Virus record (IMG/VR): IMGVR_UViG_3300047159_000056
Coordinates: 128,001-192,000 of that record
Origin: a virus
Taxonomy: Duplodnaviria; Caudoviricetes
Length of the DNA stretch: 64,000 nucleotides
Strand: one strand, 5' to 3'
In this document: piece by piece, positions 1-64,000 of the stretch
Layout: each line of letters opens with the position of its first letter
How positions within the stretch are numbered: position 1 is the stretch's first letter
Program-made: the position numbers and the translations under genes
Notes under the pieces: generated by a model
The model's input: only the letters and a program-made list of their open reading frames with translations
Told to the model about the DNA's origin: nothing
Database searches by the model: none

Positions 1-614
1 TGTCCAAAATTACTTGGATTAAACGAATTAGCCATCTCACGACCAGCTGCTGTTATTTTGCTCAACATTTTATTTGAACTTCTAACTAGAGCTGATTCTC
101 GTTTCTCGTATTCTCTTTCTCTTTTATTATTTTCTTCTTTTTGTGCTAAGAATGTAGTGGTCAGCCAGTTCTTAAATTTACCAGAACCACCTGAATCTGC
201 TCCTGGTGATTTAAAGGCAATATCTCTACCACCAACTGGACCACTATTATTTGTTGTATTATAGTTGTTATTTGTTATTTCTATTCTGGGAGGAACAACT
301 TTTACATCGTGTGTTGCATTTTTTACTACCCTTGGAGCAGATACACCATATTTACCTAAGACTGCAGCTGTACTAGGACCCGCACTCTCTGTAGCAATTT
401 GAGCAGCTTGACTCATAACATCTTGCTGCTGTGTTGTTGCTTTAATATCTGCTTGACGTAAGGATAGGTTATTTCTCTGCTCTCCTTGTATAGCCTGTAA
501 TTGTGTCATAGCTTCCTCCCTATCTGCCATTCCTTCTCCGGGTTTAATTTTATCTTTAGAAATCTCCCTAGTTCTCTTGTCTATATTATCGCTATACGAA
601 TCTCCTTCTGCCAT
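1..614 (-). CDS. 5' part of a long tail protein (tape-measure/baseplate-hub-like), truncated by the window edge
   Basis: Open frame from ATG at 614 (MAEGDSYSDNIDKRTREISKDK...), Q/A-rich helical; follows the gp26-like chaperone pair; not in the supplied ORF track. Confidence 0.5.
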   Translation of the reverse strand, partial: MAEGDSYSDNIDKRTREISKDKIKPGEGMADREEAMTQLQAIQGEQRNNLSLRQADIKATTQQQDVMSQAAQIATESAGPSTAAVLGKYGVSAPRVVKNATHDVKVVPPRIEITNNNYNTTNNSGPVGGRDIAFKSPGADSGGSGKFKNWLTTTFLAQKEENNKREREYEKRESALVRSSNKMLSKITAAGREMANSFNPSNFG

Positions 615-630
615 ATAATCTTATCTTATT

Positions 631-912
631 TTAAAAATCAAAGAAGTCATCGCTCATATTAGATGATAACCCTTCAATTGTTCCTTTTGTTTCTTCTATA
701 GCCTGAACCTTATTCTTTCCTTTAATTGTTTGTCCCTTATTTCCAAAATCTATCATTGGGAAATCAGGATCTAGTCCCTCTGTTTTTTCCATAAAGTCTT
801 CATATACATCTTTCATTTTGAAGAGAGATGAAATAGAATAATGCTCTATAGAATCAACTTTCATGAACTTATTTAAATAAAATTTTAGATCCATCAATTG
901 GGCTATTGACAT
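631..912 (-). CDS. small tail/baseplate assembly protein (gp51-like or chaperone extension)
   Basis: ATG at 912 (MSIAQLMDLKFYLNKF...IEHYSISSL); overlaps the 3' end of the upstream gene and precedes the putative tape-measure gene. Confidence 0.4.
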   Translation of the reverse strand: MSIAQLMDLKFYLNKFMKVDSIEHYSISSLFKMKDVYEDFMEKTEGLDPDFPMIDFGNKGQTIKGKNKVQAIEETKGTIEGLSSNMSDDFFDF

Positions 913-1630
913 AGAGGTCTCGAAAGAAATCGACAATGAGGGAATCTATACTCACTGCCACACTCCTCCTTTCCTCTGGTTTCTTATCTTTATTACATTC
1001 TGGACAATACACTTCAATAGGCTCTACTCTATCATAATATAATTCTCTAAGAGCCATGAGAAGAGTAATGTCACTATGTTTTGCTCCTAAGACATCCCTC
1101 TCTACTTGATTTCCTTTAAAGTCAAAATCTTTTATCAAGGCAATTGTTTTAATCATCTTAAGGTCTGTTATTTTCTTATACCTCAGGTAGACATTAAATA
1201 CCTTCATAAAATCATTGACTGTAGGAACAATAGTATCATAGTCATGTCCATTTAGCTTTATCTTTGCTCCATCCATAATCTTAGTATCAATCTGTTTAAA
1301 GTGTATATCCTTTTCAAATGATACTGTTTTCTCAATTTGATGACCACATACAGGACACTTAATACTAATCTCATAACTTAAGTCCTGAGAAATAGTTGAT
1401 AACTTCTTATAAAAAATTAAGAAGTCTACGTCCATAATATAACAATCCTTTATATTTTCATCATCCGCAATCAATGCTTTAATGTCATATAAATATTTTC
1501 CTAAGGGATCATCTTTTGGTTCATCTTCTAGATATTTTACTATTCCCATAAAATCTAGTGGGTTAACTCTAATTGTGGGGAAATTATAACCATATCCTCC
1601 ACTCGGTAATTGTGATACTGATATTTCCAT
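869..1630 (-). CDS. baseplate hub assembly protein / tail chaperone (T4 gp26-like)
   Basis: N-terminal LPSGG, two CxxC motifs (CPVC, CPEC), DFF near the C-terminus; position next to tail genes. Confidence 0.55.
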   Translation of the reverse strand: MEISVSQLPSGGYGYNFPTIRVNPLDFMGIVKYLEDEPKDDPLGKYLYDIKALIADDENIKDCYIMDVDFLIFYKKLSTISQDLSYEISIKCPVCGHQIEKTVSFEKDIHFKQIDTKIMDGAKIKLNGHDYDTIVPTVNDFMKVFNVYLRYKKITDLKMIKTIALIKDFDFKGNQVERDVLGAKHSDITLLMALRELYYDRVEPIEVYCPECNKDKKPEERRSVAVSIDSLIVDFFRDLYVNSPIDGSKILFK

Positions 1631-1696
1631 AAATGTGTAAAATTAGAGACAGTCTTCCTTATTTATTCAATTTAGAAAACTGTCTTTTGTTTGTTT

Positions 1697-1873
1697 TTAT
1701 TTTATTAATTCAAATAGGTCCTTAACCCCAAAGAATATATTGTTATCAGCTGTCTTAGCTGATATTACTATTCCTCTAAATGGGTTATCTTCAACATCAA
1801 TTATCTCTCCTGGTATCTTATTATCTAAGCCAGTTAAGTCACTTGATATATAAACTTTATCTCCTACTTTCAT
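1697..1873 (-). CDS. 58-aa hypothetical protein (SH3/KOW-like)
   Basis: MKVGDKVYISTDLTG...GEIIDVED read manually; fills the gap between genes. Confidence 0.6.
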   Translation of the reverse strand: MKVGDKVYISSDLTGLDNKIPGEIIDVEDNPFRGIVISAKTADNNIFFGVKDLFELIK

Positions 1874-1880
1874 AATTTCT

Positions 1881-2939
1881 TTATTTGTTTATTGATTGGT
1901 ATGTATTTTCACTGATTACTACTAAGTCTACTTTCCCTATAAACTCACTTAAGCTCCTAGTTCCAGTATAAGACATAGCACTTCTTAGGTAATCTTTAAA
2001 ATTATTTGTCCAAGACCTAATAGTATATTTAATGGGCAAGTACATCTCAATTCCCTCAGATGTTTTTGTCTTCTTGCCACCTATATCTATTTGACCCTGA
2101 CCAGATGCCATACCATAGAATTTTTTATATAAGGTATGTGGAAGATCTCTTATTGTAAATTTTCCTTCTCCTGCATACTTTATATCCTCTAGGTTAGATA
2201 GCTTTATATAATTCTCATCTAGGACAGGAGCTTCACTTTCTAACATCTCATTAAAAATACTTCCTGCCATAACATAATCAGCACCTAAGGCCAGAGCTTT
2301 AATTATATCTGAATAGTTTCTAACACCACCATCAGCTACAATCCTACACTTACCACCTATCTTATCTTTTATAATCCTGGTATCTTCTATTAGTGAAGCC
2401 ATTGGATAGTGAATAGACACATTACTACTCGTTATACATCCTCTACCACTACCTATACCTACTCTAACAAAATCTACACCAGACTCTTCACAAATAGCAT
2501 AAGTTTCTGGATTAGCTATATTTCCAACCATAATAGTTAGATTGGAATACTTAGATTTTAATTTCTTAACAGTATCATAAAGATCCATCATATGACCATT
2601 AGCTATGTCTATTAAGATATTATTATTACAACCTAAGGATTCTCCCCTTACTATAATGTTTTTAGCTTCCCATAATGAAAATGCAGACCACGTTCCTTGG
2701 ATTAATTTTTTTAACCTAATAGAATAATCTACACTTCTGGGAATTATAGGAATTATACCATGATCCTCAAACTTAATATAACTTTGCAATCCTACTACTC
2801 CAGACATAGGTGCTGTAAATAATGGCAACATACCTGAACTAGTAAAAGGATTACACTCTATTCTATGTTCTACACCAGATACTTTAGCTGGAATTATAGA
2901 AACATCATTGTAACTATATTTTAATTCTTTCTTAATCAT
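1881..2939 (-). CDS. guaC: GMP reductase / IMPDH-family protein
   Basis: YNDVSIIP, TAPM, IDIANGH, RVGIGSGRGCIT catalytic Cys loop, ADGG, KALALGADYVMAG, FYGMAS, SEG, LRSAMSY; no CBS domains; likely start ATG 2939. Confidence 0.85.
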   Translation of the reverse strand: MIKKELKYSYNDVSIIPAKVSGVEHRIECNPFTSSGMLPLFTAPMSGVVGLQSYIKFEDHGIIPIIPRSVDYSIRLKKLIQGTWSAFSLWEAKNIIVRGESLGCNNNILIDIANGHMMDLYDTVKKLKSKYSNLTIMVGNIANPETYAICEESGVDFVRVGIGSGRGCITSSNVSIHYPMASLIEDTRIIKDKIGGKCRIVADGGVRNYSDIIKALALGADYVMAGSIFNEMLESEAPVLDENYIKLSNLEDIKYAGEGKFTIRDLPHTLYKKFYGMASGQGQIDIGGKKTKTSEGIEMYLPIKYTIRSWTNNFKDYLRSAMSYTGTRSLSEFIGKVDLVVISENTYQSINK

Positions 2940-2955
2940 AACATATATAGGGAAC

Positions 2956-3486
2956 CTAACCGATCTCAACCGCATTTTCAAACAAATCAATCACGAGAGA
3001 CCAATTTGATTTAAATAATTCCGGAGAGTGAGTTGCTATTATATATTGACTCTTAGTATGCTCTTGAATCTTCTCTAAGTTATATAGAAATCTTAACTTA
3101 ACTTCCATATGCAAAAATATCTCTGGTGTATCAATCAAGATAATAGACTCTTTAGAATTACATAAGAAACTATATAAGAGCCTTTGTTGTAATTCTCCAT
3201 CAGATAAATTCTCCATCTTAGTTCCATCATCTTCTAAGAATAACCCTATATTATTTTGTAACTCAGGAATTTCTTCTCCCATGTACTTATGCCAATACAA
3301 TTCATAAAGAGAATTATATATAGCTGAATCCTTAGGAAAACTCATCTGGATATCATTTAGACAACTAGATTTTCCGTAACCATTAGGACCTGTTATGAAA
3401 GTAATAGGTCTATCTGTAAAATCTAAATTAAATTCTCTCTTACCAACTCTACACTTAAATTTTTTAATCCACTTATTATTACCCAT
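2956..3486 (-). CDS. minimal ABC/AAA_21-type ATPase
   Basis: Walker A GPNGYGKS, signature LSDGE, Walker B ILIDTPE, H-loop ATHSP. Confidence 0.75.
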   Translation of the reverse strand: MGNNKWIKKFKCRVGKREFNLDFTDRPITFITGPNGYGKSSCLNDIQMSFPKDSAIYNSLYELYWHKYMGEEIPELQNNIGLFLEDDGTKMENLSDGELQQRLLYSFLCNSKESIILIDTPEIFLHMEVKLRFLYNLEKIQEHTKSQYIIATHSPELFKSNWSLVIDLFENAVEIG

Positions 3487-3502
3487 ATATCTTTTCTTTT
3501 AG

Positions 3503-4066
3503 TCATATGTAAGGATTATAACTTAAGTCTTCTACATTTATTGCCTGATCCATATCTAGTAATCCATAATAATCAATAGGAAACTTTAAATAATTTCTTT
3601 TACAAACCATAAGAGTCCCCTTATTAACTACTATATTTCTCTCCTTATATTTAAATTCAAGATCTTCTTTGTATATTGGAAATGTAGGCCTATCAATAAC
3701 TATAGAATAATCATAACATTCAAAATCTTCTCCACCAATTACCCAGTTAGAAGAGGTACTAGAAATAATCGTATAAATTTTATCCTTTTTTAAAATTCTA
3801 TCAAAAAATTCTATTATAGGAATTACAGGAGCTTTTCCCTTCTCCATATGAACATACTTTCCTACACTAGAGGGAGGATATAAGATTGGTTTAATTTCAA
3901 GTATTGGATAAAAGTTAAACGATTCTCCTACTACATTAAGATTATCTCCTAACCTAGTAATCCCACAAAACCTGTCTATAGTATCACCTGACTTGAAATA
4001 CAAATTATTATCTACTATTAATTTTTCTTCTAAATATTTATAAAAAATTTCCATAAGGGCTTTCAA
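3503..4066 (-). CDS. hypothetical protein
   Basis: 187-aa ORF; start uncertain (TTG, or ATG a few codons later). Confidence 0.6.
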   Translation of the reverse strand: MKALMEIFYKYLEEKLIVDNNLYFKSGDTIDRFCGITRLGDNLNVVGESFNFYPILEIKPILYPPSSVGKYVHMEKGKAPVIPIIEFFDRILKKDKIYTIISSTSSNWVIGGEDFECYDYSIVIDRPTFPIYKEDLEFKYKERNIVVNKGTLMVCKRNYLKFPIDYYGLLDMDQAINVEDLSYNPYI

Positions 4067-4116
4067 GATCTGATTGAACAGTAGACAACATATTTCATTG
4101 TCATCTTGAAAGAATT

Positions 4117-5151
4117 TTATTTAATAAGATCTAATATTTTATATCCGTGATAAGACTTATTATTAATTTTTATAGATGTTGAATAAACAACAAAATATTT
4201 AGATATAATAGTAGAAGTGATTTTCTTTTTAATATTATATTTTTTAAATATAGTAGAAATATGATCTCTAATATAATCTCTACTATAAGTCTTCCCAATA
4301 TTAAACTGAGATATAATATCCTTTTTTATATCTTCTGTAAATTTCATCATTCTTTCTTTTTTATACATTTTATTTATTTTTCCTGAACCATTACAATCTT
4401 CTATATTTTTAACCCAGGATAAATGATTGGATAGATTAATAGATAATCTAGATAATATATTTATCTTTTCATTAGGGTTCTTATTAAACACTTCTATTAG
4501 AAATTTCATTCTATTTAACACTCCAGTAATTGATTTTAACTTATCTAAAATGTCAATAATAAATTTATTTGGTTTATTAAAACTATCTAGATATTTGTTT
4601 ATTATAACCTTATCAATATTGGTAAAACTTTTATATAAATAGCTAATAAAATCATCAAAAGTTATAATACTGGATAATTCTTTATTTATAGTTTTAATAT
4701 CTATAATTTTACTTGGATTCTCTTGCCTTAATATATAATTGTATATATTTTTTATTTTGGATAAAAAACTTACTGGTTCATATATTTTTCCATCTATACT
4801 ATAAATGTTTTCTAATTTGTTTATTAAGTTTTTATTTGGGTTTTTAAAGAAGTCAATTATCTCCTCACTATATTTATACCATTCCTTAAGGCCTCTTTTT
4901 ATTCCAATGTCAAATTTTGATAGCCTATATTTTTTAAAATATCTATGCACCCCACCTTCCTGTTTCCTTGTAACCCCAGGAATTGTATATAATAGTTTAT
5001 AAGAGGGATTGGCCGTTTTATAACTAGAAAATCTAAGTTTGTTAGTTTTTGCTTTATCTGAAGTATATCCTATTTTAAAAATGAAAAAGAATTTTACTTC
5101 TCCTGTTTTATTATCTTCTTTAAAGGATGAACTTTTTATTAAGTATAACAT
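4117..5151 (-). CDS. T5orf172/GIY-YIG-like nuclease with C-terminal DNA-binding domain (possible homing endonuclease)
   Basis: LYLI...FKIGYT...RF..Y.TANP...E...H.YF...EW pattern; very K/N/I-rich and AT-rich. Confidence 0.65.
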   Translation of the reverse strand: MLYLIKSSSFKEDNKTGEVKFFFIFKIGYTSDKAKTNKLRFSSYKTANPSYKLLYTIPGVTRKQEGGVHRYFKKYRLSKFDIGIKRGLKEWYKYSEEIIDFFKNPNKNLINKLENIYSIDGKIYEPVSFLSKIKNIYNYILRQENPSKIIDIKTINKELSSIITFDDFISYLYKSFTNIDKVIINKYLDSFNKPNKFIIDILDKLKSITGVLNRMKFLIEVFNKNPNEKINILSRLSINLSNHLSWVKNIEDCNGSGKINKMYKKERMMKFTEDIKKDIISQFNIGKTYSRDYIRDHISTIFKKYNIKKKITSTIISKYFVVYSTSIKINNKSYHGYKILDLIK

Positions 5152-5162
5152 ATTAATTTAGT

Positions 5163-5477
5163 TTATAAAAGCCATCTCCTAGCCCAATCATAGTGGTGTC
5201 TATCAATTGTATAGGCTAGGTTTGGCTCTCCGAAGTCTGCTTCTAGAACAAAAGAAATTTTCTTATATGATTCTCTTATATTCCATGTCATAGCAAATCT
5301 TAAAAGAAATTCTATAACAAACCAAATATAAAAACCAATAAATAATAATTCTTTCTTCTGCTCAAGGAATATCAAATATCTATTGAGAAGCAAATCAGAA
5401 TGCTTCTTCTCATTGTAGATCATGCACCATGGCCAGAGACAAATAATGAATAGAACATTCTTACTAATCAGCTTCAT
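5163..5477 (-). CDS. hypothetical membrane-associated protein
   Basis: 104 aa with hydrophobic segments; Y..ISF..EA motif typical of small Bacteroidetes/phage proteins. Confidence 0.6.
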   Translation of the reverse strand: MKLISKNVLFIICLWPWCMIYNEKKHSDLLLNRYLIFLEQKKELLFIGFYIWFVIEFLLRFAMTWNIRESYKKISFVLEADFGEPNLAYTIDRHHYDWARRWLL

Positions 5478-5583
5478 AACTTTCAGACTGTTCTATTTCT
5501 GTAACTGAACCTGGTGACTTAATTATCTTCTTCCTATCAAAGGAGACATTGTGGTTCTTTTTATTTTTTCGTAATAATATCAT
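5464..5583 (-). CDS. 39-aa peptide with leader-like start (MILLRK)
   Basis: Read manually: MILLRKNKKNHNVSFDRKKIIKSPGSVTEIEQSESYEAD. Confidence 0.4.
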   Translation of the reverse strand: MILLRKNKKNHNVSFDRKKIIKSPGSVTEIEQSESYEAD

Positions 5584-5585
5584 AA

Positions 5586-6920
5586 TCAAATACCAAATAT
5601 TTTTTTAATGGATTCACGCACCATTATAGCCGATGATTCCCAATATACATTCTCTTTTAATTCTGGATAATTATATATTAGATATGGTTGATGATTCTTA
5701 TCAAGAGCCATATTTAGTTTATTAAAATGATTATATAAATTTTTTCTGCAACTCACAGGCGTAGCTAGATATGAATTGCATAAATCTTTGGAAATTTCTA
5801 TATTTTCATCAACATTAGATCTTGAATAAACCATATTTTTATTTACGTAAGCACTTATATTGTTATTCTTCCATATATTATTCTTGCCTCTTATTCTTCC
5901 AGAAATATAATATAAATCTTGAGAAATATTATAAAAGATATCCAAATTATCACAGAGAATACATAACTTAGTAGAATCATTAGTATAAAGATCAATTCCT
6001 GTAGATACTTCTTTAGTACATAGAGTTATCGTATTATCTATAATCCCATCAGTTTTTGTACATGCATTTCCTAGTTTACTAATTAATTTATCCGTATTAT
6101 AGTCAGTGCTGTCACAAATTATGCTAGTGTTAGATTTTGATAAGTTACTAGCTATCATAAGATTTAATAGTTCATCTATATTATCAAGATATACTATCAA
6201 ATGTGATCCTGGATATTTTCCATCTCTATATTCTTCAATTAGAGATACTATTTCTTTTTTAGGATCTTCACTCATTAATATTTTAGGATTTGGCAATGAA
6301 TCTTTTTCCTCCCAATCTAATTCATATAGTGGAAAATTAGATAACTCTGGTATATCTAATATATGATTCTTTATAATTTCAAAACTATCCTGAATTACAT
6401 AAACTATGCTATTTACTCCTAAAGTTGATTTTATAAAAGAATCTATTTCATTTCCTCTATAAAGATTTGGATTAATAAATACATCTTGAAAATCATCTAC
6501 TACTGTTTGAAAGATATCTAACAATCCCATGTTTTCTAATATTTTCCTGACAATATAGTAAGACTCGTAGGTAACTATTATTTTACATGGCTTTTTAAGT
6601 GAATAACAATCATCTATCCATTTTTCTAACTCAGCTTGTAACTCTTTATACTTTTGAAATTTATAATTTATGTTTTTACCGACATCAACACTTAATACCT
6701 CTCCTTGGTGTTGATCTGTTTTATTCTGAAGCAATATTCTTCTAGGACTACATAAGATAACATTTAGACCTTTACTTCTTATGCACCATTCTGTATAGCC
6801 ACATCCAGGAATTTGTTTATCCAAAATATGCGGATAGTCATATAAATATTTTTCTTGATAATCCTTCCAATCACTAATAAATCTAATTCCTCTAGGTACT
6901 ATTATTTTTGTTCTACTCAT
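5586..6920 (-). CDS. divergent SF2 helicase-like protein
   Basis: PGCGYT (Walker A-like), ILCSPR, IIVTYES, VVDDFQ (Walker B-like), TGIDL, ISGRIR. Confidence 0.6.
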   Translation of the reverse strand: MSRTKIIVPRGIRFISDWKDYQEKYLYDYPHILDKQIPGCGYTEWCIRSKGLNVILCSPRRILLQNKTDQHQGEVLSVDVGKNINYKFQKYKELQAELEKWIDDCYSLKKPCKIIVTYESYYIVRKILENMGLLDIFQTVVDDFQDVFINPNLYRGNEIDSFIKSTLGVNSIVYVIQDSFEIIKNHILDIPELSNFPLYELDWEEKDSLPNPKILMSEDPKKEIVSLIEEYRDGKYPGSHLIVYLDNIDELLNLMIASNLSKSNTSIICDSTDYNTDKLISKLGNACTKTDGIIDNTITLCTKEVSTGIDLYTNDSTKLCILCDNLDIFYNISQDLYYISGRIRGKNNIWKNNNISAYVNKNMVYSRSNVDENIEISKDLCNSYLATPVSCRKNLYNHFNKLNMALDKNHQPYLIYNYPELKENVYWESSAIMVRESIKKIFGI

Positions 6921-6953
6921 TTTAAATTATTTAAATTCTTCTATAAATAAGGA

Positions 6954-7208
6954 TCATTTATTCTCTTCATCAGCATTTCTGTAATATTCATCTATGTCAT
7001 CCTCATCGTCGTCTTCTTCAAACTCATCTGAATCATAATATTGCTGCTGAGTCTGTTGAGGAGGAATAACTGGCTTTCTTATCTCTTCCTCTTCTGGCTG
7101 CTCTGGTTCACCCTCTTTCTTCTTAAATATTAGAGGATGACCAGTTACACCAGTACCTTTTATTTTAATTTCAGGATAAGAAAATTGTTTTATCCTAGGT
7201 AATATCAT
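6954..7208 (-). CDS. leader-bearing putative internal head protein, acidic C-terminus
   Basis: MILPRIKQFS leader. Confidence 0.6.
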   Translation of the reverse strand: MILPRIKQFSYPEIKIKGTGVTGHPLIFKKKEGEPEQPEEEEIRKPVIPPQQTQQQYYDSDEFEEDDDEDDIDEYYRNADEENK

Positions 7209-7978
7209 AATTTCTGCTTAATTAATCTTATGTACTCTTTAACTACAGGATTGTTCATATATGGCTTATAAACTTTAATTAATGCTTCTTTCAAACCACT
7301 TATCTTAGTTCCACCATCAATATCATCTCCTATACTAAACACATCTTCATTGTTCTCACCATTTGCATAAGGAAACCAATTTATAGTATCATATTCACAT
7401 CCTAATATTATAATACTATCATTTTCATCGTCTGAATATTTTGTCCAATTATTTTTAAACTCATTCAAGCTTTTCCTAGTTATTACCGGAGTCATTAGTA
7501 TATAAAGATCTTCATCATTATAACCATTGTCTTTGTAATTCTTAACTAGAGTCGGTACCATTTTTATATTGATATCCATTAGACTTTGAACTTCAGGTGG
7601 AACAGAAAGAGCGTTAATATCTTTCTTATCCTGGTTAAATCTACTAAGTAAAGAAGATTCAGGATTTGTTTGGAATTCATATTTTTCCTTCCTTAACTTG
7701 TTATCTCTATCAATTGCCTTGTTAGATGTATTTGACCAAGTAGATCCTGCTCCAAGTGCTCCTCCAGCTAATGCTCCTATACCAGCACCTATAGCAGCTG
7801 AACCCTTTCTTATACCTTTGCCACCTGCAATTCCACCTATAACTCCACCAGTTAAACCACCACTAAGAGAACCAAGTAAACCATTTCTAACTGTTTGCCC
7901 AATTCTTTGTTTTGTAGTTAGGTGGGATTTGGGTATATATTCTGGAATAGCAAATAATTTTATCCTAGGTAATATCAT
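7205..7978 (-). CDS. leader-bearing glycine-zipper protein with SUKH-like C-terminal domain
   Basis: MILPRIKLFA; GxxxG-rich hydrophobic hairpin; paralogous with 7975, 9377 and 10042. Confidence 0.6.
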   Translation of the reverse strand: MILPRIKLFAIPEYIPKSHLTTKQRIGQTVRNGLLGSLSGGLTGGVIGGIAGGKGIRKGSAAIGAGIGALAGGALGAGSTWSNTSNKAIDRDNKLRKEKYEFQTNPESSLLSRFNQDKKDINALSVPPEVQSLMDINIKMVPTLVKNYKDNGYNDEDLYILMTPVITRKSLNEFKNNWTKYSDDENDSIIILGCEYDTINWFPYANGENNEDVFSIGDDIDGGTKISGLKEALIKVYKPYMNNPVVKEYIRLIKQKL

Positions 7979-8733
7979 AATTTAGCTCTTATTTGTTTTG
8001 AAAATTCTCGTATCATAGGATCGTTATTTCCAATATAGTAAGAAGTTAGCGCTCCCTTAAGTGACCTATAGTCTCCATCTATATCATCTAACATAAATCC
8101 AAATGGCATATCTGAATCAGGAAACCAAGATAAACAATCAGTATTAAACTTGTTCATCTTCAGAATATTAATACCAAAAATAGCGCCATCCTTAAATTTC
8201 TTCAGATCATTATTTATTTCATAAGACTTCTTTGGTATAGGAAGATTATCACCTAGGCAATCTACATCATGAGTCTGTTCATAATATTTCATCATAGTAG
8301 GAATAAAACTAATTTCAATATCCATTAGCTTAATCAAATCTCTACCAGGACCACCAAACTCAATCTTATATAGGTCTCTCTTTCTAATATTAAGTGCCTC
8401 TCTTACATATGGCTCTGGATCTCTAAGAAACTCTCTATATTTTTCTTTGGCTAAGTTTCTGGCTTTTACTGCATTATTACTATCACCAAAGTAAGTCATT
8501 AGAGCAGCAGGTATACCAAGAATAGCACTACCGAGAGCCGCACCTCCAAAGATACTAGACTTCTTTCCTTCTCCAGCACTCCAACCAACTGTAGCTCCCA
8601 TACCAGCACCAACTGCAGCACCTCCTAGACCAGCTAATGAAGCCCTCCTAAGACGATCTTTCTTACTAACAAATTCTTCATCAACTATATCCTCTGGTCT
8701 GACTATATGTGAAAATCGTTTTAAATATATCAT
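7975..8733 (-). CDS. leader-bearing glycine-zipper protein (paralog of 7205)
   Basis: MIYLKRFS; GxxxG hairpin; shared LMDI...P...K.Y and SLK.AL..Y motifs. Confidence 0.6.
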   Translation of the reverse strand: MIYLKRFSHIVRPEDIVDEEFVSKKDRLRRASLAGLGGAAVGAGMGATVGWSAGEGKKSSIFGGAALGSAILGIPAALMTYFGDSNNAVKARNLAKEKYREFLRDPEPYVREALNIRKRDLYKIEFGGPGRDLIKLMDIEISFIPTMMKYYEQTHDVDCLGDNLPIPKKSYEINNDLKKFKDGAIFGINILKMNKFNTDCLSWFPDSDMPFGFMLDDIDGDYRSLKGALTSYYIGNNDPMIREFSKQIRAKL

Positions 8734-8744
8734 AATTTATTTAT

Positions 8745-9380
8745 TTATTTTCCTGTTAATAGGTAAGAGAGATAATCTATGTATTCACTAAGACTCCACT
8801 TTTTATAACTCTTACTGCCAACTATATATTTTGGATCTATATCTTCACCTGATACAAATACTTTTTTATCATAGTCGGGATCAAAACTAAGATAAGCTCT
8901 TTTATAAATATCAGTTTTTCTAAATCTTTCTTTTAATGGTAGTTTCTTAATAGATGGACTCTGCTTTTCTAATTCTAGGTCTACCTTATCTTTAAATCTT
9001 GGTATTTGAGAATAGTAATTAGAAATCCAATAATCAGCAAATTGTTCTGGTGATTGACTAGTATATTTGGAAATAGGATCTCCAACATTCTTCCAAGATT
9101 CATAGACTTTCATAGGTACACTAAGCTTAATAAGAGATTTTCCTTTCCCTGGTTTCATTGGTAAGAAAGATCTTGACTTACTTAAGTATATTCTATCTTT
9201 CCTTTCCTCATCCTTTAGACCAGATCTAGAGGAAGCAGTACCAGGTTTTAAAGTCATCTTCTTTAATAATCCCTTAGAATATATAGAGTCTACATTCTCA
9301 TCTTTTGTCATATGATATAGATTCTTTCTACCACTAATATGCTCCCAAATAGAAAAATCTTTATTTCTTAGCAATATCAT
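8745..9380 (-). CDS. leader-bearing ADP-ribosyltransferase-fold protein (Tpt1/KptA-like)
   Basis: MILLRNKDFS; LYHMT...VDSIYSKGL, IYLS, LIKLSVP, EDIDPKYI motifs. Confidence 0.55.
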   Translation of the reverse strand: MILLRNKDFSIWEHISGRKNLYHMTKDENVDSIYSKGLLKKMTLKPGTASSRSGLKDEERKDRIYLSKSRSFLPMKPGKGKSLIKLSVPMKVYESWKNVGDPISKYTSQSPEQFADYWISNYYSQIPRFKDKVDLELEKQSPSIKKLPLKERFRKTDIYKRAYLSFDPDYDKKVFVSGEDIDPKYIVGSKSYKKWSLSEYIDYLSYLLTGK

Positions 9381-10045
9381 AATACTCTATTTACATGTTT
9401 TATATATGCCTTAGATAGTCTACTTTCACTATTATATGGATTTTTATAATAATCATTCAGAGCTTCTTTCAAAGACTTATATGATTTATCAGTTCCATAA
9501 TTATAAGTTTTACTCTTAGTATTATAGTATAGTGCGTCATCAGGATTATCCATCTGAAGAGCCTCTATATCATTGCTCCCAGTATATGTTGGTTCAAATG
9601 TTCCCATAACTGGTATATTAACATAGGCTCGTGGATCTTTAGTTATTCTATATTCTTTAACTATTTCTGGAGTAAATTTCTTTTGATTTTTCATTAACTT
9701 CAGATAATCACTGGATAAATTATATCTTTGGGGAACTATGAATTTTTTGTAGTCGTAGTCATATTTATTGTTGAGACTATTTTCCGCGTCACTCCAATCA
9801 ACATCGGGAGAAACATCGTCATTTCTATGTCTATAAGCATCAATTCCTCCATGTATAGCACCAATAGTTCCACTAATAGCCGATCCAATTAAGGCACCTT
9901 TTCCACCGTCATTTACTGCCCAGCTTCCTATGCCTCCTCCTATTAGTGCACCTCCTATAACTCCGGGAATTGCTTGTATATATGCACCCTTTGCTACTTT
10001 TTTAAATGTACTATCAGAGAAATTTTTTATTCTTGGTAATATCAT
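9377..10045 (-). CDS. leader-bearing glycine-zipper protein with SUKH-like domain
   Basis: MILPRIKNFS; close paralog of 10042 (DW.DAENSL..KYDYDYKKFI ... YIKHVNRVL). Confidence 0.6.
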   Translation of the reverse strand: MILPRIKNFSDSTFKKVAKGAYIQAIPGVIGGALIGGGIGSWAVNDGGKGALIGSAISGTIGAIHGGIDAYRHRNDDVSPDVDWSDAENSLNNKYDYDYKKFIVPQRYNLSSDYLKLMKNQKKFTPEIVKEYRITKDPRAYVNIPVMGTFEPTYTGSNDIEALQMDNPDDALYYNTKSKTYNYGTDKSYKSLKEALNDYYKNPYNSESRLSKAYIKHVNRVL

Positions 10046-10707
10046 AATACTCTATTTACATGTTTTATATATTCTCTGGATAATCTATCTTTATTTTCTT
10101 TGTTTTTATAGTAATCATTTAAAATGTCTTTTAATGACTTAAATGATTTGTCAGAACCATAATTATAAGTTCTTGTATCCATATTATAAAAGATAGCGTT
10201 ATCTGAGTTTGCCATTTTTAAAAGGAATATATCTTTACTTCCGTTATAGATAGGAGCCAAACTTCCTATTACTGGTATATTAAGATTAGAACTAGGATTT
10301 TTAGTTATCACATATTCTTTAATTATTTCAGGAATAAATTTCTTTTGATTTCCCATAAGCTTAATAAAATCTCTTGGAAGGATATTCTGTTTAGGCATTA
10401 TGAATTTTTTGTAGTCATAATCATACTTACCAGTTAGGCTATTTTCTGCATCATCCCAGTCAATCTTATCGTATCTATGTTTATAAGCATAAATTCCTCC
10501 CAAAATAGACCCAGCTAATCCAGCCCCTGTTCCTACTAATCCTGAGCCTATTAATCTATGGGCCCTTTTTCTTTTGTCCTCTCTATTGGCTGCTTTTTTT
10601 AACTTATTAGCCCACTCCTCATCTTTCTCATCCCAATCTTCTGGTAGAGAATTAGTAAATGTTTTAATTCTCTTATCATTATCAGAGAATAATCTTCTAA
10701 GTATCAT
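10042..10707 (-). CDS. leader-bearing glycine-zipper protein with SUKH-like domain
   Basis: MILRRLFS; paralog of 9377. Confidence 0.6.
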   Translation of the reverse strand: MILRRLFSDNDKRIKTFTNSLPEDWDEKDEEWANKLKKAANREDKRKRAHRLIGSGLVGTGAGLAGSILGGIYAYKHRYDKIDWDDAENSLTGKYDYDYKKFIMPKQNILPRDFIKLMGNQKKFIPEIIKEYVITKNPSSNLNIPVIGSLAPIYNGSKDIFLLKMANSDNAIFYNMDTRTYNYGSDKSFKSLKDILNDYYKNKENKDRLSREYIKHVNRVL

Positions 10708-10876
10708 CGCTCCCTGTTAAAAAGTTAAACCCTTTTCTAATAGCTCTCTTGGTTCTGGCACCAGTTCTTACTTCGTTCTCATAGGATTTATAAACTTTTC
10801 CCATAATTCCTCCGCTTCCAGTACCAGCTCCAAGGGTATTATCTTCTGTAAAATACTTTCGTCTCTTAATTAGCAT
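10697..10876 (-). CDS. small leader-bearing protein
   Basis: Likely start at ATG 10876 (MLIKRRKYFT), not the upstream start in the ORF track. Confidence 0.55.
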   Translation of the reverse strand: MLIKRRKYFTEDNTLGAGTGSGGIMGKVYKSYENEVRTGARTKRAIRKGFNFLTGSDDT

Positions 10877-11288
10877 AGTTATTATCACACAGGCTAAACA
10901 GATATTTATATTTATTGATTTCTTGAATAAATGTTTCTGTTTCACTTGATAGACCTTTATATACTGTATCACTAGGGATAGACTCATAAAAATCTGTAGC
11001 TGCGTCTAGAACCTCATCAATGAAAGATACTGCGTCAGATGCTGCTGCTGGAACTGCTTCTACATCATTTGGTCCCATTTTTCCTAAGATTCCCATATAA
11101 CCTTCTGCTACTGTATCCTGATAATCTGATACAATTCCAAGAAAATCATCTAAGTAAGTATGAATATTTTTCTTAGGTGCTGCCCAATGAAGGTTTTTAC
11201 ATTTTGTTTTAAAGCCTTCAAGTTTACCAATGTAGTCTAGGAAAACTCTATTGTCTTCACTATACTGAGTTTGTTTGAATTTAATCAT
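10866..11288 (-). CDS. leader-bearing ferritin/Dps-like four-helix protein
   Basis: MIKFKQTQYS; KNLHW...H..LDD...D..AE..MG and KY.YL pattern of Dps-like phage proteins. Confidence 0.6.
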   Translation of the reverse strand: MIKFKQTQYSEDNRVFLDYIGKLEGFKTKCKNLHWAAPKKNIHTYLDDFLGIVSDYQDTVAEGYMGILGKMGPNDVEAVPAAASDAVSFIDEVLDAATDFYESIPSDTVYKGLSSETETFIQEINKYKYLFSLCDNNYAN

Positions 11289-11290
11289 TT

Positions 11291-11824
11291 CTATTTTATA
11301 TTTTTACATTCTTTTATTAGGGAGATTAAGTAGTCTGTATACTCAATCACCGGGAGATCCACTTTTGATTTTGGATCCCTATTTACTTTTGGTCTATCAT
11401 AATCTTGCTCCCAGTCAGCATTAAGTCGAAACTTTTTATAATTTCTAGAATAAAAACTAATTAGATTTTCTTTAGTTATATCTTCTAGTCTCCCATCAAC
11501 TAACATCATAGGTTTTTCATCTTTTTCGTTCCAAACTATAAGATTATCTGTATCATCGTCCATCACTTCCATGTCTAGCAAGATAAGACAACCAGAATTA
11601 ACTCTCACATCAAAAGAACAAGATTTCTGTAGAACAAATACTGGATCTGTTTCATATACTATGTCAGGTATTTTCTGATATAGACTTTCCAGTTTTTGAT
11701 TATTCATTACCTCTACCAAGTCACTTACTATAGGATTATTTCCAATTAAGCTTTGAGAATTAATAGAACCTTCAACTAGTTTCTTAGAATATGTATCTGA
11801 GAAGTTAATTCTTTTTAGTATCAT
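11291..11824 (-). CDS. leader-bearing hypothetical protein
   Basis: MILKRINFS. Confidence 0.6.
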   Translation of the reverse strand: MILKRINFSDTYSKKLVEGSINSQSLIGNNPIVSDLVEVMNNQKLESLYQKIPDIVYETDPVFVLQKSCSFDVRVNSGCLILLDMEVMDDDTDNLIVWNEKDEKPMMLVDGRLEDITKENLISFYSRNYKKFRLNADWEQDYDRPKVNRDPKSKVDLPVIEYTDYLISLIKECKNIK

Positions 11825-12419
11825 TTTCTTTCTTTTCTTTTTTTACAGTATGTTTTCCTATAATTTTTCCAATCTGTCTTGCACCATAACCTAGAGCTAT
11901 TGGAACTGCTACTCTAGCCACAGCATTTTTTACAAGTTCAGATTTTCCAAGTCTCTTTGCTTTTTCCAGTTATAATAGTCTTTCCTATATTTTTCCATTT
12001 CTTTTTCATGCTTTTTATACTTATGTAATTGTTTTGCATAGGCATAAGCAGCTAAGCCAATTGGAATAGAAGCTCCTAAGATAGCTCCCTTTCTTCCCGC
12101 TTTTTTAGTTCTTTCACTATTATTTACTTTAATATCTAGAACAGAATCTATTAGTGGTTTCTTTTTATTAATATAGTCCTTTACATTTTCTCCAGCCCTA
12201 TTTACCATGTCATAGAATTCTTTTTTCTGACGTTTCTTAGAAATTGATCTTGCGAGTTGACTAACATTATAAGCACTATAAGGTGTAGTAGGACCAGCTA
12301 ATAAAACTAATCCTGTAGCTGCGGCTGATGGATTTAAAACTCGCTTAGGCATTCTTGGTTTACCAGATTTTTTAGTTTCATCATTAGACTTAGAAGAAAA
12401 TCTTTTTTAGTATTATCAT
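11805..12419 (-). pseudogene. leader-bearing membrane-anchor protein broken by two compensating 1-nt indels (error or decay)
   Basis: Removing one A in the A6 run at ~12403-12408 gives MIILKRFSSKSNDETKKSGKPRMPKR, joining ORF 11930..12352; a second shift near 11945 continues ELVKNAVARVAVPIALGYGA... to TAA at 11805. Confidence 0.55.
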
Positions 12420-12479
12420 AAGTTTTTATTTTTAAGAGGATTGGGAGAAGGGAAGTTAGATCCCCTCTCTTTTTTCCTT

Positions 12480-13073
12480 TTAGATATTCTTATGCTCTCT
12501 ACTATAATGTTCAAATGTAAGAGTCATAGAAACGTCTGCACGATCGGTTTCACTATCAACCTCACCATTTTCATTTAGTGGAGCATCCTGGAATTGACAG
12601 TTATAGAAGTTAAGAACCTTAACATCAATACGCTGTGCATTGGTAATGATTAGTTGCCAGTCAGATACTAGGTCATCCTTTCTGAATGAATATCTTGTCT
12701 CTGGATCAGCAATTTTATTTCTCCAGTCTGTTGCGAAATAGGTAATAGAAGCATCCTCACGATCAACGAAACTCAGGGTAAGAGTTCCACTGGTGTTCTG
12801 ATTTGTTCTTTGTTCTATTCTCCATCCACCTCTCATTTGTTTTGTAATACCAGTTGCTGAATAATCAATACCTACCTGTACGCTATTCAATCTGGCGTTA
12901 ATAATGTCATCACCTGGATAGTAAACGATTTTAGGGGCATTAATACATTTTAACTCCCACATATCTCCTCTAAGGAATTCTTTATTATTATCCTTATAGG
13001 TATTCAGGTAATCGATAAATTGCATACGTCCACTATAATCTTTTGAACGTACTAAACTAGCTACTGTTGCCAT
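12480..13073 (-). CDS. tail tube protein (T4 gp19-like)
   Basis: 197 aa; GTLTLSFVD..D..I..F..DW, VSMTLTFEHY tube-fold pattern; follows a sheath-like gene. Confidence 0.7.
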   Translation of the reverse strand: MATVASLVRSKDYSGRMQFIDYLNTYKDNNKEFLRGDMWELKCINAPKIVYYPGDDIINARLNSVQVGIDYSATGITKQMRGGWRIEQRTNQNTSGTLTLSFVDREDASITYFATDWRNKIADPETRYSFRKDDLVSDWQLIITNAQRIDVKVLNFYNCQFQDAPLNENGEVDSETDRADVSMTLTFEHYSREHKNI

Positions 13074-15355
13074 AGTTCTCTATTAAAATTTATTGTTATG
13101 TCTAGGCTAATGTCATTCTTTATGAGATCGCTCATTTTTGTGTCTAGACTTAATGTTACTTTATTATCGTAATAATCCAAATCCATGTAGACTATTGTAA
13201 TTGATCTAATGATAGAAAAATTATCAACAACTCTATCTAAGATTTTTTGTATATTGTTCTGAATCTTACCAGACATTTTTTCTCCAAGATAATTCCACTT
13301 ATTCTTTTCCAGTTCCCTAGAAATTTTACTTAGGACAAATCTTTGAAGTCCTGTGTTTTCTGGCTTTGTTCCGTCAAGATACGTTTTATAATAGTATTCC
13401 AGTCCATTATCTATTAGGTAATTAGACTTTTTCTCTTCGAGTTTCTTAATTAAGTCTGGTTTATCATTATATGTGTCTACTTGTGTTGCATCCATCGGGG
13501 TATCATAAACTATATTATCTGTTGTAATAGAATAGATATCACCCAATAGACCTTGTAAAAACATATAATATCCCGGCCTATAGTAACCATTTCCAATATA
13601 CATACTATTATAGAAATATACTAACCTATTATATGTATCTCCTATATAATTATACGTGTAATTGGTTGAGTTATTTTCTATTAAGATCTGGCAGTCTTTT
13701 GTTTCTGCTAAGTCTCCTAAGTCTTTATATATTTTATAATAAGACTCTTGGTAAATTGTATTGTCATAGTTTCCTATATTTGGCATTAAGAAAAAGTCGA
13801 ATATTATAGTGGAATCAAATAGTTTATCCAAGGATGTTCTGTATGAATCAGTTGTGTAAGATTCTTTCCATGACCTGGCTAGAACCCATGACCCTTCAGG
13901 TAATTCATTCTCTTCAACAACATATTTAATTTTTTCACCATCAGAATTTGTCCAGTAATTATTTAGTTTACAATAGACAAGTTTACTATTTTTGGATATT
14001 ACATAATCAAGTCTTTCTTCTCCTGTTTCAAAAATATATCCTTCATATATCTCAGAATAATCATACCTAGATATTGAAATTCTATAATTGTCTGTATCTA
14101 ATTTCTCTATACTAATTGTGATATCAGATTCAGGTCCATCCGTTCCAATAGTTTTACTCCAAAATTCTATTCTACTAGTATTTTCTGTATAGTCAGTTAA
14201 GATATCCTGTGTTTTGTCAAAGCTTGGTTTTAAATCTAGTATTGACATCTTATAGAAATATGTAACTGGGCTAGGAAAATCAGATACAATAAGAGTTTCC
14301 TGAGTTTCACTATCTACTGTTAAGCTATATCCTAGTTTCTGAATTTCTTCTATTAAGTCATCTGATGTACTTACTTCTACTGATTTATTATAATATTTTG
14401 GATCTACACTTCCTGTATCTCCATGCTTTATCATAACATAATTGCCTAAGTAATCTTTCAGAATAATATAATCTCCTTCAACTAGGGTAGTCCCTTTTAA
14501 GTTAAATGAATAAGCATAAGTCTGATAACCGTCCTTTATTTTATCTAAGTTTATTCCTTCTGTATTTATTATTTTATTGCTCTGAGAATAATTTATTTTT
14601 GCTATATCTCCACTAGTTGGATTTACTACTATGCTTTTTAGTTCTCCTAGTGATGATGCTGTATAATTGTAGCCATTAGGTATAGAACCCATTAAGACCC
14701 ACTTAGAATTATTATAGATGTAGTATTCTGTATAGTCTCTCTTAGCATACTCATGACCAAATGCTGGATGACAATAACTAACGTCTGTTCCAACTTTACA
14801 TAGTCTTAATGTATCCCTATTAAGAGAAGATGCAGAATTAACCCCAGTATTTTGAGAGAGATCATCTACATTTACATAGTTTTCTTGATCACTTAGCCAA
14901 ATTAATTTATCATACTTTAGCGCAGATAATCCAACATCATATTTTCCAGATTCTCTAATTACTTTATATATAATTTCGGGAGAGCCTACTTCTGGTAATG
15001 ACGAAAAAGAGTATTCACCTATTGTACTTCCTGTAAATGAAAAATCAGATTCAGTATAGTATAAATGTTCTACATTATTATAGATACTAAAATCTATATA
15101 ATCTTTTTGCCATTCATTAGGCTCCTTTGAGATTGGTTTATACAAAAATAATGTTACACCAGATAATAGGAGCTCATCAAAATAGTTTCTCTCTTTAAAA
15201 TTCTTTCCAAACCATATATCCAATTCATCTTTTGTATGAATAAGAATTGGCTTCTCATAGGACATATAGATATCTGGAACTTCTGCAAATATCATGAAGT
15301 CATCATATTCAGCAGTAACATAATTTATTTTTGTATTTCCTAATCTGATATACAT
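13061..15355 (-). CDS. second tail-sheath-like protein
   Basis: C-terminal sheath-like domain (QRFVLSKISREL...YLGE...IQKILD...VTLSLD); shares the NP..GD.AKI repeat with the main sheath; directly upstream of the tube gene. Confidence 0.55.
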   Translation of the reverse strand: MYIRLGNTKINYVTAEYDDFMIFAEVPDIYMSYEKPILIHTKDELDIWFGKNFKERNYFDELLLSGVTLFLYKPISKEPNEWQKDYIDFSIYNNVEHLYYTESDFSFTGSTIGEYSFSSLPEVGSPEIIYKVIRESGKYDVGLSALKYDKLIWLSDQENYVNVDDLSQNTGVNSASSLNRDTLRLCKVGTDVSYCHPAFGHEYAKRDYTEYYIYNNSKWVLMGSIPNGYNYTASSLGELKSIVVNPTSGDIAKINYSQSNKIINTEGINLDKIKDGYQTYAYSFNLKGTTLVEGDYIILKDYLGNYVMIKHGDTGSVDPKYYNKSVEVSTSDDLIEEIQKLGYSLTVDSETQETLIVSDFPSPVTYFYKMSILDLKPSFDKTQDILTDYTENTSRIEFWSKTIGTDGPESDITISIEKLDTDNYRISISRYDYSEIYEGYIFETGEERLDYVISKNSKLVYCKLNNYWTNSDGEKIKYVVEENELPEGSWVLARSWKESYTTDSYRTSLDKLFDSTIIFDFFLMPNIGNYDNTIYQESYYKIYKDLGDLAETKDCQILIENNSTNYTYNYIGDTYNRLVYFYNSMYIGNGYYRPGYYMFLQGLLGDIYSITTDNIVYDTPMDATQVDTYNDKPDLIKKLEEKKSNYLIDNGLEYYYKTYLDGTKPENTGLQRFVLSKISRELEKNKWNYLGEKMSGKIQNNIQKILDRVVDNFSIIRSITIVYMDLDYYDNKVTLSLDTKMSDLIKNDISLDITINFNRELWQQ

Positions 15356-15359
15356 AATT

Positions 15360-18300
15360 TTATAATATATTTTTTATCTTAGGCAGGGATGAGGTTTTAT
15401 TTAATATAGATTTAGTATTAAAAGATTCTCGCTCCTTTTTAGCTTCATTTGATGCCTTACTAAATATACTTTTCATACTACCAATCTTACCTACAGATAT
15501 TGCTTCTCTAGGATTTTCTCCAACAATACTAAATGTAAGATTAAGATCGCTTCCACCTGGATCTATATCTCCAGATCTTTCTTCACTAAAATCTCTAAGA
15601 ACAACTAGGAGATCATACTTAGATATAGTTTCTAGTTGTGGAGTTAAAGAATATATAATACATCTAAATGTCACATTCTTGTACAAGGCTGGACAAATAA
15701 AAGATTTATCTATTGAAGTCAGTGCTCTTAATTTAACTGGTGTATAGTTTCCATTAGAATATCCATAATACCCTTGATCATGTGGTTCACTACTATAAAC
15801 AGAAGCATCAGCGCATCTTTCAAAGTATGTTCTCCAGGATTTATACTGATCATCTGCTATTGTTAGTCTCAGTTCATTTGTATATTCCATAGAGATAGGA
15901 TAATTTATTTCTCCATCATATAGCCCAAGAGATTTAGAATTCATCTTGCTCTTACTTAGATCAAATGAGGTGAATGGTATCCATTTATTATAGTCAGTAT
16001 TTACTCCATAATGAACCATATTCCAAACATTAATCTCATCTATACTTGGTAGATAAGAATAATATGCATTTTCATAACCAACAAAAGGATCAAATACTAT
16101 TTCCCAGAAAGAATTATCGTCTAAGGTATATACTCTTCCTCCTTTTGCTATATTGGCATTTGAAGTTGAAAATTTATCTACAGTTGTTGAGAATAAACTA
16201 TTTTTTAGAGTATCTTTTAAGTCTTCTACGGATTTTATATCAGATGGATAGGAACCACATAATTCTTGTAGAGTTGTTGTCATTCCCCAAGAGCTAATAT
16301 AATTCTCATGAAAAGTATATGGAGTTTCAGGTATATATCCTAATAATCCTTTACCAAGAGCTGCCTTAGCTGCATTTATTACTTTCTTGAAAAAACTTGT
16401 CTTAGCTACACTAGTTGTAATAGAAGTATCAGTTACATTTGAATGTTTAGTATCATGAATAGAAGTATTTATTCTGTTATTTCCATATTCCCATCCCTCA
16501 GTAGGAGTTTTCTTTTGAGGTCTATTTAATGGGGCCTCAGTATCTACCATAGAACTAGAAGATGCACTTTTCTTTACACTACTTATGATACTTGATAATG
16601 CTCTCTTACCAGCTAATACTACATCACCACTTTGAGCTAAATTTTGAATTACACCAGAATCTTTTCCAGGAAGTCTATCTCTATTGGATTTAGAAGCAAC
16701 TTCACTTACTCTTCTTGCAGCAACTAAGGCCATAAGAACAGTATCGAGCGCCTCTTCTCTAATATTAGTAGTAGTGTCTCCCGGTTTACTTCCTAAAGCC
16801 CACGTACCACTTTTACCAGGAATCCAACTAACAGATTTTTCAGCTAACCATCTAAGATATGTACTGGCGCTTAAGGCATTGCTCCAAGATACATTTAATT
16901 TATACTTAGCCATTTGAACAGTTCCTTGGTCTCTTATTATAGTTCCAAAAAGTTCTGATTCAAATTGCTCTACTTTATCCTGTGTAAGTTCCCCTCCGCT
17001 CAAGTATCTGCTCATAAGAGTTTTTACCTTACTAGCCCAACCTGTATCTAAGTTTTTATTATCTGCAAAATGAAGTAAGTTATCATAGTAAGAATCTAAG
17101 TTATCTCTAGAATTAAATACTTTCTCTAGTTCTTTCTCTTCATCATTTGCAGGACTAATTACTTTTGGTCTAACAGCTTCATCTACATTTCTGCTGGTTA
17201 TTGTTTCTAGTAATTCTTCTTCGCTCTTATCTTTTCCTGTATCTAATCTTGGTTTATCTTTATTTTCTAATCCAGTTTTTACATCTTCTGGACTATAAGA
17301 ATTTACTTTATCTTTTAGGAAATCTTCATCTAAGGTACCATTAGTTGCTTTATCTACTTTCTCATAACTTTTATCTAACTTATCTTGAAATCCAGTATGA
17401 GTAAAATCATCCCTTGTAGTATCTGTTTCAGAATCTCTTTTAAAATTACCTCCAAGGTTTGTTTTAGAAGTATCATCTTTTGAAGCATCCACTAAGGTAC
17501 TACTAAGACTATCTATTGGTGTTTCTTTATCTATATCTTTTACACCAAGTCTAGTATCATAAAGTTGACCATCACTTATATTCTCAAATTGTCCATGATC
17601 AGCCTCACCATTTGTATTAAGCTTACTAGTATCGTCTTTTGTAGCATCTATTAGAGTAGTACTAAGACCAGAATCAGTAGCTTTATTAGTTTCATCTCCT
17701 GGATTAATGGTATGTTTGTCAGTATCAATTACGTCATCCAAGAAAGTACTAAGTGGAGACTCTTTATCTTCTCCTATTACATCTTCTAGCTTATCACTAA
17801 GAGGAGAATCTTTATCACTACCTATTACATCATCTAAGAAAGTACTAAGTGGAGACTCTTTGTCACCTCCTATTATATCTTCTAGATCAGTACTTAAGGT
17901 AGCTTCATCAGGATTTGTTCCAGATGTTGTACTTTGACTAATATTCTCTAGGTCTGTACTAAGAGGATTATTACTTTCTACATAATTATCAACTGGCTCT
18001 AGTTTTGTACTTAGACTAGAGGGATCATTACTATCTCCCTGAACCTTTTCTACATTTCCCTCTAAGCTAGGATCTTCTCCTGGGTCTATCTTACTAACAT
18101 AGTCACTAAGAGGGGATTCTTTATCTTCTCCAAGTAAATTTTCTACCTCAGTACCTAGTGGGACATCTATATTAGTTGTTCCTATTATATCCTCTCGCTC
18201 TGTACCTAAGGGAACATCTATATTAGTGGTACCAATAATATTCTCTCGCTCTGTACCTAAGGGAACATCTATATTAGTAGTACCAATAATATTCTCTCGC

Positions 18301-20033
18301 TCTGTACCTAGTGGGACGTCTATATTAGTAGTACCTATTATATCCGGTCTCTCTGTACCTAAGGAAACATCTATGTTGGTAGTTCCGATAATATTAGGTC
18401 TTTCACCATCTAGATTTGTTATACTATCATTTCCATTTCCAGGATCTAATTTTATAGATTCTGTTTTAAATTTATCAGAAACAGTAGTATCTAAGGTATC
18501 AGAATTTCCAGCACCTAATTTCTCTAAGGTTCCAGATATATTGTTATCCGATTCAGTATAATTCTCTACTTTTTCACTAGGTTCAGATCCAAGTTCTATA
18601 TCACTAGGCTTAGGTTCTATATCTATTAAGTTTGCCTTAAGAGAGTCTAAGTCTTGAGGATTTTCTATTTTTTCTACATCTGTACCTAGGGGAACATCAA
18701 TGTTAGTAGTACCTATTATATCCGGTCTCTCTGTACCTAAGGAAACATCTATGTTGGTAGTTCCGATAATATTAGGTCTTTCAGTACCTAGAGAAACATC
18801 TTTATCTTTTCCTACAACTTTTTCTAATTCTGTACCTAGGGAAGTATCTTTATTTGTTCCAACTATGTTTTCTAAGTCAGTACCTAAGGGAACATCTATA
18901 TTAGTAGTGCCCTCTATATTTTCCAAGATAGAATCTAAAGAAGTATCAGAAATAGAACCAACTATCTTTGATGCATCTGTTCCTAAGCTAGTATCCTTAA
19001 TTGAACCTAGGATAGAATCTTTTTCACTACTAAGACTTACTTCTTTCTTACCCGATTCATTAAGCTTTTGTAGTTCTTTTCCAAGTTCTGCATCGCTTGT
19101 CTCACCATTGATATTTTCTCTGATCCCGCTAAGTGAAGTTGTCTCATCTTTGGTATTGGAAACTTTATCGAGAAAGGAGGATAGTGAATCACCACTTTCT
19201 TCCCCTCCAATTATATTTTCTCTTTTACCTTCTAGACTAGGATCTTCTGACTTTCCAGTTATTTTCTCTAAGTCTGTTTCAAGAGCTGTTTCTGTTTGTT
19301 TACCTAAGACTTTATCTATAGTTCCAGATAATTCTTTGGGATCATTAAGTTTATTTTCTACTTTTTCTAAGTCTCCATCTAAGGAAGTTATCTTAGTATC
19401 TTTCCCTTCTATCCTAGTAACCCCTTTTTCGAGACTACTAGGGGAATGTGTACTTCCAATAAGCTCAGATGCACTAGAACTTTTAATTTCTTTCTCCGCT
19501 AAAGTCTCAGAACTCTTAGAATTTTTTATTTTTTCAATTTCTGATTCTAGAGTCTTTAACTTATCCTTTGAATTTATAATAGGAGAGACTTGTTCTGATA
19601 GTGTATTATCTTCCTTTGGTGAGAGTATTTCTTTAAACTTGCTAAGAGACTCAATATCTTTAGTACCAGGCTCTATATCCTCTAAGTTATTTCCTAGAGA
19701 AGGGTCTTTTCCTATATTTATATCAAGTCTCTTTCCTTCAAGTTTATCTATATTTTTATTAGAGGCTATCCACTCTTTTTCACTAACTAATTTGGAAACC
19801 TCTTTACCACCTTTATTTAAGACTTCTAATTTATCACTAAGGCTATTTATTTCCTTAATGGAACCGTATCTTCTTCCACTTACCTCTAGATTATCCTTTC
19901 CGAGTTCAGTGTGTTCATCTACTAGTTCTCTATTTTTCTTTAAATATTTACTAAGGGCTAGTATTTCCTCTGGTTTTGTAAATCTATCACAACCTGTCTG
20001 GATCTTATTTTCTTTTCTAATTTCTGTATCCAT
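15360..20033 (-). CDS. 1557-aa protein: long acidic 16-17-aa repeat region plus C-terminal tail-tube-like domain
   Basis: LGTERENIIGTTNIDVP-type repeats; C-terminus ELRLTIADD..KSW..YF...DLNLTFSIV resembles tube/gp48/gp54 fold. Confidence 0.55.
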   Translation of the reverse strand: MDTEIRKENKIQTGCDRFTKPEEILALSKYLKKNRELVDEHTELGKDNLEVSGRRYGSIKEINSLSDKLEVLNKGGKEVSKLVSEKEWIASNKNIDKLEGKRLDINIGKDPSLGNNLEDIEPGTKDIESLSKFKEILSPKEDNTLSEQVSPIINSKDKLKTLESEIEKIKNSKSSETLAEKEIKSSSASELIGSTHSPSSLEKGVTRIEGKDTKITSLDGDLEKVENKLNDPKELSGTIDKVLGKQTETALETDLEKITGKSEDPSLEGKRENIIGGEESGDSLSSFLDKVSNTKDETTSLSGIRENINGETSDAELGKELQKLNESGKKEVSLSSEKDSILGSIKDTSLGTDASKIVGSISDTSLDSILENIEGTTNIDVPLGTDLENIVGTNKDTSLGTELEKVVGKDKDVSLGTERPNIIGTTNIDVSLGTERPDIIGTTNIDVPLGTDVEKIENPQDLDSLKANLIDIEPKPSDIELGSEPSEKVENYTESDNNISGTLEKLGAGNSDTLDTTVSDKFKTESIKLDPGNGNDSITNLDGERPNIIGTTNIDVSLGTERPDIIGTTNIDVPLGTERENIIGTTNIDVPLGTERENIIGTTNIDVPLGTEREDIIGTTNIDVPLGTEVENLLGEDKESPLSDYVSKIDPGEDPSLEGNVEKVQGDSNDPSSLSTKLEPVDNYVESNNPLSTDLENISQSTTSGTNPDEATLSTDLEDIIGGDKESPLSTFLDDVIGSDKDSPLSDKLEDVIGEDKESPLSTFLDDVIDTDKHTINPGDETNKATDSGLSTTLIDATKDDTSKLNTNGEADHGQFENISDGQLYDTRLGVKDIDKETPIDSLSSTLVDASKDDTSKTNLGGNFKRDSETDTTRDDFTHTGFQDKLDKSYEKVDKATNGTLDEDFLKDKVNSYSPEDVKTGLENKDKPRLDTGKDKSEEELLETITSRNVDEAVRPKVISPANDEEKELEKVFNSRDNLDSYYDNLLHFADNKNLDTGWASKVKTLMSRYLSGGELTQDKVEQFESELFGTIIRDQGTVQMAKYKLNVSWSNALSASTYLRWLAEKSVSWIPGKSGTWALGSKPGDTTTNIREEALDTVLMALVAARRVSEVASKSNRDRLPGKDSGVIQNLAQSGDVVLAGKRALSSIISSVKKSASSSSMVDTEAPLNRPQKKTPTEGWEYGNNRINTSIHDTKHSNVTDTSITTSVAKTSFFKKVINAAKAALGKGLLGYIPETPYTFHENYISSWGMTTTLQELCGSYPSDIKSVEDLKDTLKNSLFSTTVDKFSTSNANIAKGGRVYTLDDNSFWEIVFDPFVGYENAYYSYLPSIDEINVWNMVHYGVNTDYNKWIPFTSFDLSKSKMNSKSLGLYDGEINYPISMEYTNELRLTIADDQYKSWRTYFERCADASVYSSEPHDQGYYGYSNGNYTPVKLRALTSIDKSFICPALYKNVTFRCIIYSLTPQLETISKYDLLVVLRDFSEERSGDIDPGGSDLNLTFSIVGENPREAISVGKIGSMKSIFSKASNEAKKERESFNTKSILNKTSSLPKIKNIL
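18150..18920. repeat. 51-bp tandem coding repeats (two blocks)
   Basis: Repeats of gtaccta(a/g)..gg(a/g)acatctat..tagt; a ~75-nt segment at ~18331-18405 is duplicated at ~18710-18783. Confidence 0.85.
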
Positions 20034-20036
20034 ACA

Positions 20037-20483
20037 CTATTCATCCAACGTTTCAGCAAGACTCATTAAGGTATAGTAATAAATTACATCTGCCGTCTCT
20101 GAGTATCCCTGTTTTTGTGTTATTTTAAATCTATAGGTTCTTTTCTCTCTAGTATATTGAAGTTCATCTCCAACCTCAAGAGAACCATCATTTGTTATGG
20201 ATTCTATACTATCTCTGTTTCGATTCCATACATCTCTCATTTCCCCTAGATTTATAATTAGTTTAGTTGTAAATTGATCATAATCATTTTCCAGAGTACT
20301 ATCAGAAGAATATGTTCCTCCAAAGACTTGTTTCCATTTAGAATTATCTTTTGGTCTGAGTACCACAAAGTCTGTTCCTATTAAGTATAACTGAATCTTA
20401 ATGGCCTTCATTCCTATTGAGTAAAGTTTATTGGCTTTATCTAATTGGGAATTAACCATTCCTTCTTTTCCCCCTGTTGTCAT
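20037..20483 (-). CDS. putative neck/head-closure protein (gp14-like)
   Basis: 148 aa, beta-rich LEVGDEL..RFKIT pattern; within the morphogenesis cluster. Confidence 0.4.
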   Translation of the reverse strand: MTTGGKEGMVNSQLDKANKLYSIGMKAIKIQLYLIGTDFVVLRPKDNSKWKQVFGGTYSSDSTLENDYDQFTTKLIINLGEMRDVWNRNRDSIESITNDGSLEVGDELQYTREKRTYRFKITQKQGYSETADVIYYYTLMSLAETLDE

Positions 20484-20485
20484 AA

Positions 20486-20872
20486 TTATTTCTTAAGATT
20501 TATATCCACAATAGAACAAAACCCCTCAAGTTCTATAATTTTCTTAACTAAGCCAAGAATATCTTCATACTTTAAGGTTCCATTCATTGTCATAAGTAGC
20601 ATAGTTCTTGTTGCATTCCCAGTATTTGTTCTTATGAATCTATTTGCACTTCTAATATAGTCATCTATATCATATTGATCGTAGTCCATATCTTCGGGAA
20701 TATATATCTTTATGCCATCTTTCACTCTTTGATCTGGAATAATACTAATTGTGTCAGTAGGGATTTTTCCAACTACTTCATAATCTTCTATCTTTTCCTT
20801 ATCCAGATCCCTAACTAATTTATCTATCATTGCTCCAGATGAGTAAGAATATATTTTTTCTAAGATCATCAT
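20486..20872 (-). CDS. leader-bearing hypothetical protein
   Basis: MMILEKIYS. Confidence 0.55.
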   Translation of the reverse strand: MMILEKIYSYSSGAMIDKLVRDLDKEKIEDYEVVGKIPTDTISIIPDQRVKDGIKIYIPEDMDYDQYDIDDYIRSANRFIRTNTGNATRTMLLMTMNGTLKYEDILGLVKKIIELEGFCSIVDINLKK

Positions 20873-22164
20873 TTTTCAAATATATTAGGTTTCTCTCCAC
20901 TAGACATAAGTTTCTTTAAGACAAAATCAAACTCATTTCTGTTTTGAATACAATATGTATATACTGTAGCTTTACCAATAGTGGACTTTTTTACTTTTCC
21001 ACCAATTAATCCTTTAAATGATTTTTCTACTTTTTCTTCTTCCTTACTTCCACTAACTACTGAAACCATAAAAACTCCAGATACTAGAGAAATATTAATA
21101 GGACATTTAGTATCACCAATTGTATAATTAAATCCCTCAATATAATGTAAGTTGCCTAATCTTGATTTTAGAAATTCGTTATTAAAGTCCTGTGCTCTTG
21201 CTGGGAGACCTGCTTTAATTGCTTCATCGTTTCTAAGTTTACTAACACCAGAGTTTAGCATTTCAATTACTGATTCAGAAATAGCTTCTTTAGGACCACC
21301 TCCAAAACCAAAACCTCCTACTAAACTACCAATACCATTAGAAATAATTTTAATGATATCGTATTTATTCAATCTTCCAAGTCCACCAACATTAAAGCTA
21401 AAGGTTTTTTCTTGATCACTTCCATCTCCCCCAGCTAAGTTTTCTTGATTTGGATATTGAAAATTAGTAGATGCATCCTCTAATCTTCTAGATATAATTG
21501 CGTTATTATCAAGAAGATTAATTCTAGTTCCAAGTGTACTGCTAAGCTCCATTATAAAGTTACATATCACCTGATAATTAGTAAAGGTTATATCTACTGC
21601 ATAGGCCAAAGCTCTAGCATTTATTACTTTAGAGCTATATTCCATACTAAAATATTTCTTGCAATAATAGTCTAGAGTCTTATCTACTTTGTTAAATTCA
21701 TCTTTAGTTAAGCCAAATGTATATAAGGTAACTGTATTGTCGTGAATAGCTATGTTAATTTTATATTTAGAAACATCCCTATCGTTAAATTCAAATTTCT
21801 CACTTATATTAGCTCTTCTATCTATACTATCTCCAACAGTGATGCCAGATACTTGATAAACTCCAAATTGTCTTCTAATGGCTTTATCAACTTCCTGATA
21901 TTTAACATGATTCATTGGCTTGTGAAGATAATTAACAAAGAATTTAGCTGCTATACCAGATAGAAAACCAGCCTTAGCTCCAGTTATTGCATCGCTTATA
22001 ATATGACCATCTCTGGATATTCCACCAACTAAGCCACCAATTCCAGCTCCTGCAAAAGTTCCCTTCGCTGCTAGTTCTGCTGCTCCAGGTATGTCTTCCA
22101 TATCTTTAGGACCAGTATAGTGTCCCTCGGGTATAGTATAATTTTTTATTCTAAACTTAATCAT
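20869..22164 (-). CDS. leader-bearing glycine-zipper protein, two modules separated by EKTFS
   Basis: MIKFRIKNYT; GxxxG segments; C-terminal half resembles 26821..27507. Confidence 0.6.
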   Translation of the reverse strand: MIKFRIKNYTIPEGHYTGPKDMEDIPGAAELAAKGTFAGAGIGGLVGGISRDGHIISDAITGAKAGFLSGIAAKFFVNYLHKPMNHVKYQEVDKAIRRQFGVYQVSGITVGDSIDRRANISEKFEFNDRDVSKYKINIAIHDNTVTLYTFGLTKDEFNKVDKTLDYYCKKYFSMEYSSKVINARALAYAVDITFTNYQVICNFIMELSSTLGTRINLLDNNAIISRRLEDASTNFQYPNQENLAGGDGSDQEKTFSFNVGGLGRLNKYDIIKIISNGIGSLVGGFGFGGGPKEAISESVIEMLNSGVSKLRNDEAIKAGLPARAQDFNNEFLKSRLGNLHYIEGFNYTIGDTKCPINISLVSGVFMVSVVSGSKEEEKVEKSFKGLIGGKVKKSTIGKATVYTYCIQNRNEFDFVLKKLMSSGEKPNIFEK

Positions 22165-22173
22165 AATATATAT

Positions 22174-22800
22174 TTATCTTCTTACAGGTACCATTCCAGT
22201 TGGTACACTCATCCTACCATATCCACTTTCCATAGTATTACCTATAGACTTAATGGTTGTCTTATTATTTCTTAGAGATTTGCTAAAGTTAGTTTTGCCA
22301 TACCTATCAGATACTTTTTTCATAGCCCTAATGGCTCTATTTGGCATAAGAGGAACTTTTTGAACTACTGGAATTGCTGCACTATAACCAGGAGCAGTTA
22401 ATGCAGCGCCAACAGGACCACCAATAGCTAAACCAACTGGAGTAGTTACTTGAGATGCAGCAGCTACTATTGCTACGTCAGGTCTTTGTATAGCAGTCTT
22501 TATTCCATTATCAACTACTCTTCCTATTGGAGTATTAACTACATTATTTACTCCTTGTTTTATTTCTACTGCTTCCCTATTAAGAGCCACTCCCTTTTTA
22601 GGAGAAAATCTAAATGCATCCGCAGGACTATTAACTGGCCTCTTTCCAAACATCCCTTTTACAGTTCTTTTGACAGAATCTCCAGCTCTTAAACCAGCAT
22701 TATCTATCTTAGTCATGGTATTAGAATTGGCTAGTTTTCTATATTGTCTTACTAATCTTAGCGATTTGCTAGAATAAGTTTTATCTCGTAATATTATCAT
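22174..22800 (-). CDS. leader-bearing basic protein (paralog of 22807)
   Basis: MIILRDKTYS; shared MTKIDNAGL and VVNTPIG.VVD.GI...I.RPDVA. Confidence 0.65.
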   Translation of the reverse strand: MIILRDKTYSSKSLRLVRQYRKLANSNTMTKIDNAGLRAGDSVKRTVKGMFGKRPVNSPADAFRFSPKKGVALNREAVEIKQGVNNVVNTPIGRVVDNGIKTAIQRPDVAIVAAASQVTTPVGLAIGGPVGAALTAPGYSAAIPVVQKVPLMPNRAIRAMKKVSDRYGKTNFSKSLRNNKTTIKSIGNTMESGYGRMSVPTGMVPVRR

Positions 22801-22806
22801 AATTTT

Positions 22807-23421
22807 TTAATATGCTACAGAATTAGGTATAAATCCAGTGGACATAGGCATATGAGAAGCTCCTTTACTAATTCCTTGTCCTATAGTCTTTAAAGAAGCT
22901 TGACTATTATTTAATGTCTTACTCATACCAGTCTGACTATATTTTGTTGCTAATTTATCTAAAGAACCAAGGGCTTTCTTTGGAAGAAGTGGATGTTTCT
23001 GTACAAAACCAGCTGCCGCTTCTAAAGGTGCAGCACTCATGGCAACTCCAGTAGTTCCTCCAACAATTCCTGGGGTTAATTCAGCCGCTACTAAGGTTCC
23101 AGCTACATCTGGTCTTCTAATGGTTGCTTGTATACCTTTGTCAACCACACCACCAATAGGAGTATTAACTACCTTAGACGCTGTATTTTTCATACCAATA
23201 GTTTCTCTCCCGATTTGAGTTGCAGATTTTGGAGCTAATTTCTCAAGCTTATTCAATGGACGCCCACCACCTCGAATTGTATTTTGTAATGCCTTATTTG
23301 TTGCTAGACCGGCATTATCTATCTTAGTCATGGCTTTATTCGCCACAGTTTTTGCGCCAGCTATTAGTTTTGTAAGGGCAGCTGAGTATTCCTTTTGTTC
23401 TTTATGTCTTAGTAGTATCAT
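22807..23421 (-). CDS. leader-bearing basic protein (paralog of 22174)
   Basis: MILLRHKEQKEYS. Confidence 0.65.
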   Translation of the reverse strand: MILLRHKEQKEYSAALTKLIAGAKTVANKAMTKIDNAGLATNKALQNTIRGGGRPLNKLEKLAPKSATQIGRETIGMKNTASKVVNTPIGGVVDKGIQATIRRPDVAGTLVAAELTPGIVGGTTGVAMSAAPLEAAAGFVQKHPLLPKKALGSLDKLATKYSQTGMSKTLNNSQASLKTIGQGISKGASHMPMSTGFIPNSVAY

Positions 23422-23427
23422 AGTTAT

Positions 23428-24198
23428 TTACATTAAGAGTTCGCCATACCAACCAGACTGTAGGGCATATTGATCACATCTACCCCTTAATTCCTGATAA
23501 GCACTATCTATATTTGCTAATATATCAACAGCAATGTTAGTTATATTAATACTTGCTTTTAATTGTCTAATATAATCAAAAATATTCATCATGATTAAGT
23601 CAAGAAAGTAATTACCTCTAGCTCCGCCATCTTCTACATTCATCCAATAAATAGCACTAGTTTCTGAATCCTCATTAAATTCCTTTACCTTATCACTTTT
23701 CCAGTCAGGTACTATAGGTCTAGAACATATTGCCCTAAGATAAAATTCATCGGGAAGATTAGATATAAAAAGATATGGTCTCTGATAGTCTAAGCAAGTT
23801 TCATAAGATAATGCTTGTGGATATGATGCTGTACCTCCAAAAGATGAGTAAGTTACACCATTACTAGATATTCTCCACATAGGTATAGCATTAGGAACAA
23901 GAATAATTTGATGTTCCGATATCATACATTTTAAGTAAAGTAAAAAATTAGATTTAACCTCACCATAACCCTCACGTCCAAAACAAGTTCCCAGTTGACT
24001 CTTGTTAACAGGCATTTCTAGAATAAGAGGACAAGTTATTTCAAATTCTCTTAGGGACTTCTTTATAATTTCTAGAATGATCTCATCTGCTGTAAGATAG
24101 TCATTTAGTCCAAGTATATCTTCAAGTCCGCTTAATGATATAAGGCTTGATCTTATAAATATTTTCTTCTTAAGATCTACTAGAAGTGTTTTTTCCAT
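23428..24198 (-). CDS. putative neck/head-tail adaptor (gp13-like)
   Basis: 256 aa; helical N- and C-termini around a beta middle; adjacent to the sheath gene. Confidence 0.4.
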   Translation of the reverse strand: MEKTLLVDLKKKIFIRSSLISLSGLEDILGLNDYLTADEIILEIIKKSLREFEITCPLILEMPVNKSQLGTCFGREGYGEVKSNFLLYLKCMISEHQIILVPNAIPMWRISSNGVTYSSFGGTASYPQALSYETCLDYQRPYLFISNLPDEFYLRAICSRPIVPDWKSDKVKEFNEDSETSAIYWMNVEDGGARGNYFLDLIMMNIFDYIRQLKASINITNIAVDILANIDSAYQELRGRCDQYALQSGWYGELLM

Positions 24199-24270
24199 AC
24201 TTAATCTATAAATTAAAAATAGAGTAATACCCCATAAATCAATATGAGATATTACCCCAAAAAGTATATA

Positions 24271-26788
24271 TTAAATTTGTCCAGTAAATGCAAGACCCAT
24301 ATCCAAAGCTTCATTGTAAACCTCAATGAACTTAAGACTTCTATTGAATCTGACTTCTATTAGAACTTTCATCCTGTTTGCTCTCTTATCCTCGTCTGTA
24401 TTTAGATCTGCGATTGTAATTCTATAATCGTCAATCGTGTACTGCATCGGTAGGATATTCTGAATAAACCAGTAATCGATCACACTATATGCATCAGAAT
24501 AAAGAGTATCCGTAATATGTCTTCCATGGAATTGACGTAACAGTCTTGGCATTGATTTACTAATTCTAATCATAAGTCTAGAATTACCATCTTCGTCAAG
24601 GATATTATTTTCACTTTCCTTTGTATAGGCATCATTCATAACCCAAGTCTGAATTTGAGTATCCCACATTACTGTATTGATTCTCTTAGAGAGTAGAAGC
24701 TGTCTTTGTCTCTTATTAAATTCAACAACAGGAGACTGCATCTGTGCAACTGCTCTCTGACCAAACATAGACATGAACTCTCTATCAAGTCCTCTATTTC
24801 TATTAACTGATTCCCAATAGATTGTTGAAGGAGCTGCATAGAACTTAAATCCTACTGTGCCAGTATCAACATCCCAAGGAGCTGAGCAATATAATTTATA
24901 GTGGTCTTTAGCCAATCTATTTACTGAGTTTGCAATAGCTAGATAGTTAGTACTATTTACAGTAGAAGCTGCATAGAAGTAGTTACTATTAATAGCCATG
25001 TTAGCCATATAAGACTGGAAAATGCCATTAGTATTTCCAAGGTCTGCTAATCCTTCTGTCTGATATACCTCGTCATCATCAATCTTATCGAGAGCTTTGA
25101 GAAGGTTAATATCAGTTACATTCAAGATATCATACTTAGTTGGATTGATGCTAAGATCAACATAGATTTCCTCAGGTTCAACATCAGTTACCACCTTATA
25201 CTGATAATAAGTTCCAGCAACGTCAGTACCAATCTTAGCGTAATCTCCTTCTTTAGGATTAGTTACAACAGTTGTTAGTTCTGTTTGAGAAGTTGCAGTA
25301 TAGCTAATTGTACCAGAAGCTGTAGTGATATCAGTTAGAGTCGTAGGAACCCACTGTCCACTTGTATACTTAAGATATGTTGCGTTAACTTTACCAACTA
25401 GAGCATAATCACCTTCTTTTGGATTAGTAATATTAGCCAGAGTCTTCCTTAGTTGATACTGCATTCCCATCAGCAATTGTTACACCTGTTGGAGCCGTAG
25501 TAAGAGCAACCCATCCTGTTTTCTTGTCATCAGATACATAGCCATAATAGTCAAGACCTAAGTCTAACATATTATCTGGCAGCTGAACCTGGATCATATT
25601 TAAGAGAGCATTAAGTTCTGCCTCTGTCATATCTCCACGACCAGTGATCTTACCAACATTATAATATTCAGGAATTCCACTTACACTAGGATCTAAGATA
25701 GCTAGCTCATAGAAGTCACGATCAGTAATTGTTGTGCTTAAGACACCACCATTAGCTGCCTTGCTCTTTGCATATGTAGCCAGGACTGATTCTAGTACAA
25801 TATAAGGAGAGTCACCACCAGCATCTGCACTATTTGTACTTAGTTCTTTTGTAACTACTGCATCATGATTGAATCTACGAATTCTAAGCTTAAGATCGCT
25901 ACTAGAATTATAAGCATTAGTTGCATAATTAGGAACATCATCAAAAGAAGATACTGTTACTAAGTCAACTAAGTGCTGATTCTTATTTGTTTCATAAGTC
26001 CAATCAGGTTCACAGATAACTACATAAGATACACCATTAGGGCATCTTGAATCAGTTGTATCAAGGAAGTCCGAGCCAATGTAAACTTCACTAAAGATTA
26101 CACTAGTTGCTGCTGTTGTAACTGAACCGTCTGCATTAATAGCAATTTCTGAAGTACCCTTTTCGTCAGAGTAGAACTTATAGCTAGGTGAGAAGAACTT
26201 AGGAGAATCATTTAAGAAATCAACAAGTTCCTGAAGGTTCTGTACATAATAGTCATACTGAGCACCGGCATCAGTAGTTCTATTACCAATTACACCAACA
26301 TCACCAACTGCAAGACCCCAACCGTCTGTGCTATGTTCTGCGCTATCCTTATCTTCATCAACCACAATCTTGAAAGACTGAACTTTCTTAAGTAATTGAC
26401 CATCTTTTAGGATATATACATTTTTATCTGTCTTACTAAGTGGTTTAGCAAAGTAGATATTGTCACCTTTGAATGCTCTAACAATCAGCAAATTACCAGC
26501 ACCAGCTAATCTATAAGCATTAAGCCACATAGTAGATGCAACAGTGTCTTTACCATTTCCATACAGTGTATCAATAGCTGTCATATAATCTTCTGTTAAA
26601 TCTTTAGAAGCATATGTAGCCAAGAACTCTTTCTGGGATGTAATAAGTGTTGGAGTACTTGGACCAGCATCAGATACAATAGTACATCCGACAATTAGAT
26701 CTTCTCCAGCTGTAGGATTGATAGCAGCAGTTCTAATTTTCTCATGAACGTGAATATACGGTTCAAGAGTTTCTTTCCATTGTGCCAT
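24271..26788 (-). CDS. tail sheath protein (T4 gp18-like), split by a +1 frameshift near 25441
   Basis: N-half MAQWKETLEPYIHVHE..GP.TPTLITS; C-half sheath domain (APS...INTV...SRLMIRI...MKVLIEVRF); removing one base gives KEDLANITNPKEGD and an 838-aa protein. Confidence 0.75.
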
Positions 26789-26820
26789 ATTTAATTTATT
26801 TCTTTCTTTTTATACATTAT

Positions 26821-27507
26821 TTAACCAACCTCTACTATATAAATGGGATAGCCAGACTTAATAAATGAATTAGCAATCTCTGATACTAGATCTGAATCAT
26901 TTGTCTTTCCTCCCGATATGGTAGATACAACTATTTCATTGAATTTATCTGACGTGGTATTTGTTTTAATCGCTCCATTAGGTACATTCTTAGAAATTTT
27001 GTCAGTTAATGTTTTTAGTTTATAGTCATTTACAGTATTAATTAAGATCTTTAGGTCATTACTGTATTTATAGATAGCAATGCATACCTTCGTCTTAAGT
27101 TCAGATGCAGCCTTGGGATCTCTTGTAAAATCAATTCCTTCTCTGAATCCTTTTCTCTTAAGATCTGAGATAATTTCTTTCATCATTCTATTATCTACAG
27201 TAGTTGACCTATTGAACTTTTCATTAATATCTCTAACAGCACCACATAAAGCTCCTAATGCTGCTCCAAGGATTAATCCACCACCAGTGATAGCTAAAGA
27301 TCTACGATTAAATCCTCCGCCCATTTGATCATTCTTCTCATTAGAATCTGTCTTTAGGTACTTACTGAGGAATGGTATCTTATCACCAAGACTAGTATGA
27401 CCTAGGACAGCAGAAGATAATGCTCCTGTAGCTGCACCAATCTTAGCCCCATTTAATGTATCAGAGATAATATGACTACTAAATTCTTTTGCTCTAAATT
27501 TAATCAT
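26821..27507 (-). CDS. leader-bearing glycine-zipper protein
   Basis: MIKFRAKEFS; two hydrophobic G/A segments. Confidence 0.6.
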   Translation of the reverse strand: MIKFRAKEFSSHIISDTLNGAKIGAATGALSSAVLGHTSLGDKIPFLSKYLKTDSNEKNDQMGGGFNRRSLAITGGGLILGAALGALCGAVRDINEKFNRSTTVDNRMMKEIISDLKRKGFREGIDFTRDPKAASELKTKVCIAIYKYSNDLKILINTVNDYKLKTLTDKISKNVPNGAIKTNTTSDKFNEIVVSTISGGKTNDSDLVSEIANSFIKSGYPIYIVEVG

Positions 27508-27525
27508 AGTCTTTTATACTAGGTA

Positions 27526-27765
27526 TTAAGGATTGGTTGTTGTAGTACCTGATCCTGTTGTTTCTGCTTTAGTTGTACCAATCATAGATACAGTACCATT
27601 GTTATTCTGCTCTTTAACAGCTACGTCAAGAATATCAGAAATAACTTCATCATTGTTTACATCTTCCACAGTAGCAGAAACGATTGCATCATTAACAGTA
27701 GTAGTTGCAGTTCCACCAACAATGTAATACTTCTCTTCGTCGGCGGTTAAACTTCTATTTTCCAT
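27526..27765 (-). CDS. small acidic hypothetical protein
   Basis: 79-aa ORF in operon context. Confidence 0.55.
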   Translation of the reverse strand: MENRSLTADEEKYYIVGGTATTTVNDAIVSATVEDVNNDEVISDILDVAVKEQNNNGTVSMIGTTKAETTGSGTTTTNP

Positions 27766-27782
27766 AATAGTTTATATTTTAT

Positions 27783-28163
27783 TTAGTTATTATCATTACC
27801 AATTCTTCTATGTCTACCTAAGAAACTAGAATTCTTCTTTTTCTTTGGTTGCTGAACTGGCTCCTCTACATGATTTTTATTGAAATTATCCATTGAAGAA
27901 CTAACTCTATTCATTGTAGATGATGTATTCTGTAATTCATTAGTTAGTTTATTCATGGCATCCAACTGCTTATCTTGATAAATTTTATCACTTGCTTTTT
28001 TGTGCTTGGCATCTAGATAGTAAGCTGTTGATAAACCTAAAGAACCCATACCCATAATAGGAGTACCATATTCTTTAAAGGCTCCCCAACCTTTTTTTAA
28101 TCCGCCCTGTACCTTTTTACCAATAATAGCGGCTGAGAATTCTTTTGCTCTGAACCTTATCAT
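27783..28163 (-). CDS. leader-bearing protein
   Basis: MIRFRAKEFS. Confidence 0.6.
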   Translation of the reverse strand: MIRFRAKEFSAAIIGKKVQGGLKKGWGAFKEYGTPIMGMGSLGLSTAYYLDAKHKKASDKIYQDKQLDAMNKLTNELQNTSSTMNRVSSSMDNFNKNHVEEPVQQPKKKKNSSFLGRHRRIGNDNN

Positions 28164-28181
28164 AATTCTTTGCTTTTGAGA

Positions 28182-28598
28182 TTAATAGGAGTATCCATCT
28201 CTATTAACCATATTATTTACCCAGTCTTTTCTTTCTCTTCTACCAGCTTGTCTCTTAGCATATGCTAGTCTACTATTAAAGAAATTATTTTCCTGAGCTT
28301 GTTTTCTGCCTTTCAAGTAGGATAGGCCTGCACCAATACCTGCACCTAAGAGAGCTCCCTTCTTAGAACCTAGGAGCATGCCTTTACCAATACCTCCACC
28401 AGCTTTTGAAAATCCTCCCAATACTGTACCAACTGCGGCACCACCTAGAGTACCAGTTATAGCACTTCCGGCAATATCTCCATAATTATGTGTTGGCCTT
28501 TTCTGAGTAGCTAAGATATCGGCATCTTTCATTCTCTTGAGATTGTCTGTATCATCCCATTGAGTAAATATTTTCCTTTTTAAAGTATATTTTGCCAT
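28182..28598 (-). CDS. leader-bearing glycine-zipper protein
   Basis: MAKYTLKRKIFT; GxxxG repeats. Confidence 0.6.
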   Translation of the reverse strand: MAKYTLKRKIFTQWDDTDNLKRMKDADILATQKRPTHNYGDIAGSAITGTLGGAAVGTVLGGFSKAGGGIGKGMLLGSKKGALLGAGIGAGLSYLKGRKQAQENNFFNSRLAYAKRQAGRRERKDWVNNMVNRDGYSY

Positions 28599-28612
28599 AA
28601 TTATTTACTTAG

Positions 28613-29848
28613 TTATTGAATAGGAGGTTGATAGTATTGCTGCATATCTTGTTGCTGCTGTTGAACTTGTTTATCTTTAAAGTCTTGATACTTGAATGCA
28701 TTAGGATCAATTGCTCTAGTAGCCTTATCCATAGCCTTCTGTCCGCCTTCCCATCCTACTTTCATCATACCCATACCAACAGGAATAGAAGCAGCCAAGG
28801 CAATCTTAGAAGGCTGAACAACTCCATTCTTATCCAGGAAAGTCATTTTCTTAGCCATAGCCTGTGTCCAACTAGATTTTCCATGTAGTTTAAGATCTTC
28901 AGCAACTGCTTTTACCCCGGCCTTTCCACCTCCCATTGAAAGGTTGGATGCCGTTCCAAGAAGTGTTTGCGCAGGATGATCTCTAAATGTTTTAAATCCA
29001 CTTTTTGTAGCATTCCAGGCAGCCGATGCTCCCTTTTTTATATTTGCTGGTCCATTTTTAAAGAAATTACTAGCTACTGATTTTATTCCATTCATTCTAA
29101 CTAGCCTCATTACTGATGCAGGACTAGCATACTGTTTCTGCTGAGGACCACTAATACCGCTAAGAACTGAGCCCACTTGCTGATCTGGTAATTCTGTGCT
29201 GGCTAATTGATCTTTTATAGCTCTCTTGTCAGCTTTATATGCCATTACAGCAGGAATTGCAGTTAAACCACCAAAAGCTAGAGTCGAAGTCATATTATTT
29301 TTTATAGCTCTTCTTCCAACTTTTAGCCCTCTCCTAGTTGTATCTCCCATAAGTGATGCAAGAGAATATGATTTAGTTCCCGGTTGACTTTGATCTTCGC
29401 CAGTCATAACATCTGTAAGACCACTTTTCTTCATATCATGCTGTATATATTTATTGGCACCATAACCTGCTAATGACATTCCAGCACCAGATACTAAGAG
29501 CCCAGCCATTTTTCCTTTATGTCTACTAGCTAAACCAACCATATCCTTTACAAATAGTTTTCCATTCTTCAGGGTAGTTGGATTAATTAGACCATAAAAT
29601 TTTTCGTGTGGTTTATTTTGCATAATATCTGGAATTTGTCCAACTGCGCTAGGATCTTTTCCAACCTTCTCGGCAATATTATCCAATCTTCTATTCTGTT
29701 CTTTCATAAGATCTGCTTGTCTACTTGCTTCTTCTGCATTTTGTTCATCTGATTTCTTTTGCTGAGCTACACCTAATAATGAACTACCAACTAAGGCACC
29801 ATTTATTAGGAGAGGCAGGAAGAATATTTTTTGTCTGTACCTTATCAT
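28613..29848 (-). CDS. leader-bearing polyprotein-like protein with four hydrophobic modules
   Basis: MIRYRQKIFF; internal EKFYG, TKSYS and QKQYA sites each precede a new amphipathic/hydrophobic module. Confidence 0.6.
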   Translation of the reverse strand: MIRYRQKIFFLPLLINGALVGSSLLGVAQQKKSDEQNAEEASRQADLMKEQNRRLDNIAEKVGKDPSAVGQIPDIMQNKPHEKFYGLINPTTLKNGKLFVKDMVGLASRHKGKMAGLLVSGAGMSLAGYGANKYIQHDMKKSGLTDVMTGEDQSQPGTKSYSLASLMGDTTRRGLKVGRRAIKNNMTSTLAFGGLTAIPAVMAYKADKRAIKDQLASTELPDQQVGSVLSGISGPQQKQYASPASVMRLVRMNGIKSVASNFFKNGPANIKKGASAAWNATKSGFKTFRDHPAQTLLGTASNLSMGGGKAGVKAVAEDLKLHGKSSWTQAMAKKMTFLDKNGVVQPSKIALAASIPVGMGMMKVGWEGGQKAMDKATRAIDPNAFKYQDFKDKQVQQQQQDMQQYYQPPIQ

Positions 29849-29868
29849 ATATTTCCCTCCTATTTTAT

Positions 29869-30165
29869 TTAGCTCTGGAGAGAATCACTTGCAGACTTTA
29901 GACCTTTACCTAATCCTCTTACAGCAGCACCTTCTACACCAGCACCAACTACACGTCCTAAGATTTCTCCTCCTGGAACACCTAGTCCTGATAGAGTCGA
30001 TCCTATAAATCCACCTACTGGACCCATAGCACCGTGAGCTGCACCAGCAATAGCAGCAGGGGTAGAATCAAGAGCTTTGCCAACTCCTCCAGCTACTCCA
30101 CCTATTGTATTTTGAGCCGCCTCAGCAAATCCAAATGTTTTTCTTTTTAAATGATATGTTGCCAT
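29869..30165 (-). CDS. leader-bearing glycine-zipper peptide
   Basis: MATYHLKRKTFG; almost entirely G/A/V. Confidence 0.6.
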   Translation of the reverse strand: MATYHLKRKTFGFAEAAQNTIGGVAGGVGKALDSTPAAIAGAAHGAMGPVGGFIGSTLSGLGVPGGEILGRVVGAGVEGAAVRGLGKGLKSASDSLQS

Positions 30166-30167
30166 AA

Positions 30168-30398
30168 TTATTCTTTCAAATCATTTATGTTAATTCCTCT
30201 ATTCATCATGGAATTCATATTTCTGACCTCTTTACCAATATCCCCTATTCTAGATAATTCACGATGAGAAGTTTTCATTCTACCAAGACGATCGAGGTCT
30301 GTATCATACTTTCTTCCCTTAATAAATCCAAACTGTGAACCAGCATTAGTATTTAATATCTGATTACTAGAATATTGTTTATTTCTTAAGATAATCAT
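30168..30398 (-). CDS. small leader-bearing protein
   Basis: MIILRNKQYS. Confidence 0.6.
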   Translation of the reverse strand: MIILRNKQYSSNQILNTNAGSQFGFIKGRKYDTDLDRLGRMKTSHRELSRIGDIGKEVRNMNSMMNRGININDLKE

Positions 30399-30402
30399 TA
30401 TT

Positions 30403-31047
30403 TTAATCCCCCAATAAATATATCTTATAGTTAAGCCCGAACGGTAATATATTAAGAGCAGCTATTGCATCTTGTATACTGTCAAACTCTAGCACTAATG
30501 ATCTGCCAGGCTTATCATATTTTATTGCATCTCCTAAGAGTTTATGCACTGTCTTAGTTACATTGAAGTTTGGAGAGAATCTTGCGGAAGTAAATGGTGC
30601 CGGACCTTTCTTTTTATCATCAAAGCACTTAGTAGTAGGTCCATTAATAGACTCAGTTTCACTAAATTTCTTTCCACCCTTTCCTTGATTCTGGTTGTTA
30701 TTATTATCCCCACCTGGAGCTTTCTTTGCAAACAATCCATTATCAATATTTAAAGATAGGTTACCAAGTCTTTCGTCATAATATTTACCAGGTAGTCTTA
30801 CTTCATCTGGCATCTTAGCTCTTGCCCCAATCTTTAGATACATTCTGTATTTATCTTTTCCAAAGAAGGAAGTGCTAATTACAAAACGTTCTATTACTAT
30901 ATTATTTCCTCTGAGTATAGGAATAAGAGAAGATTTATCTATAATAGGAAATCTCTGTTTATCATAATTTGTCAGCTTCATAAGTTCCACATATAGTGAT
31001 CTCATAGCATCATACTCAGAAAATGTCTTTTCTCTAAATTTTATCAT
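30403..31047 (-). CDS. leader-bearing hypothetical protein
   Basis: MIKFREKTFS; internal KKFS. Confidence 0.6.
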   Translation of the reverse strand: MIKFREKTFSEYDAMRSLYVELMKLTNYDKQRFPIIDKSSLIPILRGNNIVIERFVISTSFFGKDKYRMYLKIGARAKMPDEVRLPGKYYDERLGNLSLNIDNGLFAKKAPGGDNNNNQNQGKGGKKFSETESINGPTTKCFDDKKKGPAPFTSARFSPNFNVTKTVHKLLGDAIKYDKPGRSLVLEFDSIQDAIAALNILPFGLNYKIYLLGD

Positions 31048-31417
31048 AAACTAATGATAAGTTAAAATGTGGATTCAAACCTAAGATCTCTATAATATCT
31101 AGAGCTATTCCTATGAAGTCTGTTTCCGCTGTTATTATTCTTTTGGAAGTATCAATATCAGTTATTCTCATTCTGAATTTCTCGGTAAGTAATTTTTTTA
31201 CATACCCGTATACCTCTTTGCTCTGAAGCTTTATCTGATAGTATCCCTTTCCTGTCTTAATAAACGATAATAATACCATTGCCTTAGAATTTAGTTTACT
31301 AGTCTTGTCAGCTTCATCTAGAGATATCTTATTATAACCTATTCTCTCGTCATCCAGTCTTTTAATAGCTTCTGGCATTAGATCTTCCTCAAGAGTTTTT
31401 GGTCTAAATTTAATCAT
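31034..31417 (-). CDS. hypothetical protein with partial leader
   Basis: MIKFRPKTLE; C-terminus resembles that of 30403 (I..A...L.IL..G....L). Confidence 0.55.
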   Translation of the reverse strand: MIKFRPKTLEEDLMPEAIKRLDDERIGYNKISLDEADKTSKLNSKAMVLLSFIKTGKGYYQIKLQSKEVYGYVKKLLTEKFRMRITDIDTSKRIITAETDFIGIALDIIEILGLNPHFNLSLVYDKI

Positions 31418-32550
31418 TTGCTTTTTAATATCTGGTTATCTTCAACCTTATTTTTTCCACTTATATCTTCACTATCAAGCTCTAGATTTATTTCCTTTAA
31501 GAACTCATATCTAGAATCTTTGACCTCATAAAAATTAAGCTCACACCTAAATTGACATTGATGAGCGAAATTAGCACTATCATCTTGTTGATAGCTATTT
31601 CCATTCTCAAAATTATCAGTAAGATTAAACCACTTAACTGCAGCAGTCCATCTTTCTCCATACCGATCTGTAGTCTTAAACTCTACTAGATTTGTTAAAA
31701 GATCTACATTGGAATATTTATTTTTAAAATCATGAAACAAAACCATATCAGGAGTATGTAATGTAAAATCTACTCCTTGCCTATGAGATATTATTCCATT
31801 CTCAGTATCACGTCTTTTAGGGTGGGAATATAAGATTGGTGTTTGATTAAATTGGTATGTTATATAAGATGTTTTTACCAGTGAAACCTCTTTATTAAGT
31901 CTAACTAGCTCTACGCCATAATCATCAAGAATTCTTCTCATTTCAAGAATAAACTGATCTTGATAATCAACCTCTCTTATAACATAGTCATTATATCGTT
32001 TTCTAAGAGTATAAACTGTCTCGGAATTAGAATCTAGATCTATATCATAGTCAATTATAATTTTAGGGAAGTTTCTTATTTCATAACCAACCGGCATTTT
32101 TCCAACTGGTTGTAAGAATAAAAGATTTCCCGAATAGAATAGAAAGTTTATAAATTTTGGATCTTTATAATCTTTCACATTCACTACAATTACAGTTCTA
32201 GAATAACTTTGTACTACTCTTGATTCGGAGTCTGATACTATAACAATATTTATAACATGGGAATCCCTTGTTAACCTTCTTAGCTTAAATCCATTAAGGG
32301 TTACTGTTGTAGTCTTAAATTTATCAGCTATAGATCCCGTAGGTTCCATTTCTAATCCATCGTTTCCAACAGTAGGTATTCCTAGGGCAACTGATAGAGA
32401 CTTCGCAGTGCTTCCAGCTACATACGTAAGTGTCAAGCAAGAAGTTTTTGTATCTTCAACAATAGAATTAGTAGAACCTTCATTAACCTGAAAATATCTA
32501 CACTTGGTCGTTCTTAATCGAAGACCTCTATAAATTACCTCGTTATTCAT
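31414..32550 (-). CDS. putative virion structural protein (tail completion-like)
   Basis: 378 aa, beta-rich, no leader; position among head-tail genes. Confidence 0.35.
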   Translation of the reverse strand: MNNEVIYRGLRLRTTKCRYFQVNEGSTNSIVEDTKTSCLTLTYVAGSTAKSLSVALGIPTVGNDGLEMEPTGSIADKFKTTTVTLNGFKLRRLTRDSHVINIVIVSDSESRVVQSYSRTVIVVNVKDYKDPKFINFLFYSGNLLFLQPVGKMPVGYEIRNFPKIIIDYDIDLDSNSETVYTLRKRYNDYVIREVDYQDQFILEMRRILDDYGVELVRLNKEVSLVKTSYITYQFNQTPILYSHPKRRDTENGIISHRQGVDFTLHTPDMVLFHDFKNKYSNVDLLTNLVEFKTTDRYGERWTAAVKWFNLTDNFENGNSYQQDDSANFAHQCQFRCELNFYEVKDSRYEFLKEINLELDSEDISGKNKVEDNQILKSK

Positions 32551-32925
32551 TTATTTAGTAAATCTATTAAGCATTCTCTTTCCAACTTTTTCTGCTCTAG
32601 AAGCTAATTGATTAGAGGTCAATGCAGTCTTTCCCTTAGATACTAAATAATTATTCAAATTATTAGCTGAAGCTTTTCCATATTTTTCCGCTCCGGATAA
32701 TACCATATTTCCAGATTTTAGTGCTCTACCAGCTCCCATCCAGGCTTTGTTTGCTCCCATGGCTGCCTTTGCTCCAAACACTCCGTTTCTAGCTCCAGCT
32801 ACTGCTAATGCTGCTGTACCCAGGGCTCCTGCTCCAATAGCTAATTTCTTACCAAGCCCCATACCTTGTTTAGGCTGTTGATCGTCATCACTATAGGTTT
32901 TTCTTTTTAAAATATATGTTGCCAT
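32551..32925 (-). CDS. leader-bearing basic hydrophobic-helix protein
   Basis: MATYILKRKTYS; KKLAIGAGALGTAALAVAGAR. Confidence 0.6.
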   Translation of the reverse strand: MATYILKRKTYSDDDQQPKQGMGLGKKLAIGAGALGTAALAVAGARNGVFGAKAAMGANKAWMGAGRALKSGNMVLSGAEKYGKASANNLNNYLVSKGKTALTSNQLASRAEKVGKRMLNRFTK

Positions 32926-32941
32926 AATTTAGTATATCCTT

Positions 32942-33178
32942 TTAATATCCTTCACCATTTTCCTTACCCATATCACCGGTAGCTACATCCTTAAGAGTAC
33001 TACCAGCCTTTACAGCTCCAATACCTAATCCAGCTGCAGCGGTTGCACCAGTTGCTCCTGCTATAAGCTTTGTTTTGGATATTCCAGCTAGAGCATTTTC
33101 TCCTTTAGCTGCACTAGAGCCCATTTTAAACAAGCTAGCAAGTCCAAATGTTTTTCTCTTTAATGTATATGTTGCCAT
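32942..33178 (-). CDS. leader-bearing glycine/alanine-rich peptide
   Basis: MATYTLKRKTFG; first gene after the capsid gene. Confidence 0.6.
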   Translation of the reverse strand: MATYTLKRKTFGLASLFKMGSSAAKGENALAGISKTKLIAGATGATAAAGLGIGAVKAGSTLKDVATGDMGKENGEGY

Positions 33179-33315
33179 CTTTTTATATATATTTTATAAA
33201 AGAAGAGGAACTCACTCAAGGCCTTTTATAACCTTAAGAGAATCCCTCTGTTTTATATTACTATCCTTTTATTGCTTAAGGAATGACTATAAGAGTTTAT
33301 AAGTCATTCAAAGGA

Positions 33316-34770
33316 TTAGAGTCCAATCTTGAAGGTAACTTTCTGTACCAACTCAGGAGCCATAGTGCGAACACCTTCCTGATAGTAGATACCAGAAGCC
33401 ATCTGTGTAGGATTGCTGTAGTTACCAATAGTTGGAGTATCTGTCAAAGGCATATAAATACCACGTGCAAGAGGAGCCATCTGACCGTCAGCAGTCTTGT
33501 GAATAGCATAGAATGTACCTTCACCGGTTGCTTCAGTGATATCAGTTGAACGGAGAACTGGAACACCATCATACCAACCTAAGAGGTCATTGATGTATGT
33601 CATCTTCGTATTCTTCTCAAATTTACCAATCATTCCACCTTTCTGGAACTGGTTAGAAGCTGCGTTACCTGCAACATAAGCTGTAGTATTGACACCCTTA
33701 ACAGCCTTTGTAGCAAGAGCTGTTTCAACATCAATCAGGTATGCATCAAACATATCAATTCTAGAACGATAATCCATGAACTGTTTTGTTAGACCAGTAC
33801 TAGCTGTGCTAAGGTCAAGGTCAGTCATAGTAGTTCCATGAGCCTCTGTATAACCATTCTCCAAAGTAGTAACAAGACGATAGTTAATCATCTTTGTATA
33901 CAACTCACGTAGTTTGGTGAACAGGAATGTAGCCATATCAGAACCAGTGGCTTTCTTCATTGCACCGAGAGCAGCGATATTGTACTCAGCTACCAACATA
34001 TCGGGTACTGTAGACAAACCAATCTGTTGCATCTTAGCAATAAATCTCTTATCATTTGCATGTGCATTTGCAGATCCAGTTGTACAGCTAGGTGTACCTG
34101 TAACATCCTCTTTACCTACAATAGTAATAGACTCTTTCGTAGCATCACCAGTCAAAGCTGTGCTAAGAGAGAATGTAATCTTACCATTCAGGTAGTTTAC
34201 TTCAGAAGATTTCAGTTTACCAGCAACAGCCATGAATGTTCCCTGACCGTTATCAATCAGTTCATAAGATTCGGTTGCATTCTTAATCTTAATACGCAAT
34301 GAACCTGGGATCAATTTACGACCAACTAGTGAGTTATAATCAGCTGTAGCAGCCGGAGTGATTTCAAGTTCAAATCCACCCATAGAGTTAATATCCTGGT
34401 AGCTATCTGCACCAAGGTTAGGAATAACTGGACGTAGATCCGTTACACCAAGAACGTCAAACCAATAGAACAAACCATTAGGCTGATCAAAGTCACGTTC
34501 AATTGACATATAACCTGCAAAAGAGCTTACATAAGAAGCAACTGATGCATTAAAATATTGAGTACTCAAAAGCGGAGTCTCTGCATAACCAGAGAACAAT
34601 TTCTGCTGTAGATTGCTCTGTGTACCAAATACGTCTCTCATATCTTCATTACGTGAGAACATTTTGACATATTCGTTCGCACGCATCTTAGCATCTGTAT
34701 CAGACACTGAACTTCCACGCAAAGCCTGTTGCATTGCGGTATTCTGTGAAATAAGCTGTGAATAATCCAT
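33316..34770 (-). CDS. major capsid protein (T4 gp23-like, HK97 fold)
   Basis: 484 aa; DQPNGLFYW, GIYMPL...NPTQ...G C-terminal gp23-like motifs; follows scaffold and protease. Confidence 0.8.
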   Translation of the reverse strand: MDYSQLISQNTAMQQALRGSSVSDTDAKMRANEYVKMFSRNEDMRDVFGTQSNLQQKLFSGYAETPLLSTQYFNASVASYVSSFAGYMSIERDFDQPNGLFYWFDVLGVTDLRPVIPNLGADSYQDINSMGGFELEITPAATADYNSLVGRKLIPGSLRIKIKNATESYELIDNGQGTFMAVAGKLKSSEVNYLNGKITFSLSTALTGDATKESITIVGKEDVTGTPSCTTGSANAHANDKRFIAKMQQIGLSTVPDMLVAEYNIAALGAMKKATGSDMATFLFTKLRELYTKMINYRLVTTLENGYTEAHGTTMTDLDLSTASTGLTKQFMDYRSRIDMFDAYLIDVETALATKAVKGVNTTAYVAGNAASNQFQKGGMIGKFEKNTKMTYINDLLGWYDGVPVLRSTDITEATGEGTFYAIHKTADGQMAPLARGIYMPLTDTPTIGNYSNPTQMASGIYYQEGVRTMAPELVQKVTFKIGL

Positions 34771-34793
34771 TTTATCTTATTATTTATTTTTTA

Positions 34794-37340
34794 TTATTTT
34801 AACTCTCCAAGCCAAGATACTAGGGTATCTGCGGAGTTTTCGTTGTCGCTGAATGTTCTTTCTTCAGCTTCATAATCATAATCAGAGAATGTTGCTTCCT
34901 GAAGGTCGGGTTCTGCACTAGCTGCTGGAGCTGCTTTAGCCTCTGCAATAGTTGCTGCTGCATCTGCTGCGGCTGCTTGGATACCCTGGATAGCTGCTTC
35001 TGCTTTATCCTCTGCCTCTTCAACAGTAGGAGCTACAGGAACTGCTGCTACCTGACCAGTTGTAGGATCTACCTGAACTGGAACTTCATTACCTTGCTCG
35101 TTCTGAACTGTAGGAACTGCTGCCTGTGCTGGAACCTGTCCGGGAGCTGCTGGAGCAACCTGATTCATTGCAATGTCTGCAAAGAATTTATCAAGTACTC
35201 TATCATCTGAATAAGAGAATTTCTTATCCTCATCCTTTTCATTATCCTCTACAGCAAGACCATCTGTTAGTTCGTCTGCCTCATCCTCATCAATCTTATC
35301 AACTGACATCTCATCTTCGTTGTCAATTGTAGCCTTAGTAAATTCACCATTAGCCTTATCTTCAATAACGGCAGTCTTAGCATCAACAGGAGTAATAACT
35401 TCACTCTCGTTTTCAATCTGATCACCTGAAGCAATAGCATCTTCAATTTCATCCTGATCGGCCTCTTCACTAAATAGTCTCAGCATATAGTCTGTAAACT
35501 CTTCATTCTCTGAGAAGAACTTAGTTTCTGCTTCATCAGTATAAATTTCTGAACACTCTTTCTCTTCAGCATCTTCTTCACCCTCTGCAGGTGCTTCATC
35601 TAGATCTTCTTCGTTATCTTCAACGGCTAGATCTTCAGTCAGATTATCTGCTTCATCTTCGCTAATTGGATGTAGATTAATAGTATCTTCATCTGTTATA
35701 GTAGCTTTCGTAAATTCACCATTAGCCTTATCCTCTACCACTGCAGTCTTAGAATCAACTGGAGTAATAACCTCTGTGTCATTCTCTACTTGATCACCTT
35801 CTTCAATAGCAGATTCAATTTCATTCTGGTCAGACACGTCACTATAAACTCTAACCATGTAGTCAGTGAATTCCTCGTTTTCAGAGAAGAATCTTGTTTC
35901 TGAATCATCCGTATAAATTTCAGAACATTCTTTCTCTTCCTCGTCTCCCTCATCTTCTACTTCGTCTTCGTCATCTTCTGACTCATCTTCATCTTTACCA
36001 TCACCAGCTGTAGCACCAGGAGCATCAGCAGCCATTGTCTTCTTAATATTACTTTCATCCTCAATAACACTCAAGTCTTCTGTAATATCTTTAGCTTCCT
36101 CTGGACTGATCTTCTCAAGTTTTACATCCTCGTTGGTAAGAGTAGCTTTTGTAGTCTCACCAGTATTTTTATCTTCAATTACTGCATTTTGTGCATCAAC
36201 CGGAGTGATAACCTCATCGTCTGTTTCAATTTGGTCACCATTATCGATTGCATCTGAGATAGTGTCTTGCATTTCAGATACACCATCTACTGTTTCTGAG
36301 AACATTCTGCACATATAGTCAGTGTTATCATCTACGTAGGATGTAAAGAATACATCATGATCTGAATATTCTGCCTGTACCGGCTCTTCAACATCACCTT
36401 CTTTTACGCCCAGACCATTTAGAAGATTAATGGCATAATCACGAGCCTCTTCCTGATTATCAAAAATCTGTACGGCATCTACACCATCTTCTGTTAACTG
36501 CTGAGCAAGTTCGTCTGCTGATTCCTGTGAATATTCTGGAGCATCTACAATAACATGATCTATTGTGTCAACACCTACTACGAATAGAGGCATAAACTGT
36601 TCGTCATTGCTAAATGTCTTAGAATCTAGTTCTGTAACATTCATATTTTCGTTATCTAATTCAACCTTAGCCTGGTCACCAGTTGTCTCGTCTGTTACAA
36701 CTACTGCATTGTCCTCGTCACCGACCTTTTCAATTTTTAGATCACCAACTTTTGCTGTATCCTCACTCTCAATAACTTCTGAGAAGATTCTTTCACAAAA
36801 TTCCTGATCTGAGAAAATTCTTTGTACTACAGTATTGTCTGTACTAACTGAGAATTCCTTTTCTCCCTCGTCACCACATGTACAAGGCTCATTTCCACAC
36901 TCTGGACATGGCTCTTCCATTTCAGCAACTTTACGTTCGTGGCCAGCACTTGGATTTAGTCCACCATCTTCTAGGTTTGGAGAGATAACACTCCCATTAC
37001 TAAAATGATTCTTAACGTTTTCATCACTTGCACCTACCTGATTACCAACTTTAATACTACCATCTACTACTGACGGATGGAGAAATTTTTCCAACTGACC
37101 ATCCGGAACAGCGATAAGATCATAAGTATCAGCTGCATCAGAAGCCGCTTGTGCTATCGTTACTTCACCATTTTCTTTATCTGTAATAGCAACATTGCCA
37201 TCACCTACATGTTTATAATTAACTTCATCAGTATCAACTTCACCATTATCCTGTGCGGACTTGATGTCATTGTCTACCTGATCTGCCAGTTCCTCATCAT
37301 TGTTTGAGAACATGACTTGCATGAATCTAGTAGTTTTCAC
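34794..37340 (-). CDS. prohead core/scaffold protein, very acidic, internally repeated
   Basis: 848 aa D/E-rich; three ~100-aa repeats (GDQ.E...EVITPVD...AV.EDK..GE.TKAT); ten or more xx[FY]S sites. Confidence 0.7.
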   Translation of the reverse strand: MKTTRFMQVMFSNNDEELADQVDNDIKSAQDNGEVDTDEVNYKHVGDGNVAITDKENGEVTIAQAASDAADTYDLIAVPDGQLEKFLHPSVVDGSIKVGNQVGASDENVKNHFSNGSVISPNLEDGGLNPSAGHERKVAEMEEPCPECGNEPCTCGDEGEKEFSVSTDNTVVQRIFSDQEFCERIFSEVIESEDTAKVGDLKIEKVGDEDNAVVVTDETTGDQAKVELDNENMNVTELDSKTFSNDEQFMPLFVVGVDTIDHVIVDAPEYSQESADELAQQLTEDGVDAVQIFDNQEEARDYAINLLNGLGVKEGDVEEPVQAEYSDHDVFFTSYVDDNTDYMCRMFSETVDGVSEMQDTISDAIDNGDQIETDDEVITPVDAQNAVIEDKNTGETTKATLTNEDVKLEKISPEEAKDITEDLSVIEDESNIKKTMAADAPGATAGDGKDEDESEDDEDEVEDEGDEEEKECSEIYTDDSETRFFSENEEFTDYMVRVYSDVSDQNEIESAIEEGDQVENDTEVITPVDSKTAVVEDKANGEFTKATITDEDTINLHPISEDEADNLTEDLAVEDNEEDLDEAPAEGEEDAEEKECSEIYTDEAETKFFSENEEFTDYMLRLFSEEADQDEIEDAIASGDQIENESEVITPVDAKTAVIEDKANGEFTKATIDNEDEMSVDKIDEDEADELTDGLAVEDNEKDEDKKFSYSDDRVLDKFFADIAMNQVAPAAPGQVPAQAAVPTVQNEQGNEVPVQVDPTTGQVAAVPVAPTVEEAEDKAEAAIQGIQAAAADAAATIAEAKAAPAASAEPDLQEATFSDYDYEAEERTFSDNENSADTLVSWLGELK

Positions 37341-37350
37341 GTTTGTTATT

Positions 37351-38226
37351 TTATTTATTTATAGTTATTTGATTTCCATCAATCCTAATTGCACCATGAG
37401 ATGTTAAGAGGTCTATAATATTATCAGGAGCATCATCATAACGCTCTCTCAAGATATCCATAAACTGCTTAATTCCAAAACTTGTGTTTCCATACTCTAC
37501 CTTTAAGTCAGGTATAATATTAGAATCTGTTAACCAAGCCTCTTCACTATTAGGACCTTCTTCTGCTCCCTCACTAAAATTACTTTCAAAAGGAGGCATT
37601 AAACCGTGAGCCTTTCTAATAATAACAATTCCTTTATCAGGTAGAGCTCCATGATTTTCTAAGTCAGATAATACTTCTTCCTTATCCTTGATTCCTTCAG
37701 TTATTTCAGGATCTAGGTCAAGCTCTTTAGTTACTGTTATAATCAACTTACTAAATAATTTTTCTGTCTGATAAGCGGTGTCAGAGATTTTAACTCCAGA
37801 ATCAGTATTAAGAGCAATACCATTTCCAAGCATCTCTTCAGAATTAGAAAACTCTTTCTGAAAAACGTCAGAAGATATAGTCTTCCCACTATACTCTTTC
37901 AACTTTTTTTCATATGGGTTATCCTTATCAAACAAAGATAACTTACTAACCTTTACTGTTTCTACTGTTTGAGCAGGAGATTCAGGAACAGTCATTAAGT
38001 TAAATCTTTTTCCACCACAATGAGGACATACTAAGTGAGATACATTTGCAGACGTTTCCATAACATATCCACAATCTGAACACTTAACTTTTCTTAGGGT
38101 TACTCCTCCCTCATTGTATTCTTCATTTTCGTGAGAGAATAACTTAATCCTTCTTGTTGAAGAAGTATTGGAGAATATCTTTCTTCTATAGTCATTCCCA
38201 AATAATGATATTCTACTTCTTAACAT
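37351..38226 (-). CDS. head-associated protein with Zn-ribbon
   Basis: CSDC...CPHC; multiple KIFS/KLFS/KEYS/KEFS sites; lies between protease and scaffold. Confidence 0.55.
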   Translation of the reverse strand: MLRSRISLFGNDYRRKIFSNTSSTRRIKLFSHENEEYNEGGVTLRKVKCSDCGYVMETSANVSHLVCPHCGGKRFNLMTVPESPAQTVETVKVSKLSLFDKDNPYEKKLKEYSGKTISSDVFQKEFSNSEEMLGNGIALNTDSGVKISDTAYQTEKLFSKLIITVTKELDLDPEITEGIKDKEEVLSDLENHGALPDKGIVIIRKAHGLMPPFESNFSEGAEEGPNSEEAWLTDSNIIPDLKVEYGNTSFGIKQFMDILRERYDDAPDNIIDLLTSHGAIRIDGNQITINK

Positions 38227-39454
38227 TCTTATCCCCTCCTTCTGTTGACTCCTCTAAGGCGGCCTGTTCTACAATACCCTCTGGTAATGGACTAGCACCA
38301 AATACTTCATCAGTCATAGCTTTTATAAATTCTGTATAAGCTTCCTGAATCTTCTTGTACCTCATAGGAGATATTTTGCCTGTCTTAGATATTTCTTGCA
38401 TAGCATATCTATAAGGCATCTGTAAATTTTGTGCAGCAACTCTTACATTCTTTCCCAGAGAAGATGCACCAATTAAGGTATTTATTTGTTTACCAGAAAT
38501 AATATCTGCATTAATACCTTTAATTATATCCAAAACATCTGTGGCAAAAAGTGACTTCATCGTTTTTAGAGTTTCAGGATCAGGCTTCCCAGCTCTCATT
38601 GCCTGCTTGTAATCTATAAACAATCTACGAAATCTCATTCTAGGACTCATCTTAGAAATTCTAACTCTTTCCTTTATTGCAGATGCGGAAAATTGTTTTG
38701 TCTTTAGGCTTTCTCCAACCTCTTCTATTGTACTATTTAGACTGAACTCTTTAGCTTTTAGTACAGTAAAGTGATTGTCTATCTTAGAGGTCTTAGCTAT
38801 ATTATCAGCACCCAAGACACTAAGGTCTGAGAATGATTTTACTTTAAGACCATCATACTTAAGATCATTACTAGTATCAGAAAAACCTCTTTCTTCATCT
38901 ATCGCTGCAATTACTTTTCCATTCTCAGTAACACTAACTACTTGAGCTTTCTTCCAAGAGGGATTCAGTGTGTAGTCGAAGGATTTTATATTAACTAGTT
39001 TCTTCAATACATCACCTGAGTTTGTACTATCCCAATAACCAAGAATTACAGCACTGGCACCTATAAGACACCCGTTCATGAGAAGACCTTTCAATCTTCT
39101 AATATTCTGTTTTGCATTTTCATCCAATGACTCTTCATCTAGGATTTTAGCATTCGCATATAACCAACCATCACCCTCAATTTCAAGAGAAGTTATATAG
39201 TGTGTTGGTGAAGCATCCATAATATCTAAGAGCATATCATCTTTTCCTATTGTATTCTTTACACCAGGATTCAATGACTTAGCACCAGTAGATATATTTC
39301 TTGCTCTGTGCGTAAGAGTTCCTAACATCTTATGCGAAGCAATAGCATTCTTATATTCTGTGCTTTCTAGATATTGACGAACTACCTCTACTGGAATGTG
39401 ACTACCATCCGACGCAGGTTCATTAAATGAAAGGAGTTTAACTCGTACTTCCAT
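38213..39454 (-). CDS. prohead maturation protease (T4 gp21-like)
   Basis: LGTLTH (His), IGAS (Ser), FDYTLNPS motifs; upstream of scaffold and capsid genes. Confidence 0.8.
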   Translation of the reverse strand: MEVRVKLLSFNEPASDGSHIPVEVVRQYLESTEYKNAIASHKMLGTLTHRARNISTGAKSLNPGVKNTIGKDDMLLDIMDASPTHYITSLEIEGDGWLYANAKILDEESLDENAKQNIRRLKGLLMNGCLIGASAVILGYWDSTNSGDVLKKLVNIKSFDYTLNPSWKKAQVVSVTENGKVIAAIDEERGFSDTSNDLKYDGLKVKSFSDLSVLGADNIAKTSKIDNHFTVLKAKEFSLNSTIEEVGESLKTKQFSASAIKERVRISKMSPRMRFRRLFIDYKQAMRAGKPDPETLKTMKSLFATDVLDIIKGINADIISGKQINTLIGASSLGKNVRVAAQNLQMPYRYAMQEISKTGKISPMRYKKIQEAYTEFIKAMTDEVFGASPLPEGIVEQAALEESTEGGDKNVKK

Positions 39455-39489
39455 ATCTATTTTTTATTATATTATTTTTATTACCTAAG

Positions 39490-39540
39490 TTCCCAGAATC
39501 CAATTGAATGGTAGATATCATAAAAATATCGTTCTGGGAA
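39490..39540 (-). ncRNA. three-way-junction RNA element, copy A
   Basis: UUCCCAGAA-C-GAUAU..AUAUC-UA-CCA UUCAAU UGG-A-UUCUGGGAA. Confidence 0.7.
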
Positions 39541-39571
39541 GAGAATTATATATGAACGAATGTGAACAAAA

Positions 39572-40057
39572 TTATTCCTCACTAGTCTGTTCTGGTGCCT
39601 GATTATAGTGCTTCTTGATATATGCCTTCTTAGACATTTTTCCATCAGCAACCTTTTTTAGATCACCATCACTAGACTTATAATAATCATCTATATCTTT
39701 CTCTACTTTTTTCTTAGCAAGATGTTCAGCTCCAATGCCAGCTAATGCTCCTATACCAGATCCAATTAATCTACCTTTTCTAGTATTAAAAGATTTCTTA
39801 GTTGCACTAGCTACAGTATGCCCTAGTAAGCCTCCCATGAGACCAGCCTTTGCATAAGCAGCACCAGGAATAGCGAATTTTTCATTTCTATCTTTTAGAG
39901 CTATTTTTCTTAGCATCTTTTTGTCAGCTCCAGTAAGCTCTTCCTCTTCATCATCCTTAGAAAACAAAGATTCATCAAGATACTCAGTTGTACTGAATAA
40001 TCTCTCTTCACCACTCTCATCTTGCAGTACAGAGAAAACTTTACGTCTTATATACAT
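39572..40057 (-). CDS. MYIRRK-leader glycine-zipper protein
   Basis: MYIRRKVFS...EERLFSTTE leader; C-terminal KVADGKMSK motif shared with 43865 and 44524. Confidence 0.65.
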   Translation of the reverse strand: MYIRRKVFSVLQDESGEERLFSTTEYLDESLFSKDDEEEELTGADKKMLRKIALKDRNEKFAIPGAAYAKAGLMGGLLGHTVASATKKSFNTRKGRLIGSGIGALAGIGAEHLAKKKVEKDIDDYYKSSDGDLKKVADGKMSKKAYIKKHYNQAPEQTSEE

Positions 40058-40062
40058 AGGAT

Positions 40063-40566
40063 TTAATCTTTATTTTTATTCTTAATGTGGTCGTAAAGCT
40101 TATAACCACCATAAGCAGCACCTGTAGCAGCAAGAGCTCCACCAGTAATCTCAGCAGTTAATTTAGCATTTGGATGTTCCTGTGCATATTTAGCAACAGC
40201 AGCTGCGGCCTTCTTAGCAGCATCAGCAGTAACCTTACCACCTGCAGCAGCTTTACCACCAACATATTTACCACCTGCAGCAGCTTTACCACCAACATAT
40301 TTACCACCAGCAGCTACCTTACTTCCTACATACTTTGCACCAGAAGCTACAGCATTACCAACAAATTTTCCACCCTGAACAGCTTTGCCACCTACATATT
40401 TACCTGCAGATACTACTTTATCAGCTGCACCTTTTGCTACTTCCTTTATACCAAACTCTCTCTCATCCAGATAAGAGTCTTCATACATAAATTCAGTTGT
40501 ACTGAATAATCTCTCTTCACCACTCTCATCTTGCAGTACAGAGAAAACTTTACGTCTAATATACAT
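40063..40566 (-). CDS. MYIRRK-leader protein with 11-mer amphipathic repeats and C-terminal anchor
   Basis: GGKYVGGKAAA repeats; 33-bp tandem DNA repeat at ~40236-40308. Confidence 0.65.
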   Translation of the reverse strand: MYIRRKVFSVLQDESGEERLFSTTEFMYEDSYLDEREFGIKEVAKGAADKVVSAGKYVGGKAVQGGKFVGNAVASGAKYVGSKVAAGGKYVGGKAAAGGKYVGGKAAAGGKVTADAAKKAAAAVAKYAQEHPNAKLTAEITGGALAATGAAYGGYKLYDHIKNKNKD

Positions 40567-40638
40567 AACTATTTCTTTTTATTTATTTTATTCATTTATA
40601 CTTCTTTCGAAGCACCCTTATTCATTATAAAGATATTT

Positions 40639-40896
40639 TTATAGATATCTTTTTTCTTTATTTCTTAATCTTCTAAGCTTTTTTATTGGCCTAGTAAAAC
40701 TGAGTACTCTATTTCTAATCTTAGAAGACATTTCACCAACTACAGGAGTATCACCAGCTAAGTTAACTACATGTTCTACACCATCTAGCCCTACATCAAT
40801 TCCGTTATCTATAGCTTTTCCAACTTGAGCAGAACTATATGAGGTTCCTAAAATTGGAATATAACCTGAGTATGTTTTGTCTCTAAGTATTATCAT
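40639..40896 (-). CDS. small leader-bearing protein
   Basis: MIILRDKTYS (identical to 22174). Confidence 0.6.
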   Translation of the reverse strand: MIILRDKTYSGYIPILGTSYSSAQVGKAIDNGIDVGLDGVEHVVNLAGDTPVVGEMSSKIRNRVLSFTRPIKKLRRLRNKEKRYL

Positions 40897-40899
40897 AAA

Positions 40900-41004
40900 C
40901 TAATTGTTATCAGATTCTCTAAGAGGATTAAATAGATTTTCTTTATCTAAGTCTTCTATATTATCCTCTACATTCTTTGTAAATGTTTTTTCTTTTAGTT
41001 TCAT
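40900..41004 (-). CDS. 34-aa peptide with leader-like start
   Basis: MKLKEKTFTKNVEDNIEDLDKENLFNPLRESDNN, read manually. Confidence 0.45.
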   Translation of the reverse strand: MKLKEKTFTKNVEDNIEDLDKENLFNPLRESDNN

Positions 41005-41005
41005 A

Positions 41006-41272
41006 TTACACTAAGAACATTATACCAGCACCTACAATACCACCAATTACCCAAGAAGCAAAATTCCATACATTAAATTTTCTTGACAAAACTAATGTAC
41101 AAACTCCTTCTACAAAAGCACCACTAATAATATCAATAATTATAGCAAGTACCCAAGCATTCTCAGCTGTACCAAGTGATCTCTCCTGCCAAATAGCTAA
41201 AACAGCCAGGATTAAACCTAGGACTGCAAAAAAGATCTTACTGTTAAACAATGTTGTTAAAATGGATTTCAT
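41006..41272 (-). CDS. small three-TM membrane protein (holin candidate)
   Basis: 88 aa with three hydrophobic segments; no leader. Confidence 0.4.
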   Translation of the reverse strand: MKSILTTLFNSKIFFAVLGLILAVLAIWQERSLGTAENAWVLAIIIDIISGAFVEGVCTLVLSRKFNVWNFASWVIGGIVGAGIMFLV

Positions 41273-41290
41273 ATTTTATCCTCCTAATAT

Positions 41291-41755
41291 TTATTTGAAA
41301 GGCATTCCTACTGGAGGAACTGTCTTTGCTTTTGATTTATAAAGACCAGTATTATCATTCATCTTCCTTGTTTCATCGGAAGTCTTCTTTATCTTAATAT
41401 TATTACTCTTCTCCTTCTCAGACTTCTCATCCTCTTGCTTCTGTCTTTGACTAAGCTGCCTCATATCAGACATCTTTTGTTGCTGTTCTAACTTATTTCT
41501 AGCTATCTGATTCTGAACCAACTGCTTTTGTAATTTCATTTGCTGAAGAATTAGTTGTCTAGAAGTAACGTCATTTGTTCTTTGTGCAGCTGACTGTTGA
41601 GCTGATACTTCTGGGGAAACCTGTTGCTGAGCTTGAGCCTGAGATTGTTGTGGAGAAATCATTACCTGTGAACCATCTGTAGGAACATCAGTCTGATCCC
41701 CTTGTACACCCTCCGGATTCTCAAGAGTAAACGACTTTCTTCTTAGTAGTATCAT
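41291..41755 (-). CDS. leader-bearing Q-rich coiled-coil protein
   Basis: MILLRRKSFT. Confidence 0.6.
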   Translation of the reverse strand: MILLRRKSFTLENPEGVQGDQTDVPTDGSQVMISPQQSQAQAQQQVSPEVSAQQSAAQRTNDVTSRQLILQQMKLQKQLVQNQIARNKLEQQQKMSDMRQLSQRQKQEDEKSEKEKSNNIKIKKTSDETRKMNDNTGLYKSKAKTVPPVGMPFK

Positions 41756-42066
41756 TTTTTGTCTTTATCTTTATTTCCGTATTTCTTTTTATTCTTATAG
41801 TGCTTATATGCTGAATAACCACCAACTATGGCAGTTCCAGCTAAGAGAGTATTTCTAAGCATAGGTTCTTTTAGAGCACCCTTAATTGTCTTATCCTCAA
41901 AAAACTTCTTAGGTATAGGTTTGCCATCTACCTTAGCTTTTTTTACAAGATGATTAAGCAATATATCTGTACCAGCCAAAGCACCTAAACCTCCTGCTGC
42001 CATAGCACTTTTTGAAGCTAAACTCTTATCTAACATCTCTCTTTCTTCATCAGTTAATTTTTTCAT
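41752..42066 (-). CDS. basic protein with two hydrophobic helices
   Basis: C-terminal GGYSAYKHYKNKK anchor shared with the leader family, but no leader. Confidence 0.55.
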   Translation of the reverse strand: MKKLTDEEREMLDKSLASKSAMAAGGLGALAGTDILLNHLVKKAKVDGKPIPKKFFEDKTIKGALKEPMLRNTLLAGTAIVGGYSAYKHYKNKKKYGNKDKDKK

Positions 42067-42075
42067 AATAAAGTT

Positions 42076-43770
42076 TTACATGTTTTGTTCTGGATTCTGC
42101 TCATCTAAGAAACTAGCATCTATTCCCTGTTGCTCTGCCTTAGTCTTTAACATAGCTGAAGACCACTTAACATAATTCTCAATAGTAGAATCAGTTATAA
42201 TAGACTCTGTATTTGGATCAATATCTTTAACCAAGTTTTGTATATATCCCAAGAAAGATTTAGTATCTATTAGGGGTGCAGCTTGATCTAAGGTAGCTAG
42301 TGAATTAGTAATAATACCAGTTATACCAGTAACCAAACCACTAATAGACTCACTCTGATTTATCTGATTATTATATTCTACAGACGTCTTCTCAGTTAAG
42401 TGAAGTTTTATTAGGCTGGAATCTATGTCCTTATTGTATAAGATATTGTAGATAGAACATACTAGGTTAGTCATGGAATCTTTTATACCATCCATGAAAC
42501 CAGTAATCTTAGAATTAGCTCTTTCACTCTGCTGTAGAATAGCCCATTTAGAACCAGAAGTAGAATCTAAGATAGTACTAGGAATACCAAGAGGACTAAG
42601 AACAGAACTTTTACAATTATCAAGATTCTGCATTAAGTCTAGTAGTTTATCAGATAACTTATCAAGAGGTAACATACTATTCTTATTGCCTAAGGTAGAG
42701 TTATAATCTGGTACAAACTTAGCTGATTGTGATAATGTATTTTCTATAAAACTAACTACATCAAACTGTGAAGTCAAAAAGCTAGCTAGTTCATTTGTAT
42801 TATTCGCTAGCTTCGTAGTTCTAGCACATAAGTCATTAGCCGTTTCAAGAGGAGTAGACTTATCAAATTGTAACAAAAATATCTGAACACTGCTAAGATC
42901 CCTCAATGATATAAGAGAAATCAGAAGCTCCTTAATAACTAATTCTTTTACTTTTAGAATTAATGAGTAAAACAATGGCTCACCAGCACTAAAAGACTCT
43001 TTCCTAATTACCTTACTTCTATTATTATCTTTGTCTGAATTCTTTCCAAAACTAGGCTTTAATATTTTCTTATTATTGTAATCTTCGTCTAAGTCATTAA
43101 TAAGTCTAAGATTAATGTTTCCTATATAGATTACTTCATTACTCGGTATCTCATATATTTTTCCATCTTCTCCCCTAGCTAAAAATAACTCTTCATTTTC
43201 CCCAGTTTCACTTACACTTCTCTTTTTCTTAGATACAACAGTCACTGGATCATAAAGCTCTTCTATATTAAATACTAGGTGCCCTAAGTCATCCCTACTG
43301 TGTCCAAGCATAGAAAAGTATTCTCCATAATATACATAATCTTTTGAATGATCTCGTATAAAATCAAAAATCTTTATTTGCTTTAGTAAGATATCATTTA
43401 TTCTCTCTGTCTCTGTTTCTTGCTTATTTCCTTCTTCATCTACTATTGTTATAACCTCTCCAGTATTTTGAACTAAGAAATTTATTATATAATCTGAGAA
43501 AAAGTTTGTTGCTAATTTGGATATATCTAATAATTGATAACCCCTTAATTCATCAACCCTCTGATAATACATTGATAATCTATTGGAAGGTGATGCATTT
43601 CCTAAGAGTGGAGATTCTCGCATTCCTGAAAACATTCTATTAGCTGTTCCACCAATAGGGGAATAACCTCTGCCGCCGCCACCACTAAATACATTAGATC
43701 TTAGAGGAACCCTGGAACCGTATCCAATTCCTCCAAATACCTTCTGAAATAATCCTTCGTGCTTTTTCAT
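42076..43770 (-). CDS. portal protein (T4 gp20-like)
   Basis: 564 aa; DYVYYGEYF, LGIP..IL motif; sits between terminase and protease. Confidence 0.75.
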   Translation of the reverse strand: MKKHEGLFQKVFGGIGYGSRVPLRSNVFSGGGGRGYSPIGGTANRMFSGMRESPLLGNASPSNRLSMYYQRVDELRGYQLLDISKLATNFFSDYIINFLVQNTGEVITIVDEEGNKQETETERINDILLKQIKIFDFIRDHSKDYVYYGEYFSMLGHSRDDLGHLVFNIEELYDPVTVVSKKKRSVSETGENEELFLARGEDGKIYEIPSNEVIYIGNINLRLINDLDEDYNNKKILKPSFGKNSDKDNNRSKVIRKESFSAGEPLFYSLILKVKELVIKELLISLISLRDLSSVQIFLLQFDKSTPLETANDLCARTTKLANNTNELASFLTSQFDVVSFIENTLSQSAKFVPDYNSTLGNKNSMLPLDKLSDKLLDLMQNLDNCKSSVLSPLGIPSTILDSTSGSKWAILQQSERANSKITGFMDGIKDSMTNLVCSIYNILYNKDIDSSLIKLHLTEKTSVEYNNQINQSESISGLVTGITGIITNSLATLDQAAPLIDTKSFLGYIQNLVKDIDPNTESIITDSTIENYVKWSSAMLKTKAEQQGIDASFLDEQNPEQNM

Positions 43771-43804
43771 ATTCGTCTAATAATTCTTTTTATAATTCTT
43801 TTAG

Positions 43805-43855
43805 TTTCTGTAGTCTCATTGAAGAGTAGATCCTTATTTCAAATCACTACAGAAA
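43805..43855 (-). ncRNA. three-way-junction RNA element, copy B
   Basis: UUUCUGUAG-U-GAUUU..GGAUC-UA-CUC UUCAAU GAG-A-CUACAGAAA. Confidence 0.7.
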
Positions 43856-43864
43856 GTATATATT

Positions 43865-44434
43865 TTATTTCTTTTTATTCCACTTCTTAGCAAATTCAGA
43901 CTTTGTCATATTGCCATTAGCTACTTCTGTTAAATCAACATCTCTCTCGAATGCCTTTTCATTATTCTTCCAGAATTTCTTTCCTGTTGGATTTTTGGAT
44001 TCTTTTATAGAGTGATTTCTAATAGCTTTACTAACTCTAGTACTTCCATATCCTAATCCAGCACCTACTCCAGCACCAGCAAGACCACCAATAGCGGCTC
44101 CTTTAGCTCCTCCTTTAACATAGCCTAAACCTGCTCCAGTAATAGAACCAAGAGCACCATTGACAATAGCCTCTCTTTTCCCGGCTTTTTTCCATGCCTC
44201 TGGATCATTTTTACCAAGTCCTACAACCAAATTTCTTTCTCCTTTTGTCATAAGATGCTTTCTATTCCATGCGGTGACTTTGTCTAGAAGCTTCATCTTA
44301 GGCTCATCTTCTGGATCTGAATACATTAGCTCATCTAAGTATTGATCTTCATCTACAAATTCTGTGGTGCTAAATAGTCTTTCCTCTCCACTCTCATCTT
44401 GTAGTGTAGAGAATACTTTTCTTCTTATATACAT
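43865..44434 (-). CDS. MYIRRK-leader glycine-zipper protein
   Basis: Leader plus GAKGAAIGGLAGAGVGAGLG. Confidence 0.65.
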   Translation of the reverse strand: MYIRRKVFSTLQDESGEERLFSTTEFVDEDQYLDELMYSDPEDEPKMKLLDKVTAWNRKHLMTKGERNLVVGLGKNDPEAWKKAGKREAIVNGALGSITGAGLGYVKGGAKGAAIGGLAGAGVGAGLGYGSTRVSKAIRNHSIKESKNPTGKKFWKNNEKAFERDVDLTEVANGNMTKSEFAKKWNKKK

Positions 44435-44463
44435 ATTCTTATTCTTTTTATAATTCTTTTAGT

Positions 44464-44512
44464 TCTCTCAGTCTCATCGAAGAGTAGATTCATTTTACAA
44501 ATCGCTGAGAGA
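44464..44512 (-). ncRNA. three-way-junction RNA element, copy C
   Basis: UCUCUCAG-C-GAUUUG..UGAAUC-UA-CUC UUCGAU GAG-A-CUGAGAGA. Confidence 0.7.
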
Positions 44513-44523
44513 TAATAGTTAGA

Positions 44524-45069
44524 TTAGAAATTATAATTTCTCTTCATATATTCTTTCTTAGACATCTTGCCATCTGCTACCTTCATTAGGTCTACGTCAT
44601 CCTGCAATTCCTGTCTATAATTATTTGTATATTTGTGTCTTAGGGCTTCCTTCTGATTTTTTGCCAACTTTCTTGAAGCAAGAGCACCAATACCTGCACC
44701 AACTCCAGTACCAGCAAGAGCACCAATAGCAGCTCCCTTAGCACCAGCCATAGATCCCATACCTGCTCCATAGAGCCCGCCAATTACACCACCTACTTGG
44801 CCACCACGTTTGGTTGTATGTTTAATATACGGCTCCCAATCATTTTTCTCAATAGCATTCTCTGCTACTTCTCTTCCTTTTTTGGTTTTAAACCACTTAA
44901 GATCTCTAAGTCTAGCTTTATCGGATTTTGTAAGTTCCTGATCTTCATCATCAGAGAAACAAATTTCGTCTAGATATTCGTCTTCATTCATAAATTCAGT
45001 TGTACTGAACAATCTTTCCTCACCATTTTCATCTTCAAATGTAGAGAATACTTTCCTTCTTATATACAT
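44524..45069 (-). CDS. MYIRRK-leader glycine-zipper protein
   Basis: Leader plus GAKGAAIGALAGTGVGAGIG. Confidence 0.65.
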   Translation of the reverse strand: MYIRRKVFSTFEDENGEERLFSTTEFMNEDEYLDEICFSDDEDQELTKSDKARLRDLKWFKTKKGREVAENAIEKNDWEPYIKHTTKRGGQVGGVIGGLYGAGMGSMAGAKGAAIGALAGTGVGAGIGALASRKLAKNQKEALRHKYTNNYRQELQDDVDLMKVADGKMSKKEYMKRNYNF

Positions 45070-45074
45070 AGTTT

Positions 45075-45464
45075 TTATTTCTTTTTATTTTTGTAGTGAT
45101 TATATGCCATTATCCCAGCTCCTGCAAGAACCGTTCCAGCTGTAGCAAGAGAAATGGCTTTTTTATTTCTCTTAAAGAAAGAGTCCTTTGGCTTTACTAT
45201 ATAATAATTTTGTGGTAAGTGCTTAGCAATTTCCTGTTCACTTTCTGGAATAATAGTTTCCATTCCAGCTAGCTTCTTTGCCTTCTCTAATGCTTTTTCT
45301 CTATTATTATCTAGATATTCTTTCAAAGGTTTAAATGGACCTTGCTTTCTTAGTTTTCTATATTTATCAGCCAGTTCTTTTCTGGTTTTCTTTAAATACT
45401 TAGATTCAGCACTATTAAGAGAAATATAATCCCTCTTAGCAAAATTTTTATTTAGTAGTATCAT
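45075..45464 (-). CDS. leader-bearing basic protein with C-terminal anchor
   Basis: MILLNKNFA; paralog of 46006; ends AYNHYKNKKK. Confidence 0.6.
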   Translation of the reverse strand: MILLNKNFAKRDYISLNSAESKYLKKTRKELADKYRKLRKQGPFKPLKEYLDNNREKALEKAKKLAGMETIIPESEQEIAKHLPQNYYIVKPKDSFFKRNKKAISLATAGTVLAGAGIMAYNHYKNKKK

Positions 45465-45994
45465 TTCTTATTAAGTTTCTTTAACCTATCCTTAGTATTT
45501 ATCTCAGCACCAAGAACAGCAGATTTTCTCTTTTTTAATATCTTAGGAATATGTGCTCCTGCTGCTACTAATGCTACTCCAGCTCCTATAAGACCAGCCT
45601 TTTTACTTATCTTTGGAGCTACCCCATTAGCAAATGCAGTAGCTTTATTATATGGTAATTTGCCGTTCTCTTGTAAATAATTTATAGCATTCTTTCCAAA
45701 CTTAGAAACTAAGTAAGCTGCTCCTCCGTATTTTACTGCATCTTCTACTGGATCCTCCATATTTTCAAGAAGAACCTTATTTCCGGCAGCTCTTTTTGCA
45801 GCCTTTACTATATGCTCATCATCTTTACCTTCTGCAAAAGCTTCATCTGCTGCTTTTTGTCCAGCCCTAAATGACTCTTCAGCTTCAGTTTTCTTATTTC
45901 TATCTTGAGTCCAACCTACACCAATTCTAGATCCTGGTAAAACAGTTCTAGTTCTATTGGATGATTTACTGAAGTTTGTTCTCCTTAGTATCAT
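45461..45994 (-). CDS. leader-bearing basic protein
   Basis: MILRRTNFS. Confidence 0.6.
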   Translation of the reverse strand: MILRRTNFSKSSNRTRTVLPGSRIGVGWTQDRNKKTEAEESFRAGQKAADEAFAEGKDDEHIVKAAKRAAGNKVLLENMEDPVEDAVKYGGAAYLVSKFGKNAINYLQENGKLPYNKATAFANGVAPKISKKAGLIGAGVALVAAGAHIPKILKKRKSAVLGAEINTKDRLKKLNKK

Positions 45995-46005
45995 AATTTA
46001 TAAAC

Positions 46006-46413
46006 TTATTTAGACTGGTTCTGTTTTTTCTTCTTGTAGTGTGTATATGCTAAGGTTGCAGCGCCCGCTAAAGCACCACTCATTGCAGCACTACCCATAG
46101 CCATCTTATGATTCTTAATAAAATTTCCGACCCTCTTTGTAAGCTTCTCTTTAACAGGAGTTATTACTTTAGTTTCACCATTCAATATCTTATATTTAGA
46201 ATCTAAGAGTTCTTTCCTAGCATCAGAAATAGCAGATTGTCTTAAGGCATCCTTAACTGGTTTACCAAATATTATTCCCTTAAGTCCACTAGCTCTTGTA
46301 TTTCTAATTGAGTCAGCTACGGCCTTTCTTTTGCCCTTGAGAATTTCAGCTTCTCTTTTTGTTAAGCCTTCATAATCGGCTCTAGCAAAATTTTTATTTA
46401 GGAGTATTATCAT
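46006..46413 (-). CDS. leader-bearing basic protein with C-terminal anchor
   Basis: MIILLNKNFA; ends AYTHYKKKK. Confidence 0.6.
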   Translation of the reverse strand: MIILLNKNFARADYEGLTKREAEILKGKRKAVADSIRNTRASGLKGIIFGKPVKDALRQSAISDARKELLDSKYKILNGETKVITPVKEKLTKRVGNFIKNHKMAMGSAAMSGALAGAATLAYTHYKKKKQNQSK

Positions 46414-46414
46414 A

Positions 46415-48283
46415 TTAAAATATATTTTCTAGCATATCTTGTACTACCTTTGCTGACTCTTCTCTAGAATCTTCAGCCATTTTAGAGATAATGCTAAGTT
46501 GTTTATCTACCCCATTACTATATCCAGATTCCTCTCCAGCATCTATAGACATTTTTAAGCTATAACATGCACTAGCCAAGGAATCCCAAACATCTTTACT
46601 TCCTTTTCCATTATTAACATCAAAGACATTAGAATTTTGAGTTGCTTTCTTAGGGTGATCTATTTTATATCCCTTTGAAGTAGGAACATATCTAAGATCA
46701 TAAGCCTCCCTTAATAATCTTCTATTTTCTGGTATCTCAATCATTTCTAAGAGTATGAGATTTTTTAAATATAAGGCTGGATCACAAGGAACATTATCAG
46801 TAGAAATTCTTCCGTTAGTAGCTATGTTTTCCCTTTCACAATCTTGAAGAATTTGTTTAGAGAAAGCTATATCGGCACTAACTACAATATTATATGTTTT
46901 CTTAAGAGACATAATTAAGTCAAATACATGAAATAAACTAGTCTCTTGTCCTTCCTTTCGAGCTATAGCCAAACTAAATATACACTTAACTTTAGGCCAC
47001 TTAACTCCATTTATTATCTCCCAACCATCAAACTGAACTGCACTCATTCCAGTATAATCATCTACTGTAGCTAAGTCAAGTCCTAACCAAATAGTAGAAG
47101 TTGGTCTAACTAATGATAAGGCAGGAGAAATTTTATCTATTATTCTATCAGTCTTATCAAAAAAGTCAACCTGGATAATCTCTGGTATATTATTCTTTTT
47201 CTTATAACAATTTACCATATGCTCCATGTTTCCACCAAAGAATGAATCAGATGCACTAGTAGAAACACCACACTTATCCTGTAATGTTTTTTCTAGATTC
47301 AATTTGCATTCAACCATTAATTGCCAGGGTAATCTAAGAACTCTATCTGGATCTTGGTCTTCTGCTAATTTATAATCTTCAGCTAATATTTGTGGAGGAT
47401 ATTTACCATCTCCTATATATACTGGGAAAGTTCTACCACGACTCTCTTTATAGGATTGTGGTTTAACTTCATAATGAGTTGGCTTACAGTACCAAGTTAA
47501 ATCAGAAGGAGAATTATCTAAGAACCATTCAGTACAGGAATTATTACCTTTTGCTGAGGAGTCTATAATTAAGTTTCCCACCTTAGTCATTGCATCTCTA
47601 TCAAATCTAGATGTAAAACGACCATATGCTGTTTCAACTATTCCTTGCGCTTTCTCTTGATTAGGATAGAAGTTAATCTCACTTATTATATATACAAGAA
47701 CATCACTACCAAGACCAGCCTGACTTAGAGGGCCTGATGTTAGTACTTGAAATTTAAAACTTTTCTTAGTATTTTTGAAGAATGGTGACTTTTCCAAAAC
47801 TTCTTGAGTAAACCAATACTTAAACTCTTTTCTTGCAACCTCTTCATCCCTGTGATAGATAACTGCACTAAAAGGCTTTGGAGTTAGTTTAAGAGTTCTA
47901 CTAGGATTATTCATACAAAGAAGTCTAGCATAAGTCATAGCTAAACATAATCTAGATACAGTAGACTTACCAGTACCAATTGCTCCAGATAGAACTAAGA
48001 ATGGTTTTGCAGTTAAGACAGAACTGGGATAAATTATTGGTAAACTCTTCTTCCAATAGTCAAAGAGATTATTTCCTTTATCAAAAAATTCTGTTCCTCC
48101 TAAGAAATACTCATCAGAATATAATTGCTCTATACTAGGTGGTATTTTATTGTAACCATTTATCTTACAAAATATTAATAGTTTTTCTTCATCCGTTAAC
48201 TTTGCATATTGCTCCTCTATTGAAACTCCACTGAAATCAATTAGGGATGTTGGGTCTGTATGATCTATAAAACTATTTATCAT
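46415..48283 (-). CDS. terminase large subunit
   Basis: Walker A SGAIGTGKS, YIISE (Walker B), DSS motif III, RNase H-like GLDLATVDD, IDHP...KDVWDS. Confidence 0.85.
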   Translation of the reverse strand: MINSFIDHTDPTSLIDFSGVSIEEQYAKLTDEEKLLIFCKINGYNKIPPSIEQLYSDEYFLGGTEFFDKGNNLFDYWKKSLPIIYPSSVLTAKPFLVLSGAIGTGKSTVSRLCLAMTYARLLCMNNPSRTLKLTPKPFSAVIYHRDEEVARKEFKYWFTQEVLEKSPFFKNTKKSFKFQVLTSGPLSQAGLGSDVLVYIISEINFYPNQEKAQGIVETAYGRFTSRFDRDAMTKVGNLIIDSSAKGNNSCTEWFLDNSPSDLTWYCKPTHYEVKPQSYKESRGRTFPVYIGDGKYPPQILAEDYKLAEDQDPDRVLRLPWQLMVECKLNLEKTLQDKCGVSTSASDSFFGGNMEHMVNCYKKKNNIPEIIQVDFFDKTDRIIDKISPALSLVRPTSTIWLGLDLATVDDYTGMSAVQFDGWEIINGVKWPKVKCIFSLAIARKEGQETSLFHVFDLIMSLKKTYNIVVSADIAFSKQILQDCERENIATNGRISTDNVPCDPALYLKNLILLEMIEIPENRRLLREAYDLRYVPTSKGYKIDHPKKATQNSNVFDVNNGKGSKDVWDSLASACYSLKMSIDAGEESGYSNGVDKQLSIISKMAEDSREESAKVVQDMLENIF

Positions 48284-48308
48284 ATATTATCCAACTTATT
48301 TTATTTAG

Positions 48309-48355
48309 TTTCTGTAGTCTCATCGAAGAGTAGACACCTAAAGTCGCTACAGAAA
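48309..48355 (-). ncRNA. three-way-junction RNA element, copy D
   Basis: UUUCUGUAG-C-GAC..GUC-UA-CUC UUCGAU GAG-A-CUACAGAAA. Confidence 0.7.
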
Positions 48356-48363
48356 GTATATTT

Positions 48364-48849
48364 TTAAATTCCGATTATTTCTCTAAGAGGACGTCCTTTT
48401 CCTCCATTAATAGATTGCATTCTTGAATTAAATTTTGCAAGGTCTACAGCATTCTTAACGGCTTTCTTAGTAACTGGCTGACCAGATTCTCTAAGGCCTA
48501 CTCTAGCAAATCTTCCTAAAGCTTTTTGTACACTTGGATTAGTGGTGTTATATATTCCTTTTCCGGCTCTTCCAGATCTTCCAGCTATACCAATGACTTT
48601 ATTTATTACTTCCTCCTTATTTGCATTCTCTATTCCTCTTCTGCTGATCTTTTTACCAATATCTCTTATTCTAGAAAGTGCTTTGGCCTGACTTCTTATA
48701 GATGCATACTCTTTCTGTTCAGGTTCTTCGTCAGAATACATCATTTCATCCAGATATTGATCTTCGTCTACAAATTCTGTAGAACTAAATAGTCTTTCCT
48801 CACCATTCTCATCTTCAAATGTCGAGTATAGTTTACGTCTTATATACAT
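48364..48849 (-). CDS. MYIRRK-leader basic protein
   Basis: Likely start ATG 48849 (MYIRRKLYS...EERLFS...QKEYA), followed by an R/K-rich body. Confidence 0.65.
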   Translation of the reverse strand: MYIRRKLYSTFEDENGEERLFSSTEFVDEDQYLDEMMYSDEEPEQKEYASIRSQAKALSRIRDIGKKISRRGIENANKEEVINKVIGIAGRSGRAGKGIYNTTNPSVQKALGRFARVGLRESGQPVTKKAVKNAVDLAKFNSRMQSINGGKGRPLREIIGI

Positions 48850-48850
48850 G

Positions 48851-49575
48851 TTATTTCTTTTTATTATGTTTATATTGGTAATATTTATAACCACCATATC
48901 CAATACCACTAGCTAATGCCAATCCTCCAGCAACTTTGCCGACTGTCTTAAGATTTTTGATTCTTCTTAATTTGGCATTTTTTAGAATCTCAGTCTTCTT
49001 TGCTGCGGCTTTAGCTTCTGCTCTAGCAATATTTTCAGACTTAGCTCTAGCCTCTGCTCTAGCTTTTTCTCTCAACTCTTCTTTTATTTTTGCCTTAGCA
49101 TTTTCAGCATTAATTCGCTTCTTGATATCATCCTCTACTTGTTTTTCTATGGCGGATTTATTACGTTTTAATTTATTATCAAAAAGTTGACTTTGATGTT
49201 CTGGACTAAGTCTATGGATTCTAGAGAACTTATCATTAAATAAACTCTTAGCTCCCCTTCTTTGAGCGGCTCTTCCTTCTTTAAGTAGTGATTCCTGCTT
49301 ATCGGCCAGTTTAGATATATCTTTCATACCTTCTACTTTGGGACTCCAAGATCCTCCTTTAACTAAAGGTGTGGTAGAAGCAACCTTATATTTATCATAT
49401 ACCTTCTTATAGCTTTTATCTATAGGGTTAGTAAGAAAATTATCAGTTGAAGCACTTTCTAATCCTATCTTCATATCAGACAATGCTCTTCTAGCCTTTT
49501 GTGCTTTGGAATTAAAGGTTCTTTCCTCTATCTCCCCCCCCCCCCTGAGAGGATATTGTTTCTTAATATTATCAT
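48851..49575 (-). CDS. leader-bearing basic anchor protein interrupted by an out-of-frame G12 tract
   Basis: ATG 49575 overlaps the upstream TGA (ATGA); MIILRNNILS-G12; G10 or G13 would fuse it to ORF 48851..49483 via EIEERTFNSKAQKARRA. Confidence 0.7.
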
Positions 49576-49865
49576 TTTATTTTATTAATTAGAGCTCTTC
49601 CTTTTTCAAGAGCTAATTGTTGTCTAACTGCAGTGTCTAATTCTAGTGTCTGAGGTGAAAACTTAGGATTATCAAAAGGAACAATTAGGTTTTTATATTT
49701 TTCCAGAGTCCTAAGAGAACCGCCCTTAGTTACTGGTTTCTGTATAGCGCTTTTGTATAATGCTTTCTCATACATAGGACCTTCAATCCCCTTTTTCATA
49801 ATCCACTTATTCTTTAGAATCTTATTAAGCCTATTAGAATAAGTTTTTTGTCTTAAGACTATCAT
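49572..49865 (-). CDS. small leader-bearing basic protein
   Basis: MIVLRQKTYS. Confidence 0.6.
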   Translation of the reverse strand: MIVLRQKTYSNRLNKILKNKWIMKKGIEGPMYEKALYKSAIQKPVTKGGSLRTLEKYKNLIVPFDNPKFSPQTLELDTAVRQQLALEKGRALINKIK

Positions 49866-50569
49866 GATATTCCGTTATCTTTTTTTAATAAGTCCATAAA
49901 TTTCTCTATGGTTTTCTTTGTTTCTGGATCATCAAATTCTTCATTACCAGTTTTTTCTGCTAATTTCTTCAATTCTAATTCAGAACCGTCAATCATAATG
50001 TCATCTTTCATCTCTTCTATCTGTGTAATAAAGTTCATGATCTCTCGTACAGCTAAGAAGGTATCTTGAATTGTCATCTGAGACTTATCAAAAAGGTTCT
50101 TAGGATCCAGTACATAATCAATAGCCAAGCTTAATTTACTTAGCATATGAACAATTAAGATAGGACGAATTGACTTAAATATTTCACTGAGATATAATTC
50201 TAATGTTCTTCTGCTCTTTGGGTCACTTACATTTACTAGAGTTTGAGATAGAGAATCAAAATTTATCTGAAGGTCTGTTCCATACTCTTTATTATATTTT
50301 GTAAATACCTGACTAAGAGCTAATTGCATTTCTTGTGCTTTTTGTTCTTTTTCGTTTTTAGACAGGGCAGAGGCATCTACTATTATATTCTTAGCAGTTC
50401 CAGATAGAGGTAATTTAGGAGCCTTTGATATAATTGATTTCATATCTGACTCTACATCTTGATCAGGCTCTATTAATTCATAGTTGTCTGACCTATGATC
50501 TTCTTTACTATTACTTCCTAAGATCTGGCGCTTAAATTCTTCATTATCAAAAGGATTTATTGCCTCCAT
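49862..50569 (-). CDS. helical hypothetical protein (terminase small subunit candidate)
   Basis: 235 aa, helical, no leader, upstream of the large terminase; position only. Confidence 0.3.
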   Translation of the reverse strand: MEAINPFDNEEFKRQILGSNSKEDHRSDNYELIEPDQDVESDMKSIISKAPKLPLSGTAKNIIVDASALSKNEKEQKAQEMQLALSQVFTKYNKEYGTDLQINFDSLSQTLVNVSDPKSRRTLELYLSEIFKSIRPILIVHMLSKLSLAIDYVLDPKNLFDKSQMTIQDTFLAVREIMNFITQIEEMKDDIMIDGSELELKKLAEKTGNEEFDDPETKKTIEKFMDLLKKDNGIS

Positions 50570-50581
50570 AATTATAACTCC

Positions 50582-50731
50582 TTAATTTGTAGTTGATTTA
50601 TCAGTTGCAGCTGCCTTTGATGCTCTTTCCATTTCCTCACCAAGAGATGCAGCTTGTTCTCCGTAGTCTTCATTTTGCATAGCCTCTACGTCAGAATCTG
50701 AAACTGAATATTTCTTTCTTAATAATATCAT
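50582..50731 (-). CDS. 49-aa leader-bearing acidic peptide
   Basis: MILLRKKYSVSDSDVEAMQNEDYGEQ..., read manually; ATGA overlap with the upstream gene. Confidence 0.6.
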   Translation of the reverse strand: MILLRKKYSVSDSDVEAMQNEDYGEQAASLGEEMERASKAAATDKSTTN

Positions 50732-51177
50732 TGCTGTGGTTGTTGTTGAGATTGATCTAGATTACTTTTCTTCTTTAGAAACATAGATCCAAGTACACCA
50801 GCTGCAGCTAATCCAAGTCCAGCTTTTCCCATTCTTGCTATATTTTTTCCAGCACCTGTAGCACCAAATTTACTCATGTCTCTAACATAACCAGATGCTT
50901 GTTTATAATTCATCCTCATATTGGGGCTAGTAAGAACAGTTTTTAATCCTCCTTCTACTCCATTATTAATCAAAGCTTTATTTGCAGCAATACCATGTTG
51001 AATTGCAGAGGCAGTGGCTAGACCTGCTCCAGTTACAGCAGCTCCTTTGGCTATAGTGGAACCTATATTGCTTCCTTGAGAATTATCTTGTGAATCACCA
51101 TTAATGGATCCAGTATTTTTTCCACTTCCAGTCATAAAATCCATCATCCCAAAAGATTTATTTCTTAGTATTATCAT
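50728..51177 (-). CDS. leader-bearing G/A-rich two-helix protein
   Basis: Likely start ATG 51177 (MIILRNKSFG). Confidence 0.6.
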   Translation of the reverse strand: MIILRNKSFGMMDFMTGSGKNTGSINGDSQDNSQGSNIGSTIAKGAAVTGAGLATASAIQHGIAANKALINNGVEGGLKTVLTSPNMRMNYKQASGYVRDMSKFGATGAGKNIARMGKAGLGLAAAGVLGSMFLKKKSNLDQSQQQPQQ

Positions 51178-51817
51178 TTCTACTATTCTTATCTTTATAG
51201 TGTTTATATGCAACTAATCCAAGACCAGCTAGAGTTAAGGCAGATGCTCCACCAACTAATAATTTTCCCTTCTTTGATTCTAGGAAAGTATCACCTAGAT
51301 TTGGATTAGACATAACATCTTTTAACATGGCAGATTTTTCTCTACCTATTTCTATATATCTATTTGGAAACTCTTTTCTAACCTTTCTTATTCCAGAGGC
51401 TAGAGCTTTCCTATAAGACTTCAATGCCTTAGTCTGATTTTTATTAAGACCTTTAAAATCAGATCTAGAGAAACTTTTTATCATATCCATCCTATTATTT
51501 CCAGTATCATTAGATTTAACCCAACCTAATTTAGTATATAGGTCTACAGCTTTCTTATTACTTTTTGTTACTGATAATTTTTTAGCAGGGCTACGTTCTA
51601 AAAGACTTGTTGCTATTCCTTGATTTCTATATTTTGGATCTACAAATAGTGCAGTTATCCAATCATTTTCCCAGGATTTAAAACCAACCAGGGAAGACTT
51701 ATCAACTAACATTATTCCTTTAGTTTTACCAGGAATATATCTAGCATGGCAAAGAGAATTTCCAGGCCTTTTATATTGTAGTATATTTTCCTTGTTATAT
51801 TCTATTTCTTTTACCAT
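51158..51817 (-). CDS. GNAT acetyltransferase fused to a leader-family anchor module
   Basis: LFVDPKYRNQGIATSLL motif A, N.KAV.LY.KLGW motif B; internal IKSFS followed by a 45075/46006-like module. Confidence 0.75.
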   Translation of the reverse strand: MVKEIEYNKENILQYKRPGNSLCHARYIPGKTKGIMLVDKSSLVGFKSWENDWITALFVDPKYRNQGIATSLLERSPAKKLSVTKSNKKAVDLYTKLGWVKSNDTGNNRMDMIKSFSRSDFKGLNKNQTKALKSYRKALASGIRKVRKEFPNRYIEIGREKSAMLKDVMSNPNLGDTFLESKKGKLLVGGASALTLAGLGLVAYKHYKDKNSRNDNTKK

Positions 51818-51956
51818 AATTTATTTCAGTTTATTTTTACATAATCTGGGGAAGTGTGTTTAACTCAGGTCTCCTCTTTCTACCTGACACCTCCCACTAG
51901 CATCAATTAGTTTTACCGTTAGTTATGTTAGCTACTGTACTTCACTAAACTTACGA

Positions 51957-52103
51957 CTATAACCACATTGGACCTTTGTATCCCTTGTCGTAAAGATTTT
52001 CATAACTCTTAGCTGCTAAAAGTATATAAGCTTTAAACGGCAAAATCAAATAATGACCTGTCGTTTTAGCAGCCGTCTTAATAAAATTAAAAACTGCTTT
52101 CAT
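51957..52103 (-). CDS. 48-aa small protein in a highly structured transcript
   Basis: MKAVFNFIKTAAKTTGHYLILPFKAYILLAAKSYENLYDKGYKGPMWL, read manually. Confidence 0.5.
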   Translation of the reverse strand: MKAVFNFIKTAAKTTGHYLILPFKAYILLAAKSYENLYDKGYKGPMWL

Positions 52104-52149
52104 AATAGAACTAAGATGTGGAGTCGAACCACAACCTAGTTAAATTTGT

Positions 52150-52193
52150 TCTCTCAGTCTAATTGAAGAGATAGGTTCTTCACCTCTGAGAGA
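52150..52193 (-). ncRNA. three-way-junction RNA element, divergent copy E
   Basis: UCUCUCAG-AGGU..ACCU-AU-CUC UUCAAU UAG-A-CUGAGAGA. Confidence 0.55.
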
Positions 52194-52198
52194 TATAT

Positions 52199-52835
52199 TT
52201 ATTTATCCTTATAATGATTATATGCAAGTAATCCAGCACCAGTTACAGCAGCGGCTCCTGTTACAGCAGTTGCTACTTTATGATTGCCAATAAATTTACC
52301 CATCTTTCCTATAAAAGATGTATTATTAGGTTTAAATGTTTGATTTGTTACCCCACCGTGAACAAAATTTGCAGCTTTAACCTTTGGGCTAATAATTTCT
52401 GCCTGTTTAGTTACCTTGGCTGCAGCTTCTCTTGCAGCTTTTGATTGAGCTAATTGCTGCTGATGCTCTTGTGAAAGATTACCTATTCTTTGATTTATAT
52501 TTTGTCTAGTTGTTTGATTAGCAACAGATTTTGGAATTCCGGCCCTATTAGCAGATCTTCCATTAACTAATAATTCTTCCTGTATAGCTCCTTTATTTTG
52601 TGTAGCTTTATCTTGAAAAATTTTAAATTTTGCATTCTCTGTTCCACGCTTAGCTACAATTGGACTATTTGCTGCACCATTAACATCATATTTAGCATTA
52701 TATTTAGGATTGGCAGCAATATTTCCCTGATTCATATCCCAGGAAGCTCTTCTAGCTTTCTGAGCTTGGGAGTTAAATGTCTTTTCACTTAGTACCCCCC
52801 CCCCCGAGGAAGGTATTGTCTCTCAGTATTATCAT
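52199..52835 (-). CDS. leader-bearing anchor protein interrupted by an out-of-frame G11 tract
   Basis: MIILRDNTFL-G11; G10 or G13 would fuse it to ORF 52199..52735 via VLSEKTFNSQAQKARRA. Confidence 0.7.
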
Positions 52836-53115
52836 AATTTAATTTATTTATATGGTTTCAAAAACAGATTCGAAAGTACAGGAAAAGAATGGAAAATTTT
52901 ACTAGGTATCCAACCTAGTATTAATTCCTCAATCTTAATTCAACAACCTGCACTAACGAATCCTCTGAAAATTTGTTTCAATTTCTACAAATAAGGAATT
53001 GTTAAAAAATAGGGTCAATTTTTGGGCGTTTTTTGTAAAAATTTGGCCGTTTTATTCAAAAAATTGACCTGATTAACCATAAAAACCTTATCTTTGATTA
53101 AAAATAATAAAAAAT

Positions 53116-53520
53116 ATGATAAAAAATCTAATAATTTCAGTTGACTTTGATGGCACTTGTGTAGCACATGATTTCCCGAGAATAGGGGAAGACATAGGAG
53201 CTATTCCAATCTTAAAAAGAACAGTAGAGAATGGAAATAAGCTTATCTTAAACACAATGAGGTCTTATGGTGATGGTGAAATAGAAGACACAATTTCTCC
53301 AGCTATTGATTGGTTCTATGATAATGGCATTGAACTATGGGCAGTTAATAAAAATCCTAGCCAACATAAGTGGACAAATAGCAGTAAGGTGTTTGCTAAT
53401 TACTATATAGATGACACAGCCTTAGGAGCTCCACTTAAGATAGACCTAAGATTAAGCAGAAGACCTTTTATTGATTGGGAAGCTATGGAAAAAATATTAG
53501 AAGGAAAAGGAATAATTTGA
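53116..53520 (+). CDS. HAD-superfamily hydrolase (BT0820-like)
   Basis: ISVDFDGT motif I, LILNTMR, K..A.YYIDD; the only credible plus-strand gene. Confidence 0.8.
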   Translation: MIKNLIISVDFDGTCVAHDFPRIGEDIGAIPILKRTVENGNKLILNTMRSYGDGEIEDTISPAIDWFYDNGIELWAVNKNPSQHKWTNSSKVFANYYIDDTALGAPLKIDLRLSRRPFIDWEAMEKILEGKGII

Positions 53521-53561
53521 AAAAAGAAGAGAAGGAATTTAAACCTTCTCTCTTTTATTTT
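53521..53561. terminator. bidirectional intrinsic terminator
   Basis: A-tract, gagaagg/ccttctc hairpin, T-tract between convergent genes. Confidence 0.7.
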
Positions 53562-54266
53562 TTATATTTTTGTAATAATCTCATCTATCATACCATACTT
53601 TCCCCAGTCTCCACCTTTAGAAACTGGTAAAGCTTTTTCTGGTCTGACCCAATTATCTCTATCCATTCTTTTCCAAATCTCGTCATGATCTAGTCCGGTT
53701 GAATCCATATAGATCTTACAGATATCCTCTTTTAATTCTGTAATAAATTTAGCTTCTATTTCTATATCTGTTTGCTGACCTGATGTTCCTCCCATAGGCT
53801 GATGACATAGGAGTTTAGCAAGTGGTAGAGCTCTTCTTTTTCCTCTTGTCCCTGCAGTAAGTAATAGATTTGCACAGGATGCTGCCTTACCAATAGCTGT
53901 TGTAGATATATCATTTTTGACAGCTCCCATAGTTCCTAGTAAACCAAATAAGTCAGTTATATTTCCACCAGGAGAATTTATATAAAACTCTATATCTTTC
54001 CCATCGTCCTGTTGATTTAAGAATAAGATTTCTCCAATTGCTATATTACAGGTCTCTGGACAAAACTCATCTCCAAAAAATATAATTCTATTCTCTAAGA
54101 GGTGAGAAAATATATCTTGTTGTGACATATTTAATTCTGCCTCTTTTACAATATACGGAGATATTGTATTTCTTGTCTTACTTACTCTATCATCAAAACT
54201 AGTCATCTTATAAGGGTTTTTATCCTTATAAAAATTTCTGAAATCTTTAAATGTTTTCTTTCTCAT
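53562..54266 (-). CDS. clpP: ATP-dependent Clp protease proteolytic subunit
   Basis: RIIFFG, YINSPGG, GKAAS (Ser), HQP (His), DRDNW (Asp); Bacteroidetes-style N-terminal extension. Confidence 0.9.
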   Translation of the reverse strand: MRKKTFKDFRNFYKDKNPYKMTSFDDRVSKTRNTISPYIVKEAELNMSQQDIFSHLLENRIIFFGDEFCPETCNIAIGEILFLNQQDDGKDIEFYINSPGGNITDLFGLLGTMGAVKNDISTTAIGKAASCANLLLTAGTRGKRRALPLAKLLCHQPMGGTSGQQTDIEIEAKFITELKEDICKIYMDSTGLDHDEIWKRMDRDNWVRPEKALPVSKGGDWGKYGMIDEIITKI

Positions 54267-54339
54267 TTTTATATTGTTTTAATCATAAGTAAGGAAAAGA
54301 AGGGGAGAACTATTGCTAATTCTCCCTTTCTAATGTTAT

Positions 54340-55653
54340 CTATTTATCTACTGTTGAAAATTCCTTCTCAATTGTCAACATTGCTTTCTCATTTTTTACC
54401 TGAGAACTATCCAATGTGGGACCGAGTATAGTTTCTTCTCTCCAGTATCTAGAAATTTTTTCGCTCAAATTTATCTCAGAATCTATTCTCTTTCTGAGAC
54501 TTGTTGAGACTATCTCTACTTGTTTTCTATACTTTCCTACCAGGATAGATAGAGAACTAAATGAGATGTAACTACTGTCTATGTCAAAATTTACCAGACC
54601 TAGTGCAGTATTATCTTCTTCGATTGGGAAAATTTTTCCCAACTCCTCTACAAAATTATGGTCTTTATAGATTATTCCAACCTCTTCCAATTTATTAAAA
54701 GGGTTGAATCTCTCTATCAAATTATGACCTTCCTTCTGATACTTAACCAATCCAATTATTTTTCTACAACTATCCATAGAAAAAACATCTGGATATAAGT
54801 TAGCGAGTGTGACAAGTTTTTTATAATCAACCCTATCAAACTCTGGCTTGAAACAAGTTTCCCTTACTGATTTAAGCAAGTTATCTACACTCTCATATCT
54901 TGAACTACTTAATAGTAATCCACCTATTATGAATAGAAGATACTTGTCTGATTCACTAATATTAGAAACCTCTTTTCTTACTATCTTTATTTCTTTCTTT
55001 TCTTCTTGTTGAACCGGAGCAGTCTCACCAATAAACTCTCTATATTTTTCAGATATGTTATGGTGAACAATGCTACAATTCATTATGTCTACAAAACCAT
55101 CTCTATTGCTAGAAATATACTTAATCTCAATGCCAGTACGAGCTTTTACACCCTTAATAACTGTATCAAACTTAGAGATGGTCATATTGTTTTTTCCAAG
55201 AATTTTTCCCATTCTAGACAGAGAAATTCTACTGTGCTGATCTTTCTTGGCCTCTGCTAAGAGTATCATCACTTTCTTAATCTCCTCGTCTGTTGGGATA
55301 TGATTTCCTCTTCCACGTCCTTTTATTTTTTTTGTCTTGGATGTGGAACTCTTCTCCTTTTCCTCAGGCACTACATAAGTCCCTATTGAATAGACACTCA
55401 TCATATTTCTTTGCCCAAGCTTTCCTCTTTCTGGATTGATAACTTTTTTCTCAGATACAGAATACCTCTTTTGAAGTAATCCAATGATCTGATAATATTT
55501 ACCAGAATTCGTAATTTTTCGCAATCCAAAAGCCTTATTAGCTTCATCTATGATCACGAACATTCTTTTTCTAGATACCTCTCCTTCTTGAGATATCCTC
55601 TTACATACAGCGTTATAATAAAGCGCTGTTCTTCTGTTTTCTTCTTGTTCCAT
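54340..55653 (-). CDS. hypothetical protein, possibly DNA-binding
   Basis: 437-aa K-rich ORF. Confidence 0.6.
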   Translation of the reverse strand: MEQEENRRTALYYNAVCKRISQEGEVSRKRMFVIIDEANKAFGLRKITNSGKYYQIIGLLQKRYSVSEKKVINPERGKLGQRNMMSVYSIGTYVVPEEKEKSSTSKTKKIKGRGRGNHIPTDEEIKKVMILLAEAKKDQHSRISLSRMGKILGKNNMTISKFDTVIKGVKARTGIEIKYISSNRDGFVDIMNCSIVHHNISEKYREFIGETAPVQQEEKKEIKIVRKEVSNISESDKYLLFIIGGLLLSSSRYESVDNLLKSVRETCFKPEFDRVDYKKLVTLANLYPDVFSMDSCRKIIGLVKYQKEGHNLIERFNPFNKLEEVGIIYKDHNFVEELGKIFPIEEDNTALGLVNFDIDSSYISFSSLSILVGKYRKQVEIVSTSLRKRIDSEINLSEKISRYWREETILGPTLDSSQVKNEKAMLTIEKEFSTVDK

Positions 55654-55699
55654 TTTTTTTGTTGTTTTTAAAATTTTGTCCTTAGATCTGGGCTAAAGA

Positions 55700-55939
55700 C
55701 TAATATACCTGATGTCCCACAGATGACATTTTCTTTCCTAAACCATAATTTAATTTTCTTATGGTTTCTTCCTCTCCACGACATAAGTCACGGAGATTCA
55801 TGTTCTCGTTTTCCAGGCTTCTAATCCTTTCATTTTTAGAACCTAGAACTTTTCCAATTGACAGGGATATAATTGTCAACCCTAATCCAGCTGCTGTTAC
55901 TTTTACCCATGTCTTTTTAAATAGTTTTTTTATTTCCAT
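55700..55939 (-). CDS. small TM plus coiled-coil protein
   Basis: One hydrophobic helix followed by heptads. Confidence 0.55.
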   Translation of the reverse strand: MEIKKLFKKTWVKVTAAGLGLTIISLSIGKVLGSKNERIRSLENENMNLRDLCRGEEETIRKLNYGLGKKMSSVGHQVY

Positions 55940-56105
55940 TTCATTTTTTTTGTTTAACTCACATATAAGGGTTTGGGATGAAAAAATAAGAAGAGGATTT
56001 TACACCTCTTCCTGTTTTAGTTTCTTCTTTATCCACTTATTAATAGTGGGTTCTAATTCTCTAAATATTTTATTGAATGAGAAGACTGCAATTCTCTTCA
56101 ACAGT

Positions 56106-56450
56106 TTAATTATCTCTGTATTCATTTGCTTTATCTTCCTCCTCTCTAAACCTATCGAGATCATCCCTATTTCCAATTGAATAAAGAATATCTCTTACGA
56201 TTCTTTTTAATCTCCTAATTAATTTTATTGGAGGCATCTTATTTAGAATTCCTTCCATCATAAGAACCTTCTCCCTTATATAGGAGATCTCTTCCTGTGC
56301 GGCTCTCTCTCGCCACCAGTTTATCTCGGCTTCTCTATATTCTTTGTCGAAGATAAACTTTAACTTATGCGCAATGGCAGACCCTATGGATCCTCCTATT
56401 GCCGCCACCACTAATGATAGGATGGCCTCTACTATTCTTAACTCAATCAT
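56106..56450 (-). CDS. hypothetical membrane protein
   Basis: N-terminal TM helix. Confidence 0.55.
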   Translation of the reverse strand: MIELRIVEAILSLVVAAIGGSIGSAIAHKLKFIFDKEYREAEINWWRERAAQEEISYIREKVLMMEGILNKMPPIKLIRRLKRIVRDILYSIGNRDDLDRFREEEDKANEYRDN

Positions 56451-56642
56451 GTTTTTTTCATAATTTTTTTGTTTTAAAATTGTTTGTTATATTGTCTATG
56501 TCAGGTTTCTATAATCTTTAGTATATACTAATGAACATCTGTTTCGATCTATAATTGATCTCTTCAGTCTAGGAGTTTAACCTAGATACAGTTTGTTCAA
56601 AATTAAAATGGAGAAAGAGTATTAAACTCTCTCCCCAAATTT

Positions 56643-56840
56643 TTATTCTTCATTATCGCCCCTAAATGGAGCATCTTCGCTCCAATAGAAAGCATATAGT
56701 ATCATCAATACTATCCCGGCGTTTACTGCGCCGAGGATATAGTTGATCCATAATTCTGTTGTATTATTACAGATTATGATCAGATTTAATATAATTACCG
56801 CGATATAAAACCATGGTAAATTTACTTCTTTCTTTTTCAT
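56643..56840 (-). CDS. small two-TM protein
   Basis: 65 aa with two hydrophobic segments. Confidence 0.55.
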   Translation of the reverse strand: MKKKEVNLPWFYIAVIILNLIIICNNTTELWINYILGAVNAGIVLMILYAFYWSEDAPFRGDNEE

Positions 56841-57634
56841 ATTTTTTAATTTTAATTGTTATTCTCTTCATTAAAAGGAGCCCATTTAAGAGCTCCTATA
56901 GTTGTTGCTTATGCATCCAAGACTTCTATGAGCCTTAGTTGGATGCTCTTAAAAAAAATTATAAATTTTCATTTTATATTTTTTAAAAGTTATTTTCTCC
57001 ATTAAATTGGACCTATGATTTCTCTTCATAGGATTTCTATATTAGAATTATATCCTCCCTCAAACCTCTTCAGTTTTTGTTTTAGATATAATAGGATTGC
57101 TGTATACTTTCCCGTTCTAATAAATCCACCCTCTTACTAATATATGTTATGTGATACAGTCACATTATACATAATTTTCTGAGTTCATCCCTGTACAAGG
57201 ATTACTGTGTTTTTTGATCCAGCAATTATTAACTCTTCATTAATAACCCTATGATCTTGCTTTAATATTTCCTCAATATTAAAATTTTATATTTTGTTAT
57301 AATATGTAGGCAAAAAGCCAATAGCCTCTCGCTCTACTATATTATGTCTCCAACCTTTAATACGCTGCCAGCCTATAAAATATACAAAGGTATAACAACT
57401 CCTTCTTTCTGACTATATATGTCATAAGTATATTTTGTTTAGCATTTTTACATTGCTGGCACAATGCTGAGTATGTCATTCTCAGTTGTCCTTATTAGAT
57501 TTACCCTAAACCACCTTTAGCATGATCTTAATAAGTTAGTGTTATTCGTTTCAACACACATATAAAAATTAATAGAATACTTTAATTTTTCAAAAGTACT
57601 CTAGGAAGATTTCGAAAGATACTAAGTCTTTCTC

Positions 57635-57655
57635 TCTCCACATATAAGGGTTTTT
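57635..57655 (-). promoter_or_regulatory. putative phage promoter motif CCTTA(T/C)WT
   Basis: Same motif on the coding strand upstream of genes at ~55965, ~54290, ~52993, ~59027, ~6950, and on the plus strand at ~53085 before the plus-strand gene. Confidence 0.45.
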
Positions 57656-57708
57656 TGCCATTCCTAGACGGAAAAAAGAAGAGAGCTATTTCTCTCTCCT
57701 TATTACAA

Positions 57709-58281
57709 TTATAGGCTACAAATATCGTCTATTCCTCCTAAGTTTTTTATTTTTCCTTTAGTTCTTAATCTATAGCAAACCTTATTATAATTTCCGGCTC
57801 CATAGATATATAAGAGGATAAATTCTTTCTTCTGTCCAGGTTTATGAAATTTTACTACTACATAATTATCTTCAAATTCATCGTAGTATTCACCCCAAAC
57901 TTTTTCTAGCTTATAATTAGTTACTTTGCTTTTTACAAACTTATATAGATCCACTAAGTTTCCATTAAAGTGATTTTTAGTTAGAACCATCTTAATTAAC
58001 CAAGCTGCTATATCTTCAGGATCTTCTTGTCCAAATAGATTTAGTTTAAGATATGGGTTCTTAGTACCTCTCTTCTTACTAATTAATTCAACTTGAGAAA
58101 TTTTATCATCTTTCTCAATTGGATATTTCTTTGTCTTAGAATAGCTATAAACCACAGTATAATCTACCCATGGTCTCTCAAGTACTCTAAAACTAAATTC
58201 ATTATCAACTACTTCTGTCCAGTCCATAAGAAGACCGCCCTCTATTAAGTTTTGTAATATTTCATTGGCACTAGTCATCAT
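57709..58281 (-). CDS. hypothetical protein
   Basis: 190-aa ORF. Confidence 0.6.
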   Translation of the reverse strand: MMTSANEILQNLIEGGLLMDWTEVVDNEFSFRVLERPWVDYTVVYSYSKTKKYPIEKDDKISQVELISKKRGTKNPYLKLNLFGQEDPEDIAAWLIKMVLTKNHFNGNLVDLYKFVKSKVTNYKLEKVWGEYYDEFEDNYVVVKFHKPGQKKEFILLYIYGAGNYNKVCYRLRTKGKIKNLGGIDDICSL

Positions 58282-59011
58282 TAATTATTCTAATCATAAA
58301 TTCTTTCAGGATAATTTTTAATTGTTCATCAGGTATAGAGGTCAATCTATCTAAGTATTTATAATCGTCTATCCCTATTCTCTCTAGGTTTCCTGATTGT
58401 AAGTAGTAATTTATTTTAGATTCTGGATTAATTCCTCTTCTAATAAATTTAACTGGAGAATAATCTACACTCCAAAACTTACTGCTAATATATTTTATGC
58501 TCTGTCCTAGGTATAAATCAGCTCTTCTAGAATCATCAAAGAGAAAGCTAATATTTCCTAATTTCCAAGTATCATTATTAAATCTAAAAACATAGAAGTT
58601 ATAGAAATCAACATCCTCTACTAAAAAATTTATATCTTTCTCTTTCTTAAGACCATTAATTAATTCATTTAGTGTTTTCTTTATATAGGATGTTCTATTA
58701 CGGAGACAAAAGTAATAATCCATTTTTTCTTCTACTACTTTTTTAAACCAGTCTAGACAAGAATAGGAATCATCGTTTTCTGAATTATAGAAAATAAATT
58801 TTATAGTTTTTCCTTCCTCCGCTTCTTTTCCTAATCTTTCTATCTTAAATTCTGACATCTTATCTTTTCTAGGGCCATGATAAGAAATTCTATATCGTAA
58901 ATGAAATGTCTTATCCCTAAAAGAAATAAAGTTCAGTTTATATCTATCTAGTTTAAACCTATTATTATTCTTTATATAATCAAGAAGTTCTACGTAGTTA
59001 AATATTTTCAT
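58271..59011 (-). CDS. hypothetical protein
   Basis: 246-aa ORF. Confidence 0.6.
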   Translation of the reverse strand: MKIFNYVELLDYIKNNNRFKLDRYKLNFISFRDKTFHLRYRISYHGPRKDKMSEFKIERLGKEAEEGKTIKFIFYNSENDDSYSCLDWFKKVVEEKMDYYFCLRNRTSYIKKTLNELINGLKKEKDINFLVEDVDFYNFYVFRFNNDTWKLGNISFLFDDSRRADLYLGQSIKYISSKFWSVDYSPVKFIRRGINPESKINYYLQSGNLERIGIDDYKYLDRLTSIPDEQLKIILKEFMIRIINDD

Positions 59012-59093
59012 TTCTTCTTTTTAAATAAGGAAAGGGGACAACAATAATGTATATCCCCTTTTTATTTTTCAATATATTCTTTAATCCTCCTCA

Positions 59094-59306
59094 CTATCTA
59101 TTGACATCATAGACTTTAGGGTTCTCAATTCTCTTTTTTAAGTTATAGTTCTCTTTTCTTAGAGAATCAATCCCTTCAGTCATTCTTTTGACCTTCTTCT
59201 GTAATCCTTCTTGAGATTTAATAAGCTCCTTTATAGATTTGAAGTTATTAAGGATCTTCTCGGTCATTGTATCATTAGTCATAGTGTTAAAAAAGTTAAG
59301 TTCCAT
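59094..59306 (-). CDS. small coiled-coil protein
   Basis: 70-aa ORF. Confidence 0.5.
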   Translation of the reverse strand: MELNFFNTMTNDTMTEKILNNFKSIKELIKSQEGLQKKVKRMTEGIDSLRKENYNLKKRIENPKVYDVNR

Positions 59307-59334
59307 TGTTAGACAAATTACTAACTGACATTAT

Positions 59335-60027
59335 TCACTTTTTCCTCAACTCAAAGATTTCGTCTATACCAAGTCCGTGATATATTTTACTTCCTATATT
59401 TCCAGAATAACTATGATGAAAATGTCCATAAAACCAATATGAAAATCCCATCTCTCCTATGATACTGGTTAGGTAGGGTTCGCTCAGATACAATAGAGTT
59501 ATAAGTTTCTTCTGTCATATCACGGTCTCTAAAACTACAGGTTCAAATGATATGGGCGCTGTATGGGAGACAATTATATCTGCTCTCCCGGGATATTTAT
59601 CTACTCGTTCAATTTTTTCTCCTTCCCAGAAACACTTAGTCTTTATCTTTTTCTGAGCTTCTATTCTAGCTGCTTTGTCAATAGAAGTAGCTCCACCAAT
59701 GGGATATATACTCCAACCAGCAATATTAACTAGTTCATGGTCCTCTAAGAATTTTAATCTTGGATAGTCATGTTTTCCATCAAACCAAGCTGGATCATCA
59801 TGATTTCCTCTAATTGTATAAAGTCGTATATCATTTTTCTCCAACCTCTTAAGTACTCTAGAATACATAACATCCATAGACTTAGGACGACCAAAACCTA
59901 CTCCAAAATCTCCACAAACGACTAGGTCAATATTGGTAGCTTTATATCTTTCGGTTATAGTCCATACAAGTTTTCTTAATTCTCCATGTATATCCCCACA
60001 AAAATAGATAGACTTCTTCTCACTCAT
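59335..60027 (-). CDS. calcineurin-like metallophosphoesterase with an apparent internal break
   Basis: GDIHG, CGDFG, RGNHD, SHTAP; the final WFYGHFH motif lies beyond TGA 59515 in the same frame, ending at TGA 59335. Confidence 0.75.
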
Positions 60028-60286
60028 CGCATGATATTTTTAATCTAGAAACTATTTCTTCTGCTACTTTCTCTTTTATAGAGTTAATGTTTTTCTCTAA
60101 CTTATCCTTCATGAGATTAGACATAATAGATTGTATGTTATAATCGTCAAATGAATTAGCAATTAATTTTTTGGCTTCTTGTTCTACTGCCTCTTTAATC
60201 CACTGCTTAATATCATCTTTTGTAATTCCTAAATCATTGGCCATGTAATTCTTGAACATTGACCACTTATCATATTTTTCACTCAT
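60020..60286 (-). CDS. hypothetical protein
   Basis: 88-aa helical ORF. Confidence 0.6.
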   Translation of the reverse strand: MSEKYDKWSMFKNYMANDLGITKDDIKQWIKEAVEQEAKKLIANSFDDYNIQSIMSNLMKDKLEKNINSIKEKVAEEIVSRLKISCDE

Positions 60287-60666
60287 TCTTTTTCCTCCAC
60301 AACTCTAGTAAGTAAATTATTTTCTCTGGCAATTCTTATCATCATCATAGTACCTTTGCTTTCTACTTTAGGTTTTAAGAATGCTATTAGACCATTACTA
60401 AGTGAAGCCATCAAGGTATTTCTTTTAAACCCAGCTGACTTACCATATTTATCCCAATTTGCAGGATAGGTTTCACACTCTAGTCCTTTTTCCCTAGCAT
60501 ATTCTTCTCCTAAGGTATCAGCTCCTCTAGCATGACCACTAACTATAATTACCTTAGTATCTTTATCTTCTAATTTTTTCTTTAAAATATTGTCACATTT
60601 TTCTTTCAAGAGAGGATAGTCTGTGAACTCTCTTGATCCTGCTATAATTACTCTAAACTCTTTCAT
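60283..60666 (-). CDS. SLOG/YspA-like (DUF2493) protein
   Basis: IIAGSREF.DY, VSGHARGAD, AGFKRN, SKGT motifs. Confidence 0.8.
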   Translation of the reverse strand: MKEFRVIIAGSREFTDYPLLKEKCDNILKKKLEDKDTKVIIVSGHARGADTLGEEYAREKGLECETYPANWDKYGKSAGFKRNTLMASLSNGLIAFLKPKVESKGTMMMIRIARENNLLTRVVEEKE

Positions 60667-61559
60667 TCTTTTATATAATCTAAAATGTCAAGAGCACTTT
60701 TCATCCAAGAAGCTCTTATATTTTTCTTGCCATCTCCTATACTATTTATCATATCTATAGTAGCTTGTAAACTTCTCTTCATACCTGGATCCCACTCAGA
60801 TTCTCCTAGAATACCAACAAAACAGAATCCTCCATCTAAGTGTTTATAAGCAGAATCAATACACTCTGCTATAGAAAATACTCCTTTCATTTCCGGAGTA
60901 ATTATATAAAGATGTGTATTGCAAATTTCTTTTTCTTGTACTTCTATTTCTCTACACTCAGGAGTCCAATCAGGAACAACTGGATTAAAATAAGAAATAC
61001 CTAATTTTTCTAGTTCAGGAATTAAATCTTTTCTCCAGTCAGTAAGAGCACAAGTCCCTCCTAAGAATACTCTCTCTGGTTTTTCTATTTTATCAAACCT
61101 TAGATTAAACTTAGACTCACTTAGTTGAATACAGGCAATTTCTTCTTTTGCATTTGGTATAATTGACTTATATGCATGAACTTCAACATGTAAAGAATCA
61201 TCATAAGTAGAAATACCTAAGTCATCTTTTACAAATCTTGTCCAAATATCCTCTAAATTTTTTATATAATTAGATGTATCTTTCTTCTTAATATTTTTCT
61301 TAAGAATAAATTGTATTAAGAGCCGGAATTGTTTTGTATTCTTTAGGAAGTCAAGGTACTCTGTAAAATCCACTGCCCTAAGTTGATCTTTAATTATTCT
61401 TTCAACTGTATTAGCCTTTGGATTTTTATAAACTTGAGCATGTGGATGACCTCCTGAATAAGATACCTTTGCTTTATATAAGTCATTGGTACTAACAAAT
61501 CCATCTTTTATTTTTACTACTAGTTTTAATTCTTTCTTCATATAGTTCTCATTAAACAA
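60663..61559 (-). CDS. RusA-like resolvase fused to a nucleoside 2-deoxyribosyltransferase-like domain
   Basis: S.N.LY, KDTSNYIK..ED, DDS (RusA); VFLGGTC..WR..L, FNPVVPDW, GVFSIAE (NDT-like). Confidence 0.65.
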   Translation of the reverse strand: MFNENYMKKELKLVVKIKDGFVSTNDLYKAKVSYSGGHPHAQVYKNPKANTVERIIKDQLRAVDFTEYLDFLKNTKQFRLLIQFILKKNIKKKDTSNYIKNLEDIWTRFVKDDLGISTYDDSLHVEVHAYKSIIPNAKEEIACIQLSESKFNLRFDKIEKPERVFLGGTCALTDWRKDLIPELEKLGISYFNPVVPDWTPECREIEVQEKEICNTHLYIITPEMKGVFSIAECIDSAYKHLDGGFCFVGILGESEWDPGMKRSLQATIDMINSIGDGKKNIRASWMKSALDILDYIKE

Positions 61560-62994
61560 ATGGACTAGGACCTGGAGCTGGCATCCAACCTCCTCCTACT
61601 CCTTGCTGCTGTTGATTATTCATTTTATTCTGTACAATACCATGAGCAACCCGAGAAGCACCTTGATAAGAAGCTATCATGCCATCTATATCTTGTTCTG
61701 TAAATTCTCGTTTCTCAGTAATATTCTTTATCTGTTCATATACTCCTCTTGGCAGAATCTTAAACCTACCATTTCCAAGTCGTATACTATAAGCTATAAC
61801 ATTTTCTTCACCTCGTCTAGACTTAACTATCTTAAAAATACCAAGTCCATTAAGATCATTTATTTCCCTAGATCTTGTCATAGCCCAATCAACTGCATGA
61901 ATTTTTCTTGAACTCTCACCTACCATGTCTATATTAATTGTTGCTAGACTCTGTTGAATTTGCCAAGAAGCTTTCATCGGTTGTGCTAAGATAAATACTA
62001 ATTTTTTGTCTTGTACAGTTAATTCAGAAAGTTTAGAATATATTTCTCCATACACTAGGTACATAGAATCTGTAAATACTTTGGACTTAAACTGACTATC
62101 ATAATCTATAAAACAAATCTGATAACATCCTTTCTTTCTAATAAAATCAACATATTCATCTACTGTTATCTCATTAGCAGGTACGACAGTTATTTCAAGA
62201 TTATCTCCTATTACCCCTTTTAATGTAGAGTATGTATTCTTAAGATCCAGTTTAACTTCATAAAATTGTTTCCCAAGATACATTGCTCCCATTCTAGTAA
62301 TAAAGTCCAGTTCAATCATATCACCCATACACAAGTAATGAACCTTATAACCACTTAGGGCCATATTAAGAGCTTCCTGCATGGCAAATAAAGTTTTACC
62401 TGTACCTGGTGGCATACATATTAAATTTAAACCTGTTGCTGGATATCCCATCTCTGGCTTAAAAGTTTGATTAATAAAGTCAAATTTACTAGGGATACTT
62501 CTATTATCTCCCTCAGCTATCATCGTATTAAAATCAAGACTAGAAAAACCAGTTCCAATTAATTCTACCTCTTTCTCTGAAGTCTTAATATCCAGTGACT
62601 TAATATAATTTATATAATCACTTGGATGATCTACATATAGTTTTCCAGCTTTTTGTAAGGCATTATCTGCACATATATCTTTTATTAATTTTCTAACTGG
62701 CTCCGTCTGCTCTTTGGAATAATTCTTACAGTTTATGATATCAGACATTATCTTTTCTGACTCACCCTCTGATTTTCCAGATTTTATCATTATTCCTCTA
62801 AACAACGGAACACCAATAGATTCAAAATCATAAGTCTTAATTGCAGCAATAAGATTCTCTACTAGCTTATTTCCTACAGTTGGTGGAAATGTATCAAAGA
62901 AATGCTGTATGTCTATTATATTATCTTTCGCAGTCTGATATACATACTGATTAAAACATGTATATAAGAAATCTAAATAATTATCTGTTAACAT
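61552..62994 (-). CDS. replicative DNA helicase (DnaB/gp41-like)
   Basis: MPPGTGKT, FIDYD, LAQP, GESSRK, KSRRG. Confidence 0.8.
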   Translation of the reverse strand: MLTDNYLDFLYTCFNQYVYQTAKDNIIDIQHFFDTFPPTVGNKLVENLIAAIKTYDFESIGVPLFRGIMIKSGKSEGESEKIMSDIINCKNYSKEQTEPVRKLIKDICADNALQKAGKLYVDHPSDYINYIKSLDIKTSEKEVELIGTGFSSLDFNTMIAEGDNRSIPSKFDFINQTFKPEMGYPATGLNLICMPPGTGKTLFAMQEALNMALSGYKVHYLCMGDMIELDFITRMGAMYLGKQFYEVKLDLKNTYSTLKGVIGDNLEITVVPANEITVDEYVDFIRKKGCYQICFIDYDSQFKSKVFTDSMYLVYGEIYSKLSELTVQDKKLVFILAQPMKASWQIQQSLATINIDMVGESSRKIHAVDWAMTRSREINDLNGLGIFKIVKSRRGEENVIAYSIRLGNGRFKILPRGVYEQIKNITEKREFTEQDIDGMIASYQGASRVAHGIVQNKMNNQQQQGVGGGWMPAPGPSPFV

Positions 62995-64000
62995 AAGATA
63001 TCATCATTTATATATGTTGTCTCTATATCACAGAACTTGTAATATTTTCTTAACATCTCATTCCTTTCATTTGCTCCCTTTGTATATACTGGTATGATTC
63101 TTCCTCTTCCAGATGCTAGGGTAATTACATTCATATGCTTTCCTCTAGCTGTTCTACCTATTGCCTGAAGAACAACACCAGCTACTTTTCCAATACATAG
63201 TAAGATATTCTCTAAGCCAGGAAAATCTAAGGCCCTATAACCAGCTGCTGTACTTGGAATAACATCAACCAGGTCATTCTTAATATAATCGCAAGCTTCA
63301 GTTAAGGTCAGACTTTTCTTATTTCCCTCTAAGTCATAATAAATATAACCCTTTCCACATACTAGGAGAATTCTAAAAGTACCAATGAAATAGTTATTAA
63401 TCCAACCATCTAAGATAGTCACTAAGTTATTCATTGGTATAAAAGTCTTCGGAAATCTCTTAACTATTTTTACTATAGTTTCACATACATCTGGATCTGT
63501 CCATAGTTGATTCATAATTTCTCCATAAACATTTCCAGCACTCTCTATTGCTTCATTATCTAGGACTAAGTTATCTAAGGCTCTCGAATTTACCACTATA
63601 TCATCTATTGACATATTAAGCGGTAATCTAAATACAAGAGCAGGACCAAAATACTTAATAAGATTTCTATTCTTTAAGACAGTATCGCTAAGACCTTGAG
63701 CAAAAGTAACTGCAGCTCCTGTATATTTATCAGCAGTACCACTAAAACCATAAAAGTTAGTGGCATTTACTAATTTAGAATATATAAACTCTCCACTAGG
63801 ATTAATCGTATACTCTACCTCATCAACTAAGACAACATCATAAGAAGCTAAGACAGTTTCCATTTGTTGTATACCAGAATCTCCTTTATTCTCTTTTCTC
63901 CTAAGAATTCCAGAAGTGATTATACAACAAATAGGTTCCCCTAAGTCTTTGCTAACCTCTAAAGAAAATCTAAGTTTTGCTCTCTTAATAAGTTCATCTC
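62988..64000 (-). CDS. SF2 helicase (UvsW-like), 5' end beyond the window
   Basis: VLVDEVE, GFSGTAD, ALDFP, QAIGRTAR; the frame stays open to the window edge. Confidence 0.75.
   Translation of the reverse strand, partial: DELIKRAKLRFSLEVSKDLGEPICCIITSGILRRKENKGDSGIQQMETVLASYDVVLVDEVEYTINPSGEFIYSKLVNATNFYGFSGTADKYTGAAVTFAQGLSDTVLKNRNLIKYFGPALVFRLPLNMSIDDIVVNSRALDNLVLDNEAIESAGNVYGEIMNQLWTDPDVCETIVKIVKRFPKTFIPMNNLVTILDGWINNYFIGTFRILLVCGKGYIYYDLEGNKKSLTLTEACDYIKNDLVDVIPSTAAGYRALDFPGLENILLCIGKVAGVVLQAIGRTARGKHMNVITLASGRGRIIPVYTKGANERNEMLRKYYKFCDIETTYINDDILC

Follow-up and report, generated by a model that had tools for sequence, protein, structure and literature searches.

[quoted passage not shown] Proteases of this type act within the prohead, and the turnover of T4 ip genes has been linked to host conflict (PMC9026906). 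Internal head proteins of phiKZ and SPN3US are cut by gp175/gp245 (PMC10052503), and ejection or cargo proteins stored in the capsid are described for crAss001 (gp45), T7 (gp14) and P22 (gp7) (PMC10172136). Finally, Prp cleaves L27 and the capsid and scaffold proteins of phage 80alpha (PMC9405229, PMC5744158). In the window analysed here (the whole stretch of 64,000 nt), which belongs to an uncultured jumbo phage, a large group of genes shares an N-terminal leader that we regard as fairly likely to be a two-part head-assembly propeptide working like the T4 CTS, and the proteins bearing it probably form a large, swappable head payload.

The leader and the proteins that carry it

The hand-curated list comprises 41 genes with a common leader, all on the minus strand between 5.5 and 52.8 kb, whose consensus is M-I-[IK]-[LF]-[RK]-x-K-x-[FY]-[SGTA]. 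It includes two short ORFs and two genes without a cut site (5464-5583 and 31034-31417); for three of its members (ATG at 12419, 49575 and 52835), the present assembly puts the leader out of frame. The ca. 40 ORFs announced in the preliminary description of this DNA are thereby recovered, together with every N-terminus it quoted. A regular expression for the leader matches 33 of 58 genes at 6.9-53 kb and 3 of 200 elsewhere on the 207-kb contig (Fisher P 1.7e-22, a descriptive value since the expression was written after the motif had been seen). In two complete relatives (353 kb and 401 kb), matches are confined to the morphogenesis module with one exception, and the RNA polymerase beta homologs of both are leaderless. 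As had been stated, the terminase, sheath, tube and neck candidates are also devoid of leader, the terminase large subunit (46415..48283, recognized by tblastn to annotated terminases) serving as negative control.

Position P1 is F in 80% and Y in 20% of the leaders, and P3 is K or R in 99%. Conservation is at the protein level, as initially claimed, with the P1' Ser encoded by TCT, TCA or AGT and P1 by TTT, TTC, TAT or TAC. The front half (P8-P4), hydrophobic then basic, is found in leaders only and has a net charge of +1.6 versus -1.9 at scaffold sites. Between orthologs, leader subtypes are swapped while K-x-[FY]-small is retained; the M-Y-I-R subtype has a second site at ca. residue 21 and a common 144-nt cassette. 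Gene starts are A/T-rich, upstream sequences resemble those of other genes, and an Rfam search of 5-54 kb gave no match.

The map begins with a 39-aa ORF (5464..5583) having the front half of the leader and no clear cut site. Nine adjacent leader genes follow at 6954..11824 (6954-7208, 7205-7978, 7975-8733, 8745-9380, 9377-10045, 10042-10707, 10697-10876, 10866-11288 and 11291-11824), among them four paralogs with a Gly-rich helix and a possible SUKH-like domain (TM 0.46, a lead only), an ADP-ribosyltransferase-like gene (8745; feature score of 0.93 to a cluster of which 38% of the members have PARP, likewise a lead only) and a Dps/ferritin-like DUF5856 protein (10866). The next gene, at 11930..12419, is out of frame by one extra A (A6 instead of A5) and is intact in four near-identical contigs, so that an assembly error or a private mutation is probable. 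Four leader genes occupy 20486..23421 (20486-20869, 20869-22164, 22174-22800 and 22807-23421), the first two being conserved in both complete relatives, and a conserved block at 26821..31417 contains eight (26821, 27783, 28182, 28613, 29869, 30168, 30403 and 31034). In every ortholog seen, gene 31034 has the front half of the leader and lacks the cut site. The product of 28613..29848 is a probable polyprotein, as judged from K-x-[FY]-small sites within the protein, at about residues 85, 161 and 240, that recur among orthologs (36 versus 11.5 expected). Two genes of the M-A-T-Y subtype with a Gly-rich helix (32551..33178) directly follow the capsid gene. Five lie in the portal-protease interval at 39572..41755 (39572-40057, 40063-40566, 40639-40896, 40900-41004 and 41291-41755) and five in the terminase-portal interval at 43865..46413 (43865, 44524, 45075, 45461 and 46006). 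Finally, a strain-variable region at 48364..52835 contains six (48364-48849, 48851-49575, 49572-49865, 50582-50731, 50728-51177 and 52199-52835), as well as a leaderless GNAT to which a cargo-type body is fused through an internal site (51158-51817).

The bodies had been described as otherwise unrelated, which is wrong: by BLAST, 17 of 42 tested fall into five paralog groups, and a Gly/Ala-rich hydrophobic helix occurs in 24 of the 41 leader proteins versus 2 of 195 proteins elsewhere. The hydrophobicity of these helices is no more than moderate (best mean over 19 residues, 0.7-1.8). In seven cargo-type proteins, the C-terminus consists of a helix and basic tail resembling a tail anchor. Because of this helix enrichment, the payload looks membrane-directed rather than mainly enzymatic; few leader proteins have enzyme folds, and several have internal sites. 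Some nine are conserved in the two complete relatives, in fixed order beside the capsid gene, and may be core head components. For ca. 30 others, a homolog went undetected in one or both of these genomes, and leader gene content differs between strains that are more than 99% identical. The initial picture of modular, unrelated effectors was therefore overstated, about nine proteins being clade-conserved and most others small, basic and provided with a Gly-rich helix.

In two genes of the strain-variable region, a poly-G tract occurs after leader codon 10. At 49534..49545, the present assembly has G12, which puts the gene out of frame, and other assemblies have G7, G10 or G8+A, each of which preserves the frame; at 52795..52805, the tract is G11 in the present assembly, again out of frame, compared with G10 in six contigs (in frame) and G9 in two (out of frame). 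Lengths from G7 to G12 across assemblies, which switch the frame, are those of assembly consensus sequences, and an A-run insertion is private to the present assembly. A 5' homopolymer with in-frame and out-of-frame length states is characteristic of phase-variable loci, a second case of this kind occurs in L065, and hypermutable poly-G tracts are reported for Campylobacter phages (Sorensen et al. 2021, as cited in PMC10877375). Searches of viral_contigs with the leader plus poly-G DNA pattern and with the 48851 body as protein gave no match. Functional phase variation by slippage in these tracts is a tentative and somewhat doubtful proposal.

The prohead protease and its putative site

The AF2 model of the 38213..39454 product (pLDDT 82.5) has the T4 gp21/assemblin fold in residues 1-180, with 5jbl as best match by Foldseek and VIA (Z 11.4, rmsd 2.7, 130 aligned) and an invariant His-Ser-Asp triad (H49, S134 and D160). 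Its tail (residues 181-262) contains four [KR]-x-F-S sites versus 0.07 expected, and the tails of ca. 100 relatives contain 179 [KR]-x-[FY]-[SAG] motifs versus 30.8 expected, with no excess of [ILV]-x-E-[SA] (38 versus 36.9 expected). In the major capsid protein (33316..34770), hhalign gives 97.9% to annotated capsids of the YerA41/IME392/TM30 group, and the low-confidence AF2 model (pLDDT 49) has viral Foldseek matches to capsids. Two invariant K-x-F-S sites (F38 and F59; 0.05 expected in residues 1-62) fall in its predicted propeptide and none after residue 62, the alignment being the sole basis for this boundary as the model is poor. The product of 34794..37340 (848 aa, GTG start) is a scaffold candidate by position, charge and site density, with a net charge of about -189, 17 [FY]-S sites versus 2.5 expected and 10 leader-end motifs versus 0.73 expected. 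A conserved zinc-ribbon head-core protein (37351..38226) has four [KR]-x-F-S sites versus 0.25 expected, two of them near its N-terminus, and the portal (42076..43770; BLAST E 2e-9 to the annotated TM30 portal) has two in residues 1-60 (0.05 expected) and none beyond. The leader-end motif is absent from the mature capsid and the protease domain, and is not enriched in sheath, tube or neck. Pfam and PHROGs identified none of the capsid, scaffold, protease, portal and terminase, which were recognized by structure or profile comparison. Like the leader genes, those for these five proteins and the zinc-ribbon protein are on the minus strand. The saturation of scaffold, protease tail and capsid propeptide with the motif, and the Phe/Tyr nature of a site unlike the Glu site of T4, had escaped the preliminary description.

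The end of the leader is thus very probably a site of the head-maturation protease and, if so, the cut is likely to fall after F/Y. In T4 gp21, the residue two positions after the catalytic Ser (Ser+2) is Arg. Where the capsid has K-x-F-S here, the aligned sequences of IME392, RP13, YerA41 and phiLo have E-[SA], and Ser+2 is R/K in five distant-relative proteases with E-[SA]; it is Val here and in 81 of ca. 100 relatives. This covariation, which counts only once as the switch from Glu to an aromatic residue is a single evolutionary event, suggests that the protease probably cuts after Phe/Tyr and not Glu, its specificity having apparently been re-tuned; in YerA41, RP13 and IME392, by analogy with T4, cleavage would occur after Glu. 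HK97-type proteases cut after Lys. A register of this kind was ranked lower here because the residue next to Lys is unconstrained while that following F/Y is small, and because F aligns with the E of relatives. The complex predicted for protease and leader peptide lends weak support (score of 0.32 versus 0.00 for the best control, with at least 82% of contacts in common between runs and a partner pLDDT of at least 49). Of 80 solved pairs, 58 reach the mark used, as do 2 of 110 mismatched ones; with scores of 0.60 or less, it is reached by only 7 of the 80 and by both mismatches. A tblastn search with the protease domain detected no cultured relatives, and literature searches in an incomplete library gave no paper on this clade's motif or on a Phe-specific prohead protease. 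On inspection, leaders of the type IV prepilin and double-glycine bacteriocin kinds could be dismissed, since there is no hydrophobic run beyond the Phe and no Gly-Gly, respectively.

In YerA41, five small proteins, g004-g006, g008 and g009, have a shared leader ending in K-F-E-[AS]. All are late and particle-associated by LC-MS/MS, where they are listed as hypothetical particle proteins (PMC7354516). Leaderless neighbours (g002, terminase) are particle-associated as well (PMC7354516), so that particle association discriminates poorly. A term search of the main text of that paper returned no mention of N-terminal leaders.

Proposed function and alternative explanations

In the proposed mechanism, the front half of the leader would attach the protein to the acidic core of the prohead, with the scaffold as plausible partner. 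The back half (K-x-[FY] and then S, G, T or A) would, on strong indications, be cut after Phe/Tyr by the gp21-fold protease, presumably within the prohead. The same enzyme would destroy the scaffold, trim the capsid and portal propeptides, remove its own tail and split the polyprotein cargo. Released bodies would remain in the head, where the conserved ones would be core components. The variable bodies, of which most are small and basic and possess a Gly-rich hydrophobic helix, would probably exit together with the DNA, their place of action being the host envelope. The payload would change through gene gain, loss and module shuffling, and possibly poly-G slippage. By analogy, most leader proteins probably enter the head; chances are even that the front half suffices as an address, and slightly poorer that the cargo is ejected into the host. 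The full combination, i.e. an F/Y-retuned T4-type protease, a 9-residue address, ca. 40 mostly membrane-inserting head proteins that are ejected at infection and assemble or reshape a structure of the host envelope, and poly-G on/off switching within the particle population, is rather unlikely to hold in every part. For this clade, in which all members are uncultured, the evidence is sequence-based and the cleavage register predicted. Points against the proposed explanation are that some leader genes lack a canonical site, that the Gly-rich helices are of moderate hydrophobicity and that the RNA polymerase beta homologs of the complete relatives are leaderless. Relative to the T4-like reading first put forward, the gp21-fold protease within the module, the motif at its expected cut places, the covariation in distant relatives and the analogous YerA41 virion proteins are additions in its favour.

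The leader proteins could instead be prohead core or structural accessories similar to T4 gp67, gp68 and gp24, which are cut and not delivered. The fixed order of the nine conserved genes beside the capsid gene, the internal sites and the scarcity of enzyme folds agree with this, and it is probably true for that conserved subset; as a general account it is distinctly unlikely, given the ca. 30 proteins without homolog in one or both complete relatives, the variation between nearly identical strains, consistent with host conflict of the kind known for T4 ip genes (PMC9026906), and Dps-like, GNAT-fused and ADP-ribosyltransferase-like bodies that would make poor scaffold parts. Very unlikely is that the leader is only an extended protease site, acting as an inhibitory propeptide on late membrane proteins (lysis or superinfection exclusion) that are not packaged. 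Such a role would suit the 24 helices, the seven tail-anchor-like ends and some internal sites of protease tails that are leader-like at P6-P5; against it, T4-type proteases act inside the prohead (PMC9026906), the analogous YerA41 proteins are found in particles, and P8-P4 is clearly unlike scaffold sites.

There is a remote chance that the tag is read by another enzyme, either a host Prp-type cysteine protease, whose motif ends in L-Q-F-F then A-[SH] (PMC9405229) and is superficially similar, or a radical-SAM maturase, such domains being encoded by the complete relatives. Here, however, P3 is K/R and not L, L-Q-[FL]-F then A is absent, no Prp was found in the contig and the two complete relatives, and the phage's own intact protease carries the motif in its tail; the radical-SAM matches lie outside the head module and would leave the E-to-F covariation unexplained. 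A shared start due to a late promoter, an initiation context or gene duplication, for which the five paralog groups, the M-Y-I-R cassette and the A/T-rich starts might speak, is barely credible and largely excluded by synonymous and TCN/AGT codon variation, by the same motif inside proteins, by the swapping of subtypes with the site kept and by the ordinary upstream context.

Significance and comparison with known systems

If correct, the two-part propeptide would provide a sequence rule for internal head proteins in a large, uncultured and unannotated clade (at least 79 IMG/VR loci, with genomes up to 400 kb) and would represent T4-type capsid targeting at ten times the scale of T4, with a payload mainly of Gly-rich helical proteins rather than enzymes, possibly phase-varied. 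A single residue, Arg/Lys or Val at Ser+2, would decide whether gp21-type proteases are specific for Glu or for aromatic residues, a point that bears on prohead-protease sensing by CBASS systems (PMC12991175). The idea is testable in the cultured phage YerA41, in which the leader is apparently unremarked.

YerA41/GN1, RP13, IME392, Rhizobium TM30 (Kleczkowskaviridae) and Thermus phiLo have homologous capsid, portal and terminase, and in both YerA41 and RP13 a leader common to small proteins terminates in the putative site of the phage concerned, that of YerA41 also with Lys at P3. This group differs by Glu at P1 and R/K at Ser+2, and only ca. five leader proteins are seen near the head genes in YerA41-type modules versus 41 here. 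The phiKZ and SPN3US heads also belong to jumbo phages with many internal proteins, paralog families and protease-removed propeptides, but most of these propeptides have 111-254 residues, cleavage is after Glu, there are nine substrates only and no shared 9-residue leader. Proteins of crAss001, T7 and P22, likened here by description, are stored in the capsid with a hydrophobic helix expected to enter the host envelope, but are few, large, of podovirus type and without shared leader. Prp substrates have a short N-terminal extension cut after Phe ahead of a small residue, although by a host cysteine protease, with L-Q before F and in two phage substrates only. Length-variable G runs within reading frames are shared with Campylobacter phages, where they mainly affect receptor-binding proteins, whereas here they separate a putative packaging leader from its cargo.

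The closest likeness is with T4: a leader of ca. 10 residues on different bodies that ends in the head protease site, a gp21-fold serine protease with its His-Ser-Asp triad, recurrence of this site in the capsid propeptide and the scaffold, basic and strain-variable bodies, and separable targeting and cutting, as gene 31034 keeps the front half without the cut site. The differences are a site of K-x-[FY] then a small residue where T4 has [IL]-x-E, 41 leader genes versus 3-4, a basic leader, interleaving with head genes, polyprotein forms, poly-G tracts and Gly-rich hydrophobic helices in most bodies. Neither the [IL]-x-E motif nor sequence similarity to the T4 CTS was found and, because P1 is F/Y and [ILV]-x-E-[SA] is not in excess, the system is best said to work like the T4 CTS rather than to be one.

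Leader occurrence and genomic setting

The parent virus contig (207 kb, 32% GC), of which the window covers positions 128001-192000, is estimated by CheckV to be 56% complete. A near-identical contig of 340 kb was also found, and 79 IMG/VR loci, on contigs of up to 401 kb, are related to the capsid gene of the 207-kb contig. Shine-Dalgarno-like sequences occur at only 26 of 258 genes and position -3 prefers A, which we take to suggest a Bacteroidota host. The preliminary description had reported one N-terminal leader common to about 40 genes, and this is real: a regular expression matched 33 of the 58 genes between 6.9 and 53 kb of the window versus 3 of 200 elsewhere in the 207-kb contig, and curation yielded 41 leader genes. 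A set of 169 distinct leaders drawn from 22 related loci gives the consensus M-I-[IK]-[LF]-[RK]-x-K-x-[FY]-[SGTA], with the aromatic usually at residue nine; the codons do vary as had been stated, serine being encoded by TCN or AGT. A literature search returned no description of this motif of the phage clade.

Each of two complete relatives carries about 21 leader genes, and strict matches are confined to the morphogenesis module, bar one gene that lies close to those for RNA polymerase in the second relative, G002. RNA polymerase beta homologs of the multi-subunit type occur in both (G001:C1:173149-176300 and G002:C1:123573-127900, split in the latter); neither has the leader, and no such homolog was found in the 207-kb contig. 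The cargo region is flanked or interrupted by a ClpP-like protease (window 53562-54266), an IMPDH/GMP-reductase-like gene (1881-2975) and a helicase-like insertion (5586-6920). Between head and tail genes, a leaderless 1557-aa protein with 16-17-residue tandem repeats (15360-20033) is kept in relatives. The sheath-like gene (24271-26788) is divided into two overlapping ORFs, of 451 and 399 aa, that differ in frame, where relatives have ORFs of 715-850 aa, a possible frameshift or assembly error.

Cargo bodies and homopolymer tracts

The bodies behind the leader are short, at a median of 158 aa, and basic, their median pI being 9.3 vs 5.9, and a Gly/Ala-rich hydrophobic segment is found in 24 of 41 leader genes versus 2 of 195 others, both cargo-like and in the same module. 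That they are otherwise unrelated was only partly borne out: they include five paralog groups. Nine bodies are common to both complete relatives and most others are not; these vary even among strains more than 99% identical. Leader genes are inserted or replaced in near-identical strains (L104:5614-7560; L101; L094; L100), and some of the resulting genes are chimeras in which a leader is joined to a different body. Recognisable bodies are few, namely a Dps/ferritin-like protein and a GNAT fusion lacking an N-terminal leader, with weak leads to ADP-ribosyltransferase-like and SUKH-like proteins. Cargo genes of the M-Y-I-R subtype are separated by similar intergenic sequences on the minus strand (43770-43865 and 44434-44524), for which Rfam gave no match, and a 144-nt repeat in five copies spans the starts of these genes; such elements could be recombination cassettes or structured RNA.

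The contig has runs of at least seven G or C in only two places, each behind codon 10 of the leader in a pair of paralogous genes, and both genes are thereby put out of frame. In independent assemblies, the first tract is G7, G10 or G8 followed by A, always in frame, and the second reads in frame as G10 and out of frame as G9. In a distant relative (L065:419-1240), a C10 run comes straight after the leader and the typical Gly-rich cargo body is out of frame with it, making this another candidate contingency locus. Since lengths differ between independent assemblies, tract length variation is real; the G12 and G11 of the present assembly may nevertheless be errors because it contains one private A-run insertion. 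Intergenic runs of G9-G12 were seen upstream of genes in seven other loci (L044, L047, L054, L061, L062, L067, L068), often 20-30 nt past a C-rich stretch.

Prohead protease, probable cut site and possible address

The product of 38213-39454 has a T4 gp21-like fold (VIA Z 11.4, rmsd 2.7 over 130 residues), herpesvirus assemblins being the next matches, and keeps H49, S134 and D160. The motif [KR]-x-F-[SG] is enriched in residues 1-62 of the capsid protein (33316-34770), the scaffold candidate (34794-37340), the zinc-ribbon protein (37351-38226), protease residues 181-262 and portal residues 1-60 (42076-43770). It was not found in the mature capsid, protease domain, tube or neck, and in sheath and terminase it does not rise above background. 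The same distribution characterises T4 gp21 substrates, in which core proteins are cut many times and virion proteins lose an N-terminal propeptide (PMC9026906). The back half of the leader is very probably a site for this protease; complex prediction with a leader peptide (0.32 vs 0.00 for the control) lends weak support. Internal sites are evenly spaced in 28613-29848 and its orthologs (36 vs 11.5 expected), and some relatives have neighbouring units fused via K-x-[FY]-small-type sites; in this way the putative cut site also links protein modules. In the large group L001-L043, the protease gene is in pieces with a gap, which suggests an intron or inserted element.

The front half may act as an address. 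Positions P8-P4 of leaders (numbered back from the presumed cut) run from hydrophobic to basic, with a net charge of +1.6; at scaffold sites the same positions are acidic (-1.9), and for the scaffold candidate as a whole the net charge is about -189. In gene 31034 and its orthologs the front half persists in the absence of the cut site, much as residues for targeting and for cleavage are separable in the T4 capsid-targeting sequence (PMC9026906).

Cleavage specificity and known systems

Capsid proteins of YerA41, IME392, RP13, TM30 and phiLo are homologs of the one here, whose second K-x-F-S site coincides with their E-[SA]-type sites in the alignment. The first motif past the protease domain reads x-E-S in these Glu-type relatives; distant members of the present group have x-[FY]-S. 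Two residues after the catalytic Ser, all five Glu-type proteases have R/K, and 81 of about 100 relatives here have Val; we infer that this residue acts in the S1 pocket. The protease tails of these relatives contain 179 aromatic sites (30.8 expected) and no excess of Glu sites. Such comparisons indicate that specificity probably switched from Glu to an aromatic P1, which counts as one evolutionary event, not many.

YerA41 and RP13 likewise encode small proteins that share a leader, and this leader ends in the phage's own Glu motif. Several such head-region proteins lie in each of YerA41/GN1 and RP13 (L085 for YerA41, 1599-5837; L083; L081 for RP13, 11490-23631). Five YerA41 leader proteins are late and particle-associated, as are leaderless neighbours. 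These cultured phages offer a ready test system for the leader.

The best reading, which we consider probable, is that of a capsid-targeting and maturation leader resembling T4's, with an aromatic residue at P1, on about 40 proteins. Unlike the T4 capsid-targeting sequence, this leader does not match the T4 motif; it would therefore work like that sequence without being one.

What the first reader, a model, noticed from the sequence alone, without database searches (positions are those of the whole stretch)
39490..52193. Five copies of a covarying three-way-junction RNA with a T-loop-like hairpin in the head operon
Seen at 39490-39540, 43805-43855, 44464-44512, 48309-48355 and 52150-52193. The mRNA-strand consensus is P1 (8-9 bp) - Y - P2 (GA..UC, variable loop) - UA - P3 (3 bp, loop UUCRAU) - A - P1'; copy E deviates. 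P1 occurs as three different fully paired sequences (UUCCCAGAA, UUUCUGUAG, UCUCUCAG), and P3 covaries (CUC/GAG versus CCA/UGG). G-U pairs in P2 favour the minus strand, and there is no U-tail, so these are not simple terminators. Four copies lie just 3' of MYIRRK-leader genes, and three lie just 5' of the protease, portal and terminase genes. Inference: tRNA-mimic processing or stability sites, or protein-binding elements that tune high-copy cargo against low-copy machinery. I do not recognise it as a named RNA family.
Basis: partly seen in the sequence, partly recalled or inferred. Interest (0 to 1): 0.82.

Follow-up and report, generated by a model that had tools for sequence, protein, structure and literature searches.

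The report
Mini-tRNA spacers in phage head operon
Between the head-building genes of this uncultured jumbo phage sit small RNA folds that copy the top half of a host tRNA, in slots where some relatives keep real tRNA genes, so the phage probably uses the host's tRNA-trimming enzymes to cut its long message into pieces, a layout known from mitochondria but not found in the papers I searched for phages.

Summary
The five elements are real. A sixth copy lies at 4057-4111, and a different tRNA-like minihelix at 52106-52141. A covariance model gives 101 matches in the window and 55 related jumbo-phage loci, all on the mRNA strand, with compensatory changes in all 17 pairs and no Rfam match. The fold is a tRNA top-half mimic: a 9-bp plus a 3-bp stem make the 12-bp acceptor/T arm, the loop is UUCRAU, and the tail is N73-C74-W75-A76. 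That tail matches tRNA genes of Bacteroidota and of this phage clade (C74 at 98-100%, CCA mostly absent), not Bacillota. In some relatives a single real tRNA gene stands in the slot before portal, protease or terminase instead; no slot held both. Best reading (about 60%): host RNase P, and probably RNase Z, cut here and punctuate the late transcript, like mitochondrial t-elements. Cleavage and expression are inferred, not shown. This scan has noted similar tRNA top-half spacers in other phages; I could not test whether they belong to this family.

The parts
39487..39539 (-). Copy A: 9/3 mini-tRNA element (tRNA-numbered +1 at 39539, discriminator 39490, tail ACUU); 32 nt after a MYIRRK gene, 36 nt before the prohead protease
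43802..43854 (-). Copy B (+1 at 43854, discriminator 43805, tail ACUA); 35 nt before the portal gene
44460..44512 (-). Copy C (+1 at 44512, discriminator 44463, tail ACUA); between two MYIRRK genes
48306..48354 (-). Copy D (+1 at 48354, discriminator 48309, tail ACUA); 26 nt before the large terminase
52146..52193 (-). Copy E, degenerate (one P3 mismatch, shifted junction; tail ACAA)
4057..4111 (-).
52106..52141 (-). Second type of tRNA top-half mimic: straight minihelix with a canonical 5-bp T stem, 7-nt loop UUCGACU and tail UCUA, ending 2 nt before the ATG of a 48-aa gene
   Evidence: (z -4.4)
51957..52103 (-). 48-aa small gene whose homologues are preceded by various tRNA-like folds
38213..39454 (-). 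Prohead protease (T4 gp21 fold); first gene of the protease-Zn-ribbon-scaffold-capsid block downstream of copy A
   Evidence: 5JBL, E 4e-5
42076..43770 (-). Portal protein, downstream of copy B
   Evidence: T4, P1 and G20c portals, E about 2e-5 to 1e-4
46415..48283 (-). Large terminase, downstream of copy D
   Evidence: 25-28% identity to annotated TerL
39572..40057 (-). MYIRRK-leader gene upstream of copy A
43865..44434 (-). MYIRRK-leader gene between copies C and B
44524..45069 (-). MYIRRK-leader gene upstream of copy C
48364..48849 (-). MYIRRK-leader gene (from the internal ATG) upstream of copy D

Best explanation
Each element is a minimal tRNA mimic built into the late head/packaging polycistronic mRNA of a jumbo phage that probably infects Bacteroidota. 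SHOWN: a conserved RNA fold on the mRNA strand, in which P1 (9 bp) and P3 (3 bp) add up to the 12 bp of a tRNA acceptor/T arm, capped by UUCRAU and followed by N73-C74-W75-A76, with one variable side arm (P2) in place of the D, anticodon and variable arms; the tail equals that of host-type and phage tRNA genes; real tRNA genes fill the same slots in some relatives. INFERRED: host RNase P measures from the T-loop and cuts 5' of P1. The host 3'-maturation route for CCA-less tRNAs (RNase Z, or trimming to C74) probably cuts at the other end and releases a 45-55 nt mini-tRNA that the phage's own PF01743 nucleotidyltransferase may tail. The long transcript is thereby split into units with separate lifetimes and translation. 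ALSO INFERRED: the mimics took over a punctuation role that interspersed tRNA genes play in sister lineages. Which neighbour gains or loses stability cannot be told from sequence.
For: Compensatory changes in all 17 pairs; 93% of cells paired against 59% shuffled and at most 51% in slid controls. Non-circular test 47/55 against 0. All 101 CM matches on the coding strand; 48 G-U against 12 A-C pairs. C at the 14th nt after the loop in 90% of 61 hits chosen without P1 or that C, against 10% at each neighbour; 12-nt 3' arm in 74 of 81 (model-fitted). Tail: C74 95% and CCA 3 of 81 in elements; C74 98% in 91 clade tRNA genes; C74 100% and CCA 6 of 35 in Bacteroidota tRNA genes; CCA 92 of 96 in Bacillota. 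Slot before portal: 12 elements, 4 tRNAs; protease: 11 and 1; terminase: 9 and 1; never both. The portal clade holding the window (20 rows, 100/99) has no tRNA genes in these loci, while three outside lineages have a tRNA before portal. Bacteroidales genomes carry type A RNase P RNA with the L15 GGU (4 of 4) and an RNase Z homologue (3 of 3). RNase P uses the 12-bp T-loop ruler and RCCA pairing and cleaves acceptor/T-arm hairpin models (PMC11143913); it also cleaves CCA-less precursors (PMC1874595); 9/3 tRNAs are processed in E. coli (PMC5389517).
Against: The loop has 6 nt rather than 7, there is no conserved G53-C61 pair and no D-loop partner, and +1 is mostly U (63 of 81), whereas U-1/G+1 is called optimal for RNase P (PMC10731613); cleavage could be slow or absent. 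No slot needs it: 36 of 52 portal, 24 of 36 protease and 22 of 32 terminase genes have neither a CM match nor a tRNA in front, though divergent forms slip under the model. Variants with a different P3 loop, or bare hairpins with the same ends, exist. The host is inferred, and the element-tRNA anticorrelation (rho -0.40) is not phylogenetically independent.
Confidence: 0.62

Rival explanations
1. The fold is tRNA-shaped but is not cut. It works in place as a binding site or roadblock: it blocks an exonuclease to protect the upstream or downstream mRNA, binds a host or phage protein, or pauses the phage's own RNA polymerase.
For: Stable stem a median 14 nt after a stop codon. Non-canonical 6-nt loop and U+1. 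Half the copies carry a second UGNRA loop on P2 (41 of 81), which tRNA-processing enzymes do not need. The clade encodes a beta-like RNA polymerase subunit.
Against: A roadblock or protein site does not need exactly 12 bp from T-loop to a discriminator, followed by the host's C74-W75-A76 pre-tRNA tail. Real tRNAs, which must be cut out to work, occupy the same slots.
Confidence: 0.18
2. The element is cut out, but the product matters more than the cut: an abundant anticodon-less mini-tRNA that acts as a decoy or sponge for tRNA-binding defence nucleases, EF-Tu, Ro60 or processing enzymes late in infection.
For: Placement in a late operon would give high expression. All four phage records searched encode a PF01743 nucleotidyltransferase, even G000, in which only two tRNA-like matches were found.
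Against: Copies stand singly at gene boundaries, not in arrays. P1 and P2 sequences are free to vary and there is no anticodon-like loop. No Ro60/TROVE gene was found in four phage records.
Confidence: 0.1
3. DNA-level repeats that serve as recombination or insertion sites for shuffling leader-bearing cargo genes, or neutral relics of decayed tRNA genes copied along with gene duplications.
For: Copies B and C share their 3' flanks, B and D share P1, and C and E share P1. Some copies bracket inserted genes of about 600 aa, such as L015:14728 and L015:16780.
Against: Strict strand bias, G-U over A-C pairs, a T-loop consensus, many different fully paired P1 sequences and a host-matched tRNA tail all point to selection on RNA structure.
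Confidence: 0.06
4. A self-cleaving ribozyme or an intrinsic terminator.
For: Small three-way junction between genes; some copies end an operon in relatives.
Against: No Rfam ribozyme match at gathering or E up to 10. The only conserved unpaired letters are the T-loop, UA and C74-W-A. There is no U tail and none of the five 9/3 copies in the scanned region is a terminator hit. In L057 a separate terminator-like hairpin follows the element.
Confidence: 0.04

Closest known systems
Plant mitochondrial t-elements and mitochondrial tRNA punctuation (Forner et al. 2007, PMC1920247)
   Same: tRNA-like folds, or real tRNAs, inside polycistronic transcripts whose ends coincide with mRNA ends; RNase P and RNase Z are the proposed cutters; reduced acceptor-like stem-loops also occur.
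   Different: Here a bacteriophage late operon and a bacterial host; a fixed 9/3 three-way junction with a 6-nt loop instead of decayed cloverleaves; ends not mapped.
9/3 allo-tRNAs (Mukai et al. 2017, PMC5389517)
   Same: 12-bp acceptor branch split 9+3; processed by bacterial enzymes.
   Different: Allo-tRNAs keep D, anticodon and long variable arms and translate. This element has one variable arm, no anticodon and is 45-55 nt long.
Canonical phage tRNA genes (Rfam RF00005)
   Same: Same N73-C74-W75 tail, same strand and same intergenic slots in related phages.
   Different: Not detected by ARAGORN or RF00005; no D or anticodon arm; 3-bp T stem.
Non-tRNA substrates of bacterial RNase P: C4 antisense RNA of P1/P7, phage M3 RNA, tmRNA, 4.5S RNA, some operon mRNAs (reviewed in PMC11143913)
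   Same: Host RNase P acting on phage or mRNA structures through an acceptor/T-arm-like helix.
   Different: Those are single RNAs or incidental sites, not a repeated dedicated spacer family at gene boundaries.
Bacterial and phage Y RNAs, YrlA (PMC4201824)
   Same: tRNA-mimicking domain with a T arm; found in some phages.
   Different: No Ro60 gene nearby or in four phage records, no Ro-binding module, and much shorter.
mascRNA/menRNA of MALAT1 and NEAT1 (from my own knowledge, not checked here)
   Same: Small tRNA-like unit cut by RNase P and RNase Z to define the end of a longer RNA.
   Different: Eukaryotic, cloverleaf-like with a 7/5 arm, paired with a triple helix.

Membership tests
t-element / tRNA punctuation signal | tRNA-like fold with an acceptor/T arm inside a polycistronic transcript at gene boundaries | tested here: met
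   12-bp arm, T-loop and tRNA-gene tail; intergenic and on the mRNA strand
t-element / tRNA punctuation signal | Canonical T-arm motif GGTTCRANYCC used to find them in PMC1920247 | tested here: not met
   3-bp stem, 6-nt loop and variable closing pair in the 9/3 family; the 52106-52141 minihelix does carry the motif
t-element / tRNA punctuation signal | Transcript ends coincide with the element's ends; cleavage by RNase P or RNase Z | not testable with these tools
Canonical tRNA (RF00005) | Cloverleaf with D arm, 7-nt anticodon loop and 7/5 arm | tested here: not met
   No ARAGORN or Rfam call; a single variable side arm of 10-21 nt
9/3 allo-tRNA | 12-bp acceptor branch of 9+3 | tested here: met
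9/3 allo-tRNA | D arm, anticodon arm and long variable arm | tested here: not met
   absent in all aligned copies
Y RNA / YrlA | Encoded within about 4 kb of a Ro60 (TROVE) gene and carrying a Ro-binding motif | tested here: not met
   No PF05731 in G000, G001, G009 or G014; no Rfam hit
Known small self-cleaving ribozymes in Rfam | Match to a family model with its catalytic core | tested here: not met
Intrinsic terminator | GC-rich hairpin followed by a U run | tested here: not met
   Tail is ACUA and A-rich; no 9/3 copy among the terminator hits
Candidate structured RNAs of Fremin et al. 2023 (PMC10690425) | Identity with one of the 10,006 listed viral candidates | not testable with these tools
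   Supplements not held; the passages read describe no such motif

The most novel reading that the evidence does not exclude
These jumbo phages run a mitochondrion-style tRNA punctuation programme on their virion operon, and the clade preserves its evolution: real tRNA genes between structural genes in some lineages, shortened 7/5 minihelices and 9/3 mini-tRNAs in others, all tuned to the Bacteroidota C74-only tail, with a phage nucleotidyltransferase handling the excised products. The 9+3 arm with a 6-nt loop would be a new natural minimal substrate for bacterial RNase P.
Probability: 0.4. Interest if true: 0.85.

Novelty: new variant of a known kind. Interest (0 to 1): 0.7.

Why it matters
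If true, a phage uses essential host tRNA-maturation enzymes as a programmable mRNA cutter for virion genes, a mode of gene control so far described mainly in mitochondria. It offers a testable second reason why large phages scatter tRNA genes through their genomes, a long-standing question: some may be kept as processing signals and can be replaced by mimics that have no decoding ability. It supplies about 80 natural variants of a 45-55 nt candidate RNase P/RNase Z substrate. It also raises the side question of why Bacteroidota tRNA genes keep C74 but not CCA. A compact, sequence-flexible processing spacer would be useful for multi-gene or guide-RNA expression in Bacteroides.

Tried and rejected
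Rfam at gathering score over the window and at E up to 10 over 38500-53500 gave nothing relevant; ARAGORN found nothing in the window. An exact 20-nt pattern found no viral contig. Two looser patterns found only members of the same leader-bearing clade, plus one short contig I could not place (L243); the other pattern hits were not CM matches. The CM found nothing in 13 bacterial genomes, but only 150 candidates per genome were scored. No promoter consensus appears upstream of the elements beyond A/U richness, and sigma-70-like sites are at chance level, so a promoter-linked leader was dropped. A phage-encoded RNase P RNA, RNase Z or Ro60 was not found. The paper on C74 as an RNase Z antideterminant was not held, so I do not rely on it. 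I did not count L014 as a tRNA before portal: its tRNA-Glu/Leu pair precedes a second, cut-off portal-like start at the contig end. The genes after tRNA-Arg in L049/L055/L057 and after the degenerate tRNA in L012 look like the 48-aa gene at the N-terminus but were not recovered by my HMM, so a full tRNA-to-minihelix series at that slot is not shown. R-scape was not available; the pair counts do not correct for phylogeny.
Full report
Setting. The window is bases 128001-192000 of a 207,396-nt linear virus record, estimated 56% complete. Relatives reach 350-420 kb and come from metagenomes, mostly with rumen- or gut-like labels. Long genes lack Shine-Dalgarno sequences (10 of 113 SD-like) and have A-rich leaders with A at -3. 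From my own knowledge this is the Bacteroidota style of initiation, so the host is inferred, not shown. The head module runs on the minus strand. The 622-aa ORF matches annotated large terminases, the 564-aa ORF folds like T4, P1 and G20c portals, and the N-terminal 200 aa of the 413-aa ORF fold like T4 gp21 protease.

Observation. All five elements are present as described. A descriptor scan of the whole contig found them well above shuffles and revealed a sixth copy at 4057-4111. A covariance model finds exactly these six in the contig (150 of 209 candidates scored) and no further clear copy in an unfiltered scan of the window. Rfam and ARAGORN call nothing here.

The family. From 93 loci fetched through portal and terminase relatives I aligned 50 copies and built model R1. 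It gives 101 matches in 56 sources, every one on the coding strand. On the fitted alignment all 17 pairs show changes on both sides, and 93% of cells pair against 59% in shuffles and at most 51% in slid registers. Because my seed scan demanded pairing, I ran a non-circular test using only unpaired letters. Of 55 coding-strand matches, 47 had both P3 and P1 fully paired; none did among 12 opposite-strand matches or in three shuffled sets. G-U pairs outnumber A-C 48 to 12 outside the junction pair. In longer records the copies number 2 to 7 where found and cluster in the head and packaging region. Wider pattern searches reached a more distant branch of the same clade (terminase 32% identical) but no clearly unrelated phage.

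Anatomy. P1 (9) and P3 (3) therefore form 12 positions between the loop and the first unpaired base, the length of a tRNA acceptor plus T stem. The loop is UUCGAU (58) or UUCAAU (15) of 81, the first six letters of a tRNA T-loop. In hits chosen without using P1 or the tail, a C appears at the 14th nucleotide after the loop in 90% of cases and at 10% on either side, which is tRNA position 74. P2 varies from 10 to 21 nt and carries a UGNRA loop in half the copies; it has no anticodon-like constancy. The 5' flank is only A/U-rich. The element starts a median 14 nt after the upstream stop, and about half the copies end 15-46 nt before the next start.

The tail. Elements end N73 (A 70%), C74 (95%), W75, A76 (81%), with CCA in only 3 of 81. 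The 91 tRNA genes in the clade's loci have C74 in 98% and no CCA among their ten commonest tails. A sample of 35 Bacteroidota tRNA genes, biased to the neighbourhood of initiator tRNA, has C74 in 100% and CCA in 6. Of 96 Bacillota tRNA genes, 92 encode CCA. The mimic thus copies the precursor tail of the inferred host phylum, which is hard to explain unless the host's tRNA-processing enzymes read it.

Exchange with real tRNAs. Looking for variants in loci without a match, I found true tRNA genes standing singly between head genes on the same strand. Before portal there are 12 elements and 4 tRNAs (Leu-UAG in L012 and L050, Arg-UCU in L026 and L051); before the protease 11 and 1 (Asp in L048); before terminase 9 and 1 (an anticodon-disrupted tRNA in L046). 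No slot held both. The loci include near-identical genomes, and most slots hold neither. On a portal tree the 20-row clade with the window (100/99) has no tRNA in these loci, while three outside lineages have a tRNA before portal. L012, L046 and L049 carry both kinds at different slots, so the mimic is older than the loss of tRNAs. Direction of change was not tested. Other reduced forms exist. A 7/5 minihelix with a canonical T arm lies at 52106-52141, and homologues of its downstream 48-aa gene are preceded by minihelices, short-insert 7/5 folds, a 9/3 element or a bare hairpin. Divergent 9/3 copies and bare hairpins with the same ends appear at low score elsewhere.

Enzymes. Four Bacteroidales genomes have type A RNase P RNA with the L15 GGU intact and three of three have an RNase Z homologue. 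No phage RNase P RNA, RNase Z or Ro60 was found. All four phage records searched encode a PF01743 nucleotidyltransferase, in G000 at C1:66824-67204 within a 494-aa frame; this family includes both CCA-adding enzymes and poly(A) polymerases and I did not separate them. Literature: RNase P measures 12 bp from the T-loop, pairs GGU with RCC and cleaves hairpin models of the acceptor/T arm (PMC11143913). It cleaves CCA-less precursors, and RNase Z acts on those lacking CCA (PMC1874595). 9/3 tRNAs are processed and used in E. coli (PMC5389517). U75 could wobble with the L15 G that normally pairs C75; this is my inference.

Mechanism. Shown: fold, geometry, strand, tail, position and slot sharing with tRNAs. 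Inferred: RNase P cuts 5' of P1, the 3' route for CCA-less tRNAs cuts or trims at the other end, and the late transcript is split into units (about 0.62). If only RNase P cuts, the downstream message keeps a structured 5' end; if only the 3' cut occurs, the upstream message keeps a protective stem. Sequence cannot decide this. Against cleavage stand the 6-nt loop, the missing D-loop partner and G53-C61 pair, and U at +1, where U-1/G+1 is described as optimal (PMC10731613), although U1-A72 is common in this clade's tRNAs. An uncut binding or blocking element is the main rival (0.18), then a functional excised mini-tRNA (0.10).

Comparison and novelty. It works like a plant mitochondrial t-element (PMC1920247) but fails that family's canonical T-arm motif, and cleavage is untested, so I do not file it as a member. 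It is not a tRNA, allo-tRNA, Y RNA, Rfam ribozyme or terminator. Nine paper searches that ran found no description of such spacers in phage structural operons; the Fremin 2023 catalogue could not be checked. This scan has earlier, unchecked notes of tRNA top-half spacers in other phages, mostly in early operons. My reading was recorded before that look-up. A sequence look-up with copy C found no look-alike, and I could not test family identity. What this locus adds is the 9/3 geometry with a 6-nt loop, the host-matched C74 tail and the slot exchange with real tRNA genes. Verdict: real, a new variant of a known kind of signal, interest 0.7.

Noticed in passing
window 4057-4111 (-): Sixth full copy of the element, 35 kb from the head block; it overlaps or abuts the start of the next ORF.
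   Followed up: yes
window 52106-52141 (-): Canonical 7/5-type tRNA minihelix ending 2 nt before the ATG of a 48-aa gene; cutting after the discriminator would leave an almost leaderless message.
   Followed up: partly
L094-L173 (Bacteroidota tRNA loci): All 35 sampled Bacteroidota tRNA genes keep C74 although only 6 encode CCA, which suggests a phylum-specific requirement in RNase P binding or 3' maturation. Small, biased sample.
   Followed up: partly
G000:C1:66824-67204 (+), outside the window: Phage-encoded PF01743 nucleotidyltransferase (CCA-adding or poly(A) polymerase family), present in all four clade records searched.
   Followed up: partly
   Followed up: no
window 33316-52735 (-): Many small genes share an N-terminal leader ending in a [KR]-x-[FY]-S-like motif, which also recurs in scaffold, protease and capsid; already noted by other readers.
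   Followed up: no
L004:4458-4519 and L004:6611-6672: Variants in which the P3 loop is ACCAAA instead of a T-loop while P2 keeps a UGAAA loop and the tail stays ACU.
   Followed up: no
L014:7148-7190: tRNA-Thr-like sequence with the anticodon region missing between two GTTGG repeats, leaving a minihelix; a real deletion or an assembly artefact.
   Followed up: no
L046:1471-1550: tRNA with an insertion in the anticodon loop 28 nt before the large terminase, as expected of a tRNA kept for shape rather than decoding.
   Followed up: partly
L015:14728-16842; L010:14217-14422: Elements bracket or precede inserted genes of about 600 aa (DUF723-type in L010), perhaps insulating mobile genes from the operon.
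   Followed up: no
G001:C1:174688-175608; G009:C1:115798-117087: The clade encodes a divergent RNA polymerase beta-like subunit; none was found in the partial G000 record.
   Followed up: no
window 14636-14714 (-): Weak CM match (18 bits, E 0.08) inside ORF 13061-15355; probably chance.
   Followed up: no

Follow-up and report, generated by a model that had tools for sequence, protein, structure and literature searches.

Do the two long G runs in this jumbo phage genome act as on/off switches for the genes in which they lie, or does their length reflect sequencing error or neutral drift? The window, i.e., the whole 64,000-nucleotide stretch that we analyzed, contains a C12 at 49534-49545 and a C11 at 52795-52805 on the strand presented, both of which read as G in the genes concerned. 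The initial annotation singled these out as the only long G/C homopolymers present, and this observation extends to the entire 207,396-bp record, where G/C runs reach a maximum of 5-6 nt, the next being the runs of 11 and 12, with none of 7-10 nt. Base composition predicts about 9e-4 runs of at least 11 G/C in a record of this size. GGG makes up 6.6% of the Gly codons, and GGG-GGG is used in 0 of 267 Gly-Gly pairs in long ORFs.

Tracts and reading frames of genes A and B

Both runs lie within coding regions and begin at codon 11 of two genes, here called A and B, as follows.

49534..49545, minus strand: poly-G tract A, G12 in the record; natural alleles G7 and G10, both in frame
52795..52805, minus strand: poly-G tract B, G11 in the record; natural alleles G10 (in frame) and G9 (out of frame)
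49546..49575, minus strand: gene A leader, codons 1-10 (MIILRNNILS), with the ATG at 49575-49573
52806..52835, minus strand: gene B leader, codons 1-10 (MIILRDNTFL), with the ATG at 52835-52833
48851..49533, minus strand: gene A body, accessible at 3n+1 tract lengths only, with the stop at 48853-48851
52199..52794, minus strand: gene B body, accessible at 3n+1 tract lengths only, with the stop at 52201-52199
49572..49865, minus strand: upstream ORF of 97 aa, whose TGA overlaps the gene A ATG as ATGA

The homology of the two N-termini, proposed initially from the leaders, is borne out by the products, which share 40% identity over 157 aa (E 4e-21), and the start of gene A at 49575 is backed by the ATGA overlap with the stop of the upstream ORF. 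Past the tract, the body of gene A begins (E)IEERTFNSKAQKARRA and that of gene B (V)LSEKTFNSQAQKARRA. As written, both genes are out of frame. In gene A, the G12 is followed by AGA TAG, and the frame opened by the ATG ends at the TAG at 49530-49528; in gene B, the G11 is followed by ACT AAG TGA, and the frame ends at the TGA at 52787-52785. A tract of 3n+1 G is needed to reach either body, for example, G13, which gives products of 241 aa for gene A and 212 aa for gene B. The remaining two registers meet a stop 1-7 codons past the tract and give products of 14-21 aa, so that a change in tract length toggles each gene between a full-length product and early termination. Gene B in the record also lacks nine in-frame bases at 52722 that are present in 5 of 5 other contigs.

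Natural variation in tract length

We compared the record with consensus contigs in which this phage was assembled from other metagenomes and which are 99.4-99.8% identical to the record. In gene A, seven contigs (L010-L014, L022, L023) have a tract of G7, L015 and L016 one of G10, and the record G12; in gene B, six contigs (L011-L013, L022-L024) have G10, L015 and L016 G9, and the record G11. Apart from the record, this phage has an OFF allele only in the G9 of gene B, for which the source is a single sample with two assemblies, both at about 2x coverage. As a control, we compared two short-read contigs (L011 and L015) across A/T runs of at least 6 nt, and 0 of 33 differed in length, whereas both G runs did; tract length thus varies between near-identical genomes beyond what is seen in control repeats. 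Identical lengths recur in independent assemblies within a lineage, and short-read tract calls are therefore reproducible. The seven contigs with G7 in gene A are possibly from one project, and hence possibly from one strain. Sequencing runs in which the phage or its sister, described next, occurs include SRR16379730, SRR16483202, SRR16379931, ERR14146307, ERR2607523 and ERR2607524.

Four uninterrupted poly-G tracts occupy this leader position in a sister phage (77-87% nucleotide identity). The tract in its gene A ortholog (T2) is G10, i.e., OFF, in four samples and G9, i.e., ON, in a fifth, and this is the sole indel across 3,836 aligned bases that contain two mismatches. Another of its tracts (T4) is G9 and out of frame in 5 of 5 samples, with the downstream frame of 156 codons intact. 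Comparison of the gene A body with the sister ortholog gave a dN/dS of 0.16 over 215 codons even though that ortholog is OFF in four of five samples, which demonstrates that the body is under purifying selection, that the gene A ORF is maintained and that the downstream reading frame stays functional in spite of OFF alleles. The expectation that homologs would conserve poly-G at this position is borne out by the closest ones, which keep pure G runs with no mixed GGN codons; neither of the two observations that were to count against switching, a single in-frame length and mixed glycine codons in homologs, was made.

Two tracts of the sister phage, T1 and T4, lie in a common 125-nt leader that is 95% identical between them, so several tracts may have one origin, through duplication of the leader, instead of having evolved recurrently. 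Contigs that end at tracts (L007, L017, L029) were considered as a sign of within-sample heterogeneity, a reading that we rejected, since these ends fall on the 125-nt leader repeat. More distant homologs read MIILRQKEFNSKAQKARRA, with no glycines at the tract position, and the glycine-tract segment is therefore a lineage-specific insert. Three distant homologs and one false hit were all that a degenerate FNS[KQ]AQKARRA pattern recovered from metagenome_contigs. The same pattern found nothing in viral_contigs, a set of 50,697 phage records gave no megablast match to the locus, and scans of IMG/VR with the proteins of gene A, gene B and the protease described below, and with a DNA pattern of the tract flanks, identified no relatives.

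Slippage, error, recoding or recombination

Tracts that are real, kept as homopolymers and polymorphic in length fit slipped-strand contingency loci, and we put at roughly 0.7 the probability that the two G runs are such loci, placed in the leaders of small helical proteins of the head module. Polymerase slippage during replication of the phage DNA would alter a run by one or more G, at a rate and with a reversibility that we infer. Lengths of 3n+1 alone would carry the frame across a linker of 2-4 glycines to E[RK]TFNS, a conserved motif, and on into the protein body, the two other registers halting within seven codons, and progeny genomes would therefore be a heritable, reversible mix of A on or off and B on or off. 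The tract lies upstream of a second [KR]x[FY] leader motif, a candidate cutting site for the head protease; if the leader were cut there, glycines gained or lost would be absent from the mature protein, the same logic by which repeats are placed in the cleavable leader peptides of bacterial surface proteins.

The claim that both genes are switched off has to be divided. Hypermutable, frame-switching tracts are supported by the natural on and off alleles; that this genome is OFF at both is not established. The warning that exact tract length is error-prone proved justified, since comparison of the record with a short-read contig revealed nine other 1-nt indels (window 59535-56958), two of which split a metallophosphatase ORF in the record that is intact in the short-read contig; the record also has T8 where two other contigs have T7. 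With such single-base indels elsewhere, G12 and G11 are possibly miscalled, and the OFF state in the record may be a sequencing error. An unlikely alternative is that the tracts are real and switch nothing. They would then be glycine-linker codons expanded by slippage in a disordered stretch of leader that tolerates them, the phage would truly be ON at both genes with the OFF/OFF record an assembly error, and the strains would differ in tract length because accessory genes that can be dispensed with accumulate polymorphism that is neutral or does little harm. Every well-replicated short-read contig of the phage is indeed in frame at both tracts (ON/ON), disorder is predicted for the segment around the tract, and in-frame alleles of two, three and possibly four glycines coexist, which indicates that the linker tolerates changes in length. 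Set against this, out-of-frame alleles are found repeatedly when the sister phage is assembled from short reads (T2 in four samples, T4 in five), and pure G runs survive about 20% nucleotide divergence although GGG is a rare glycine codon, while runs of 7-10 G/C are absent from the remainder of the 207 kb. In the 12 kb around the tracts, moreover, the record has no further 1-nt indel relative to the short-read contigs.

The constant G9 of T4 in the sister phage, out of frame before an intact ORF, could mean that the gene is stably decoded through RNA-level slippage instead of being switched in the DNA, and tRNA re-pairing in any register is established as possible on long homopolymers. Programmed recoding of this kind, through stuttering of RNA polymerase or a ribosomal frameshift at the G run, would restore the frame so that out-of-frame DNA still gave full-length protein in a set ratio to a leader peptide of 14-16 residues. 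We regard it as very improbable for these tracts. A programmed site would have a fixed length and one direction of shift, whereas tract length varies from 7 to 12 and the shifts needed differ: -1 for gene A at G12, +1/-2 for gene B at G11, -1 for gene B at G9 and +1 for the sister T2 at G10. RNA folding around four tracts gave no significant local structure (z-scores of -0.8 to -1.9), the pairing found being that of pyrimidine-rich codons just 5′ of the run with the G run itself, and no downstream stimulatory structure stands out. Transcriptional slippage in bacteria is, in addition, documented mainly for A/T runs.

A different role for the tract, as a recombination joint at which the microhomology of leader and G run allows protein bodies to be swapped between loci, with frame switching secondary, is suggested by contig L030, which comes from the same sample as L014. 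Its gene A locus has an A-type leader, G8, "ag" and then a gene-B-type body, all in frame; its gene B locus, which contains no G run, has the B leader fused, at the exact point where the tract would start, to an unrelated body, out of frame. The set of genes flanking the terminase also differs between the phage and its sister. As the primary explanation this is improbable: L030 is a single contig that could be a metagenome assembly chimera, and body exchange leaves unexplained the changes of ±1 and ±3 between otherwise identical genomes. It is compatible with the contingency-locus explanation, not an alternative to it.

Gene neighbourhood and known switching systems

The switching part of the initial proposal, that of cargo genes under a poly-G switch, is supported; the cargo part depends on the following neighbourhood and on a shared leader.

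53562..54266, minus strand: ClpP-family head-maturation protease (phrog_94, E 1.3e-26; PF00574 on orthologs), about 730 bp upstream of gene B
46415..48283, minus strand: large terminase subunit, Walker A invariant, two genes downstream of gene A
48367..48849, minus strand: tract-less leader gene beginning MYIRRKLYSTFEDENGEERLFS..., the gene after gene A
50731..51177, minus strand: leader gene beginning MIILRNKSFG..., with the canonical leader, no tract, and the form of the leader that lacks the insert

The terminase was identified by fold only, matching the HK97, D6E and T4 gp17 terminases with a probability of 1.0; a profile search gave no match for it, and PDB sequence searches gave no matches for the neighbouring large proteins. 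Genes A and B are flanked by the head-maturation protease on one side and the large terminase on the other, and are not at a receptor-binding or tail-fibre location. About 20 ORFs in the window begin with MIILR[DN]K.[FY]S, MYIRRK.[FY]S or variants of these, as do ORFs in relatives, so that a short N-terminal tag is common to otherwise unrelated proteins of the head module, and the poly-G tracts sit in an insert of 13-15 codons within this leader. In the sister phage, the counterpart of the 48367..48849 gene, at the same position and about 34% identical, carries a G10 tract where the leader spacer of that gene has its only Gly. Both products are predicted to consist of helices throughout and to have a hydrophobic helix at the C-terminus, which in gene A is a Gly-zipper helix followed by a basic tail. 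In the gene A model, residues 1-22 lack secondary structure and their pLDDT averages about 50 or less; the segment is predicted to be disordered. Pfam gave no match for genes A and B, and the PHROG matches, all to gene A, were weak and fell in families whose function is unknown. The position between protease and terminase, and a leader shared with some 20 small genes, make the products candidates for packaged cargo.

Switching genes on and off by means of repeats is a strategy classically found in bacteria, and the only experimental examples of it in phages that we know of come from Campylobacter phages and, in a 2025 preprint, T-even phages. The Campylobacter phages (Fletchervirus) contain hypermutable poly-G tracts (Sorensen et al. 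2021, Cell Rep 35:109214, via PMC12823448), which citing papers assign to receptor-binding and host-recognition functions. As far as these accounts describe them, the two systems share poly-G in a phage coding sequence, on/off control by length, mixed progeny and an AT-rich genome; they differ in that the tracts here are at codon 11 of a shared leader, in small helical proteins of a protease-terminase module. The jumbo phage is unrelated to Fletchervirus, with no sequence relation detected between them. In phages T2 and T4, contingency loci are homopolymers within genes that change by reversible polymerase slippage and give bet-hedging against host defence; the runs are mostly poly-A of 6-9 nt, occur in all gene classes, and were found by deep sequencing to vary at about 7e-4 (Gomez, Barrick, Waters, bioRxiv 10.1101/2025.10.21.683753). 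The likeness is that of homopolymer runs in phage genes, with reversible slippage a presumption in our case; the difference is that we observe two extreme G runs (11-12 nt) at one leader position, and variation between samples only.

For the placement of a repeat in a leader, the closest parallels are bacterial. The poly-G of Neisseria pilC lies in the region encoding the leader or signal peptide. For Neisseria opa, whose CTCTT repeats are also in a region encoding a leader peptide, the switching rate is about 1e-3 per generation (PMC3960869). In all of these the repeat lies in an N-terminal leader that is removable, or in our case presumably so, and an in-frame change in length would be without cost; opa and pilC encode bacterial Sec signal peptides of surface proteins, whereas the leader here is the phage-specific MIILR...[KR]x[FY]S. 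The internal proteins of T4 have an N-terminal capsid-targeting sequence that is cleaved by the prohead protease, and we know of no such repeat switches in the tag of their genes. The resemblance to them lies in many unrelated small proteins with a common N-terminal tag of about 10 residues, encoded near head-assembly genes; the difference is that there is no sequence similarity, and that cleavage and packaging are presumed here.

What is new in our findings is the occurrence of this device in an unrelated, uncultivated lineage of jumbo phages, outside host-recognition genes and at a set point of the N-terminal leader in small proteins whose genes lie with those for head assembly and packaging, with natural on and off alleles detectable in public metagenomes. 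Should the products be packaged and ejected, what enters the cell at the onset of infection would vary across the phage population, which would be a new class of target for bet-hedging, a benefit that might be exerted against host defences, and a lead to defence or counter-defence proteins. A broader possibility, which we raise tentatively and consider doubtful, is that a clade of uncultivated jumbo phages carries poly-G switches in a removable capsid-targeting leader, with the joint of leader and tract also serving as a crossover point for exchange of bodies. Each burst would then yield virions with differing combinations of ejected proteins, and phase variation would be combined with cassette shuffling of proteins injected ahead of the phage DNA, presumably as a hedge against host defences that sense the injected proteins or are blocked by them. 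Databases carry these genes shortened to internal starts (207, 178 and 202 aa); since gene callers truncate them in this way, such switches are systematically hidden in annotations.

The poly-G genes and their surroundings

The two poly-G tracts lie in genes A and B, paralogous minus-strand genes in which a G run begins at codon 11 of the N-terminal leader, and the minus strand of the full record (207,396 bp, 33% G+C) carries all long genes close to these loci. The window covers positions 128,001-192,000 of this IMG/VR record.

Features of the region (window coordinates)
53562-54266: ClpP-family head-maturation protease (phrog_94, E 1.3e-26), a short distance upstream of gene B
52835-52833, minus: ATG start of gene B
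52805-52795, minus: G11 of gene B, after leader MIILRDNTFL and before ACT AAG TGA
49575-49573, minus: ATG start of gene A, overlapping the TGA of an upstream 97-aa ORF as ATGA
49545-49534, minus: G12 of gene A, after leader MIILRNNILS and before AGA TAG
46415-48283: large terminase, 622 aa, two genes downstream of gene A (Walker A, AlphaFold, Foldseek)

Only a tract length of 3n+1 joins either leader to its long downstream frame (ON), and the two other registers (OFF) meet a stop at most 7 codons on. The full-length products are 40% identical over 157 residues (E 4e-21). Since the G12 and G11 positions, the ATGA overlap, the 3n+1 rule and the paralogy were all reproduced, the description of these loci in the initial annotation was right in all details checked. 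Across the whole record, G/C runs reach a maximum of 5 nt, plus one G6, with the next at 11 and 12, and about 9e-4 runs of at least 11 nt are expected from composition. GGG makes up only 6.6% of glycine codons, and GGG-GGG encodes none of the 267 Gly-Gly pairs in ORFs of at least 150 aa. Pyrimidine-rich codons precede each MIILR-type tract directly on its 5′ side, i.e., CCTCTCA, CCTTCCTC, CTCCTACCCA and CTCACCCA (window 49546-49552 and 52806-52813; sister-phage contig L006:9928-9939 and 12596-12606), and pair back onto the G run in MFE predictions, with z-scores that are not significant. At window 52722, gene B lacks nine in-frame bases (three codons), with 5 of 5 other contigs of the phage having K-N-S-F where the record has N.

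The terminase has a Walker A motif invariant across 30 homologs and an AlphaFold model (pLDDT 83.5) matched by Foldseek to the HK97, D6E and T4 gp17 terminases at probability 1.0; no annotated terminase of a cultured phage exceeds 28% identity to it. Because homologs of this terminase come from contigs as large as 394 kb, we place the phage in a jumbo-phage clade without a close cultured relative. Approximately 20 ORFs in the window start with MIILR[DN]K.[FY]S, MYIRRK.[FY]S or variants. Pfam gave no match for gene A or gene B, and PHROG gave gene A weak matches alone, to families of unknown function. In the gene A model, residues 1-22 (leader and glycines) have no secondary structure and a mean pLDDT of about 50 or less, and the remainder consists of helices, among them a long one at 124-218 and a Gly-rich hydrophobic one at the C-terminus. 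The minus-strand gene at 51161-51817 joins a GNAT acetyltransferase domain to a C-terminal module, a hydrophobic Gly-rich helix plus basic tail (..AYKHYKDK..), with which genes A, B and several other small genes also end; thus an enzyme bears this module of the gene A/B family. The region's sole plus-strand gene (53116-53520), between the protease and gene B, resembles phosphoheptose isomerase (E 1e-26 to phrog_1238) and is kept in all contigs of the phage.

Tract lengths in this phage and its sister

A protein search returned near-identical products with the leader start and two or three glycines, and their contigs, 99.4-99.8% identical to the window, were then compared for tract length. Four pure poly-G tracts (T1-T4) occur in the sister phage, whose nucleotide identity is 77-87%, each after 12-13 leader codons, in four different small genes flanking the terminase, which bears out the initial annotation's proposed check for pure poly-G at this position in homologs.

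Tract lengths and states in metagenome contigs
Gene A: G7, ON, seven contigs (L010-L014, L022, L023); G10, ON, L015/L016; G12, OFF, window
Gene B: G10, ON, six contigs (L011-L013, L022-L024); G9, OFF, L015/L016; G11, OFF, window
T1, MYIKRK leader: G10, ON
T2, gene A ortholog: G10, OFF, four samples; G9, ON, fifth sample
T3, MIILRNNNFSHP leader: G9, ON, five samples
T4, MYIKRK leader: G9, OFF, five samples

Between the short-read contigs L011 and L015, 0 of 33 shared A/T runs of at least 6 nt differ in length, vs 2 of 2 G runs. L015 and L016 are one sample assembled twice, at about 2x coverage, and for this reason the G9 of gene B is weak evidence. The difference in gene A between G7 and G10 or G12 exceeds any +/-1 miscall. 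Across 3,836 bases, the sister-phage contigs L017 and L006 are separated by two substitutions and a single indel, which is the T2 tract. Gene A is maintained although its sister ortholog is usually OFF, since dN/dS in its body is 0.16 between the two phages.

The initial annotation had cautioned that this sequence contains other indels, and we found nine further 1-nt indels relative to L011 (window 59535-56958), all of them homopolymer-length changes, with those at 59535 and 59478 interrupting a metallophosphatase ORF (60039-59338) that is unbroken in L011. In addition, one T8 in the record is T7 in both L011 and L015. Homopolymer lengths in the record are therefore not fully trustworthy. These nine indels are probably assembly errors limited to that stretch, and no further 1-nt indel relative to the short-read contigs was seen from 56.9 to 45.0 kb, the 12 kb that surround the tracts.

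A MYIRRK leader gene (window 48804; L015:~8290) is out of frame in L015/L016, with one G fewer in its AAT GGT GAG spacer, at the glycine where the sister phage has a G10 run; given the low coverage, this may be an error. L030, a strain variant found in the sample that also yielded L014, shows cassette exchange at both tract positions: at L030:1180-1330 an A-type leader is followed by G8 and a gene-B-type body, in frame, and at L030:5118-5546 the B leader is joined without a G run, out of frame, to a P0003-like body. The T1 and T4 genes have a 125-nt leader region in common, 95% identical and including the tract (L006:9217-9341, 13054-13187), at which several metagenome contigs terminate exactly.

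Proposed switching and its alternatives

The poly-G tracts are best read as a phage contingency locus. In this reading, slipped-strand mispairing while the phage replicates would alter the length of the G run, so that each of the two paralogs would exist in a heritable, reversible mix of on and off genomes. The tract occupies a disordered stretch of the leader, ahead of its last [KR]x[FY] motif, the proposed cutting site of the head protease; if the leader is cut there, in-frame alleles, found in nature with two or three glycines, would yield the same mature protein. Both this cleavage and the packaging of the gene A and B products are what we infer from context.

A neutral linker or an artefact explains the present record, but leaves the reproducible OFF alleles of the sister phage unexplained. 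As the main mechanism, programmed recoding is unlikely, given that tract lengths vary and that different alleles would need different shifts; it survives as a minor rival through T4, which is always OFF. The phase variation of two paralogs proposed in the initial annotation is best taken as a probable contingency locus of varying tract length. The OFF/OFF state is doubtful given the record's indels, and we estimate the probability that it is the true state of this genome as even or somewhat less.

Repeat switching in phages is already known: poly-G switching is attributed to Campylobacter Fletchervirus phages (Sorensen 2021, as cited by later papers), and in T2/T4, poly-A contingency loci were demonstrated to bet-hedge against restriction systems (bioRxiv 10.1101/2025.10.21.683753). 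Compared with these, the phage lineage is different here, as are the class of gene and the site of the tract, in the leader of proteins from the head and packaging module, and natural alleles are documented from metagenomes. The classic case of repeats within a cleavable leader is Neisseria opa (PMC3960869).

Origin and spread of the tract

The tract sits in a lineage-specific insert of 13-15 codons, since more distant homologs have MIILRQKEFNSKAQKARRA, without glycines, and the gene B ortholog of the sister phage has a short, G-free spacer. The insert separates the first leader motif, which is degenerate (NNILS, DNTFL), from the second, which is intact (E[RK]TFNS). The MYIRRK genes of the window have a spacer with one mixed-codon glycine (..DENGEE..), where the sister phage has a G9-10 run. 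Among 1.84 billion representatives, a profile search returned just 84 members of the family; setting aside this phage and its sister, a single member carries a leader Gly run.

The G9-G12 runs of more distant jumbo relatives are intergenic and precede the ATG of genes with the leader by 41-56 nt (L033:4134-4145, 12163-12173 and 13420-13429; L034; L018:620-628; L020:5-16; and, in L019, about 60 nt upstream of 8587). A closer relative, L031, has no G run of at least 6 nt in 21.9 kb. These intergenic runs may be a 5′-UTR or promoter version of the leader device; their lengths are identical in L033 and L034, and a C-rich box that could pair with the run lies 15-40 nt further on.
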